DNA of 64,000 bases from NCBI GenBank assembly GCA_951406725.2, contig OX597843.1, positions 19,158,001 through 19,222,000 on the forward strand. Direction: 5' to 3'. The first letter of the stretch is position 1. Every line of letters begins with the position of its first letter. Position numbers and translations under genes: made by a program. This DNA is from Octopus vulgaris (taxonomy: Eukaryota). The notes under the pieces are model-generated. The model did not search any database. It saw only the letters and a program-made list of their open reading frames with translations, and was not told where the DNA came from. Below are positions 1 through 64,000 of this stretch, piece by piece.

Positions 1-24
1 GCAACGCCGGGTAACTCTGCTAGT
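1..24 (+). mobile_element. Helitron-type 3' terminus
   Basis: gcaacgccgggtaactctgCTAG|t: right arm of a GC-rich hairpin followed by CTAG and T; the rest lies outside the window. Confidence 0.5.
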
Positions 25-213
25 TAATCCTAAAATTAAATTGTAAAATTGAAATAGTTCTTAATTGCATTTTAAGTCCCCTGAATTCTTGTGTAACCAC
101 CCCCATTTTGGAAAGCCCTGGCCTAAACCACAATAAGACAAAGTGAGATAACCCTAGATACATCATATATTATATAGAAATACTATCTCTACATGATATA
201 TGAAGAGAAAAGA

Positions 214-218
<5 letters not shown>

Positions 219-260
<42 letters not shown>
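219..260. repeat. (AT)n microsatellite
   Basis: Direct reading. Confidence 0.95.
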
Positions 261-268
<8 letters not shown>

Positions 269-454
269 TTATTTATAGCAGACGTTCTACTCTAAGCTAG
301 AAATAAAGGGAGATAATTATGAATATACGCGAGGATATTAAAACTGTTTTTAGAACAATAGAAGTGTTTAGGGAGGTGCTTAGGCATACAACAATAGCAA
401 CAACAACAACAAAGGAACAGTTGAAAGTTTATCTTTATTTCAAAAGTTAATCTC

Positions 455-671
455 TAACAACAGGGGAGACAAACCAGCAAAGGGATTTCTTTGTGATAGA
501 TAGATCTGCTAGAAGTAGTAGCCAAATCGACCACAATTCATACTTATCCCCTTAAAGAAGAATACGCTGGACAATGTGTGTGTGGCTCCTGTACATTAAG
601 AATAAAGTTAGGGTGGTCATGGCCGGAATGCATTTGATCATAAATTTCTGACCTGGGACTAAACAACAACA
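455..671 (+). mobile_element. SINE-like repeat remnant with (AAC)n tail in the presumptive 3' UTR
   Basis: Ends ggtcatggccggaatgcatttgatcat...gacctgggactaaacaacaac, a short tandem tail typical of LINE-mobilised repeats; family not verified. Confidence 0.35.
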
Positions 672-684
672 TTTATGCAGAAAT

Positions 685-887
685 TCACTCTGTTTGACTT
701 AGACGTTCGAGGGCTGCATAGCACTCATATTGCTCAAGTGCTTTTATGAGTGTTTCCAATGTACGTTCCATTGGATCACAACCCCTAAACCATCTGAGGA
801 GCATCTGATAGCTCTGTTCTACTGTGTCGAAGGGATAGTCATGCCTGATCATCTCTAGTTCAACATGTCTAATTCCTAATTCCATTC
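685..887 (-). CDS. Terminal coding exon of ANK-RING-repeat-death-domain gene; C-terminal part of death domain (GMELGIRHVELEMIRHDYPFDTVEQSYQMLLRWFRGCDPMERTLETLIKALEQYECYAALERLSQTE*)
   Basis: Acceptor gtatcttttgcag|ga with a pyrimidine tract, phase 1; TGA at 685-687. Pattern LG.....I..I..D.P....EQ..QML..W......TL..L..AL matches death-domain helices 2-6. Confidence 0.9.
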
Positions 888-1076
888 CTGCAAAAGATAC
901 AAAAAGAAGAAATAATTGCAACAACATTAACAATAACACGAAAGATATGAACCGTGGGTTGTAATAAATATAACAAAGAAACTAGTAAAGAAACATGAAT
1001 AAGGTAAGACAAAGTTCTCTTTTTCTAAGAATGCTGATTAAAAAATAACAAAGTTGAAATAAGGTATAAAGATACT

Positions 1077-1325
1077 CATCATCATTTAGGGCCTACTTTT
1101 CATGCCGGCATGGGTCAGACAGTTTAATTGAAACTGGTAAGCCAGAGAGCTGCACCAAGTTCCAGTCTTATTTGGCATGGTTTTTACAGTTGGATGCCCT
1201 TCCTAATGCCAACCACTCCAAAAGTGTAATAAGTACTTTTAATGTGCCACTGGCACAGGTGCCAGTTATGTGACACAAAGATCGACCACGAATATCATAT
1301 TACTTGGCTTGAGGGGTTTTCTCAA
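1077..1325 (-). mobile_element. SINE-like repeat with (ATG)n tail
   Basis: Minus strand has gtggttggcattaggaagggcatccaactgtaaaa, a motif I recognise from widespread invertebrate SINEs, and ends in atgatgatg. Confidence 0.45.
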
Positions 1326-1399
1326 ACATGGCATATCGCCAAAGGTCTCCATCACTTATTATTGCCGTGATGAGGTGCTTCACCACCTCATGCCATGTC

Positions 1400-3800
1400 T
1401 TCTTGGGTCAGCTCTATCCACAGGTTTCCTCCCCATTTAGAGACAGGCACTTTTTTTACATCGGCTCCCCTCATCCATATGCAGCACACAACCATAGCAG
1501 TGCATTTGTCTCTCTTGAACACCAGATCTGATGCCTCTCACTCCCAACTTATTTGTACATGCATACTGACATTGCGCATCCACCAAAACATACTAGATTC
1601 ATTTCTTTCAAGCCTACACATGTCCTCAGCAGTCACAGCCCGTGTTTCACTGCCGTGTAGTATGGCTGTTTGCACAGAAGCATCATACAGTCTGCTTTTA
1701 ATTCGGAGGGAGAGGCCCTTTGTTACCAACAGAGGTAGGAGCTCTCTGAACTCTACCCAGTCTATTCTTATTCTAGCAGCTATATTCTCAGAGCACCCAC
1801 CTCAACTGCTGACTTGGTCACCCAGATAATGGAAGGTATACACTACTTATAAGTATTTGCCCTGCCATTTCATGGAATCTATTTTCTGTACATTTCTAGA
1901 ATTTATTGAATCTGTGCACATTCCACACACAAAATCTATTTTCACTGTTAACCTTCCTCTTATGTGTCCATAGCTAACATTGGGTACATCTTAAGGAGTT
2001 TATACACCTTTTCTACAGATCTTGCAGGGCCATCAACCTAAAGAGCTGCATTCCTACTTACTAAGACTTTCATTTTTGCTAGATTAACTCTAAGGCTCCT
2101 TGATTCTATACCTTTTTTCCACAACTGAAATTTCTTTAGTTATGGAAATGATTTGACTATAAGAAAAAGGTCATCAACATAGAGGAGCTCCTAGGGGAAG
2201 CCTTAAATTCCTCTGATATTATCTGGAGGACTATCATGAACAAGAGGGGGCTGAGGACCAATCCTTGGTGAACCTCTAATTGTTCCCTGAATTCATCACT
2301 ATACTCGTTTCCAACCCTCACCTTACTGACAGCATCCGTGTACATGGCTCTCACCAACCACTCCTCTATCCCTGCTTTCCACATTGATCACCAGATAAGG
2401 GAGAGGGGAACCCTTTGAAGGTTTTCTCCATCTCAGCAAAAGACAAGTATAGAGGTTTCTCTTTGGCTATGTATTTCTCTTGCAGTTGCCCTGCCAGATA
2501 TATAGTATCAGTGGTGCTTCTCCCTGGCACAAAACCAAACTGCATCTCATCTAGACTAGCTCTCCTCCTAATTAGTTGAGCTCTGATCCTCTCCATAACT
2601 TTCATCACCTGATCCAGCAACTTGATACCTCTGTAATTATTTCTATCTAAGGCATCACTTTTACCTTTGTAGCAGTTGACTATGGTGCTGCTACACCAGT
2701 CATTGGGTATGGCTCCTTCGTGAAGCACCTGATTTACCTATGGGTGACTAGATCATAACCCACACCACCAGATATTTTAAGCATCTCAGTGGGGATTCCT
2801 GATGAGCCAAGGGCTGTGCTCATCTTCATATCCTCCATGGCTTTAACTACCATGTTACTGTCTAATCAAATTGCTGGTTCTCCTGTTGGATCCACATTAG
2901 GCAGACACTCCTTTTCCCATTAATTCTCTACATTAAGAAGCCTTTCGTGGTGGCACTTCCAAGCCTCTTTCTTTGCAGAGTCACTAACTGCAAGAGAATC
3001 ATCGTCAATGCAAACACACTTCTCTCCAACAACACCACATTTTCCCCTGGCATACTGTTTTGTAAGACGTTGGCAAATGTCTTCTTTTCTACTTCCCTTC
3101 TGGCTAAGTATACCTGCTTCTTAGCTTCCCTTCTTGCTGCCTGATAAAACTCTTTGTTACCACCATCCTTCCAGTACTTCCAAGCCTGTTTCTTTGTTCT
3201 AATAGCCCTGTCAACTAACTGTACCACCACCATGTCACCCTAGACCTGGTTTGGACTTTGCATAAACCACTAATTTGGTCTGTGACTCGCAGCAAATTGT
3301 TTCATAGAAACCTCCAGTTATCCTCTATTTTGCAAGGCTGTAGCCCCTCCTCCTTCTCATCAAATGCTTTAATTAGAACATCTCTAAATCTCTGGCTATT
3401 CAAAGAAACTTAAGCTTCCATATCCTTCTTTTCCAAACTAGCTTGCTTCTTGGAATCCTTTGTGCCACTAACTTGAAGTCACTAATGAGTAACCCATGCT
3501 GAGGGGTATATTCTCCTCCAGGGAAGGACTTTGCATCTATGAGCAACCATGATTACACCTTTCTGTAGTCAATCTTGCTAGCATGGTCACCAGATTTATA
3601 GGTTTTCGGGTGACTAGCTGGTTTTCTGAAGTTGGTGTTTCAAATCAGTAGCTCATTTGTATCACAGAACTCCAACGGCCTTGTTCCCTTCTCATTTTGG
3701 GAACCAATCCCAAGGCTCCCATGCACCCTGAGGAAGACACCTGCTTGCTACCCGACAGGTTCATTGAAATCACCAGTTACAAAGGAAAGTAACTGAAAAT
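1400..3800 (-). mobile_element. Decayed RTE-clade LINE (endonuclease + RT)
   Basis: ORF fragments IPNDWCSSTIVNCYKGKSDALDRNNYRGIKLLDQVMK..QFGFVPGRSTTD, VHQGLVLSPLLF and KSRLYDASVQTAILHGSET; multiple frameshifts. Confidence 0.9.
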
Positions 3801-5814
3801 TATCGAGAAAATTAATGGTAAATAGATAGCAGGAAAAGTGTGTGTGTGTGTGTGTAGACAAAAGTGTCACTATTTGAGCCACTGTTCTGTTTTCTCTGCT
3901 TTCTATTCCTGGGTGGGTACTCAGGTACCTCCAACATAAAGCCCTATCTAAAGCAATTATCATTAGACTTGGTGGCTTGATTCTCAACCATGACCAATTA
4001 AGGCGCTGTAGATATTATCCAACCACCTAGTTCTCAGTCTAACCCTACGTCTCCTGCCACTTGGCTCAACTTGATGAATCTATTTTGCAGTTCTTTCCTG
4101 CAACATTCTAATCTGATATCTGTAGAAGCAGAGCTGTGGAGATTTAGTGGCCCAGCCTGGAGAAACTCCCAGATCTCTGAGCTGTGTGCATCCTTCTGAG
4201 TAACATTACTTCAGGGTCCCTTTAGAGGATTTCCATTTCAGTTGCTTGGTATCATCACATGACAATGCCTGAAATAGTGTGATGCCTCTCCTCCTCTAAT
4301 TAATACTTATAAAATATCAACTTCTAGAAACAGCTACAAAGTGGAGATTGAAGTATGAAAGAATACCAGTAATATTAGGTACACCTGGACTAATTAAAAT
4401 GGAAATGGACAGGACACAAAGTACAAAATATAATACTGTCAGGTACACGTAACATACTTCTAGACTAGTAATAAGGATTTCTTTTACTGGACCAATGCCA
4501 CAATTTAGAGAGAAGTCCGAGGTTTTAGAGTAAAGCTAACAATGAGAAGAGTTTTAGTTTTGTAGGAAAGAAGACGGGAGTCACCACCATCTACACCAAA
4601 CACATGCAGACGCTTAGGGCCTGAAGGAATCACTGCATCTACCAACATCTCCATCATCTGGGAAGTTACCATATTTGATAAGCAGGAAGGTAGAAGGGGT
4701 TAATAGGGATTCTATATGGTGTACTCAATGCACACAATAGGTGATGTGGGGTCAGAGGTAGGTTGATAGAGAGGAAGGAGTTTGTGAGTAGTAGATATAC
4801 AGGAATAGTTAGTTGTAAGAACAACTGCGAAAGGCATGGGCGACAGTCTCTGTTACCTAGGTGACATAATTAGGGGTGGAGGAGACTATTCTGAAAGCAA
4901 TGGGATTAGAGGAAAAAATGAGGTGGCAAACTGTACAGGGAGCTGTAATCCCTACTGACAGATAAAGAATTCTCTTTCTGAATGAAGGGTAGATTGTATG
5001 AGGTATATTTCTAAAGTGCAGTGATGCATTGAATGTGGAGGATGTATGAAAACTGGCAAGAAATGAGGTGAGAATACTTCACGAGAAGTGTAATGTTAGT
5101 ATATAGGAATGCTGGAGAAAAGATGAGCTGGAAGAAAAACTGAGTTTCAGAAGAATCAGAGATTTTGCACAGGAGAGGAAATGATAAAGATATGGGAAGG
5201 ATGTGGAAAAGGAAGTTTGGACCAAAAATTGACAGAAAATGCAAGAGGAAGGACATTAGAGGTTAAACATGAACCAAACCAGCTTTTGGAGGAGGAGTTC
5301 ACTAACACATTCAAACATAGAAAAATGGGCATAAGATGAGGATGATGATAATGGACTATTTTCAAAGAATCGATTTTACCCCAGTATATGACTGGTACAT
5401 TCTGTGTGATTCTCAAAGGTATAACACGTTGACCATGTTATAGATGATGTCTTCTCTCAATTTAGATAAAACATTTCTATCAGCTGACTGAGAGGATATT
5501 ATGTTGACCCCCTGTGTCAGAGGCCAACAGTTCAAATCTAGTCCCTAGCAATGCTCTAGGTTCCTGGTAGAAGCACCTCACTTTAGTACAGTTTACTTGG
5601 ATGTAAATAGGTACTGTGGAAAGGTACAATCCATTGCTGTAAGTAACGGGAACTTTGTATAAGTGATATCTGATGTTGTTACACATTCAGACAAGGTGAA
5701 ATGGAATGTTGTGATTTTCATGCCTTTCCAAATGATATTTCTAATGTAAAGGGGAATGAAAGGAGTTCAAAGGAGAAATGGAATATGGAAATGGAATAGC
5801 AGTAGACTTAGTGA

Positions 5815-7631
5815 CAATATAAAACAAACCAAAACTTTGTCATTAACTCACCTGTCTACCCTTAAACAACATATTTTACTTTTCTCTTCCAAAAGATAAT
5901 ATTAACATTATTTGTGTTTTTTTTGTTTATCCATTATTACCAGCTCTTTGGATATTTTCTGGAATTTCAGTGATATCGATTTGTTTAACTTTTGTTATTA
6001 TACAGCTAACCTATCAATTAGACATTAGGAATGGAACCTGTTCTCAGTCATTTTAACAGACAGGTGAAAGTAATATTTATAGAAATCTTTTAGGTATTGT
6101 TATTCTATACTCACCCACAAACATCCAACCACTTCCTAATTGCATAGCCACTGTGTGAAGATGGATCTCTGTCAGCATTACCTTCTCTGAAATAAATATT
6201 TCCAAAGTTTATAATTTATAGTAAAATTTCTTTATTTCTATAAATAATCTAGGGTTTAACAGGCATTTCTATCAACAATGGTCAACTGGTGGCCATTATG
6301 GCTTGGTCAATATTGTTATACTTTCTAATATACTAATATTAACTCTATTGTCTTCTGAATTGTCCATTTTATAAGCCATGCTAACCACGCTGGATATTTT
6401 CTGGAATTTTAGGAATATCAATATGTTTAATAGAATTATTATACAGCTAATCTTTCAATTGGGAATTAGGATGATGTCTTCTCTCAATTTAGATACATCA
6501 TTTCTAACGACTGACCGAGAGGATATTATGTAGACCCCTGTGTCACGGGTCAACAGTTCAAATCTAGCCCCAAGCACTGCACTACGTTCCTGGTAGAAAC
6601 ATCTCACCTTAGTAAATGTTTAACTAGATGGTAATCTTGAATTTTAACTGTCCCAATTCACAGGTCACCACTATGTCCTCTGAATCAGTTGATATTTGTT
6701 ATGTAGAGAGGAACGAAAGGATTTCAAATGAGAAATGCAATACTGTGATGTTCATGCCTTTCCAAATGATATTTGCAATGCAAAGGGAAATGAAAGGGTG
6801 ATCTGAAGGGGTTTTGTCCTAGGGAGGTTTTGTCTGGGTCCCATAAATTGTGACTCTTTTACCTAGCCAAAATTTTGACCTTATTACTGTGACTTTTTTC
6901 TTGTGATTTCATTACTGGTCACCAGTTTTACAATTCTTTCTGTATTCTATAACTGTCACATTTTAGAAACATTTCTCACGGCACCAGCACACTTTCCGTG
7001 AATTTTTTACAAGTCCAGCTAGTATTTTATTATTGTGAGATGTTCCTATGATCAATGGTCAACTGGTGACCAATGTGTTTTTTGACACTACTTTTATATT
7101 TTCTACAGTAGTACCACCACAGAATAGACTAACCTTCCTAAACCTCTTCTCTCAAGTAAGATATTCTACATAATCCTAACAATATATCAATTATCTTCTT
7201 TATCACTACCAGATGAAAATACTATTCTAGTTTTCTTTTTCTAGTCTTGTACCTGTACAAAATCAATGACAAGTATTTCTACTCTAACTTCTAGAATTCC
7301 GTAACCGACATTCTTCTAATTTGCAGCTTAATTCGAATGTCAATCAAGTCGGTCCTCCAAAGATCAAGCCACAATATCATGACACACCTCTTGAAATAAG
7401 ACAAAACATACACCTGATCTCTTTGTTGAGGGTTGCAGCCTGCAATCTTTTATTTTAACTGTCCCACATCACAGGTCAAGACTATGTCCTCTGAAGCAAG
7501 AAATATTTGGATGTCATTCATCTTCCTTAATGACTCTACCCAGGTGGAGCAGGGGATGATGACAGGTATCCCAAAAATGCTTCAGTATAATTGCACAAAA
7601 CTTCATCAACTACACATCCCTCACCCTACCG
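5815..7631. repeat. Older, diverged relatives of the array unit surrounding the 72-nt death-domain exon
   Basis: 5820-6114 aligns by eye to 10050-10334; 6187-6330 to 10389-10520; 7050-7631 to 7632-8230. Also 5444-5586 is duplicated at 6470-6613. Confidence 0.8.
6115..6186 (-). CDS. 72-nt internal exon, death-domain helix 1-2 ((E)KVMLTEIHLHTVAMQLGSGWMFV(G))
   Basis: atttatttcag|ag ... tgg|gtgagt; phase 1-1. Joins in frame to exon 685-887 and supplies the conserved L..VA..LG..W..VG.ELG motif. Confidence 0.88.
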
Positions 7632-8249
7632 CATCAATGTTCCACAAATGACCGCTATGGGTTTGGACAACATTGTTATAATTGCTACAGTGGTACCAAA
7701 ACAAACGAAAGTAACCTTCCTGAACCTCTTTCTTCTACTAAGACATTCTGCATTATCCTATCTTTGTAGCCATTATTTTATTTAATTATTATCACTTGAC
7801 AATAATTCTTTTCTACCTTTGTCTTTCCTGTCTCATATCTCTGCCAAATCAATGGCAGGGCATTCTTCACTCACCTCTCGACTTCACTAACAAGCATCCT
7901 TCGTACTTCCTGCTTTATTGCAATATCAATCAAAATGGTTCTCCAAAGATCTACTTACAAAATCCTGACACACCCCATCAAGCAGGATGAACATACACCT
8001 GCTCTCTTTAATGAACTTTGCTAACGGTTATCTTGAAAGTCAACAGTTCCACAGAGCAAATCACCGGGATATTCTCTGAATGGAAAAACAGTTGAAGACA
8101 TTTGGATGTCATTCATCTTCCTTAATGACTCTACCCAGGTGGAACAGGGGATAATGACAGGTATCCCAAAAATGCTTCAATATAATTGCATAAAACTTTA
8201 TCAACTACACATCCCTCTCCCTACCCGCATTATTGCACTGAAAATACTT

Positions 8250-9300
8250 TAAATGCTACACAGGAAGCGAGACTCAAACAAACATAAAGAAGATCGGGAT
8301 AGACACCCAGCAGCAATCCCCAGATCTTGTATTTGCCCACAAGCTTTGTCTTATCTGTTGCTTGTAACCAATCCTCAGTCTGTGCCATCATCTGAATGCC
8401 TCTACTCTCACTCAACAACAGAGCTTAACATCGTCCGAAACATTTTACAGGACAGTCTTTAACATTTGGCATGGATTCTTCTGCAAATTGGAACTTCACT
8501 TGCTTCAGGGCATCTTTCATAAATGGTAGACTGAATTATTTATTTGCTTGAAACCGCTTTACTCACCAAGTACCTAGCCAGTCCAGAAGTAATTGCATAT
8601 CCTTATCGTCTGTTTTTAGCTTGGTTATGTCATTCGTTAAGGCCTTCTTATGCGATTGCCATTCGGATCAATCTACTGATCAATGTAACTTATCCATAAA
8701 AAGCACAAACTAAATGACGGACATTGTACAACCTACAGTAATTCCATTTCCAAGAAAATGCCAGTCTGTTGTGAAGTCTGCTGTTATTAGCCGTGTTATG
8801 AAACTGTTGCAGTGACTCCTAATTAGATCTGTCATCTTCTCCAGTTTATAAAATCGATTACTGCCATCAGCAATTTCTGTTGTAGAGAAACATAAGCAGG
8901 AACTGGATAGAGCCATACAACATTCAAATCTCTTTTATTCTCCATTTTCTCTCCTATGGCATTCCATGTGGAACATGGATGTTCCATATGCCCAGGAATT
9001 TAGAAGATTCTAGTCTTATGCACACTTTCAGTCCCATAGCAAAATTATTTTATAGGTTTGTAGCTGATCTTTTAACAAGTACATCTATGTAAATGATGCC
9101 GTCTACTATTACAATTAAAATGGGTCTCAAGTGGTCGCTTAGTTCTGCTTTAGCATCCTCTGGTAAGTAAACTCTGTCTGCCTTGCACCAGTCATCAACC
9201 AGTTCGCCAAAAAGCCACAGCTCTCTCACTCTTGGTACAGCTTATAATTTAATTGAGTTCAGTACTTGTACTTGCACTCTAAACTTTTGTCTTCTTCATT
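8250..9300 (-). mobile_element. Decayed HERO-like (R2 superfamily) non-LTR reverse-transcriptase fragment; repeated in every array unit
   Basis: Broken frames read DDWCKADRVYLP..LRPIS, GHMEHP..WNAI..KRDLNVVWL, FTTDWHFLGNGITVGCTMSVI and WLQAIDKTKLVGKYKIW, resembling HERO RT motifs; many stops and frameshifts. Boundaries approximate. Confidence 0.65.
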
Positions 9301-10334
9301 AAAATTATACACTTCTTTCCTACTAAAACCACCAAGCTGAAATTTCAATGCTGCTCAAATTGGCTGCTCCAAACTAGCCATAAGTGGAAACGATTGACGT
9401 CGCCTTCGCTCACTCAACGTTTCCTGTATATTCCTAGCTTTGCTGCATTTTGGCTGGCGGATCTTAACATCTGCAAACTGCTTTCTATATAAGGGCCCTT
9501 AATGAGAAACTCTCTAATTTGTTTAACCTCTGAAATCTCTTTGCATAAGTTAGAGAGGAACAGTTATTCTTCTTGAGGACATAGCAATTTTTCTAGTGCT
9601 TGTAGCAGAATAAAATGTATCAAGAACCCTTTAGAATATGGTAGAAATTAGGAATAGCAAAACAGCAAGAGTAAGGTAGAACGTTTAAATGAAATATATT
9701 CTCCAAGGAAGGAAGTTGGGCAGTACCTCTGAATAAAAACTCACTTGGACAGTGACCACCACTCCAAAACATGGCAACATGGAAAGCAGATGATAAATAA
9801 TGAGCACAATATCGGAGATTGTATTGTGTCTTATAGCCAGTATCCACCTTGAAATGAGAGAGAGAGAGTAAGAGACTGCGCTTATCTCAGAAGCAAACCA
9901 AACTCTTGCACTTGCATATGAACAATGAATTTAATAATAGATTTACTATCAGTGCAAAATGATATGGAATTTGAAATGGGAACACTTTCCATCTCAAGTC
10001 TGCCAGAATATGGCATGAGGCTGAACAACAACAATAAACTATCAAAAAAATATAAAACAAACAAAAACACTGTGCTTAGCTCATTTGTTTACCCCTAAAC
10101 AACAACATATTTTATTCCCCTATTCCAATAGGCATTATTAACCATATTGTCTCTGCTAATCTCAGCGGTTATCCCTGAGAGTTCAGTAACTCTCTTTAAT
10201 ATTATTAATTTAAGGTTAACCATTCAAGTGGAAATTACAAATGGAACCTGACCTTACTCAATCTGACAAACCAAGAAACTCAGGTGAAGGCAACATTTAC
10301 AGAAAACAATAAAATCTTGTTATTTAATACTCAC

Positions 10335-10388
10335 CGATTGTGCTATGTGCCACTTGCTGGTCTTCCTTGTCTTCTGCTTTTGGAGTTG
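10335..10388 (-). CDS. 54-nt micro-exon, copy 1 (xTPKAEDKEDQQVAHSTI)
   Basis: tttatttcag|ca ... tcg|gtgagt; symmetric phase 1-1, no stop; in frame with the death-domain exons. Confidence 0.72.
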
Positions 10389-13170
10389 CTGAAATAAATA
10401 TTTCTCATTATAGTATAATTTGGTTAATTATCTTAATAATCTATATTCTATTATTGTGAAACTTTTCTTCCATCAATGTTCCACAAATGACCGCGATGGG
10501 TTTGGACAACATTTTCATACTTGCTACAGTGGTACCAAAACAAACGAAAGTAACCTTCCTGAACCTCTTTCTTCTACTAAGACATTCTGCATAATCCTAT
10601 CTTTGAAGCCATTATCTTATTTAATTATTACCACTTGACAAAAATGCTTTTCTACTTTTGTCTTTCCTGTCTTATATCTCTGCCAAATCAATGGCATGGC
10701 ATTCTTCACTCACCTCTCGACTTCACTAACAAGCATCCTTCATACTTCCTGCTTTACTGCAATATCAATCAAAATGGTCCTCCAAAGATCTACATACAAA
10801 ATCCCGACACACCCCATCAAGCAGGATGAACATACACCTGCTCTCTTTAATGAACTTTGCTAACGGTTATCTTGAAAGTCAACTGTTCCACAGAGCAAAT
10901 CACCGGGATATTCCCTGAATGGAAAAACAGTTAAAGACATTTGGATGTCATTCATCTTCCTTAATGACTCTACCCAGGTGGAACAGGAGATGATGACAGG
11001 TATCCCAAAAATGCTTCAATATAATTGCTCAAAACTTCATCAACTACACATCCCTCTCCCTACCCGCATTATTGCACTGAAAATACTTTAAATGCTACAC
11101 AGGAAGCGAGACTCAAACAAACATAAAGAAGATCGGGATAGACACCAAGCAGCAATCCCCAGATCTTGTATTTGCCCACAAGCTTTGTCTTATCTATTGC
11201 TTGTAACAAATCCTCAGTCTGTGCCATCATCTGAATGCCTCTACTCTCACTCAACAACAGAGCTTAACATCGTCCTAAACATTTTACAGGACAGTCTTTA
11301 ACATTTGGCAGGGATTCTTCTGCAAATTGGAAATTCACTTGCTTCAGGGGATCTTTCATAAATGGCAGACTGAATTATTCATTTGCTTGAAACCCCTTTA
11401 CTCACCAAGTACCTAGCCACTCCACAAGTAATTGCATATCCTTATGGTCTGTTTTTAGCTTGGTTATGTCATTCGTTAAGGCCTTCTTATGCAATTGCCA
11501 TTCGGATCAATCTACTGATCAATGTAACTTATCCATAAAAGGCACAAACTAAATGACGGACATTGTACAACCTACAGTAATTCCATTTCCAAGAAAATGC
11601 CAGTCTGTTGTGAAGTCTGCTGTTATTAGCCGTGTTATGAAATTGTTGCAGTGTCTACTAATTAGATCTGTCATCTTCTCCAGTTTATAAAATCGATTAC
11701 TGCCATCAGCAATTTCTGTTTTAGAGAAACATAAGTAGGAACTGGATAGAGCCATACGACATTCAAATCTTTTTTATTCTCCATTTTCTCTCCTATGGCA
11801 TTCCATATGGAAAATGGATGTTCCATATGCCCAGTAATTTAGAAGAGCTAGGGTTATGCACACTTTCAGTCCGATAGCAAAATTTTTTTATAGGTTTCTA
11901 GCTGATCTTTTAACAAGTACATCTATGTAAATGTTGCCGTCTACTTTTACAATTAGAATGGGTCTCAACTGGTCGGTTAGTTCTGCTTTAGCATCCTCTG
12001 GTAAGTAAACTCTGTCTGCCTTGCACCAGTCATCAACCACTTCACCAATAAGCCACAGCACTCTCACTCTTGGTACAGCTTATAATTTAATTGAGTACAG
12101 TACTTGTACTTGCACTCTAAACTTTTGTCTTCTTCATTAAAATTATACACTTCTTTCTTGCTGAAACCAACAAGTTGAAATTTCATTGCTGCTCAAATTG
12201 GCTGCTCCAAACTAGCCATGAGTCGAAACGGTTGACGTCGCCTTCGCTCACTCAACGTTTCCTGTATATTCCTAGCTTTGCTGCATTTTGGCTGGCGGAT
12301 CTTAACATCTGCAAACTGCTTTCTATATAAGGGCGCTTAATGAGAAACACTCTAATTTGTTTAACCTCTGAGATCTCTTTGCATAGGTTAGAGAGGAACA
12401 GTTATTCTTCTTGAGGACATAACAATGTTTCTAGTGCTTGTGGCAGAATAAAATGTATCCAGAACCCTTTAGAATATGGTAGAAATTAGGAATGGCAAAA
12501 CAGCACGAGTAAGTTAGAACGTTTAAATGAAATATATTCTCCAAGGAAGGAAGTTGGGCAGTACCTCTGAATAAAAACTCACTTGGACAGTGACCACCCA
12601 TCCAAAACATGGCAACATGGAAAGCAGATGATAAATAATGAGCACAATATCGGAGATTGTATTGTGTCTTATAGCTAGTATCCACCTTGAACAGAGACAG
12701 AGAGTAAGAGACTGCGCTTATCTCAGAAGCAAACCAAACTCTTGCACTTGCATATGAACAATGAATTTAATAATAGATTTACTATCAGTGCAAAATGATA
12801 TGGAATTTAATATGGGAACACCTTCCATCTCAAGTCTTCCAGAATATGGCATGAGGCTGAACAACAACAATAAACTGTCAGAAAAATATAAAACAAACAA
12901 AACCACTGTGCTTAGCTCATTTGTTTACCCCTAAACAACAACATATTTTATTCCCCTATTCCAAAAGGCATTATTAACCATATTGTCTCTGCTAATCTCA
13001 GCGGTTATCCCTGAAAGTTCAGAAACTCTCTTTAATATTATTAATTTAAGGTTAACCATTCAAGTGGAAATTACAAATGGAACCTGACCTTACTCAATCT
13101 GACAAACCAAGAAACTCAGGTGAAGGCAACATTTACAGAAATCAATAAATTCTTGTTATTTAATACTCAC

Positions 13171-13224
13171 TTCTTGCGCTATGTGGCACTTGCTGGTCTT
13201 CCTTGTCTTCTGCTTTTGAAGTTA
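13171..13224 (-). CDS. 54-nt micro-exon, copy 2 (xTSKAEDKEDQQVPHSAR)
   Basis: ttcag|ta ... gaa|gtgagt; phase 1-1, open frame. Confidence 0.7.
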
Positions 13225-16000
13225 CTGAAATAAATATTTCTCATTATAGTATAATTTGGTTAATTATCTTAATAATCTACTTTCTATTATTGTGAAACTT
13301 TTCTTCCATCAATGTTCCACAAATGACCGCTATGGGTTTGGACAACATTTTCATACTTGCTACAGTGGTACCAAAACAAACGAAACTAACCTTCCTAAAC
13401 CTCTTTCTTCTACTAAGACATTCTGCATAATCCTATCTTTGTAGCCATTATCTTATTTAATTATTCCCACTTGAAAATAATGCTTTTCTACTTTTGTCTT
13501 TCCTGTCTTATATCTCTGCCAAATCAATGGCATGGCATTCTTCACTCACCTCTCGACTTCACTAACAAGCATCCTTCTTACTTCCTGCTTTATTGCAATA
13601 TCAATCAAAATGGTCCTCCAAAGATCTACATACAAAATCACGACACACCATCAAGCAGGATGAACATACACCTGCTCTCTTTAATGAACTTTGCTAACGG
13701 TTATCTTGAAAGTCAACTGTTCCACAGAGCAAATCACCGGGATATTCCCTAAATGGAAAAACCATTGAAGACATTTGGATGTCATTCATCTTCCTTAATG
13801 ACTCTACCCAGGTGGAACAGGGGATGATGACAGGTATCCCAACAATGCTTCAGTATAATTGCACAAAACTTCATCAACTACACATCCCTCTCCCTACTCG
13901 CATTATTGCACTGAAAATACTTTAAATGCTACACAGGAAGCGAGACTCAAACAAACATAAAGACGATCGGGATAGACACCAAGCAGCAATCCCCAGATCT
14001 TGTATTTGCCCACAAGCTTTGTCTTATCTATTGCTTGTAACCAATCCTCAGTTTGTGCCATCATCTGAATGCCTCTACTCTCACTCAACAACATAGCTTA
14101 ACATCGTCCTAAACATCTTACAGGACAGTCTTCAACATTTGGCATGGATTCTTCTGCAAATTGGAACTTCACTTGCTTCAGGGCATCTTTCATAAATGGC
14201 AGACTGAATTATTTATTTGCTTGAAACCCCTTTACTCACCAAGTACCTAGCCAGTCCACAAGTAATTGCATATCCTTTTCGTCTGTTTTTAGCTTGGTTA
14301 TGTCATTCGTTAAGGCCTTCTTATGCGATTGCCATTCGGATCAATCTACTGATCAATGTAACTTATCCATAAAAAGCACAAACTAAATGACGGACATTGT
14401 ACAACCTACAGTAATTCCATTTCCAAGAAAATGCCAGTCTGTTGTGAAGTCTGCTGTTATTAGCCGTGTTATGAAACTGTTGCAGTGACTCCTAATTAGA
14501 TCTGTCATCTTCTCCAGTTTATAAAATCGATTACTACCATCAGCAATTTCTGTTTTAGAGAAACATAAGCAGGAACTGGATAGAGCCATACAACATTCAA
14601 ATCTCTTTTATTCTCCATTTTCTCTCCTATGGCATTCCATGTGGAAAATGGATGTTCCATATGCCCAGGAATTTAGAAGAGCTAGGGTTATGCACACTTT
14701 CAGTCCCATTGCAAAATTATTTTATAGGTTTGTAGCTGATCTGATAACAAGTACATCTATGTAAATGTTGCCGTCTACTTTTACAATTGAAATGGGTCTC
14801 AAGTGGTCAGTTAGTTCTGCTTTAGCATCCTCTGGTAAGTAAACTCTGCCTGTCTTGCACTAGTCTCTACCAGTTCGCCAATAAGCCACAGCTCTTTCAC
14901 TCTTGGTACAGCTTATAATTTAATTGAGTACAGTACTTGTACTTGCACTCTAAACTTTTGTCTTCTTCATTAAAATTATACACTTCTTTGTTGCTGAAAA
15001 CAACAAGTTGAAATTTCAATGCTGCTCAAATTGGCTGCTCCAAACTAGCCATGAGTGGAAACTGTTGACGTCGCCTTCGCTCACTCAACGTTTCCTGTAT
15101 ATTCCTAGCTTTGCTGCACTTTGGCTGGCGGATCTTAACATCTGCAAACTGCTTTCTATATAAGGGCCCTTAATGAGAAACACTCTAATTTGTTTAACCT
15201 CTGAGATCTCTTTGCATAAGTTAGAGAGGAACAGTTATTCTTCTTGAGGACATAACAATGTTTCTAGTGCTTGTGGCAGAATAAAATGTATCCAGAACCC
15301 TTTAGAATATGGTAGAAATTAGGAATGGCAAAACAGCACGAGTAAGTTAGAACGTTTAAATGAAATGTATTCTCCAAGGAAGGAAGTTGGGCAGTACCTC
15401 TGAATAAAAACTCACTTGGACAGTGACCACCCATCCAAAACATGGCAACATGGAAAGCAGATGATAAATAATGAGCACAATATCGGAGATTGTATTGTGT
15501 CTTATAGCCAGTATCCACCTTGAACAGAGACAGAGAGTAAGAGACTGCGCTTATCTCAGAAGCAAACCAAACTCTTGCACTTGCATATGAACAATGAATT
15601 TAATAATAGATTTACTATCAGTGCAAAATGATATGGAATTTGAAATGGGAACACTTTCCATCTTAAGTCTTCCAGAATATGGCATGAGGCTGAACAACAA
15701 CAATAAACTGTCAGAAAAATATAAAACAAACAAAACCACTGTGCTTAGCTCATTTGTTTACCCCTAAACAACATATTTTATTCCCCTATTCCAATAGGCA
15801 TTATTAACCATATTGTCTCTGCTAATCTCAGCGGTTATCCCTGAGAGTTCAGTAACTCTCTTTAATATTATTAATTTAAGGTTAACCATTCAAGTGGAAA
15901 TTACAAATGGAACCTGACCTTACTCAATCTGACAAACCAAGAAACTCAGGTGAAGGCAACATTTACAGAAAACAATAAAATCTTGTTATTTAATACTCAC

Positions 16001-16054
16001 TTCTTGCGCTATGTACCACTTGCTTCTCTTCCTTGTCTTCTGCTTTTGGAGGTT
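16001..16054 (-). CDS. 54-nt micro-exon, copy 3 (xPPKAEDKEEKQVVHSAR)
   Basis: ttcag|aa ... gaa|gtgagt; phase 1-1, open frame. Confidence 0.7.
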
Positions 16055-18827
16055 CTGAAATGAATATTTCTCATTATAGTATAATTTGGTTAATTATCTT
16101 AATAATCTATATTCTATTATTGTGAAACTTCTCTACCATCAATGTTCCACAAATGACCGCTATGGGTTTGGACAACATTTTCAAACTTGCTACAGTGGTA
16201 CCAAAACAATCGAAAGTAACCTTCCTAAACCTCTTTCTTCTACTAAGACATTCTGCATAATCCTATCTTTGTAGCCATTATCTTATTTAATTATTATCAC
16301 TTGACAATAATACTTTTCTACTTTTGTCTTTCCTGTCTCATATCTCTGCCAAATCAATGGCAGGGCATTCTTCACTCACCTCTCGACTTCACTAACAAGC
16401 ATCCTTCTTACTTCCTGCTTTATTGCAATGTCAATCAAAATGGTCCTCCAAAGATCTACTTACAAAATCACGACACACCATCAAGCAGGATGAACATACC
16501 CCTGCTCTCTTTAATGAACTTTGCTAACGGTTATCTTGAATGTCAACTGTTCCACAGAGCAAATCACCGGGATATTCCCTAAATGGAAAAACAGTTAAAG
16601 ACATTTGGATGTCATTCATCTTCCTTAATGACTCTACCCAGGTGGAGCAGTGGATAATGACAGGTATCCCAAAAATGCTTCAATATAATTGCACAAAACT
16701 TCATCAACTAAACATCCCTCTACCTACCCGCATTATTGCACTGAAAATACTTTAAATGCTACACAGGAAGCGAGACTCAAACAAACATAAAGAAGATCGG
16801 GATAGACACCCAGCAGCAATCCCCAGATCTTGTATTTGCCCACAAGCTTTGTCTTATCTATTGCTTGTAACCAATCCTCAGTTTGTGCCATCATCTGAAT
16901 GCCTCTACTCTCACTCAACAACATAGCTTAACATCGTCCTAAACATTTTACAGGACAGTCTTTAACATTTTCTATGGATTCTTCTACAAATTGGAACGTC
17001 ACTTGCTTCAGGGGATCTTTCATAAATGGCAGACTGAATTACTTATTTGCTTGAAAACCCTTTACTCACCAAGATATTGGCCAGTCCACAAGTAATTGCA
17101 TATCCTTTTCGTCTGTTTTTAGCTTGGTTATATCATTCGTTAAGGCCTTATGCGATTGTCATTCTGATCAATCTACTGATCAATGTAACTTATCCATAAA
17201 AAGCACAAACTAAATGATGGACATTGTACAACCTACAGTAATTCCATTTCCAAGAAAATGCCAGTCTGTTGTGAAGTCTGCTGTTATTAGCCGTGTTATG
17301 AAACTGTTGCAGTGACTCCTAATTAGATCTGTCATCTTCTCCAGTTTATAAAATCGATTACTACCATCAGCAATTTCTGTTTTAGAGAAACATAAGCAGG
17401 AACTGGATAGAGCCATACGACATTCAAATCTCTTTTATTCTCCATTTTCTCTCCTATGGCATTCCATATGGAAAATGGATGTTCCATATGCCCAGGAATT
17501 TAGAAGAGCTAGGGTTATGCACAATTTCAGTCCCATAGCAAAATTATTTTATAGGTTTGTAGCTGATCTGATAACAAGTACATCTATGTAAATGTTGCCG
17601 TCTACTTTTACAATTGAAATGGGTATCAAGCGGTCGGTTAGTTCTGCTTTAGCATCCTCTGGTATGTAGACTCTGCCTGCCTTGCACCAGTCAACAACCA
17701 GTTCGCCAATAAGCCACAGCTCTTTCACTCTTGGTACAGCTTATAATTTAATTGAGTACAGTACTTGTACTTGCACTCTAAACTTTTGTCTTCTTCATTA
17801 AAATTATACACTTCTTTGTTGCTGAAAACAACAAGTTGAAATTTCAATGCTGCTCAAATTGGCTGCTCCAAACTAGCCATGAGTGGAAACTGTTGACGTC
17901 GCCTTCGCTCACTCAACGTTTCCTGTATATTCCTAGCTTTGCTGCACTTTGGCTGGCGGATCTTAACATCTGCAAACTGCTTTCTATATAAGGGCACTTA
18001 ATGAGAAACACTCTAATTTGTTTAACCTCTGAGATCTCTTTGCATAAGTTAGAGAGGAACAGTTATTCTTCTTGAGGACATAACAATGTTTCTAGTGCTT
18101 GTGGCAGAATAAAATGTATCCAGAACCCTTTAGAATATGGTAGAAATTAGGAATGGCAAAACAGCACGAGTAAGTTAGAACGTTTAAATGAAATGTATTC
18201 TCCAAGGAAGGAAGTTGGGCAGTACCTCTGAATAAAAACTCACTTGGACAGTGACCACCCATCCAAACCATGGCAACATGGAAAGCAGATGATAAATAAT
18301 GAGCACAATATCGGAGATTGTATTGTGTCTTATAGCTAGTATCCACATTGAACAGAGAGAGAAAGAGACTGCGCTTATCTCAGAAGCAAACCAAACTCTT
18401 GCACTTGCATATGAACAATGAATTTAATAATAGATTTAATATCAGTGCAAAATGATATGGAATTTGATATGGGAACACTTTCCATCTTAAGTCTGCCAGA
18501 ATATGGCATGAGGCTGAACAACAACAATAAACTATCAGAAAAATATAAAACAAACAAAACCACTGTGCTTAGCTCATTTGTTTACCCCTAAACAACAACA
18601 TATTTTATTCCCCTATTCCAAAAGGCATTATTAACCATATTGTCTCTGCTAAACTCAGCGATTATCCCTGAAAGTTAAGTAACTCTCTTTAATATTAATA
18701 AATTAAGGTTAACCATTCAAGTGGAAATTACAAATGGAACCTGACCTTACTCAATCTGACAAACCAAGAAACTCAGGTGAAGGCAACATTTACAGAAAAC
18801 AATAAAATCTTGTTATTTAATACTCAC

Positions 18828-18881
18828 CGATTGTGCTATGTGCCACTTGCTTCTCTTCCTTGTCTTCTGCTTTTGGAGTTG
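18828..18881 (-). CDS. 54-nt micro-exon, copy 4 (xTPKAEDKEEKQVAHSTI)
   Basis: ttcag|ca ... tcg|gtgagt; phase 1-1, open frame. Confidence 0.7.
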
Positions 18882-21663
18882 CTGAAATAAATATTTCTCA
18901 TTATAGTATAATTTGGTTAATTATCTTAATAATCTATATTCTATTATTGTGAAACTTTTCTTCCATCAATGTTCCACAAATTACCGCTATGGGTTTCGAC
19001 AACATTTTTATAATTGCTACAGTGGTACCAAAACAAACGAAAGTAACCTTCCTAAACCTCTTTCTTCTACAAAGACATTCTGCATAATCCTATCTTTGTA
19101 GCCATTATCTTATTTAATTATTACCCCTTGATAATAATGCTTTTCTACTTTTGTCTTTCCTGTCTCATATCTCTGCCAAATCAATGGCATGGCATTCTTC
19201 ACTCACCTCTCGACTTCACTAACAAGCATCCTTCTTACTTCCTGCTTTATTGCAATGTCAATCAAAATGGTCCTCCAAAGATCTACATACAAAATCCCGA
19301 CACACCCCATCAAGCAGGATGAACATACACCTGCTCTCTTTAATGAACTTTGCTAACGGTTATCTTGAAAGTCAACTGTTCCACAGAGCAAATCACCGGG
19401 ATATTCCCTAAATGGAAAAACCATTGAAGACATTTGGATGTCATTCATCTTCCTTAATGACTCTACCCAGGTGGAGCAGGGGATGATGACAGGTATCCCA
19501 ACAATGCTTCAGTATAATTGCACAAAACTTCATCAACTACACATCCCTCTCCCTACTCGCATTATTGCACTGAAAATACTTTAAATGCTACACAGGGAGC
19601 GAGACTCAAACAAACATAAAGAAGATCGGGATAGACACCAAGCAGCAATCCCCAGATCTTGTATTTGCCCACAAGCTTTGTCTTATCTATTGCTTGTAAC
19701 CAATCCTCAGTTTGTGCCATCATCTGAATGCCTCTACTCTCACTCAACAACATAGCTTAACATCGTCCGAAACATTTTACAGGACAGTCTTTAACATTTG
19801 CCATGGATTCTTCTGCAAATTGGAACTTCACTTGCTTCAGGGGATCTTTCATAAATGGTAGACTGAATTATTCATTTGCTTGAAACCCCTTTACTCACCA
19901 AGTACCTAGCCAGTCCACAAGTAATTGCATATCCTTATGGTCTGTTTTTAGCTTGGTTATGTCATTCGTTAAGGCCTTCTTATGCGATTGCCATTCGGAT
20001 CAATCTACTGATCAATGTAACTTATCCATAAAAAGCACAAACTAAATGACGGACATTGTACAACCTACAGTAATTCCATTTCCAAGAAAATGCCAGTCTG
20101 TTGTGAAGTCTGCTGTTATTAGCCGTGTTATGAAACTGTTGCAGTGACTCCTAATTAGATCTGTCATCTTCTCCAGTTTATAAAATCGATTACTGCCATC
20201 AGCAATTTCTGTTTTAGAGAAACTTAAGCAGGAACTGCATAGAGCCATACAACATTCAAATCTCTTTTATTCTCCATTTTCTCTCCTATGGCATTCCATG
20301 TGGAACAGGGATGTTCCATATGCCCAGGAATTTAGAAGATTCTAGTCTTATGCACACTTTCAGTCCCATAGCAAAATTATTTTATAGGTTTGTAGCTGAT
20401 CTGATATCAAGTACATCTATGTAAATGTTGCCGTCTACTTTTACAATTGAAATGGGTCTCAAGCGGTCGGTTAGTTCTGCTTTAGCATCCTCTGGTAAGT
20501 AAACTCTGTCTGCCTTGCACCAGTCATCATCCAGTTCGCCAATAAGCCACAGCTCTCTCACTCTTGGTACAGCTTAATATTTAATTGAGTACAGTACTTG
20601 TACTTGCACTCTAAACTTTTATCTTCTTCATTAGAATTATACACTTCTTTCTTACTGAAACCACGAAGCTGAAATTTCATTGCTGCTCACATTGGCTGCT
20701 TCAAACTAGGCATGAGAGGAAACTGTTGACGTCGCTTTCGCTCACTCAAGGTTTCCTGTATATTCCTATCTTTGCTGAACTTTAGCTGGCTGATTTTAAC
20801 ATCTGCAAACTGCTTTCAAGATAAGGGCCCTTAATGAGAAGCTCTCTAATTTGTTTAACCTCAGAGATCTCTTTGCATAAGTTAGAGAGGAACAGTTATT
20901 CTTCTTGAGGACATAACAATGTTTCTAGTGCTTGTGGCAGAATAAAATGTATCCAGAACCCTTTAGAATATGGTAGAAATTAGGAATAGCAAAACAGCAC
21001 GAGTAAGTTAGAACGTTTAAATGAAATATATTCTCCAAGGAAGGAAGTTGGGCAGTACCTCTGAATAAAAACTCACTTGGACAGTGACCACCCATCCAAA
21101 ACATGGCAACATGGAAAGCAGATGATAAATAATGAGCACAATATCAGAGATTGTATTGTGTCTTATAGCCAGTATCCACCTTGAAATGAGAGAGAGAGAG
21201 AAAGAGTCTGCGCTTATCTCAGAAGCAAACCAAACTCTTTCACTTGCATATGAACAATGAATTTAATAATAGATTTACTATCAGTGCAAATTGATATGGA
21301 ATTTGATATGGGAACGCTTTCCATCTTAAGTCTGCCAGAATATGGCATGAGGCTGAACAACAATAAATTATCAGAAAAATATAAAACAAACAAAACCACT
21401 GTGCTTAGCTCATTTGTTTACCCCTAAACAACAACATAATTTATTCCCCAATTCCAAAAGACATTATTAACCATATTACCTCTGCTAAACTCTGCGGTTA
21501 TCCCTGAAAGTTCAGTAATTCTCTTTAATATTATTAATTTAAGGTTAACCATTCAAGTGGAAATTACAAATGGAACCTGACCTTACTCAATCTGACAAAC
21601 CAAGAAACTCAGGTGAAGGCAACATTTACAGAAATCAATAAATTCTTGTTATTTAATACTCAC

Positions 21664-21717
21664 TTCTTGCGCTATGTGGCACTTGCTGGTCTTCCTTGTC
21701 TTCTGCTTTTGAAGTTA
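21664..21717 (-). CDS. 54-nt micro-exon, copy 5 (xTSKAEDKEDQQVPHSAR; identical to copy 2)
   Basis: ttcag|ta ... gaa|gtgagt; phase 1-1, open frame. Confidence 0.7.
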
Positions 21718-24500
21718 CTGAAATAAATATTTCTCATTATAGTATAATTTGGTTAATTATCTTAATAATCTACTTTCTATTATTGTGAAACTTTTCTTCC
21801 ATCAATGTTCCACAAATGACCGCTATGGGTTTGGTCAACATTTTCATACTTGCTACAGTGGTACCAAAACAAACGAAAGTAACCTTCCTAAACCTCTTTC
21901 TTCTTCTAAGACATTCTGCATAATCTTATCTTTGTAGCCATTATCTTATTTAATTATTCCCACTTGACAATAATACTTTTCTACTTTTGTCTTTCCTGTC
22001 TTATATCTCTGCCAAATCAATGGCATGCCATTCTTCACTCACCTCTCGACTTCACTAACAAGCATCCTTCATACTTCCTGCTTTACTGCAATATCAATCA
22101 AAATGGTCCTCCAAAGATCTACTTACAAAATCCTTACACACCCCATCAAGCAGGATGAACATACACCTGCTCTCATTAATGAACTTTGCTAACGGTTATC
22201 TTGAATGTCAACTGTTCCACAGAGCAAATCACCGGGATATTCCCTGGATGGAAAAACCATTGAAGACATTGGATGTCATTCATCTTCCTTAATGAATCTA
22301 CCCAGGTGGAACAGGGGATGATGACAGGTATCCCAGAAATGCTTCAGTATAATTGCACAAAACTTCATCAACTACACATCCCTCTCCCTACCCGCATTAT
22401 TGCACTGAAAATACTTCAAATGCTACACAGGAAGCGAGACTCAAACAAACATAAAGACGATCGGGATAGACACCCAGCAGCAATCCCCAGATCTTGTATT
22501 TGCCCACAAGCTTTGTCTTATCTGTTGCTTGTAACCAATCCTCAGTTTGTGCCATCATCTGAATGCCTCTACTCTCACTCAACAACAGAGCTTAACATCG
22601 TCCTAAACATTTTACAGGACAGTCTTTAACATTTGGCATGGATTCTTCTGCAAATTGGAACTTCACTTGCTTCAGGGGATCTTTCATAAATGGCAGACTG
22701 AATTATTTATTTGCTTGAAACCCCTTTACTCACCAAGTACCTAGCCAGTCCACAAGTAATTGCATATCCTTTTCGTCTGTTTTTAGCTTGGTTATGTCAT
22801 TCGTTAAGGCCTTCTTATGCGATTGCCATTCGGATCAATCTACTGATCAATGAAACTTATCCATAAAAAGCACAAACTAAATGATGGACATTGTACAACC
22901 TACAGTAATTCCATTTCCAAGAAAATGCCAGTCTGTTGTGAAGTCTGCTGTTATTAGCCGTGTTATGAAACTGTTGCATTTGACTCCTAATTAGATCTGT
23001 CATCTTCTCCAGTTTATAAAATCGATTACTGCCATCAGCAATTTCTGTTTTAGAGAAACATAAGCAGGAACTGGATAGAGCCATACGACATTCAAATCTC
23101 TTTTATTCTCCATTTTCTCTCCTATGGCATTCAATGTGGAAAAGGGATATTCCATATGCCCAGGAATATAAAAGATTCTAGTCTTATGCACACTTTCAGT
23201 CCCATAGCAAAATTATTTTATAGGTTTGTAGCTGATCTGATATCAAGTACATCTATGTAAATGTTGCCGTCTACTTTTACAATTGAAATGGGTCTCAAGC
23301 GGTCGGTTAGTTCTGCTTTAGCATCCTCTGGTAAGTAAACTCTGCCTGTCTTGCACTAGTCTCCAACCAGTTCGCTAATAAGCCACAGCTCTCTCACTCT
23401 TGGTACGGTTTATAATTTAATTGAGTACAGTACTTGTACTTGCACTCTAAACTTTTGTCTTCTTCATTAAAATTATAAACTTCTTTCTTGCTGAAACCAA
23501 CAATTTGAAATTTCATTGCTGCTCAAATTGGCTGCTCCAAACTAGCCATGAGTGGAAACGGTTGACGTCCCCTTCGCTCACTCAACGTTTCCTGTATATT
23601 CCTAGCTTTGCTGCACTTTGGCTGGCGGATCTTAACATCTGCAAACTGCTTTCTATATAAGGGCACTTAATGAGAAACACTCTAATTTGTTTAACCTCTG
23701 AGATCTCTTTGCATAGGTTAGAGAGGAACAGTTATTCTTCTTGAGGACATAACAATGTTTCTAGTGCTTGTGGCAGAATAAAATGTATCCAGAACCCTTT
23801 AGAATATGGTAGAAATTAGGAATGGCAAAACAGCACGAGTAAGTTAGAACGTTTAAATGAAATATATTCTCCAAGGAAGGAAGTTGGGCAGTACCTCTGA
23901 ATAAAAACTCACTTGGACAGTGACCACCCATCCAAAACATGGCAACATGGAAAGCAGATGATAAATAATGAGCACAATATCAGAGATTGTATTGTGTCTT
24001 ATAGCCAGTATCCACCTTGAACAGAGACAGAGAGTAAGAGACTGCGCTTATCTCAGAAGCAAACCAAACTCTTGCACTTGCATATGAACAATGAATTTAA
24101 TAATAGATTTACTATCAGTGCAAAATGATATGGAATTTGATATGGGAACACTTTCCATCTTAAGTCTGCCAGAATATGGCATGAGGCTGAACAACAACAA
24201 TAAACTATCAGAAAAATATAAAACAAACAAAAACAATATGCTTAGCTCATTTGTTTACCCCTAAACTACAACCTAATTTATTCCCCTATTCCAAAATACA
24301 TTATTAACCATATTACCACTGCTAAACTCAGCGGTTATCCCTGAAAGTTCAGTAACTCTCTTTAATATTATTAATTTAAGGTTAACCTTTCAAGTGGAAA
24401 TTACAAATGGAACCTGACCTTACTCAATCTGACAAACCAAGAAACTCAGGTGAAGGCAACATTTACAGAAAACAATAAAATCTTGTTATTCAATACTCAC

Positions 24501-24554
24501 TGATTTCGCTATGTACCACTTGCTGGTCTTCCTTGTCTTCTACTTTTGGACGTT
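24501..24554 (-). CDS. 54-nt micro-exon, copy 6 (xRPKVEDKEDQQVVHSEI)
   Basis: ttcag|aa ... tca|gtgagt; phase 1-1, open frame; most divergent copy. Confidence 0.65.
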
Positions 24555-27395
24555 CTGAAATTAAATATTTCTCATTATAGTATAATTTGGTTAATTATCT
24601 GAATAATCTATATTCTATTATTGTGAAACTTTTCTATCATCAATGTTCCACAAATGACCGCTATGGGTTTGGACAACATTTTTATAATTGCTTCCATCAA
24701 TGTTCCACAAATTACCGCTAAGGGTTTCGACAACATTTTTATAATTACTACAGTGGTACCAAATCAAACGAAAGTAACCTTCCTAAACCTCTTTCTTCTA
24801 CTAAGACATTCTGCATAATCCTATCTTTGTAGCCATTATCTTATTTAATTATTCCCACTGGACAATAATACTTTTCTACTTTTGTCCTTCCTGTCTTATA
24901 TCTCTGCCAAATCAATGCCACGGCATTCTTCACTCACCTATCGGCTTCACTAACAAGCATCCTTCGTACTTTCTGCTTTACTGCAATATCAATCAAAATG
25001 GTCCTCCAAAGATCTACATACAAAATCCTGACACACCCCATCAAGCAGGATGAACATACACCTGCTCTCTTTAATGAACTTTGCTAACGGTTATCTTGAA
25101 TGTCAACTGTTCCACAGAGCAAATCACCGGGATATTCCCTGAATGGAAAAACAGTTAAAGACATTTGGATGTCATTCATCTTCCTTAATGACTCTACCCA
25201 GGTGGAGCAGGGGATAATGACAGGTATCCCAGAAATGCTTCAGTACAATTGCAGAAAACTTCCTCAACTAAACATCCCTCTCCCTACCCGCATTATTGCA
25301 CTGAAAATACTTTAAATGCTACACAGGAAGCGAGACTCAAACAAACATAAAGAAGATCGGGATAGACACCCAGCAGCAATCCCCAGATCTTGTATTTGCC
25401 CACAAGCTTTGTCTTATCTATTGCTTGTAACCAATCCTCAGTTTGTGCCATCATCTGAATGCCTCTACTCTCACTCAACAACATAGCTTAACATCGTCCG
25501 AAACATTTTACAGGACAGTCTTTAACATTTGCCATGGATTCTTCTGCAAATTGGAACTTCACTTGCTTCAGGGGATCTTTCATAAATGGTAGACTGAATT
25601 ATTTATTTGCTTGAAACCCCTTTACTCACCAAGTACCTAGCCAGTCCACAAGTAATTGCATATCCTTATCGTCTGTTTTTAGCTTGATTATGTCATTCGT
25701 TAAGGCCTTCTTATGCGATTGCGATTCGGATCAATCTACTGATAAATGTAACTTATCCATAAAAAGCACAAACAAAATGACGGACATTGTACAACCTACA
25801 GTAATTCCATTTCCAAGAATATGCCAGTCTGTTGTGAAGTCTGCTGTTATTAGCCGTGTTATGAAACTGTTGCAGTGACTCCTAATTAGATCTGTCGTCT
25901 TCTCCAGTTTATAAAATCGATTACTGCCATCAGCAAATTCTGTTGTAGAGAAAAATAAGCAGGAACTGGATAGAGCCATACAACATTCAAATCACATTTA
26001 TTCTCCAATTTCCCTCCTATGGCATTCCATATGGAAAATGGATGTTCCATATGCCCAGGAATTTAGAAGATTCTAGTCTTATGCACACTTTCAGTCCCAT
26101 AGCAAAATTATTTTATAGGTTTCTAGCTGATCTGATAACAAGTACATCTATGTAAATGTTGCCGTCTACTTTTACAATTGAAATGGGTCTCAACTGGTCG
26201 GTTAGTTCTGCTTTAGCATCCTCTGGTAAGTAAACTCTGCCTGTCTTGCACTAGTCTCCAACCAGTTCGCTAATAAGCCACAGCTCTCTCACTCTTGGTA
26301 CGGCTTATAATTTAATTGAGTGCAGTACTTGTACTTGCACTCTAAACTTTTGTCTTCTTCATTAAAATTATAAATTTCTTTCTTGCTGAAACCAACAATT
26401 TGAAATTTCATTGCTGCTCAAATTGGCTGCTCCAAACTACCCATGAGTGGAAACGGTTGACGTCCCCTTCGCTCACTCAACGTTTCCTGTATATTCCTAG
26501 CTTTGCTGCACTTTGGCTGGCGGATCTTAACATCTGCAAAATGCTTTCTATATAAGGGCACTTAATGAGAAACACTCTAATTTGTTTAACCTCTGAGATC
26601 TCTTTGCATAAGTTAGAGAGGAACAGTTATTCTTCTTGAGGACATAACAATGTTTTTAGTGCTTGTGGCAGAATAAAATGTATCAGAACCCTTTAGAATA
26701 TGGTAGAAATTAGGAATAGCAAAACAGCACGAGTACGTTAGAACGTTTAAATGAAATATATTCTCCAAGGAAGGGAGTTGGGCTGTACATCTGAATAAAA
26801 ACTCACTTGGACAGTGACCACCCATCAAAAACATGGCAACATGAAAGCAGATGATAAATAATGGGCAGAATGTCGGAGATTGTATTGTTTTTATAGCCAG
26901 TATCCACCTTGAACTGAGAGAGAGAGAGAGTAAGAGACTGCGCTTATCTCAGAAGCAAACCAAACTCTTGCACTTGCATATGAACAATGAATTTAATAAT
27001 AGATTTACTATCAGTGCAAATTGATATGGAATTTGATATGGGAACACCTTCCATCTTAAGTCTTCCAGAATATGGCATGAGGCTGAACAACAACAATAAA
27101 CTATCAGATAAATATAAAACAAACAAAAACACTGTGCTTAGCTCATTTGTTTACCCCTAAAAAACAACATAATTTATTCCCCTATTCCAAAATACATTAT
27201 TAACCATATTACCTCTGCTAAACTCAGCGGTTATCCCTGAAAGTTCAGTAATTCTCTTTAATATTATTAATTTAAGGTTAACCATTCAAGTGGAAATTAC
27301 AAATGGAACCTGACCTTACTCAATCTGACAAACCAAGAAACTCAGGTTAAGGCAACATATACAGAAAACAATAAATCTTGTTACTTAATACTCAC

Positions 27396-27449
27396 TTCTT
27401 GCGCTATGTGCCACTTGCTGGTCTTCCTTGTCTTCTGCTTTTGGAGGTT
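27396..27449 (-). CDS. 54-nt micro-exon, copy 7 (xPPKAEDKEDQQVAHSAR)
   Basis: ttcag|aa ... gaa|gtgagt; phase 1-1, open frame. Confidence 0.7.
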
Positions 27450-30231
27450 CTGAAATGAATATTTCTCATTATAGTATAATTTGGTTAATTATCTTAATTA
27501 TCTATATTCTATTATTGTGAAACATTTCTATCATCAATGTTCCTCAAATGACCGCTATGGGTTTGGACAACATTTTCATACTTGCTACAGTGGTACCAAA
27601 ACAATCGAAAGTAACCTTCCTAAACCTCTTTCTTCTACAAAGACATTCTGCATAATCCTATCTTTGTAGCCATTATCTTATTTAATTATTACCCCTTGAT
27701 AATAATGCTTTTCTACTTTTGTCTTTCCTGTCTTATATCTCTGCCAAATCAATGGCATGGCATTCTTCACTCACCTCTCGACTTCACTAACAAGCATCCT
27801 TCTTACTTCCTGCTTTACTGCAATATCAATCAAAATGGTCCTCCAAAGATCTACATACAAAATCCTGACACACCCCATCAAGCAGGATGAACATACACCT
27901 GCTCTCTTTAATGAACTTTGCTAACGGTTATCTTTAATGTCAACTGTTCCACAGAGCAAATCACCGGGATATTCCCTGAATGGAAAAACAGTTGAAGACA
28001 TTTCGATAACATTCATCTTCCTTAATGACTCTACCCAGGTGGAACAGGGGATGATGACAGGTATCCCAACAATGCTTCAATATAATTGCACAAAACTTCC
28101 TCAACTAAACATCCCTCTCCCTACCCGCATTATTGCACTGAAAATACTTTAAATGCTACACAGGAAGCGAGACTCAAACAAACATAAAGACGATCGGGAT
28201 AGACACCAAGCAGCAATCCCCAGATCTTGTATTTGCCCACAAGCTTTGTCTTATCTATTGCTTGTAACCAATCCTCAGTTTGTGCCATCATCTGAATGCC
28301 TCTACTCTCACTCAACAACATAGCTTAACATCGTCCGAAACATTTTACAGGACAGTCTTTAACATTTGCCATGGATTCTTCTGCAAATTGGAACTTCACT
28401 TGCTTCAGAGGATCTTTCATAAATGGTAGACTGAATTATTTATTTGCTTGAAACCCCTTTACTCACCAAGTACCTAGCCAGTCCAGAAGTAATTGCATAT
28501 CCTGTTTGTCGGTTTTTAGCTTGGTTATGTCATTCGTTAAGGCCTTCTTATGCGATTGCCATTCGGATCAATCTACTGATCAATGTAACTTATCAATAAA
28601 AGGCACAAACTAAATGACGGACATTGTACAACCTACAGTAATTCCATTTCCAAGAAAATGCCAGTCTGTTGTGAAGTCTGCTGTTATTAGCCGTGTTATG
28701 AAACTGTTGCAGTGACTCCTAATTAGATCTGTCATCTTCTCCAGTTTATAAAATCGATTACTACCATCAGCAATTTCTGTTTTAGAGAAACATAAGCAGG
28801 AACTGGATAGAGCCATACGACATTCAAATCTCTTTTATTCTCCATTTTCTCTCCTATGGCATTCCATATGGAAAATGGATATTCCATATGCCCAGGAATT
28901 TAGAAGATTCTAGTCTTATGCACGCTCTCAGTCCCATAGCAAAATTATTTTATAGGTTTCTAGCTGATCTGAAAACAAGTACATCTATGTAAATGTTGCC
29001 GTCTACTTTTACAATTGAAATGGGTCTCAAGCGGTCGCTTAGTTCTGCTTTAGCATCCTCTTGTAAGTAAACTCTGCCTGTCTTGCACTAGTCTCCAACC
29101 AGTTCGCCAATAAGCCACAGCTCGCTCACTCTTGGTACGGCTTATAATTTAATTGAGTACAGTACTTGTACTTGCACTCTAAACTTTTGTCTTCTTCATT
29201 AAAATTATACACTTCTTTCTTGCTGAAACCACCAATTTGAAATTTCATTGCTGCTCAAATTGGCTGCTCCAAACTAGCCATGAGTTGAAACGGTTGACGT
29301 CGCCTTCGCTCACTCAACGTTTCCTGTATATTCCTAGCTTTGCTGCACTTTGGCTGGCGGATCTTAACATCTGCAAACTGCTTTCTATATAAAGGCTCTT
29401 AATGAGAAACACTCTAATTTGTTTAACCTCTGAGATCTCTTTGCATAAGTTAGAGAGGAACAGTTATTCTTCTTGAGGACATAACAATTTTTCTAGTGCT
29501 TGTGGCAGAATAAAATGTATCCAGAACCCTTTAGAATATGGTAGAAATTAGGAATGGCAAAACAGCACGAGTAAGTTAGAACGTTTAAATGAAATATATT
29601 CTCCAAGGAAGGAAGTTGGGCAGTACCTCTGAATAAAAACTCACTTGGACAGTGACCACCCATCCAAAACATGGCAACATGGAAAGCAGATGATAAATAA
29701 TGAGCACAATATCGGAGATTGTATTGTGTCTTATAGCCAGTATCCACCTTGAACAGAGACAGTGAGTAAGAGACTGCGCTTATCTCAGAAGCAAACCAAA
29801 CTCTTGCACTTGCATATGAACAATGAATTTAATAATAGATTTACTATCAGTGCAAAATGATATGGAATTTGATATGGGAACACTTTCAATCTTAAGTCTT
29901 CCAGAATATGGCATGAGGCTGAACAACAACAATAAACTATCAGAAAAATATAAAACAAACAAGAACACTGTGCTTAGCTCATTTGTTTACCCCTAAACAA
30001 CAACATATTTTATTCCCCTATTCCAAAAGGCATTATTAACCATATTGTCTCTGCTAATCTCAGCGGTTATCCCTGAAAGTTCAGTAACTCTCTTTAATAT
30101 TATTAATTTAAGGTTAACCTTTCAAGTGGAAATTACAAATGGAACCTGACCTTACTCAATCTGACAAACCAAGAAACTCAGGTTAGGCAACATATACAGA
30201 AAACAATAAAATCTTGTTATTTAATACTCAC

Positions 30232-30285
30232 TTCTTGCGCTATGTGCCACTTGCTGGTCTTCCTTGTCTTCTGCTTTTGGAGTTG
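30232..30285 (-). CDS. 54-nt micro-exon, copy 8 (xTPKAEDKEDQQVAHSAR)
   Basis: ttcag|ca ... gaa|gtgagt; phase 1-1, open frame. Confidence 0.7.
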
Positions 30286-33062
30286 CTGAAATAAATATTT
30301 CTCATTATAGTATAATTTGGTTAATTATCTTAAGAATCTGTATTCTATTATTGTGAAACTTTTCTATCATCAATGTTCCTCAAATGACCGCTATGGGTTT
30401 GGACAACATTTTCATACTTGCTACAGTGGTACCAAAACAATCGAAAGTAACCTTCCTAAACCTCTTTCTTCTACTAAGACATTCTGCATAATCCTATCTT
30501 TGTAGCCATTATCTTATTTAATTATTACCACTTGACAATAATTCTTTTCTACTTTTGTCTTTCCTGTCTTATATCTCTGCCAAATCAATGGCATGGCATT
30601 CTTCACTCACCTCTCGACTTCACTAACATGCATCCTTCTTACTTCCTGTTTTATTGCAATATCAATCAAAATGGTCCTCCAAAGATCTACATACAAAATC
30701 CTGACACACCCCATCAAGCAGGATGAACATACACCTGCTCTCATTAATGAACTTTGCTAACGGTTATCTTGAATGTCAACTGTTCCACAGAGCAAATCAC
30801 CGGGATATTCCCTGGATGGAAAAACCATTGAAGACATTGGATGTCATTCATCTTCCTTAATGACTCTACCCAGGTGGAGCAGGGGATAATGACAGGTATC
30901 CCAAAAATGCTTCAGTATAATTGCACAAAACTTCATCAACTACACATCCCTCTCCCTACCCGCATTATTGCACTGAAAATACTTCAAATGCTACACAGGA
31001 AGCGAGACTCAAAGAAACATAAAGACGCTCGGGATAGACACCCAGCAGCAATCCCCAGATCTTGTATTTGCCCACAAGCTTTGTCTTATCTATTGCTTGT
31101 AACCAATCCTCAGTTTGTGCCATCATCTGAATGCCTCTACTCTCACTCAACAACATAGCTTAACATCGTCCGAAACATTTTACAGGACAGTCTTTAACAT
31201 TTGGCATGGATTCTTCTGCAAATTGGAACTTCACTTGCTTCAGGGGATCTTTCATAAATGGTAGACTGAATTATTTATTTGCTTGAAACCCCTTTACTCA
31301 CCAAGTACCTAGCCAGTCCAGAAGTAATTGCATATCCTTATCGTCTGTTTTTAGCTTGGTTATGTCATTCGTTAAGGCCTTCTTATGCGATTGCCATTCG
31401 GATCAATCTACTGATAAATGAAACTTATCCATAAAAAGCACAAACTAAATGACGGACATTGTACAACCTACAGTAATTCCATTTCCAAGAAAATGCCAGT
31501 CTGTTGTGAAGTCTGCTGTTATTAGCCGTGTTATGAAACTGTTGCATTTGACTCCTAATTAGATCTGTCATCTTCTCCAGTTTATAAAATCGATTACTGC
31601 CATCAGCAATTTCTGTTTTAGAGAAACATAAGCAGGAACTGGATAGAGCCATACGACATTCAAATCTCTTTTATTCTTCATTTTCTCTCCTATGGCATTC
31701 CATATGGAAAATGGATGTTCCATATGCCCAGGAATTTAGAAGAGCTAGGGTTATGCACACTTTCAGTCCCATTGCAAAATTATTTTATAGGTTTGTAGCT
31801 GATCTGATAACAAGTACATCTATGTAAATGTTGCCGTCTACTTTTACAATTGAAATGGGTCTCAAGCGGTCGGTTAGTTCTGCTTTAGCATCCTCTGGTA
31901 AGTAAACTCTGCCTGTCTTGCACTAGTCTCAACCAGTTCGCCAATAAGCCACAGCTCTTTCACTCTTGGTACAGCTTATAATTTAATTGAGTACAGTACT
32001 TGTACTTGCACTCTAAACTTTTGTCTTCTTCATTAAAATTATACACTTCTTTCTTGCTGAAACCAACAAGTTGAAATTTCATTGCTGCTCAAATTGGCTG
32101 CTCCAAACTAGCCATGAGTGGAAACTGTTGACGTCGCCTTCGCTCACTCAACGTTTCCTGTATATTCCTAGCTTTGCTGCACTTTGGCTGGCGGATCTTA
32201 ACATCTGCAAACTGCTTTCTATATAAGGGCCCTTAATGAGAAACTCTCTAATTTGTTTAACCTCTGAGATCTCTTTGCATAAGTTAGAGAGGAACAGTTA
32301 TTCTTCTTGAGGACATAACAATGTTTCTAGTGCTTGTGGCAGAATAAAATGTATCCAGAACCCTTTAGAATATGGTAGAAATTAGGTATGGCAAAACAGC
32401 ACGAGTAAGTTAGAACGTTTAAATGAAATGTATTCTCCAAGGAAGGAAGTTGGGCAGTACCTCTGAATAAAAACTCACTTGGACAGTGACCACCCATCCA
32501 AAACATGGCAACATGGAAAGCAGATGATAAATAATGAGCACAATATCGGAGATTGTATTGTGTCTTATAGCTAGTATCCACATTGAACAGAGAGAGAAAG
32601 AGACTGCGCTTATCTCAGAAGCAAACCAAACTCTTGCACTTGCATATGAACAATGAATTTAATAATAGATTTACTATCAGTGCAAAATGATATGGAATTT
32701 GAAATGGGAACACTTTCCATCTTAAGTCTTCCAGAATATGGCATGAGGCTGAACAACAACAATAAACTATCAGAAAAATATAAAACAAACAAAAACAATA
32801 TGCTTAGCTCATTTGTTTACCCCTAAACAACAACATATTTTATTCCCCTATTCCAATAGGCATTATTAACCATATTGTCTCTGCTAATCTCAGCGGTTAT
32901 CCCTGAGAGTTCAGTAACTCTCTTTAATATTATTAATTTAAGGTTAACCATTCAAGTGGAAATTACAAATGGAACCTGACCTTACTCAATCTGACAAACC
33001 AAGAAACTCAGGTGAAGGCAACATTTACAGAAAACAATAAAATCTTGTTATTTAATACTTAC

Positions 33063-33116
33063 TTCTTGCCCTATGTGCCACTTGCTTCTCTTCCTTGTCT
33101 TCTGCTTTTGGCGTTG
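33063..33116 (-). CDS. 54-nt micro-exon, copy 9 (xTPKAEDKEEKQVAHRAR)
   Basis: ttcag|ca ... gaa|gtaagt (donor variant that stays consensus); phase 1-1, open frame. Confidence 0.7.
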
Positions 33117-35902
33117 CTGAAATAAATATTTCTCATTATAGTATAATTTGGTTAATTATCTTAATAATCTATATTCTATTATTGTGAAACTTCTCTACCA
33201 TCAATGTTCCACAAATGACCGCTATGGGTTTGGACAACATTTTCAAACTTGCTACAGTTGTACCATAACAATCGAAAGTAACCTTCCTAAACCTCTTTCT
33301 TCTACTAAGACATTCTGCATAATCCTATCTTTGTAGCCATTATCTTATTTAATTATTATCACTTGACAATAATACTTTTCTACTTTTGTCTTTCCTGTCT
33401 CATATCTCTGCCAAATCAATGGCATGGCATTCTTCACTCACCTCTCGACTTCACTAACAAGCATCCTTCTTACTTCCTGCTTTACTGCAATATCAATCAA
33501 AATGGTCCTCCAAAGATCTACATACAAAATCCTGACACACCCCATCAAGCAGGATGAACATACACCTGCTCTCTTTAATGAACTTTGCTAACGGTTATCT
33601 TTAATGTCAACTGTTCCACAGAGCAAATCACCGGGATATTCCCTGAATGGAAAAACAGTTAAAGACATTTGGATGTCATTCATCTTCCTTAATGACTCTA
33701 CCCAGGTGGAACAGGGGATGATGACAGGTATCCCAAAAATGCTTCAATATAATTGCACAAAACTTCATCAACTACACATCCCTCTCCCTACCCGCATTAT
33801 TGCACTGAAAATACTTTAAATGCTACACTGGAAGCGAGACTCAAACAAACATAGAGACGATCGGGATAGACACCCAGCAGCAATCCCCAGATCTTGTATT
33901 TGCCCACAAGCTTTGTCTTATCTATTGCTTGTAACCAATCCTCAGTTTGTGCCATCATCTGAATGCCTCTACTCTCACTCAACAACATAGCTTAACATCG
34001 TCCTAAACATTTTACAGGACAGTCTTTAACATTTGCCATGGATTCTTCTGCAAATTGGAACTTCACTTGCTTCAGGGGATCTTTCATAAATGGCAGACTG
34101 AATTATTCATTTGCATGAATCCCCTTTACTCACCAAGTACCTAGCCAGTCCACAAGTAATTGCATATCCTTATCGTCTGTTTTTAGCTTGGTTATGTCAT
34201 TCGTTAAGGCCTTCTTATGCGATTGCCATTCGGATCAATCTACTGATAAATGAAACTTATCCATAAAAGGCACAAACTAAATGACGGACATTGTACAACC
34301 TACAGTAATTCCATTTCCAAGAAAATGCCAGTCTGTTGTGAAGTCTGCTGTTATTAGCCGTGTTATGAAACTGTTGCGTTTGACTCCTAATAAGATCGGT
34401 CATCTTCTCAAGTTTATAAAATCGATTACTGCCATCAGCAATTTCTGTTGTAGAGAAACATAAGCAGGAACTGGATAGAGCCATACAACATTCAAATCTC
34501 TTTTATTCTCCATTTTCCCTCCTATGGCATTCCATGTGGGAAAGGGATATTCCATATGCCCAGGAATATAAAAGATTCTAGTCTTATGCACACTTTCAGT
34601 CCCATAGCAAAATTATTTTATAGGTTTGTAGCTGATCTGATAACAAGTACATCTATGTAAATGTTGCCGTCTACTTTTACAATTGAAATGGGTCTCAAGT
34701 GGTTGGTTAGTTCTGCTTTAACATCCTCTGGTAAGTAAACTCTGTCTGCCTTGCACCAGTCATCAACCAGTTCGCCAATAAGCCACAGCTCTCTCACTCT
34801 TGGTACAGCTTATAATTTAATTGAGTACAGTACTTGTACTTGCACTCTAAACTTTTGTCTTCTTCATTAAAATTATACACTTCTTTCTTGCTGAAACCAC
34901 CAATTTGAAATTTCATTGCTGCTCACATTGGCTGCTTCAAACTAGCCATGAGTGGAAACGGTTGACGTCGCTTTGGCTCACTCAAGGTTTCCTGTATATT
35001 CCTAGCTTTGCTGCATTTTAGCTGGCTGATTTTAACATCTGCAAACCGCTTTCTATATAAGGGCCCTTAATGAGAAACTCTCTAATTTGTTTAACCTCTG
35101 AGATCTCTTTGCATAGGTTAGAGAGAAACAGTTATTCTTCTTGAGGACATAACAATGTTTCTAGTGCTTGTGGCAGAATAAAATGTATCAAGAACCCTTT
35201 AAAATATGGTAGAAATTAGGAATGGCAAAACAGCACGAGTAAGTTAGAACGTTTAAATGAAATGTATTCTCTAAGGAAGTAATTTGGGCAGTACATCTGA
35301 ATAAAAACTCACTTGGACAGTGACCACCCATCCAAAACATGGCAACATGGAAAGCAGATGATAAATAATGAGCACAATATCGGAGATTGTATTGTGTCTT
35401 ATAGCCAGTATCCACCTTAAACAGAGAGACAGAGAGTAAGAGACTGCGCTTATCTCAGAAGCAAACCAAACTCTTGCACTTGCATATGAACAATGATTTT
35501 AATAATAGATTTAATATCAGTGCAAAATGATATGGAATTTGATATGGGAACACTTTCCATCTTAAGTCTGCCAGAATATGGCATGAGGCTGAACAACAAC
35601 AATAAACTATCAGAAAAATATAAAACAAACAAAAACAATATGCTTAGCTCATTTGTTTACCCCTAAACAACAACATAATTTATTCCCCTATTCCAAAAGG
35701 CATTTTTAACCATATTACCTCTGCTAAACTCAGCGATTATCCCTGAAAGTTCAGTAACTCTCTTTAATATTATTAAATTAAGGTTAACCTTTCAAGTGGA
35801 AATTACAAATGGAACCTGACCTTACTCAATCTGACAAACCAAGAAACTCCTGTGAAGGCAACATTTACAGAAATCAATAAATTCTTGTTATTTAATACTC
35901 AC

Positions 35903-35956
35903 TTCTTGCGCTATGTGCCACTTGCTTCTCTTCCTTGTCTTCTGCTTTTGGAGTTG
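35903..35956 (-). CDS. 54-nt micro-exon, copy 10 (xTPKAEDKEEKQVAHSAR)
   Basis: ttcag|ca ... gaa|gtgagt; phase 1-1; compatible with the phase-1 end of the RING exon. Confidence 0.7.
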
Positions 35957-36819
35957 CTGAAATAAATATTTCTCATTATAGTATAATTTGGTTAATTATC
36001 TTAATAATCTATATTCTATTATTGTGAAACTTTTCTATCATCAATGTTCCACAAATGACCGCTATGGGTTTCGACGATATTTTTATAATTGCTACAGTGG
36101 TACCAAAACAATCGAAAGTAACCTTCCTAAACCTCTTTCTTCTACTAAGACATTCTGCATAATCCTATCTTTGTAGCCATTATCTTATTTAATTATTCCC
36201 ACTTGACAATAATTATTTTCTACTTTTGTCTTTCCTGTCTTATATCTCTGCCAAATCAATGGCATGGCATTCTTCACTCACCTCTCGACTTCACTAACAA
36301 GCATCCTTCGTACTTCCTCCTTTACTGCAATATCAATCAAAATGGTCCTCCAAAGATCTACTTACAAACACACACACAGACACCATTACACATTTATGCA
36401 TATAAACTTTAGATTAGCACGTTTTTTTTAATCCGCTAAATCCAAAAATAGTATTAGTTTTACAATTTGATCTTACAATATGTCACAAATTTAAGAGGGC
36501 AACCTAATTACACATCTTTTTTAGAAAATCAGTTGTCGTTGTCAAGAATGTCATATGATATGTCTTTATATATGCTTTTGACGTCAAAGAGCTCGAATTG
36601 AACGTGGAATAAACAGTTTAATGACAAATAATTAAATAATTTAATTTTACCGAAGAAAAAACATTTCTGAAGTTCTGAAATGTATATGATACAATAATAG
36701 TTTGACAACGTTTATGGCTTCAAAACCTCACACCAAGTCATCCAATGCATGATTGAAATCAATAAGGCTTACGTCTGTCTTGCAACTCACATTATTCAAG
36801 TAAATGTTCAAATTTCTTA

Positions 36820-38210
36820 CTTATCGTTCCATTGACAGATTTTGATAAACGTTGTTTGAGAGCGGAATCTTGCTGGTTTTTGGCACAGAAACAGGAGTGT
36901 CACTGGCATATATGGTTTCTAAATACAGCCTGTCGACCTTTTCTTTATCTGGTATATCTGCCATGAAATAGGCATCTACCTTAATGATGCTAGTAAGCCG
37001 TACATCATGATATATCAAATTATCCAAGTCAGGTGTTTGTCATGTGTCCACTCACCCACAAGAATGATAAGTTTGTTATATTGGCTGAATGCCCCAGACT
37101 CTCGAATCAGATCAGTCGACTTGGGTTTAACTTGGGAAGAAGATGCTAATTTGAATTGCTTGGCACCTCAACAACTCAACATGTAGTTGATTAATGCAAC
37201 ACTGCATTCTGAATCGACATTGTGAATGGGAGCTCTCCTTAGTTTAGCTGAATCCATATTTGCTAGAGAATGGGGAGACGCTTTGATGATGTTTCCAAAA
37301 CCAAACACAACTCATTTTGGCTTCTGGAAACCAACCGCTAACCTTGGAAGAAGACTCGACAGTGCTTTTAACACCTCTGGCTTCAACTCGGTTGCAATAG
37401 CTTCAACAGCACAACATATATCTTCATCATATCTGATTTCCTGGAATCTGCTAGAAGATACGAAACTGAATGTAAGACTATGCACATTTAGCAATCGGTT
37501 TGGATCCACTGTAGAAAGGTCATTAGTAATTTATTTGAAAGCAGGTAAAATTTTAAGTAGGTTGTGCTTGTTGAAGTGGTGAGCGAAAGGAATGCTTCAA
37601 CAAGGTGCAGTCCAATCAGTACTCCTGCGCAACACAAGACATTGAGGAACACCATATCTATGGAAAACCATACAATACAAGCCAGTTGGTTTGTAACATT
37701 TCTGTATTTTGCCAAGTACGATACCATATCATTCACGTGGTACAAAGTTATTGCACAAAGCGAGAAGATTGAAGCATTCAGTCTTCAGGAAAACAGATTG
37801 ATTAAACCACGGTTGAATATGCTTGTCGAATTCACCAGCTTTGTTCCATGACTTGTAAACAAAACCATGATTGATTAATCTTATTATGCAATCAAGGGCC
37901 TGTTCAGGGGCACTGTATGAGCTCGATGTTGCATTTACAAGAAAACTCGAATAAATTTTGTCCCATTCAGTTGCGTTCTTGATCTCACTCCACAGTATAG
38001 TTATTAATCAATTTAACATGAGTGAAAGGTGAACATTGCAAAACAGATGCTCAGGTACCCGTTCTGTGCTGTTACATTCTCTTCAACCCCAACATCGAGT
38101 GTTTTAACTGCAATATTACTTGCTGCTTCTAGAAGCTAAAGTAGAGGCACTTTCAAGTCAGTCACATCATTTCTTGAGTCTGATGCTACAAGCAGAGTCG
38201 GCAGAGGTCT
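36820..38210 (-). mobile_element. Decayed large ORF, probably from a DNA-transposon-like element (family not assigned)
   Basis: Several interrupted protein-like frames (..CCAGVLIGLHLVEAFLSLT.., ..LRRAPIHNVDSECSV..) with stops and frameshifts and no splice signals. Confidence 0.35.
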
Positions 38211-38654
38211 CTAGCGACCATTGATAGTAAAGTACTGGAGGGAGAAAGATCCAGCTCCGGTTTTAGATCCATCACCAGAATAAGTAACGACTGATTTCTT
38301 ATCAACTTTGGGATGATAAAAAAAAACCGAAGAAAGATGGAGAGAGAGAGAGAGAGGGAAAGAATGATAGAGAGAAATATAGAGGAGTGACGACAGGAGA
38401 GAGAGAAGATGGCGAAGTATAAAGGTGAGTGGACAGGTGATAGGATATGGGGTGTGTGTGAGTGAAGGACATACTGAGGGTAAGTTTAGATTTAATGAGT
38501 AGGCAAAGGTAGAGGGAAGGGGTATTGGGAGGATATATTTGAAGGAAGAGATGCACGAGGGACATATTGTGTGCAAGGGCTGGGCATAGACATAAAAGAC
38601 ATGCCTTTATGTCATTGGGTTTACTTTGATAAACAGGTCTTCACAAGCAAATGG

Positions 38655-38754
38655 NNNNNNNNNNNNNNNNNNNNNNNNNNNNNNNNNNNNNNNNNNNNNN
38701 NNNNNNNNNNNNNNNNNNNNNNNNNNNNNNNNNNNNNNNNNNNNNNNNNNNNNN
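38655..38754. other. Assembly gap (100 N, true size unknown)
   Basis: Run of exactly 100 n. Confidence 1.
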
Positions 38755-41700
38755 TTATAATGATATCTATCTAGATTGTATATAATCTGGCAAAGGGATA
38801 TGTGACCGTCATTATAATGATATCTATCTAGATTGTATATAATCTGGCAAAGGGATATGTGACCGTCAATATAATGATATCTATGTAGATTGTATATAAT
38901 CTGGCAAAGGGATATGTGACCGTCATTATAATGATATCTATCTAGATTGTATATAATCTGGCAAAGGGATATGTGACCGTCATTATAATGATATCTATCT
39001 AGATTATGTATAATCTGTAAAAGGGATATGTGACCGTCATTATAATGATATCTGTCTAGATTGTATATAATCTGGCAAAGGGTTATGTGTCCGTCATTAT
39101 AATGATATCTGTCTAGATTGTATATAATCTGGCAAAGGGATATATGACTGTCATTATAATGATATCTATCTAGATTATATATAATCTGGCAAAGGGATAT
39201 ATGACCTTCATTATAATGATATCTATCTAGATTGTATATTATCTGGCAAAGGGATATGTGACCGTCATTATAATGATATCTGTCTAGATTGTATATAATC
39301 TGGCAAAGGGATATGTGACCGTCATTATAATGATATCTGTCTAGAATGTATATAATCTGGCAAAGGGATATGTGACAGTCATTATAATGATATCTATCTA
39401 GATTGTATATAATCTGCCAAAGGGATATGTGACCGTCATTATAATGATATCTATCTAGATTGTATATAATCTGGCAAAGGGATATGTGACCGTCATTATA
39501 ATGATATCTATCTAGATTGTACATAATGTGGCAAAGGGATATGTGACCGTCATTATAATGATATCTATTTAGATTATACATAATCTGGCAAAGGGATATG
39601 TGACCGTCATTATAATGATATCTATCTAGATTGTATATAATCTGGCAAAGGGATATGTGACGTCATTATAATGATATCTTCTTATATAATGCAAAGATTG
39701 TATATATGATATTGACCTTCATAATAAGGATATCTATCTAGATTGTATATAATCTGGCAAAGGGATATGTGACCGTCATTATAATGATATCTATCTAGAT
39801 TGTATATTATCTGGCAAAGGGATATGTGACCGTCATTATAATGATATCTGTCTAGATTGTATATAATCTGGCAAAGGGATATGTGACCGTCATTATAATG
39901 ATATCTATCTAGATTGTATATAATCTGGCAAAGGGATATGTGACCGTCATTATAATGATATCTGTCTTGATTGTATATAATCTGGCACAGGTATATGTGA
40001 CCGTCATTATAATGATATCTATCTTGATTGTATATAATCTGGCAATGGGATATGTGACCTTCATTATAATGATATCTGTCTAGATTGTATATAATCTGGC
40101 AAAGGGATATGTGACCGTCATTATAATGATATCTATCTAGATTATATCTAATCTGGCAAAGGGATATGTGACCATCATTATAATGATATCTATCTAGATT
40201 GTATATAATCTGGCAAAGGGATATGTGTCCGTCATTATAATGATATCTGTCTAGATTGTATATAATCTGGCAAAGGGATATGTGACCGTCATTATAATGA
40301 TATCTATCTAGATTATATATAATCTGGCAAAGGGATATATGACCGTCATTATAATGATATCTATCTAGATTGTATATTATCTGGCAAAGGGATATGTGAC
40401 CGTCATTATAATGATATCTATCTAGATTGCATATAATCTGGCAAAGGGTATGTGACCCTCATGATAATGATATCTGTCTAGATTGTATATAATCTGGCAA
40501 AGGGATATGTGACCGTCATTATAATGATATCTATCTAGATTGTATATAATCTGGCAAAGGGATATGTGACCGTCATTATAATGATATCTATACAGATTGT
40601 ATATAATCTGGCAAAGGGATATGTGACCGTCATTATAATGATATCTATCTAGATTGTATATAATCTGTCAAAGGGATATGTGACCGTCATTATAATGATA
40701 TCTGTCTAGATTGTATATAATCTGGCAAAGGGATATGTGACCGCCATTATAATGATATCTGTCTAGATTGTATATAATCTGGCAATGGGATGTGACCGTC
40801 ATTATAATGATATTTATCTAGATTGTATATAATCTGGCAAAGGGATATGTGATCGTCATTATAATGATATCTATCTAGATTTTATATAATCTGGCAAAGG
40901 GATATGTGACCGTCATTATAATGATATCTATCTATATTGTATATAATCTGGCAAAGGGATATGTGACCGCCATTATAATATCTATACAGATTGTATATAA
41001 TCTGTCAAAGGGATACGTGACCGTCATTATAATGATATCTGTCTAGATTGTATATAATCTGGCAATGGGATGTGACCGTCATTATAATGATATCTATCTA
41101 GATTGTATATAATCTGGCAAAGGAATATGTGATCGTCATTATAATGATATCTATCTAGATTTTATATAATCTGGCAAAGGGATATGTGACCGTCATTATA
41201 ATGATATCTATCTAGATTGTATATAATCTGGCAAAGGGATATGTGACCGTCATTATAATGATATCTATCTAGATTGTATATAATCTGGCAAAGGGATATA
41301 TGACCGTCATAATAATGATATCTATACAGATTGTATATAATCTGGCAAAGGGACACGTGGCCCTCATTATAATGATATCAATAAAGATTGTATATAATCT
41401 GGCAAAGAAATATGTTACTATCATTGTAATTATAAATATATAATACGTATATAATCTGTTAATTGTATATGTGACCTACATTATAATGTTATCTATATAG
41501 ATTGTATATAATCTGGCAAAGGGACACGTGGCCCTCATTATAATGATATCAATAAAGATTGTATATAATCTGGCAAAGAAATATGTTACTATCATTGTAA
41601 TTATAAATATATAATCCGTATATAATCTGATAAATGTATACGTGACCACCATTATAATGTTATCTCTATCTAGATTGTATATAATCTGGCAAAGGGATAT

Positions 41701-42875
41701 GTGACCGTCATTATAATGATATCTATCTAGATTGTATATAATCTGGCAAAGGGATATGTGACCGTCATTATAATGATATCTATCTAGATTGTATATAATC
41801 TGGCAAAGGGATATGTGACCGTCATTATAATGATATCTATCTAGATTGTATATAATCTGGCAAAGGGATATGTGACCGTCATTATAATGATATCTATCTA
41901 GATTGTATATAATCTGGCAAAGAAATATATTACCGTCATTATAATGATATCTATCTAGATTGTATATAATCTGGCAAAGGGATATGTGACCGTCATTATA
42001 ATGATATCTATCTAGATTGTATATAATCTGTTAAAGGGACACGTGACCGTCATTATAATGATATCTATCTAGATTGTATATAATCTGGCAAAGGGATATG
42101 TGACCGTCATTATAATGATATCTATCTAGATTGTATATAATCTGGCAAAGGGATATGTGACCGTCATTATAATGATATCTATCTAGATTGTATATAATCT
42201 GGCAAAGGGACACGTGGCTCTCATTATAATGATATCAATAAAGATTGTATATAATCTGGCAAAGAAATATGTTACTATCATTGTAATTATAAATATATAA
42301 TCTGTATATAATCTGATAAATGTATACGTGACCACCATTATAATGTTATCTCTATAGATTGTATATAATCTGGCAAAGGGACACGTGGCCCTCATTATAA
42401 TGATATCAATAAAGATTGTATATAATCTGGCAAAGAAATATGTTACTATCATTGTAATTATAAATATATAATCTGTATATAATCTGATAAATGTATTTGT
42501 GACCACCATTATAATGTTATCTCTATAGATTGTATATAATCTGGCAAAGGGACACGTGGCCCTCATTATAATGATATCAATAAAGATTGTATATAATCTG
42601 GCAAAGAAATATGTTACTATCATTGTAATTATAAATATATAATCTGTATATAATCTGATAAATGTATTTGTGACCATCATTATAATGGTATCTCTATAGA
42701 TTGTATATAATCTGGCAAAGGGACACGTGGCCCTCATTATAATGATATCAATAAAGATTGTATATAATCTGGCAAAGAAATATGTTACTATCATTGTAAT
42801 TATAAATATATAATCTGTATATAATCTGATAAATGTATTTGTGACCACCATTATAATGGTATCTCTATAGATTGT
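38755..42875. repeat. 57-bp minisatellite (~72 copies), with 171-bp (3x57) higher-order blocks at ~41330-41670 and ~42190-42875
   Basis: Consensus tataatgatatctatctagattgtatataatctggcaaagggatatgtgaccgtcat; abuts the gap. Confidence 0.97.
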
Positions 42876-44269
42876 TATATTATCTGACTTTATTTCCTAT
42901 TGCTTCTATCTAATCAGTTGATTAAAACAAGGTCTACTTATATTTCAAGGGGCCAGCCTTTTCACTTTCTGTATTATGCTGAATCTTCCTGAGAACTACA
43001 TTTAGTGTACTCACATCTTTGGAGTACTCAGCTACTTTCATAGTAATTTCATTAGCAGGCTGTTTCATTGATTGGAAATCTGGTACTCTCATCATCCTAA
43101 CCAATGGAGTGCTATTTTGAACAGTTGATATTATGGCAGTTCCATGAGGAATCACAGAAGAATGGTACCAAGTCCAGCACCAAATACTAACAATAATTTC
43201 TTTTATCAGTCAAAAACAACGACCAGGTTCCATGATCTAATTTAAATGTAAGAATTAATTCGGGGCAAAAACGTAAAAGACACAGAAAAGTGTGTTTGTA
43301 TTAACATTAATATAATCTAAAACCCAATAAGAATGAGCATAAATATGGATGGTAAGTGTTATCCAAACTTTGTAGTAAGTGTTAAATATAGTTACAAACA
43401 AAGAGTTGTGTGTTCAGTTTACATTTGGGACTATTATTTTATTTCTATAAACGTGAATACAAACACTTTGTTTAAACATAGACACACATTCAACGGTTCA
43501 ATACTAATTTAACATTCAATAAAAATAATTGAATGATCAATATTGTTGGAGTGAATTTCGTAATTTTCTTTTCATTTATTACAATACATATTGCAATCTG
43601 AGATATTCTGGGTACATACCACAAGGGACAACATTTCATATCAAACATCAGACTAATGTAATTTTTGGAGCTCTTCATAAGATGACAAATTATGGAGAAT
43701 TTCTGGAGGACAATTTTTCGTTGAAACTATCGATGCTATCTTTCACTAAATAAATATTAACAGCAACACAAAACAACTAACAATCAAAGTCTCTAACGTT
43801 GTTCCTTAATCTCTCAGTTGAGATTTCCTCATTGAATCTCCTATTTTACCAAAAATTGATGTTCTTGTAACTAACTTTGTTTTTAGCTATCAGATTCACA
43901 AGATACTCATAAATCAGTAATCACCTCTAATCACTTGCAATTGATATTAAAAAATTGATATTTCCTGATAAAAGCCAGGAATATTATTGATATTTCTGTT
44001 AGTCACTGTTTAACTTCCAGTATCCCTCACTTGTCTCCTTTTGCAGACAGCAACCTCGTGAAGTGGAGCAAACCTTGTACTGGGACAAAATCAAAATTTA
44101 GTGGATGGGGTGATTGATATAGTATCACAAAGAGAAGACATCTAGAACACCTTTTATCATAAATGTGTCAGCTTATGACAGACCTAGATCTGCACAACAA
44201 TATAAAGTACATTATTCACCATCGTAAAGCCAATGAGACAAACAGACAGATCATAAAATTGTATCTTAC

Positions 44270-44412
44270 CACGTATATTATAACTTTCTATAGGTTTTTG
44301 ACACTTGGGACAAACATGAGGCTGCGTATCTTCATAGCACTTTCTGCATATAACTTTGTCTCCACATGGTAACAACGTCACAGAAACTTCTTTAACACCA
44401 CACAGCAGACAA
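44270..44412 (-). CDS. RING-finger exon (CLLCGVKEVSVTLLPCGDKVICRKCYEDTQPHVCPKCQKPIESYNIR), MIB/IAP-type RING-HC
   Basis: tttctgttttgttccacag|t ... cgtg|gtaaga; phase 2 in, phase 1 out; C-x2-C-x11-C-x-D-x3-C-x2-C-x8-C-x2-C. Confidence 0.88.
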
Positions 44413-45449
44413 CTGTGGAACAAAACAGAAACACATCCCACCAATAACATTCATTTATAACAAATATTGGATTGAGTACATGTTTAGAGTACAAAATATT
44501 ATGAGACACTAAAAGGACCAGCAATAGTACATAAAAATTCTTTAACCAATTACATAAATGCAGATATGTGTGTGTGAGTATAAGAATGCTATACTCACAC
44601 GTGTGTGTGTGTGTTGCATTCATATACATACTGTTGAATATATTTTTTGACTTTGATATGTCACAGAAATTGGTTTGTAATTAGCTCTAAACTAGAATTG
44701 AGGGATATTTCTGGAATATATTGTGTGTACACATTATGTTCCAGAAATATACTTCAATTCTAGTTTTGAGCTAATTTCCTTTGAACAAACCTTATTTGTT
44801 TAACAAGTGCTCTATTTTTAGATGTTTGATTTTGAAATATATGGATGGACAGACAGGCTACATTTGCCATGGATTCTTGTATGGATGAACAATATGCAAC
44901 AAAACAGGTCAAAACTCTAAAACAGGACAATGCCCTAAGAATCATATCAGGTGTATATATATGTACAAAATCAGAGAACTCTTTTGAAAATTGATGAGTT
45001 GATTGCAGTAAATGTCATGCTTCTATCTGCCTTCAGTGTTCCAGTCCAATAAAAGGTAGACAATGGTTCTCTGATGGACGAAATGTAGGAAATATAGGAC
45101 TACGAAGCTGGTCCTTTCTGTGGCTGATCTGTGTGTCTTTTCCAACAATTGCTGGCATCCAGACAGAAACTTCAGAAATTTGACATTAGAGATATTAAAG
45201 CAGGAATCCGTACAGAATCACACAATGAAGACTCATTCCATCATACTCAGTATACAAACCTGCCCCTAGTTATATCCACAACCCGGGGACACTGAGAAAG
45301 CAGCCACTGAATCTGGCCACACAGGATGCAATTGTGGTGCATCTGAAGAAATCATTGATCTATAACCATTGTCTCACAACTTGTCCACTTCAAATATGTT
45401 TCTCCAAAAACAAAATCTGTCTCATTTGATTAGATCAAAATCCAGATTA

Positions 45450-46330
45450 GTTACATTAACCTCCCACTGAAGCATTTATCTGTTATTTATCTGCTTCTCA
45501 AAGGTAGCATCCTTTTCCTGCTACACCAACTTTTTCCAACTTGATTTTAGTAACTCTGTGTCCCTAGAACAAAGGAAAATTTCCAGTATTATTCCTTTGT
45601 CCAAAATGGGTGACCACTCATCACCTGTCAACTATTGTCCAGTCAGTTTCACTCATTGTCTCACCAAATTAATAAAGGCTTGTGCCAGAAAGAAACACTC
45701 TGAAACTCTCATCACCTTCTTCAACCCTCACAATTCAGATTTATCTTTAACTCCATCTGCTGTGATTTTCTTGAAAACATCTCCTAAATCGCAGATGGTA
45801 ACTCATGCATGGACGTTATCTATCTTAACTTGCACCAAAACATTTGTAATTCTATGCCACACAAATTAATTCTGGTGAAACTGTTAGAAATATTCATAAG
45901 GTCTAAAACTATATCTGGTTGATATGCTTCATTCTCCGTCAAATCAAATTAGTCACAGTACAAGGAAAACATTCTACATCCTATAACATCACATCTGACG
46001 ATTTGCAGGGGTTTGTTCCTGGTCCTCTGAAGCTTCTTGTATTAACTAAATAGATGCCAACTCAAAGTATATGAGTATATGCTATAGGTCTTTCCTGCAA
46101 ACTGATTTTGATTCCCTGCAGTAATGGATTGCTGACAGGCAACTCGAATTGCCTGTCGATTTTGAGAAGAAAACTCCATAATTTACCTACTCCATGCATA
46201 ACACAAAACTTAAGAAGTCTCCTGGTGGACTTGATCTTGGTATTGATGACAATAATGATCTGTGACGGACAAAGCACATTTCTAAAAACAACAAAAAACG
46301 TCAAAAATGTTTTAGCATCACTTCACCTAC
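45450..46330 (+). mobile_element. Highly decayed CR1/L2-like LINE RT fragment
   Basis: SSIIPLSKMGDHSSPVNYCPVSFTHCLTKLI corresponds to the K.G......NYRPISL motif; later QG.V.GPL remnant. Confidence 0.6.
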
Positions 46331-46429
46331 TTCTTGTGAGTTCTCTGCTTAAAGTTATATATGGCTATCATACGTCCACACTTAGAGTTTTATCACTCTT
46401 TAATTGTTCCCTTTTCTGTCTGTCTGTCT

Positions 46430-47470
46430 TTTATGCCAGGAAAACTAAAAGCTATCCTAACCTTTCCACACCCCACCACAAGCAAGGCTCTACATCAATT
46501 CGTGGGCGTGGTAAACTTTTACTATCACTTTATCCCTTCTGCAGCAAAAGTGATGAGGACCCTATACAAGGCACTGTCAAAAGAGGGTTCAAAACGGCAG
46601 GTGGGGTGAGATGACTTCAGCCTTCAAATCCACAAAACAAGCCCTGACTCAAGCAAACTTGCTGTCCCATCCTCATATGTCCGCTTGGATTGAACTCACA
46701 TTCACGCATCCGACACAGCCATTGGGGACGTTTTGGAATAACACATCAACAGTCAGTGGCGACTGCTCGCCTTCTTCAGCCGACATCTATGACCCCATGA
46801 ACAGAAATACAGTGCTTTTGACAAGGAACTACTGGCTGTTCATCTAGATGTCTGCCACTTTCGCTATTTCCTTGAAGCTCGCACATTTACAGTATTCACA
46901 GGTCACAAACCCCTCACCTTCGCTATGAGCAAGCTCTTGGAACCTTGGCCTGCACGCCAGCAATGACAGTTATCAGCAATTTCTGAGTACACAACAGACA
47001 TCCAACACATAGCCGGCAAGGGCAACCTAGTTGCCGACACATTCTCTCATGCTCCTACTCGCTCTCACACCTACCTAGCACCAATAACAGAAGGCCTGGA
47101 TTACGAAGCTATGGTTGCAACCCAACGGGCAGATGAGGAGATCAGGGCCTACCGCATTGCCATCACATCACTTTCTTAGCAGGATGTACACTTTGGCTCT
47201 AACGGCACAACCCTACTGTGTGACGTATTCACTGGGAAGACATGACCGAATTCTCCAATCAGCCTGGCGCAAGAGAGTTTTCCACATCATTCGTGGATTT
47301 TCCCACCCAGGTACTAAAGCCACACGGCGGCTGCTGTCAAGCAAATTTATCTGGCACAGTATAGCCAAGAAAATTGGGGAGTGGACCAGGTCCTGCGACC
47401 CCTGTCAACAAGCCAAAGTCCATCAACATACCAAAGCACCCCTCAGCAACTATGAACCACCTCAAAACAA
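46430..47470 (+). mobile_element. Ty3/Gypsy pol fragment (RT thumb, RNase H, integrase Zn-finger)
   Basis: LHQFVGVVNFYYHFIP, YSAFDKELLA, HKPLTFA and HPGTKATRRLLSSKFIW...CDPCQQAK; frameshifted, no LTRs seen. Confidence 0.88.
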
Positions 47471-48203
47471 AAGAATATCAACAGTGAGTGTGAAACAAAT
47501 TTGAACGAAACAGAAATAAGTGGCGACTTAAGCCCAGGTGTAGGTCAAGTAATAAACCTTTTGGTAAACGTATTCTCATCTTCACTAGTTTGTTTGCGTA
47601 TAGCTTAACAAAGCTATAAAAGCTTAATTGGAATGCAATAACATCTTGTAAACAACATTTTGTTTTGGGAAGCGTCAAATGTGTTTTTTATTATACAAAC
47701 AAGAAAGTGATATTTCTTACATACACACATATTGTTAGCGTGTATTTGTAGAAGATTTTTCTTTTATGAAACCTCACATAATGATGACCGATTTGGACAA
47801 AGAAGAAGCAGAAAAACTTGTTGGTAGACAAATTCCACTTCTAAGTAACAATTTCATAATGTGTCCATTCACTTCATTATTTAATACTACATTCTTTCTG
47901 GTGGTCACAGAACTTTGAAATAGTGATTTAAGAGATATATGTTGGGGGTGGGGGAGGTCTGCAAGCTATAACTATCAATACAACCAATCATGTGACTATT
48001 ATCAAAATAGTGTTCTTTGTTTGACCCCCTAACAAATGTATTTTCCATTTATTGTTCTTACTGTTATTGTGTAGTTTTTAGTCAAGACACTAGTGACAGT
48101 ATAATTTATTGGTAGAATGAACACAACACAATACATATAAACTTGGTTATGTACAAAATTGAAGATTCACTGATTTACATTGTCTTTGCCATGGAATACT
48201 TAC

Positions 48204-48376
48204 AACGATGGGAAAAGCTCTTTTATTTTCTCTTGATAATCGGACACTATGAGATCTACTGGGGTCTTCCCAGAATTGTTTTTTTGGTGAAAGTTTGCTC
48301 CCAAACGACCTAGATAGCAAGCAATAACGGTGCCACATAGCTTGTCTTCTTTTTCCAATCGAAGCCTTTTCCAGAA
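48204..48376 (-). CDS. Exon with last ankyrin repeat of a Mind-bomb(MIB)-like E3 ligase (FWKRLRLEKEDKLCGTVIACYLGRLGANFHQKNNSGKTPVDLIVSDYQEKIKELFPS(F))
   Basis: gttatcattttcag|ttc ... gtt|gtaagt; 173 nt, phase 0 in and phase 2 out, matching the RING exon. IACYL...GA.....N..G.TP.DL resembles the final ankyrin repeat that precedes the RINGs in MIB1/MIB2 (from memory, not a search). Confidence 0.85.
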
Positions 48377-49779
48377 CTGAAAATGATAACATATAAAATG
48401 ATGAATACATAATTACACAAATATACATTACACAAAAATTCAACTACATTTACGCATAGTTTGAATATCCAGTGATTAAACTGGTAACACAGTATTGAGT
48501 TCCCTCATGGTTTTAAGTTTAGTCTATTTCCATTTTTCGTTTGTTTCTACTTTATTTTCTGCATTAAGATAATATTTTAAATATATGGTCAGAATATTCA
48601 ACGGAACTGACCTTATTGAGTAACATCAAGTTCATTGATACTTAATGCATAAATATTCATTTGTCAAACACAATATCATAAATCATTCACTAAACAAAAT
48701 ATTAAAAAATCACAGAATCAAGTCAAAAATAGGAAATATAAAGGAAGAAATATCACAACAAACCAACAAGAACTTATCTATACATGGGGCTCGATAAAGC
48801 CAACTGGCCACAGCAAGGGAAATAGGGATCGGGGAGTATTGTGTATATAAATGGAACATGACAACAAAGCATGTATGTTATATCAGAAGAGAGAGAGAGA
48901 GAGACCGGCTGAAACACAGCAATTTCTTCAGACATAAGACAAGCAACACCACACAGACAGAGCCAAGCATGTCGATAATGATTCCAGAATTAATAAAGAA
49001 GCATTTTTGGATGATGAAGGTGACGTAAAGAAAGTAAGAATCAGTGTCACAGCTGAAGCAGCACATCAACACATTGTAGGTGATAAATTGTTCAAACTGT
49101 TAGTCTGATAGACAATTCCAGAAGTGAACTGAGATGAAGATTTGACTGTCAGCGTAGCATGTTCTCACCAAAGAAAACATTGCATCAGCACTGAGATGTT
49201 CATCAAACTGTCTGAGATAAAGTCACACATCTGTAGTGACCTTCGTTCATATTGGAACCAGAGAGTTGGTTGAGTTCCACACACACAGAGTAACATGCAC
49301 ATATATAAATATAAGATCCAAGGATTGAGGTGTAGAAAGAAAGTTGGTTTCAAGCAATCTGTAGTAAATGAGAAAAACAAAACCTCTCAGGAACAAAAGT
49401 GGTTTATTGAGGCGGACGGTTGTAGTTTTTTTCTGTATTGAAGTATGATAAGTTGAAAAAAATATCTTTATATTTCATGGTAGATGACCAGGGCTCCTGA
49501 GTGAGCAAATAAGAATAGAAGAGTTAAGGAATGGAGTAGATACGATTGGGGCTACAAATGTTTCATAGCGAGCAGAACCTCGGAAATGGTAGATATCCAA
49601 GCAAGGTGTATAGCTGAGGCTAGTCATCAGGACAAGAGTATTTTGACTGAAAGGTAATTTAATTTGCTGCAAGGAGGTACATGTTAACTCATGGAAGATT
49701 TGATCTGACGAGTAGCCTACGGTATTCACCCCACTTGGATATTTACCACATCCAAGCTTTCACTCTCTGTGAAGCATAT

Positions 49780-50758
49780 GTAGCCCGTGTATGTATGTAT
49801 GTTGCATTTCTGCTTCTTGCAGGGCATTTGGACTCAGCATTAGCCTGGACAAGACTGTTGTAATGTTCCAGCCTGCACCAGGAAATCCATATAAAGAACC
49901 AGCTATCTTGGTTGAAGGAACAATTCTGAAGGTAGAAGACAAGTTTGTCTACCTGGGCAGCACACTCAGCCGTTCTTGCTCCTTGGATGAGGAAATATCT
50001 TTCAGGTTGCAGAGAGCAACTAATTCCTTCCAGTCCCAGTCCCATCAGTCTCGTGTCTGGTCCCAACAAGGCATCACAAGGAGAACAAAAGTTGCCATGT
50101 ACCGTGCATGTGTACTGAGATCGTTTCTCTACTCATGTGAGACATGGACTCTATACAAACGTCAGGTAAAGGTCCTTGAACGTTTTCATCAGAGATGTCT
50201 CAGACACATTCTCAATGTTGGCTGGACCTCAAAAATTCCAGACACACATATCCTGAGGACAGCTGATATCTTGAGTATTGAGGCGGTGGTGCACAAGCAC
50301 TGTTTACATTAGAGTGGACAACTTATTAGAATGAAGGATAGCAGGATTCCTAAGCAGATGCTATATGGGGAACTTGTGAATGGAAGGAGACTCCGGCAGA
50401 AACCAAGGCTGCGATTTAAGGACTGTGTCAAGTCCTCATTAAAGGCCTTATTACAAGCAGGACACTGACTGGGAGAACAATGCCTGTCATCGCCACAGAT
50501 GGAGGAAGCAGGTTAAGGAAGGGATCGACACTTTTGAGAGAGCACGTATCCAGCATGAAGAACTTAAGCGAGCTGCGCGAAAGCGCATGGCTCATATAGT
50601 GAATGGGGAAAGCTTGGTCTGCAATGTTTGCAGTCGTGTATGCTTGTCAAGAGCAGGGCTCATTAGCCACCAACGGAGCCGCAAATGCAAAATATAAGTT
50701 AGTCCTAAAGCGCACAATGTTCCTGATGGTCTTCCTCGGTCACGAGTGGACGGCCATC
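49780..50758 (+). mobile_element. 5'-truncated RTE-clade LINE (3' end of RT ORF and tail)
   Basis: FGLSISLDKTVVM, FVYLGSTLS, TKVAMYRACVLRSFLYSCETW, RIPKQMLYGEL and a C-terminal C2H2-like remnant; ends in a microsatellite. Confidence 0.9.
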
Positions 50759-50773
50759 ATGCATGCATGTATG

Positions 50774-50807
<34 letters not shown>

Positions 50808-51026
50808 TGTATGTATGTATGTATGTATGTATGTATGTTTGTATGCATGTATTTATGTATGTATGTATGTATGTATGTATGTTTGTATGTTTGTATGTAT
50901 GTATGTATGTATGTATGTTTGTATGCATGTATTTATGTATGTATGTATGTATGTATGTATTTATGTATGTATGTATGTATGTATGTATGTATGTATGTAT
51001 GTATGTATGTATGTATGTATGTATAT
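50759..51026. repeat. (TATG)n microsatellite
   Basis: Direct reading. Confidence 0.97.
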
Positions 51027-51406
51027 TCCTGTGAGAGTTAGAGGTTGGGAAGCTAACCAACTAAGGGATAGTTAAGTGTTTCTTATATGTATTAGCCCTC
51101 TTAACCATTTAGACCCTCTGAAGAAGCCTAGAGGCACACTTCATCATCCAAACTTTATCCACCATCCCTACAGAACACTGATGGCATGGTGATAGCATGG
51201 AGGATCTCATTGCCTCTCGGCATAAACGGTTTTAAGGAACTGACCTTTTACTCTTTTTTGTATTACTAGTACATGTGTCTATAAGGCATAGTCTTTGCAT
51301 GTGTATGTATTCTTATAATACTTTCTTATGTTTTTGAATAAATACACATAATAGAATGTCTACCGGATGATAAATGTCATTTTTGCATCCCCACCATCTT
51401 TTTGCC

Positions 51407-51438
<32 letters not shown>

Positions 51439-51469
51439 GCATATATATTCACATATATACACATATATA

Positions 51470-52597
51470 CAGGGGTTGGACAAAATAATGGAAACACCTT
51501 AAAATTTCAAACAAATTTATTTTGATATGGCGTAGGACCGCCTTTGGCAGTAAGTACAGCTTGAATTCTACAAGGTGTGGACTCATATAAAGTTTGAATT
51601 GTTTCCAAAGGAATTTTTGTCCATTCTTCAGCTAAAACAGGCTCCAGTTCTTGTAGTGATGATGGTGAAGGATATCAACACCTTACTTCTTTTTCTAAAA
51701 TGCACCATAAATGTTCAATAATATTGAGATCTGGGGACTGTGGTGGCCAGATAAGATGTTTAACTTCACTAGAATGTTCCTCGTGCCATTCAGTAACAAC
51801 TTTAGCTGTGTGAATTGTTGCATTATCATCCTGAAAGATTGCGTTTCCCTCCAGAAACAGTTCCCCAACCATAGGATGAATTTGAGCAGATAAAATGCTT
51901 AAATAGTCTTGACTATTAATTCTGACATGAAGAGAAACCATTGGGCCAGCAGATTTCCAAGATATAGCCCCCTCACCCCCAGATCATCACAGATCCTCCT
52001 CCATGTTTTACAGTTAGAAGAAGGCAGTTTGGGTCAAATACTTCTTTTGGCCGGTAGTCGGATAAAAGGTAAAGCATGACTCGTTCGAGAAAATAACATT
52101 CTTCCACTGCTCCAAGGACCAATTCTGTAGGTTTTTACTTCACTCTACATCCTTTGTAACGTTTGTTCTTGAAAGTAGGGGTTTTCTGATTGCAGCCCTC
52201 CCATGAAATTCGGCTTTGTGCAACTCCTGGTGAACAGTTTCTCGGGAACGTGGATTCTCAATGTGGTCATTAAGCTCTACAATAATTTTGGAAGCTGAAC
52301 GTTTGTGATCCCTTCTAACTATTCTCGTAAGAGTCCGTTGGCCTCTTTCTGAAAGTTTTGGTTTTCTGTCGGAGGTTTGTTTCGACAAGGAGGTTTTTTC
52401 CATCTTTCCCAAAAGGTATAATTATTTTTGAGACAGTTCTTCTAGATACACCAGAGATTTCAGTTGTTTTTGTTATGCTAGTGCCTGCCATACGAGCACC
52501 AACAATTCGACCTCTTTGAAAGTCCGATAGATCTGTCATTTTAATGAACTTTAATTACTTTTTTCTGATGATATCTGAAAAGAAACAGCAATTTTAG
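51470..52597 (-). mobile_element. Tc1-family DNA transposon, frameshifted, one TIR present
   Basis: TA|caggggttggacaaaataatggaaacacc TIR at 51470. Transposase pieces MTDLSDFQRGRIVGARMAG, RAAIRKPLL and FQDDNATIHTAK..WPPQSPDLNIIEHLW (DD34E). The other end is interrupted at ~52597. Confidence 0.92.
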
Positions 52598-52807
52598 CTG
52601 GGGCTAAAAAGCTACTGTAACACCCACCTTTGTGGTTAGCCAAATTGAGATGGCTTTTATACTTTACATTGTCGAGCGATTACTGTTTACATCTCGTTCT
52701 GAGATTTAATAATGCTTACAGTCAGTTTTTCGAAATCAGTGGCAGACGTCACTAGAAAAACTCTTATATATTTGCAAACAGGCCTTGTCTTTCACCGTGA
52801 TCTGGTG
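52598..52807 (+). repeat. Left part of a hammerhead-containing ~356-bp repeat (retrozyme-like), split by the LINE
   Basis: 52598-52666 matches 58287-58355 at 63/69 nt; ends in cgtgatctggtg, which is duplicated at 58129-58140. Confidence 0.7.
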
Positions 52808-53048
52808 GTTTGTCACTCGTCTAGGGACCCCTCTTTCATCTGCGTATTGAGAAGTTTGCTGCCTATTTTGTTGAGTGAGTTCGTTTTTTGTTCGAGGTTG
52901 TTTGTGTTTGCTCGTGAATTGAACAGTTGTCCGTTGTGTGACAGTAATTTTCGCCCTACGGGGCTGAAAATTCTGTGTATAAACATTGTTATTACCTTCG
53001 GGATAATTTTTTTTTTTTATTGAAAAATTGGTTCTCATAATTTGAGAA

Positions 53049-54485
53049 ATGGAGTTCGACTTGGCGTCGAGGAGCGACTTTCCCGTGATGGGAAAAGGGG
53101 AACAGAAGGATATCGAGGTTAGAAAACAATCTTTTTTGGTCGCAGTGGGCGGAACCGTAACGGAAGTGGAATTCAAAATAGAACAGTTGTTCGAATACCG
53201 GAACTTGGTCAAAAAGGAAGGCAACAAAATAAAACTGGTACCGCCGCAAGCGATATTACAGGAAATAAAGGCCAAGACAGTCGTGTACAAGGTTTACAGT
53301 AACAAAGAGAAAAAAATAATGGACGTGAAGAACGAAATAGTAGAGAAGTGCTTGTCCCCGGTGTGGGGCAAAATTCGCTACGTCGGTCGAGGTGCCCGCA
53401 GCGCTACCGTTGAAGCACATTTCAACTCGGCTGATGTGGCAAGAGAAATTTCATCAATGACCTTAAAAAATGAGGACATTATGTTACTACCTACCTATAT
53501 GGGCAAAAGAACTGCGAAACTATATGTAGAAGATATACCAAGAGGATATGATATAATGTGGGTAGCAGCGGCGGTTCTGCACGACGTAGAGCAGAAAGTC
53601 TCAATTCTGCAGATGAAAAGGAAAGAGGAGGTAAACTGGAAGGGACAAGCGCTCGAACTCCTCGTTCAAGCAGAAAATAAGGTGCTAGAAAACTTACCCG
53701 ATAGGGTATTTATTGAGGAGGAATTTCAATGAGAGTGTCAGTGGAGGGGCGCAGACCTAGGTGTTTCAAATGTGGTGAAAAGGGTCACGTCTGCTCGAAC
53801 TGCATAAAAAAAAAAGAAAAACAGCGAAGCCCCTCCTCAAAGTGCTTCAAACACAGAAAAAGAAAAGGCGGAAAAAGACCCCAAGACTGCGACAAGGAAG
53901 GGAATCGAAACGGAAGATGAAAATGAACAAATGGAATTTACACAGGAGACACACAAAAGAAAAAAAGAAAATACCCTGGACTCCCCTCCGCAAACAAAGA
54001 TAAAATCAGCAAACACCGCAGAGATACATACAAAACAAATTCCCCAGCCCTACCCCCACGGCACTGTATTCATTGGAACACAGTTCGCCAAGCCCCTCCC
54101 CATAAAACAAGATTGGAAAAAATTGATTAAAAAAAATGAAAAGATTGTAGCATTCGACGAGAGAAACGATAGAGTGTTCAAGTATTTTAAATGTTCAAAA
54201 CTGAAATTATTCAGTAAGTCTGCAGACACTAAGTCGACCACTCGTTTTGCAAAAATAAAGGAAGACGAGTGGAAGGAAAAAACACTCCAAGAACATTTAA
54301 AAAATAACCTTATCAGAGACGTAACTAACGAAATACTGGAGGGCAAACTTACTATAACCCCGGCAACCACACCTACCCAGAGCCCGATGGCAACGTCGGT
54401 TAAGAGCCCTGCAGCTACGACCACAAGGGAGGAAGAAGGGGAAGCATGCAGATTTAAACTGTCATGCTCCCTGTCCCAACCGTAA
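53049..54485 (+). pseudogene. LINE ORF1 (gag-like, CCHC zinc knuckle), frameshifted
   Basis: Consecutive ORFs 53049-53732, 53729-53920 (CFKCGEKGHVCSNC = CX2CX4HX4C) and 53931-54485. Confidence 0.8.
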
Positions 54486-54512
54486 GTTTATTTAATTTTT
54501 CTCTCTCCGACA

Positions 54513-57500
54513 ATGGCAAAGCTGGGTTGTGTGAATGTGCGTGGAATGGGGTTGAAATGGAAACAAATTTGTCTCCTGAACGACCTCACGACACACGGAG
54601 TGGACGTAGCTATTGTAACCGAGTCCAAGATGAACGGGGCCCAAGCGTTCTCGCCTCTTCTAAATGGTTTCGAGAATTTATCTCTCCTAGCCGAGGAGGA
54701 GGAAGGGGCGTGGCAGTCCTTACCAGGAAGAGCTTGGACTTGCAGGTAAGTACTGTCTTTCTGGACCCAGAAGGCAGGCTGGTCGTTCTGGATGTGACCC
54801 ACGTAAGTAAACAGTCCTTCAGGTTGGTAGCTGTCTACGCTCCGAATGCGTGTAGGCAGTCGGGTTTTTTTCGGAATCTGGAGCACTCTTTAGTGACGTC
54901 GAAAACGGTAGTCTTAGTAGGGGACTTTAACACTGTCCTCGAAGCGCGGGTCGACAGTGTTAGCTCAACCAATAGAAAGGGGAACCCTAGCCTCAAGGGT
55001 CTACTAGAGAGCTTTAATCTAGTAGACCGTTATCGACTGGATGAGCCGAGCGTTCCACGGTGGACGTGGAGTAACAACGACGGCTCACGCAGATCGTATA
55101 TTCGTTAGGAAAAGAGATAAGGATACGTTTACTTGTCCACAGTTTCACATTTTGCCCTACACGGATCACAAATTTGTGACTTGTAGGGTGCAATTAGATA
55201 AGTGCCATAGACAGGGACCCGGGTACTGGAAGCTGAACAAGTCTATTTTGAATTGTGAAGACTTCCGTACCCGGATTAAGGTGTTAGTACAGAGGGCATT
55301 ATGTGGCACCATCATTAACAATAGATGGCGGCACTCCCTCAAAAGAGCCATTCGTTCAGAGTCCATTAGATTTAGCAATCAGCTATGGTTAGATAGGTCT
55401 AGGATAGAGGACGATTTAGTTAAGAATCTAAACGAGGCAATGGAATCTGGCTCTGCATCTGGAGTGATGGCGGCAAGGGCGGTATTGTACCGTCACCTTA
55501 ACTCCAAACACGTTAGAGCTAAGCTACGCGCAGGGAAACGAGAAGGTATTAACGTTGCCGGATGGGCCCGTCGAGTGGAGAGTCAGAGAGGTAACAAAGC
55601 TTCAATTAAGTCTTTAACTGACGAACAGGGACACAAGATCTATGGACAGGAGGAGATGCAAAAGTTTCTTCACCAGCATTTCGCCCACGCGTTCGGGAGG
55701 TGTGGGTCGCTGGAGCGGGGGAGGGTCTTAAAGGACTTCCTAGCCGGCGGACCGCGGCTCTCGGGGCGTGAGGTGGAGTGCTGTGAATGAGCGATCACTA
55801 CCGCGGAGATAGAGGGGGTACTGGCCGGATGCGCCGGGGAGAAGTTACCGGGGTTGGATGGTCTGCCCTACGAGTTTTACCAAAGTATGCCGGACTTGTT
55901 CGGGGGAATACTGGCAGGCGTCTACGCGAACTGACAGCAGAACGGGAGAATTCCCAGTTCTGTAAGCCGGGGAGTGGTGACGCTAATCCAGAAAGACCCG
56001 AGCAAGGGGGATAACATTAGTAATTACAGGCCCATAACTCTACTTAATGTAGCGTTAAAGATTTTGGCCAAGGTGTTGGCAAAAAGGTTGACGACTGTCG
56101 TGGAGAAACTTGTAGGGAAAGCACAGACATGTGCAATTCCAGGCAGGTCGATCCAGGACAATCTTCACCTTATACGCTACACCTGAGATAGGGTGGGTAA
56201 ATTAACCAGCAAGGGCGGGGTAATGGTCCATTTAGACCAAAGTAAAGCATTCGATAGGGTAGACCATAAGTACCTGGCGACGGTCCCGAAGCGGCTGGAC
56301 TGGGCCCTGAATTTCGCGGGTGGATCTCCGCTATGTATAGCGGCATCAAGTCCACCGTCCAGATAAACGGTTACCTAACGGAACCGTTTTCGATCGAATG
56401 TTCAGTTCGTCGAGGGTGCCCCTTGTCACCACTTTTGTACGTGTTGGCTCTCGAGCCATGGCTGCGAAATTTGGAGAGGCTGGGAAGTAACCCGGATGAG
56501 ATCGGAGGCGGGAGGACGGTTTCTGCTTATGCGGATGACGTCACCCTCATCGTGTCCAATGAGGCTCAGCTACCTTGTGTAGAAGATGCTATCAGAGGAT
56601 ACGAGGCGGTGGCAGGAGCAAAAGTTAACAAGGACAAGTCGATTGGCTTACGCCTCGGCACCTGGAGGAGCAAGTCGATATCGTCCAGTGCCGTGGGACA
56701 CTGGACAGATGGTCCTTTTAAGTTGCTAGGAGTTTTGTTTGAGCCAGACTCCCAAACGGAGAGGAATTGGAGTGAGGTGACGGGCAAGGTGGAGGCCATA
56801 GTACGGACCTGGTCCGGAAGGTTTCTGTCCTTGAAAGGAAGGGCGGAGGTGGTACAGGTGTTCATTGCATCTGTAATCACTTACCGCCTGACCGTTGTCC
56901 CTTGCCCCGATTCATGGCTTAGCAAGTTGGAGCGAATCCTTTTCCGCTTTTTGTGGAAGGGAGGAAAGCCACTTGTGAGGCGCTCTGTTTGCTGCCAGGA
57001 TCGTTAAAGGGTGGGTTAGGAATGCCTTGGTTGATGATGCGCAGACATGCGTTGAGGCTGAAGCATCTCTGGCACCACCTGGAGGGTGATAAGGTGTGGA
57101 GTCCGCTGGCAGGGGAATTTTTCCTGAGACCGGCTTCCTTAGTGAATTTTAAACCCGGTTGCATCAAAAGACGGAATCTGACTTTATGGCAAAAGGAGTG
57201 CCGACAGGCACTCACGGTGATCCACAAGGCGGGCAAGGCCGGCTGCGGAAATACCACCTCGGTATTTTATAGCAGGCTGGTAGAGGCAAAGAACGACGAC
57301 GTCCTAGAGGGGCTCTGGGGTTTGACGAAGACCAGCTTACCAACCTGTTTAAAAAGACTTTCAGGACTGGGTATTTGGATAATTTCCAAAGATCCCTGGC
57401 CTGGCAATGTTATAGGAATGCTTTACCTGTTCGCGAGAAGTTATCGCGGCACGGAATTTCAGTGCCACCGACATGTCCAAGATGCGGGTTGGACGATGAA

Positions 57501-57880
57501 ACCATCCAGCACGCTTTTGTACACTGTCGGCAGTTGTCAAACTTGATAAGTTACGCAGAACACGTGTTATCGCATCTGGGACGAGTACAGCTGTCGGCTG
57601 AGTCTATGATTAAGATGATACCGCCAACTGGACTCTAGAAGGAAGGCGAGGCATGTTTTCACTGCACGGTTGCAGTAGTAAAAGAATGCATGTGGCGTAC
57701 AAGAATGGAAGGAGTCGCAATAGGATCCTTTGTCTCAGGCCCCGGCTTGCTCACTTACTTCAGATATCATCTGAAGAGCAAAATGGGGCTAGAAAAGAAG
57801 ACCTTACCACGAGGTGTGTAGGAAAAAAGATGGAAGGAAGTGGCGAAAAAGGTGGGTGTCAGAAACCCAGTTTAACTATG
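54513..57880 (+). pseudogene. LINE ORF2 (APE endonuclease, RT, C-terminal zinc finger), disrupted
   Basis: CVNVRG, GDFN, TDH, GPGYWKLN, PGLDGLPYEFY, NYRPITLLN, GCPLSPLLYVLALEP, AYADD and CPRCGLDDETIQHAFVHC; several frameshifts and stops. Confidence 0.92.
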
Positions 57881-58128
57881 GATGGAGAAGAGGAAAGGAA
57901 AGCTGCGGGGCCTTATAGGTTGCCGGGGTTTAAAATATATCGGTAAGATTTCAATCTAATGCAATGTTATATTAGTCAATGCAAAGGACAATTTAAATAC
58001 AGTTTTTTGTATAATGAATAATCCATATATTTTGGAAATTTTTAAACAAACCACTTAACTGTTTTTTGTATGTATGTCCTGTATTGTTCTTCTATGTACT
58101 GATTTTATAATCGTAATAAAGAATTAAT

Positions 58129-58354
58129 CGTGATCTGGTGATTACCGCCCGTTGATAAGAGGCAATAACCTCGAAACCGCGGTCCGGTGCGTATCACTTA
58201 GGCTTACGAGAAAGGGATGGCCTCCCTTTTCAAATACCATAAGGACACAGAAATTGTGTCTAAAGCCAGCTGGAGACGTTGATCTCCTGGGACTAAAAAG
58301 CTACAGTAACACCCTCCTTTGTGGTTAGCCATTTTGAGATGGCTATTATACTTT

Positions 58355-58355
<1 letters not shown>
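58129..58355 (+). repeat. Right part of retrozyme-like repeat: hammerhead followed by four hairpins
   Basis: Hairpins gaaaggga/tccctttt, gacaca/tgtgtc, ccag..ggaga/tctcc.tgg and tagccat/atggcta; terminal 69 nt repeated at 52598-52666; followed by (TA)n. Confidence 0.7.
58138..58197 (+). ncRNA. Type I hammerhead ribozyme, U3-A8 core variant, minimal palindromic stem III
   Basis: Stem I gtgattaccgcccg / cggtgcgtatcac; core UUGAUAA (58152-58158); stem II gagg-caataa-cctc; GAAA; palindromic accgcggt; GUC triplet with predicted cleavage after C58184. Confidence 0.75.
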
Positions 58356-58392
<37 letters not shown>

Positions 58393-58396
<4 letters not shown>

Positions 58397-58955
58397 ATAC
58401 AATATGTTACATTACTCGGTAGTCAAGATAAAACTCTGAGTTTCAGATGCCGAAGTGGAAATCCACAACACCATCTCTTCGGTTATCTGGCTATTTGAAA
58501 ACCTAGATTCTTTTGTGTGTGAGAGTCCTCAACCGATGTTAGGCGATAATCCCAAAAGGCCGTATTAGCTCTTAGTTGAGAATAACGTCGTCCGGGAGGT
58601 GATTTATTGATAAAACGGTAAGATAACAAAAGAAAGAAAGAGACCTCAATATTATGTAAATAGAGGAAATTTATCTATACAATATGTTACATTACTCGGT
58701 AGTCAAGATAAAACTCTGAGTTTCAGATGCCGAAGTGGAAATCCACAACACCATCTCTTCGGTTATCTGGCTATTTTCAAATATTGAGGTCTCTTTCTTT
58801 CTTTTGTTATCTTACCGTTTTATCTATATATATATATATATATATATATCTGTAAATGTAATATGAAACAATTATTCGGTAGCCATGATAAAACTCCGAG
58901 TTCTGGATACCAAGGTGTAAATCCACACCGCCATCTCTTCAGTTATCTGGCCATC
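58393..58955 (-). mobile_element. Penelope-pLTR/retrozyme-like repeat: partial tandem copies (280-bp period) with an inverted segment and hammerhead-like motifs
   Basis: 58393-58496 is identical to 58673-58776; diverged third copy at ~58855-58953; 58609-58653 is inverted at 58780-58824. Minus strand reads agataa-c(c/t)gaaga-gatg...catc-tgaaac-tcagag-tt-ttatct. Flanked by (TA)n. Confidence 0.6.
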
Positions 58956-59449
58956 GGAAAAATGCTATGAAAAATGACCGTTACACAAAGGGTAATTACT
59001 GTGGGATTGACTGTTATTAAGACAAAAGAGCTATTCGAATGACTTCTAAGTAAGGGGGTAAAAAAGTTCATAGTATTCGCGTAAGCATGCCTGTTCATAC
59101 CTACACATGTGCGCCCACACACCTATGAGCGTGCGCCTAAAGTATACATTCCTCCACCCTCACTTGAAAACGTATACATTCTCAATCACATCTTTCGTCA
59201 AATGTATATGTATATACATACATACAAACCCGCACACACACACGCACGCACCATAAGGGCTCATACACACGGTCTATGTAATATAGAAAGACGGCTCATC
59301 TGGAAAAGCAGCTTAGACCCGGCTTCATGTCTGAATTCCAGAACTGAACTTTCGGTCCATGTCCATGCGTGGCCAAATATTTGTTACATTTTCGGTCCCC
59401 CCACCCGAGACTACAGATAGAACTTGCATTCTCATTCCTGTCTCAAACT

Positions 59450-60540
59450 CACTTTAGACCTGTTCAAGAAAGAGAAGGCAAACTGAAACATCAGTCGTGG
59501 TTCTATAAAAGGCAAACTTCTGGCTAAATGCAGGTTCATCATCTGGGATGAAGCAACAATGATCCATAAGGTTTCCCTTCAAGACCTGAGACACAATACC
59601 AGGCTCATGGGAGGTGCCACAGTCTTGCTTGCAAGATACTTTAGAAAACTTTGCCCGTGGTTCCATAGGGAACAAGAGCTGATGATGTAAATGCTAGCAT
59701 AAAGTTGCCCTCCCTATGGAGCAGTGTGCAAACGTTGAGACTCACAACCAGCTGAATGGTGATGATGCAGACATGACTTTTTCAAAGCAACTGTTGGACC
59801 TTGGTAATGGTACTTCGGTTGGCGAGAAGGATGGTTGGGCAAGCTTGCCTTTTGGACATATGGTATCTGCTTTAAAGGAACTAATGAATAAGGTGTTTCC
59901 ACATCAAAGGAATCACTTTACAGACCACAACTGGCTGAAAACCCGTGCCATTTTAGTTCCAAAGAATGTGGCAGTTGATGATTTGAACATCAAACTTCTG
60001 GAACAGTTGCCAGGTGAGTGTCACATCTTCAATTCCATTGACGCTGTATTCAACATCGATGAAGCTGTGAATTATCCAGTTGAATTCTTGAATAGTCTAA
60101 TACCACCCGGCCTCCCGCCTCACAACTTTCACCTCAAGATTGGGGCACTAGTTATGCTCCATCGAAACCTCAATCCACCAAAGCTTTGCAATGGCACACG
60201 ACTTATAATACAGAAGATGATGCCAACAGTCTTGGGGAAAACAATTTTGACTGATAAAGCAAGCGGTGAGCCTGTATTCATTCCTAGAATTCCACTGATT
60301 CTCTCGGATATACCTTTCCAGTACAAGCACCTGCAATTCCCGTTGAAACTGAGCTTTGCAATGGCCATTAACAAGGCCCAGGGGGGGTCCTTGGATGTGG
60401 TTGGTCTGAACATGGCAGAATCAGTTTTCTCCCATGGGCAACTTTATGTGGGATCCTCAAGAGTTGGAAATCCTAATTATTTGTTTATTTATACCCCACA
60501 AGGAAAGACCATAAATGTTGATTATCAAGAAGCTCATGGC
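59450..60540 (+). mobile_element. Helitron Pif1-like helicase (C-terminal half), decayed
   Basis: IIWDEATM, LLDLGNG, RAILVPKN, YPVEFLNSLIPPGLPPH, NLNPPKLCNGTRL and QFPLKLSFAMAINKAQG..VFSHGQLYVGSSRV. Confidence 0.92.
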
Positions 60541-60761
60541 CGCAGCTCTGAGCTGAAACTTAAAAAAAACTTTAAAAAAAACTTAATAAGATTCACCAAA
60601 TTATCAGGTATTTATTATTTTACTGTAATATTTGTAAGTTTTATAAATGCATTGATAATCTACATGTTATTTTATTTTAAAATGAAAAGTTATTTGTATG
60701 TCTACTGTAAAACTAAATGTCAGTCTGTTTCTACATCCATTTTAAATCTATTTCAACACTA

Positions 60762-61015
60762 ACTGTCGGCAGTTGTCAGACTTGATAAGTTACGCAGAAC
60801 ACGTGTTATAGCATCTGGGACGAGTACAGCTCTCGGCTGAGTCTATGATTAAGATGATACCGCCAACTGGACTCTAGAAGGAAGGTGAGGCATGTTTTCA
60901 TTGCACGGTTGCAGTAGTAAAAGAATGCATGTGGCGTACAAGAATGGAAGGAGTCGCAATAGGATCCTTTGTCTCAGGCCCCGGCTTGCTCACTTACTTC
61001 AGATATCATCTGAAG
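60762..61015 (+). repeat. 254-bp copy of an internal segment of the neighbouring Tx1-like LINE (57523-57776)
   Basis: Ungapped match with 5 substitutions counted by eye. Confidence 0.95.
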
Positions 61016-61435
61016 GTATCATCTAAGGGTTATATTCACTGGGAATGCACAAAAACTCTCTTCAGAGTTATTTGCTTTGAATTGTTAGCATCTCATATCC
61101 GATCAGCTTGTTATTACGTAACATGCTTCACGATTTTGGTATACATAACTTACTGGTATTTCCTCCAAAGTTTTGTATACTCTAGCAATGCAATAAAGCT
61201 CTTGTCGGGGCTAAGTTATAATTGAATTCTTACAATCGGGTAACTAATTCCATGTTACAATGTAACTGACTTCACGATTTGGGTATTCATAACTTATTGT
61301 GATTTCCTAAAAACAAGATCCTATGTAAGACAGTTCGATATTCTCTGTAAATTAACAAAACCGTTTTAAGGGCTACATATTTTGTATTCTTATTATTGGA
61401 TTAGCAAAACAATTATGCAAATAGAACCAAGGATA

Positions 61436-61475
61436 AGCCCCGCTTTTCTAGGAAACTCCGAGTACATCAGCTAGT
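61436..61475 (+). mobile_element. Probable Helitron 3' end
   Basis: aactccgagtacatcagCTAG|t resembles the terminus at 1-24 and lies downstream of the helicase; hairpin degraded. Confidence 0.45.
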
Positions 61476-61539
61476 ATATATATTTATATATGTAATTATC
61501 ATCACTAATTGTATGTCTTGGTGAAAGATTTAAACTGCT

Positions 61540-64000
61540 TCTGGTAGTGGGGCCTTGGTACAAGAATTCCAGAGTTTCGAGGAGTGTGGAACCATCTGTT
61601 AACCACCAGTGTTCCCAGGTCTAATCTGCCCAGAGTAGTAGCAGCTGTTAGGCCCCCAACTATGGGTTAACTTGCATGTGTTGTTTCGGGTAGATGGAGC
61701 TCATCAGCCTGGAAGGCAGTCCGACTCGGTGAAGGAAATTCTGATAGAAAACCATCGCTACTATGTAGGCCAGCATGAACAAGGCAGATTTCAATTATAT
61801 CCAAGATATCCAGCAGCCTGCTGCAACGACTCTAACCAGATCCAACATGTCACCAATCCCAGTGGTGCCACTGGTGAAGGCGAGTGACCAGGTGAGTGGA
61901 CCTTATGATCACAATACATGGTCCACCCTGAACAAAATCACAGGAAAGCCCTCTGTGGCTTGAACAATGAGTCTCTTCGCTTCCTTCCCTAAGTAGCGAT
62001 AGTAATCCGGGCAACAGGAGAAGGCTGGGTCAGCTGCGAACCCCTAATCCGGATCCACATGATGTCGGCTCCTACGTGAAGGTTGATTTTATCGGCAGCT
62101 GTAGGATGTAACTGGCTTGGCCTATTCAGGTTTGACCAAAATGGTGACCGGATTACCAAGCTAATCAACCAGAAAAGAACCTCTTGTCTGGCGTGGGAGA
62201 ATTTCATATGCTCCCCCACTTGCAATGCTTCCAAGAGGCCAAGCAGAAATACCGGAATAGGATCTATGAACTCCATAATCTCTGGTGTCGAGCAAAAACA
62301 AGGGAGATAGTCATTCACGGACAGCAGGGACCTTACATATTTTTATGCTGTGACAAAGGAAACTTTTGGTCCTTTTGCAGAATAACAAATATACTCAAAT
62401 CGGCTGATGCCTTAAACCTCCCTTGCAGTCACTCAAAATATCTTTGAACGATGGAAGAAACATTTTCAAATACGCCTCCATCGGTCATCTGCCCCAGTGA
62501 TTGACTTGCTCCATAATGTCCCCCAATATCCGACACGACACTGGATGTCACTACCCTGGGTTTGAAAAGGCACTAAAACGTATGAAGACATGGAAAGCAC
62601 CTGGTCCTGACAACATATCTCTGGAGCTCCTGTCTCATGGTGTTCAAATCCTGAAGACTAAGATGTATATGGCTATCTAAAGCCTGTGGGAGATGGAAGC
62701 TATTCTTGCGGACGTGTAAAGACCAGACCATCATTACAGTCTTCAAGAAGGGTGACCGGACAATTTGGGGAAACTATTTCGGTATCTCCATTCTCAGTAT
62801 TGCTGGAAAGATCTTCGCCAGGATCCTGTTAGATTAGTGGTCGTTGTTGAGAATGTTCTTCCAGAGTCACAGTAAGGCTTCTGCCCTACCCAGGGTACCA
62901 TCGACATGGTCTTTTGTACTTAGCTTCTCCAAGAAAAGACACTCGAGCAGAGAAAGCCAATTCTTTGTGTTCTGGGACTTAGAGAAGGCTTTCGGCAACA
63001 TACTGAGACCTACAATGGGGGTCACTCTGAAGCGTTATGTTTCTCCCAATTAATTTGTACGCCATATTCACACTCTATATGACGGAAAGTCTGGCCGAAT
63101 CATTGCCAAGAACGCTCTCGCCAGTCCCTTCCCAATTACGACTGGCCTGAAGCAATGATGCATTCTCATTCTTACTCTGTTTTCCCTCTACCCTAATGCT
63201 ATGATTCATGAAACCCCTAATATGGCTCCTGGTGCAGATATCCGTTACAGACTAGATGAAGTGCTTTTCAACACCGACGGTTTAGAGCTCGTCGACATTT
63301 CCACCTTGGCCAAAGTACATGAGCTGCAGCGCGTTGATGACAATATGCACATTCGTGCACTTCCTTTTTGATCTTCAGAAAGCTGTGAACGTCTAGGAAA
63401 ATTTGTGTACCGGCATTGATCTGAGCACAAATGTAAAGAAGACAAAGATCTTTGTACAGGGAGGGTCTGGCCCACCTACCTCCTGATTTTGGTGTCTTAA
63501 AGCTACATGTTACTGCCTTGAAAGTCGTGGAGAATTTCTTATATCTTGGAAGCTACCTGCCTAGACAAATAAGAAAGACAAACAGGGTCAACGAAACCCC
63601 TACTTCTTTTGGAAAATTTTCAAAATGAGTCTTACTAAACCACGACCTCCCCATCCAAATGAAAACCATGGTATTCTGATCTTCCCACACTCCTCTACGG
63701 CTGTGAGAGGTGGGTGCTGTATCACATGGCTTGATGAAAGTCGAGCGTTTCAAACCGCACAAATAAAATTTCACGCAATTATGGGGAGTCAATGGAAAGA
63801 CTACATTACCAATAAAGAGGAAATTCTGTTCCGAGTCAGACTACCCTGTATTGATGCTATGATAACTTGATACCACCTCCGCTAGTCGGCCACATCAAAT
63901 ATTTTTTGTGGAGTTGGCATGAGGCAACAGAGCATGCGAAGCCTCCAAATTCCATTTCCGAGGTCCCTTACGCTGCTCCATTGACCCAAGTACCTGGAAG
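61540..64000 (+). mobile_element. Decayed RTE-clade LINE
   Basis: Remnants KAPGPDNI, FKKGDR...GNY.GISILSIAGKIFARIL, FWDLEKAF and YLGSYL; heavily frameshifted. Confidence 0.8.

Follow-up and report, generated by a model that had tools for sequence, protein, structure and literature searches.

On the minus strand of a 64,000-nucleotide stretch of Octopus vulgaris DNA (the window), 14 exons form, with high confidence, one spliced gene encoding an ankyrin-RING-spacer-death-domain protein. All exons lie where the initial annotation had placed them; a script found the AG acceptor and GT donor at 13 of 13 introns and the claimed phases (0-2, 2-1, ten times 1-1, 1-1 and 1-stop), and exons 1-14, joined by script, give 1131 nt and 376 residues with a single terminal stop. 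Exon 1 in the window (48204..48376, phase 0-2) encodes the last ankyrin repeat, with a MIB-type extended helix. The preceding exons are not in the window, as had been stated: a tblastn search of 48377-64000 for an upstream ankyrin exon gave nothing at E<1. The RING exon (44270..44412, phase 2-1) is of C3HC4 type, with Asp replacing His as a ligand, and ends in C-P-K-C-Q. Beyond an array of linker exons, the first death-domain exon (6115..6186, 72 nt, phase 1-1) carries helix 1 and the conserved Trp, and the last exon (685..887) the remaining death domain and the stop. An AATAAA on the same strand (434..439) is a candidate poly(A) signal, and the termination of contigs from three studies at 424-426 weakly hints at a poly(A) site there. 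The 100-N scaffold gap said to interrupt the RING-to-array junction is real (38655..38754, within the RING-to-array intron) and is adjoined on one side only by a 57-nt satellite of 72.6 copies in the same intron (38755..42886; neither feature is stranded). Long open reading frames at 38607-42896 were rejected as exons, their translations being pure satellite repeat.

The array consists of ten tandem exon-plus-intron units of ~2.83 kb (7632..36368, minus strand), which are 95.1-98.1% identical pairwise and mosaic by conversion or recombination, with 4620 of 8646 informative intron site pairs failing the four-gamete test. Each unit holds one 54-nt, phase 1-1 exon, and these lie, from copy 1 to copy 10, at 35903..35956, 33063..33116, 30232..30285, 27396..27449, 24501..24554 (the most diverged copy), 21664..21717, 18828..18881, 16001..16054, 13171..13224 (identical in exon sequence to copy 6) and 10335..10388. 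In all ten, the AG/GT sites, the 54-nt length and an open reading frame are preserved, and the linker that they encode is 43% charged, with 3% large hydrophobic residues and 26 lysines. Duplication in the assembly was rejected as their source, as the copies differ by 2-5% and show copy-specific splices.

The array copies are spliced exon to exon. Evidence comes from contigs of four runs (X1, X2, X5 and X8), presumed to be RNA, though none is recorded as such. All five array-exon joint rows listed in X2, X5 and X8 (three studies), four of them distinct, have the letter count of an exact exon-exon splice. Three distinct joints fit neighbouring copies, namely 2>3 and 3>4 in X2, where copy 2 is the sole copy to fit the upstream side of one joint, and 7>8 in X5 and X8; the fourth represents a variant absent from the window, and the listed joints are compatible with copy-skipping pairs too. 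At the 3' end, X1 record 2 and X2 record 10 extend 110 letters past position 886, the length predicted by splicing of copy 10 to exon 13 and exon 14, whereas rival models predict 317, 389, 443 or 2. The junctions proposed earlier for verification are thus partly seen: array-to-array splices are present and the 10>13>14 length fits, whereas 44270>35956 lies outside the stretch to which contigs were aligned and 6115>887 is absent among the joints listed (73 further joint rows are unlisted). No contig listed holds all ten copies in a single transcript. Because the contig tables are crowded by repeats, the lack of other joints among those listed carries no weight.

Describing the gene as hidden was too strong, since the public model CAI9744532.1 (O. 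vulgaris) contains exons 1, 2 and 14 letter for letter; it joins ankyrins, RING and last exon and omits the array and the first death-domain exon (11 of 14 exons). The ankyrin exon corresponds to its residues 409-466 and matches, at 100% identity, the final repeat of an ankyrin protein of 580 aa. A word-based search with residues 380-580 returned two proteins only and missed the family, which was later found by phmmer. The architecture search suggested earlier yields ankyrin plus RING in 15 of 55 death-domain matches, all from Octopus (five O. vulgaris, six O. sinensis and four O. bimaculoides), and the claimed lineage specificity holds so far, Octopus being the source of all 20 matches looked up of the 55. 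The notion of a single MIB-derived gene stands in part: ankyrins, RING, linker and death domain do belong to one gene, but it is accompanied by paralogs in an expanded family, databased as ‘MIB2-like’. These automatic annotations (CAI9744532.1, XP_029652081.1, CAI9744105.1, XP_014776758.1 and others) share the ankyrin-RING-linker-death order, an N-terminus at the first ankyrin and cassette-like linker units of 12-18 residues with the window gene, and paralog isoforms differ by single units of 12, 17 or 18 residues. The window gene has the family's ankyrins, single RING, phase-compatible short linker units and clade-specific death domain. It differs in its Asp-ligated RING, its lack of a TQT motif and its linker of 199 residues, the longest of 26 proteins and isoforms parsed (19-128 in the others). 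The members of this multi-gene Octopus family, which end in a death domain, are likely Mind-bomb offshoots; a literature search, with subscription journals mostly outside its reach, found no paper on it.

Derivation of the ankyrin/RING half from Mind bomb, as originally claimed, is supported by the MIB1 ankyrin domain 8v0e, the only solved chain of 60 listed whose alignment runs unbroken through the family's ankyrin insert (it scores 66 bits over residues 4-125 in the O. sinensis relative; the rest of the listed chains end at about residue 70), and by the Atlas structure list, which is headed by MIB2. PDB profile and Foldseek searches were swamped by generic ankyrins, with MIB1 ANK at rank 32, and the ankyrin exon by itself matches no Pfam family at E<=0.1. 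The predicted model of the ankyrin domain has two inserted helices, consistent with the MIB-type extended helix. As in MIB1 and MIB2, an ankyrin solenoid with an extended-helix penultimate repeat is followed directly by a C3HC4 RING; unlike them, the window gene has no MZM/REP module, a single RING and no coiled-coil RING3, and carries instead a death domain at its C-terminus, preceded by the repeated linker exons. MIB_HERC2, ZZ and SH3_15, which make up the MZM/REP module, have no Pfam match in CAI9744532.1 or any of the 55 death-domain matches, and six full-length family members begin at the first ankyrin; as the 5' exons lie outside the window, the absence of the module from this gene rests on gene models. 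Judged by sequence, with neither MZM/REP nor the coiled-coil RING3 and one RING in place of Mind bomb's two or three, the gene is outside the MIB family proper. Short ankyrin-RING proteins, including arthropod ~400-aa mib1-like clusters and plant XBAT33 (top Atlas feature matches), likewise combine ankyrins and RING without MZM/REP, but have no death domain listed.

The profile check proposed for the spliced peptide, run with Pfam, places both RING (zf-C3HC4_3, 38.9 bits, cut-off 27) and Death (PF00531, 38.3 bits for the last exon, cut-off 22.6) above cut-off. Against the family profile, the first death-domain exon extends coverage from positions 21-86 (91.3 bits) to 1-86 of 88 (119.0 bits), so that only with this exon is the death domain at the C-terminus complete. 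In the death-domain tree, the family forms a clade (98/92) with the IMD-like P0055 and the tail of an O. bimaculoides LRR adhesion-GPCR, and the tree, with open forks and a midpoint root, points to neither donor nor direction. When the death domain of a close paralog (P0026, residues 60-152) was paired with that of P0055 in a complex prediction that used no alignment, the result was no answer (score 0.00). For one paralog the top PDB match is the ankyrin-3 death domain. ANKDD1A/B (Atlas rows 17-18) and ankyrins also combine ankyrins with a C-terminal death domain, but have no RING and no exon array. Molluscan death-domain IAPs (BIR-DD-RING), as described in passages of PMC8917759, share a RING and a death domain in one protein and an IAP-like RING, and differ in having BIRs instead of ankyrins and the death domain before the RING; no BIR domain, the mark of an IAP (BIRC), was matched in CAI9744532.1 or the 55 death-domain matches. 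MIB2 itself acts in death-domain complexes, where, according to passages of PMC7815719, it ubiquitylates RIPK1 and cFLIP. On sequence grounds, we lean slightly towards a role as an adaptor in death-domain/immune signalling over that of a classic Mind-bomb ligase.

Two other accounts of the whole gene have to be weighed. The RING half and the array-plus-death-domain half could belong to two neighbouring paralogs, or be mis-joined, with the scaffold gap as their only link: the gap is of undefined size with satellite on one side, the family genes are numerous and alike, and the RING-to-array joint, outside the stretch compared with contigs, is unseen in this gene. In O. sinensis, however, XP_036354722.1 has the copy-1 peptide directly after a near-identical RING on one 40,968-nt contig (although the RING region is just 88/105 identical, and O. 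sinensis models joining RING to linker stop before the death domain), CAI9744532.1 joins this RING to this last exon, phases match across the joint and the RING-linker-death order is the rule in the 26 proteins and isoforms parsed, making this reading very improbable. In the other account, the death domain recruits a MIB-like E3 ligase that is active and stands in for the death-domain-RING IAPs of other molluscs, which passages of PMC8917759 describe as least expanded in Octopus. The solved RINGs nearest to this one are cIAP1/2, MEX3C and XIAP, and kinship with the active IAP ligases speaks against a silent RING. The account is also favoured by the score above the Pfam cut-off, the seven Cys ligands and Pro that are retained, the P-x-C-R end of the RING in 5 of 18 relatives and the array lysines, which could serve as acceptors. 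Asp, moreover, is able to ligate zinc. Yet the His>Asp change is confined to the window gene and its O. sinensis relative, His being kept in 18 of 18 other RINGs read; C-P-K-C-Q stands where MIB1 RING3 has P-I-C-R; Ile>Lys and Arg>Gln/Glu occur at E2-contact positions defined for MIB1 RING3, these being the two contact residues that the RING lacks; and MIB1 RING3 is absent among 37 PDB matches of this RING at E<=1. In MIB1, ligase activity resides solely in the coiled-coil RING3, whose E2 contacts are V, M, P, I and R, and the ankyrin-adjacent RING is inactive (Cao et al.); passages of PMC7815719 describe that RING as dispensable in MIB2. Lacking a coiled-coil RING3, the His ligand and two E2 contacts, and following the ankyrins directly, this RING makes the earlier label ‘ubiquitin ligase’ doubtful as stated; it is likely a weak or silent ligase, and an active E3 seems possible but less probable than not. 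As a whole, the account of a death-domain-recruited ligase likewise appears to us a serious alternative with the balance tipped against it.

The linker exon is probably a decayed copy of the first death-domain exon. The intron flanks of the latter (5816..6330, minus strand) are homologous to those of the linker exon (94/130 identities upstream and 114/160 downstream, 71-72%; neither score was reached in 500 shuffles), the homology starts exactly at both splice sites, and both exons share phase. On a profile of 21 first death-domain exons, each of the ten units fits better in register than in the 17 other registers, and better than its shuffles do (P 0.0002-0.018), although their scores are negative (-6 to -14.5) and the ten copies non-independent. 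The donor GT of the array exon aligns with a GT within the body of the death-domain exon, 18 nt short of that exon's own donor. Since the exon bodies are unlike at the DNA level (19/54, shuffles 15+-3; 167 and 119 of 500 shuffles as good) and the profile scores negative, the claim of descent rests on flanks and register. The failed exon alignments, together with flank-like sequence at high depth in other contigs (joint 6230>7023, three runs), would suit an unrelated linker exon whose flanks came from a dispersed repeat or an old gene conversion sparing both exons; the homology boundaries at the splice sites, the shared phase, the in-register fit and the position of the donor GT argue against this, and we hold it to be improbable.

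Within the unit, the linker exon is the most variable part: 16 of 54 sites vary against 333 of 2619 in the intron (p=0.0014), and none of 2565 intron windows reaches 16. Changes are mostly amino-acid changing (pN 0.108 versus pS 0.043, the latter resting on ~10 sites) and cluster at the exon ends; a signal resembling selection could also arise by conversion from paralogs or by tuning of the splice sites. The array might instead be a neutral by-product of unequal crossing-over, with a symmetric exon tolerated in any number and without tuned role in a gene that is perhaps drifting, and mosaic units, the 19-128-residue range of relatives' linkers, the missing TQT motif and the altered RING ligand fit this. 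Against it stand the ten copies, which keep their splice sites, length and frame although no other 54 nt of the unit vary as much, the acceptor flank, variable at only 1 of 20 sites, and the expressed-looking array splices in three studies; we consider neutrality rather unlikely.

An LC8-like TQT motif occurs in the linkers of 11 of 18 relatives, which repeat [KR]-x-[VT]-Q-T with Asp/Glu at -4 (shuffle mean 0.14, maximum 3 of 2000), and in none of the units here. LC8 clients, by the rule given in passages of PMC6607443, carry, in a disordered region, a TQT-type anchor whose -1/+1 residues are uncharged. The paralogs' linkers thus appear to resemble multivalent LC8 (DYNLL1) clients such as ASCIZ in repeating a TQT-type motif, whereas the array of the window gene places a charged residue at -1 and lacks the anchor. 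The literature search found no paper linking LC8 with this kind of ligase.

The explanation that we narrowly favour overall is an ankyrin-RING-spacer-death adaptor born from half of a Mind bomb and a death domain. The ankyrin and first-RING half would have been joined to a death domain in the ancestral gene, and the first death-domain exon, freely repeatable owing to its 1-1 phase, duplicated with its introns. The duplicate would then have lost 18 nt, including the conserved Trp, and the hydrophobic core, becoming a charged linker exon whose tenfold amplification gave a ~180-residue disordered spacer. In the protein, about 12 ankyrins may bind the target, substituting for MIB's lost MZM/REP module, and the death domain may recruit it to an IMD/RIPK1-type adaptor or to a receptor tail whose death domain falls in the same clade. 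Clustering on this scaffold (and LC8 in TQT paralogs) would take over from the coiled coil on which MIB1 depends to dimerise, and spacer length and sequence, under diversifying pressure, would tune reach.

A gene model with the ankyrins, RING and last exon is already in databases as CAI9744532.1; new here are the flank homology and register linking the linker and death-domain exons, the excess exon variability and the TQT motifs in relatives' linkers. Current gene models omit 11 of the 14 exons at this locus, which offers a clear example of a linker exon that apparently arose from a domain exon; the exon copies diverge about three times faster than the introns, making exon-level diversifying selection and splice-tuned spacing testable. 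In a more speculative and rather improbable reading, the genes form an undescribed, expanded octopus family of intracellular immune or cell-death sensors, in which one half of Mind bomb was combined with a death domain of IMD type and cassette exons derived from the first death-domain exon act as a splice-tunable, diversifying dial. If so, cassette number would set the reach between RING and death domain and also, for paralogs, how many LC8 dimerisation sites switch the ligase on, and members like the window gene would act as LC8-free decoys. Little of cephalopod innate immunity and cell-death control has been mapped, and a family mislabelled ‘MIB2-like’ would supply candidates for the regulation of IMD/RIPK1-type signalling in a group where IAPs are few.

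The gene lies on the minus strand (685-48376), and its 14-exon chain, as proposed in the initial annotation, is confirmed by introns that all have GT and AG ends, by phases that chain and by a joined frame of 1131 nt (376 residues) with one stop, at its end. The RING and the death domain named there were recovered by profile search, both above the cut-off: the RING exon (44270-44412) reached 38.9 bits with zf-C3HC4_3, and the last exon (685-887) 38.3 bits with Death; the ankyrin exon (48204-48376), searched alone against domain profiles, gave no score. Between RING and death domain lies a tandem array (7632-36368) of ten ~2.83-kb units, 95.1-98.1% alike, each with one 54-nt linker exon (copy 1, 35903-35956, to copy 10, 10335-10388). 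The RING-to-array intron does cross the 100-N scaffold gap, and it also contains a 4.1-kb satellite of 57-nt repeats (38755-42886; 72.6 copies, 88% matches) that ends at this gap. The RING exon is preceded, at a distance of about 270 nt, by a 48-nt inverted repeat (44679-44776; 90% complementary, 2-nt loop), and an LTR-type integrase piece is found at 46340-47504 (+). Upstream exons are indeed absent from the window: no earlier ankyrin exon was found in 48377-64000, which holds transposon remains, including a broken Tc1-type transposase (51678-52554, -), a broken LINE with endonuclease and reverse transcriptase (53046-57946, +) and a broken, Helitron-like Pif1 helicase (59701-60762, +). The last intron carries a reverse-transcriptase remnant (about 1500-3700, -) and an ORF (4505-4699, -) almost identical to the start of the protein P0057, in which a family death domain comes next; this intron sequence is common to paralogs.

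Two public models cover parts of this chain. CAI9744532.1 (Octopus vulgaris, ‘MIB2-like’, 580 aa) is matched at 100% by both the ankyrin and the death exon and runs through about 12 ankyrin motifs and the RING straight to the last exon, omitting the array and the 72-nt first death-domain exon, exon 13 (6115-6186). A family profile built without the studied gene covers 86/88 positions (119.0 bits) with this exon and only positions 21-86 (91.3 bits) without it, and the death domain of CAI9744532.1 is therefore cut. The O. sinensis model XP_036354722.1, whose contig is 40,968 nt long, runs from a related RING into the linker peptide of copy 1; over the ankyrin end and RING it is identical to the studied gene at 88/105 residues, and it ends in sequence from an array-unit intron. 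Its last exon corresponds to the stretch 34305-34454 (-) and the equivalent place in each unit, uninterrupted in three of ten and split by frameshifts in seven; its use as a last exon would yield a form without the death domain.

Whether the full chain or the annotated skip is spliced can be weighed on four of the 24 listed runs, aligned over 300-10460, a stretch that takes in copy 10 and exons 13 and 14 and ends short of the RING-to-array joint: X1 and X2 (study P1), X5 (P2) and X8 (P3, with a second organism label), all of them contigs of presumed RNA origin. In a 31-mer graph, the full model predicts 110 letters past position 886, the annotated skip 317, the paths RING>13>14 and RING>10>13>14 389 and 443, respectively, and a mixture of the full with the annotated form 2; X1 record 2 and X2 record 10 each have 110, which is strong but indirect support for splicing from copy 10 through exon 13 to exon 14. 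Joints that go back on the sole array exon of the aligned stretch occur in five rows among those listed, in four distinct forms, all with exactly the unaligned letter count of an exon-to-exon splice. Three forms fit neighbouring copies (2>3, 3>4 and 7>8, although skipping pairs fit too) and the fourth is a variant that the window lacks; no contig among those aligned holds ten copies in one transcript. Contigs of X2 and X8 also carry a last exon that is 5-10% different, an allele or paralog, and the differences listed (744, 788, 809 and 830) all alter a residue. Older duplicated pieces of the array unit, 70-83% alike, surround exon 13 (5443-7634), and three runs have contigs with related sequence (joint 6230>7023).

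The ankyrin end of the gene is MIB-type. Among 60 chains listed, only 8v0e, of MIB1, matches across the ankyrin insert of the family, and Cao et al. (10.1101/2024.03.01.582834) describe an extended helix in the ninth MIB1 ankyrin repeat. In the Atlas, the top rank goes to MIB2 by structure score (TM 0.50, weak) and to short mib1-like clusters by features. Unlike MIB1 and MIB2, the studied gene has a single RING, directly after the ankyrins. MIB1 activity and dimerisation reside in the coiled-coil RING3, with contacts at V965, M989, P993, I994 and R996, the ANK-RING1-2 part being inactive and monomeric (10.1101/2024.03.01.582834), and the first RING of MIB2 is reported to be dispensable (PMC7815719). 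The studied RING has Asp in place of a His, as does its O. sinensis counterpart, whereas His is kept in 18/18 readable RINGs among 22 relatives; it ends P-K-C-Q, and a P-x-C-R end is found in 5/18 relatives. Its nearest solved RINGs are those of IAP ligases, which argues against reading it as dead. The gene is therefore MIB-derived, as proposed, without being a MIB member, and the proposed ubiquitin ligase activity is putative.

With the last exon as query, phmmer returned 55 matches, of which, at a domain threshold of E<=0.001, 22 have a RING and 15 the ankyrin-RING-death architecture that the annotation had proposed to search for; MIB_HERC2, ZZ, SH3_15 and BIR were found in none of the 55 by domain profile search. 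All 20 matches whose source was checked, including these 15, come from O. vulgaris, O. sinensis or O. bimaculoides, and six full-length members have a common N-terminus, located at the first ankyrin. In molluscan IAPs, a death domain and a RING are already paired, with the least expansion in Octopus (PMC8917759, in part). The nearest solved death domains for two paralogs are those of RIPK1 and ankyrin-3. In a 44-row death-domain tree, the family falls in a 98/92 clade with P0055 and with the tail of an LRR adhesion GPCR from O. bimaculoides. The death domain in this tail scores 101 bits on the family profile versus <=45 for unrelated domains; P0055 and the GPCR are both candidate donors or partners of the family death domain. 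P0055 is a low-complexity protein of 267 aa with this domain at its C-terminus, presumably contains a RHIM-like stretch and, as a lead, resembles IMD/RIPK1-like clusters of arthropods in the Atlas (0.90). The GPCR model (P0042/P0090/P0091), a putative receptor that may be a fused model, consists of LRR, GPS and 7TM parts, a Ser/Thr/Gln-rich tail and the death domain; P0008 likewise combines RING, death and LRR pieces.

The linker exon is likely a shortened, decayed duplicate of death-domain helix 1, judging from sequence comparison. The array exon and the first death-domain exon have homologous intron flanks, and this homology reaches both splice sites (94/130 and 114/160), with alignment scores reached by 0/500 shuffles. 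The array donor matches in position a GT that the death-domain exon contains 18 nt ahead of its own donor. The exon bodies are alike at 16-20/54 positions in DNA alignment, no better than shuffles (15+-3). On a protein profile of the first death-domain exons of 21 relatives, all ten linker units fit in register better than 5000 shuffles per unit (P 0.0002-0.018), with negative scores, and this register beats the other 17. The exon is also the most variable part of the unit: 16/54 sites vary versus 333/2619 in the intron (Fisher p=0.0014), or 11 versus 137 without singletons (p=0.0001), and 0/2565 sliding intron windows attain 16. Mean pN is 0.108 and pS, from about 10 sites only, 0.043, with an intron diversity of 0.039. 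Changes concentrate at the exon ends, some as two-base blocks, and the unit copies are mosaics (4620/8646 site pairs incompatible).

Relatives have RING-to-death-domain linkers of 19-128 residues versus 199 in the studied gene, and, among database entries, isoforms of several paralogs are set apart by one unit of 12, 17 or 18 residues, which, assuming that the models rest on reads, suggests that cassette exons are a family trait. The motif [KR]-x-[VT]-Q-T is present in linkers of 11/18 relatives (mean 0.14 over 2000 shuffles) and fits the LC8 anchor, reported as TQT, often with Asp at -4 and a positive residue at -3, charged -1/+1 being unfavourable; many anchor-bearing peptides fail to bind (PMC6607443, in part). 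Because the array of the studied gene has no such motif and is 43% charged and 3% large hydrophobic, it probably forms a simple disordered spacer.

The gene had been called hidden; databases already list its architecture under automatically assigned names, and the gene itself is therefore not a discovery. A partial search of the octopus and cephalopod literature found no paper on an ankyrin-RING-death family, and there appears to be no earlier description of this family, of the complete 14-exon structure, of the probable origin of the linker exon in a death-domain exon, of the excess variability of the linker exons or of LC8-like motifs in paralogs. That these Octopus proteins act as tunable sensors is an improbable reading.
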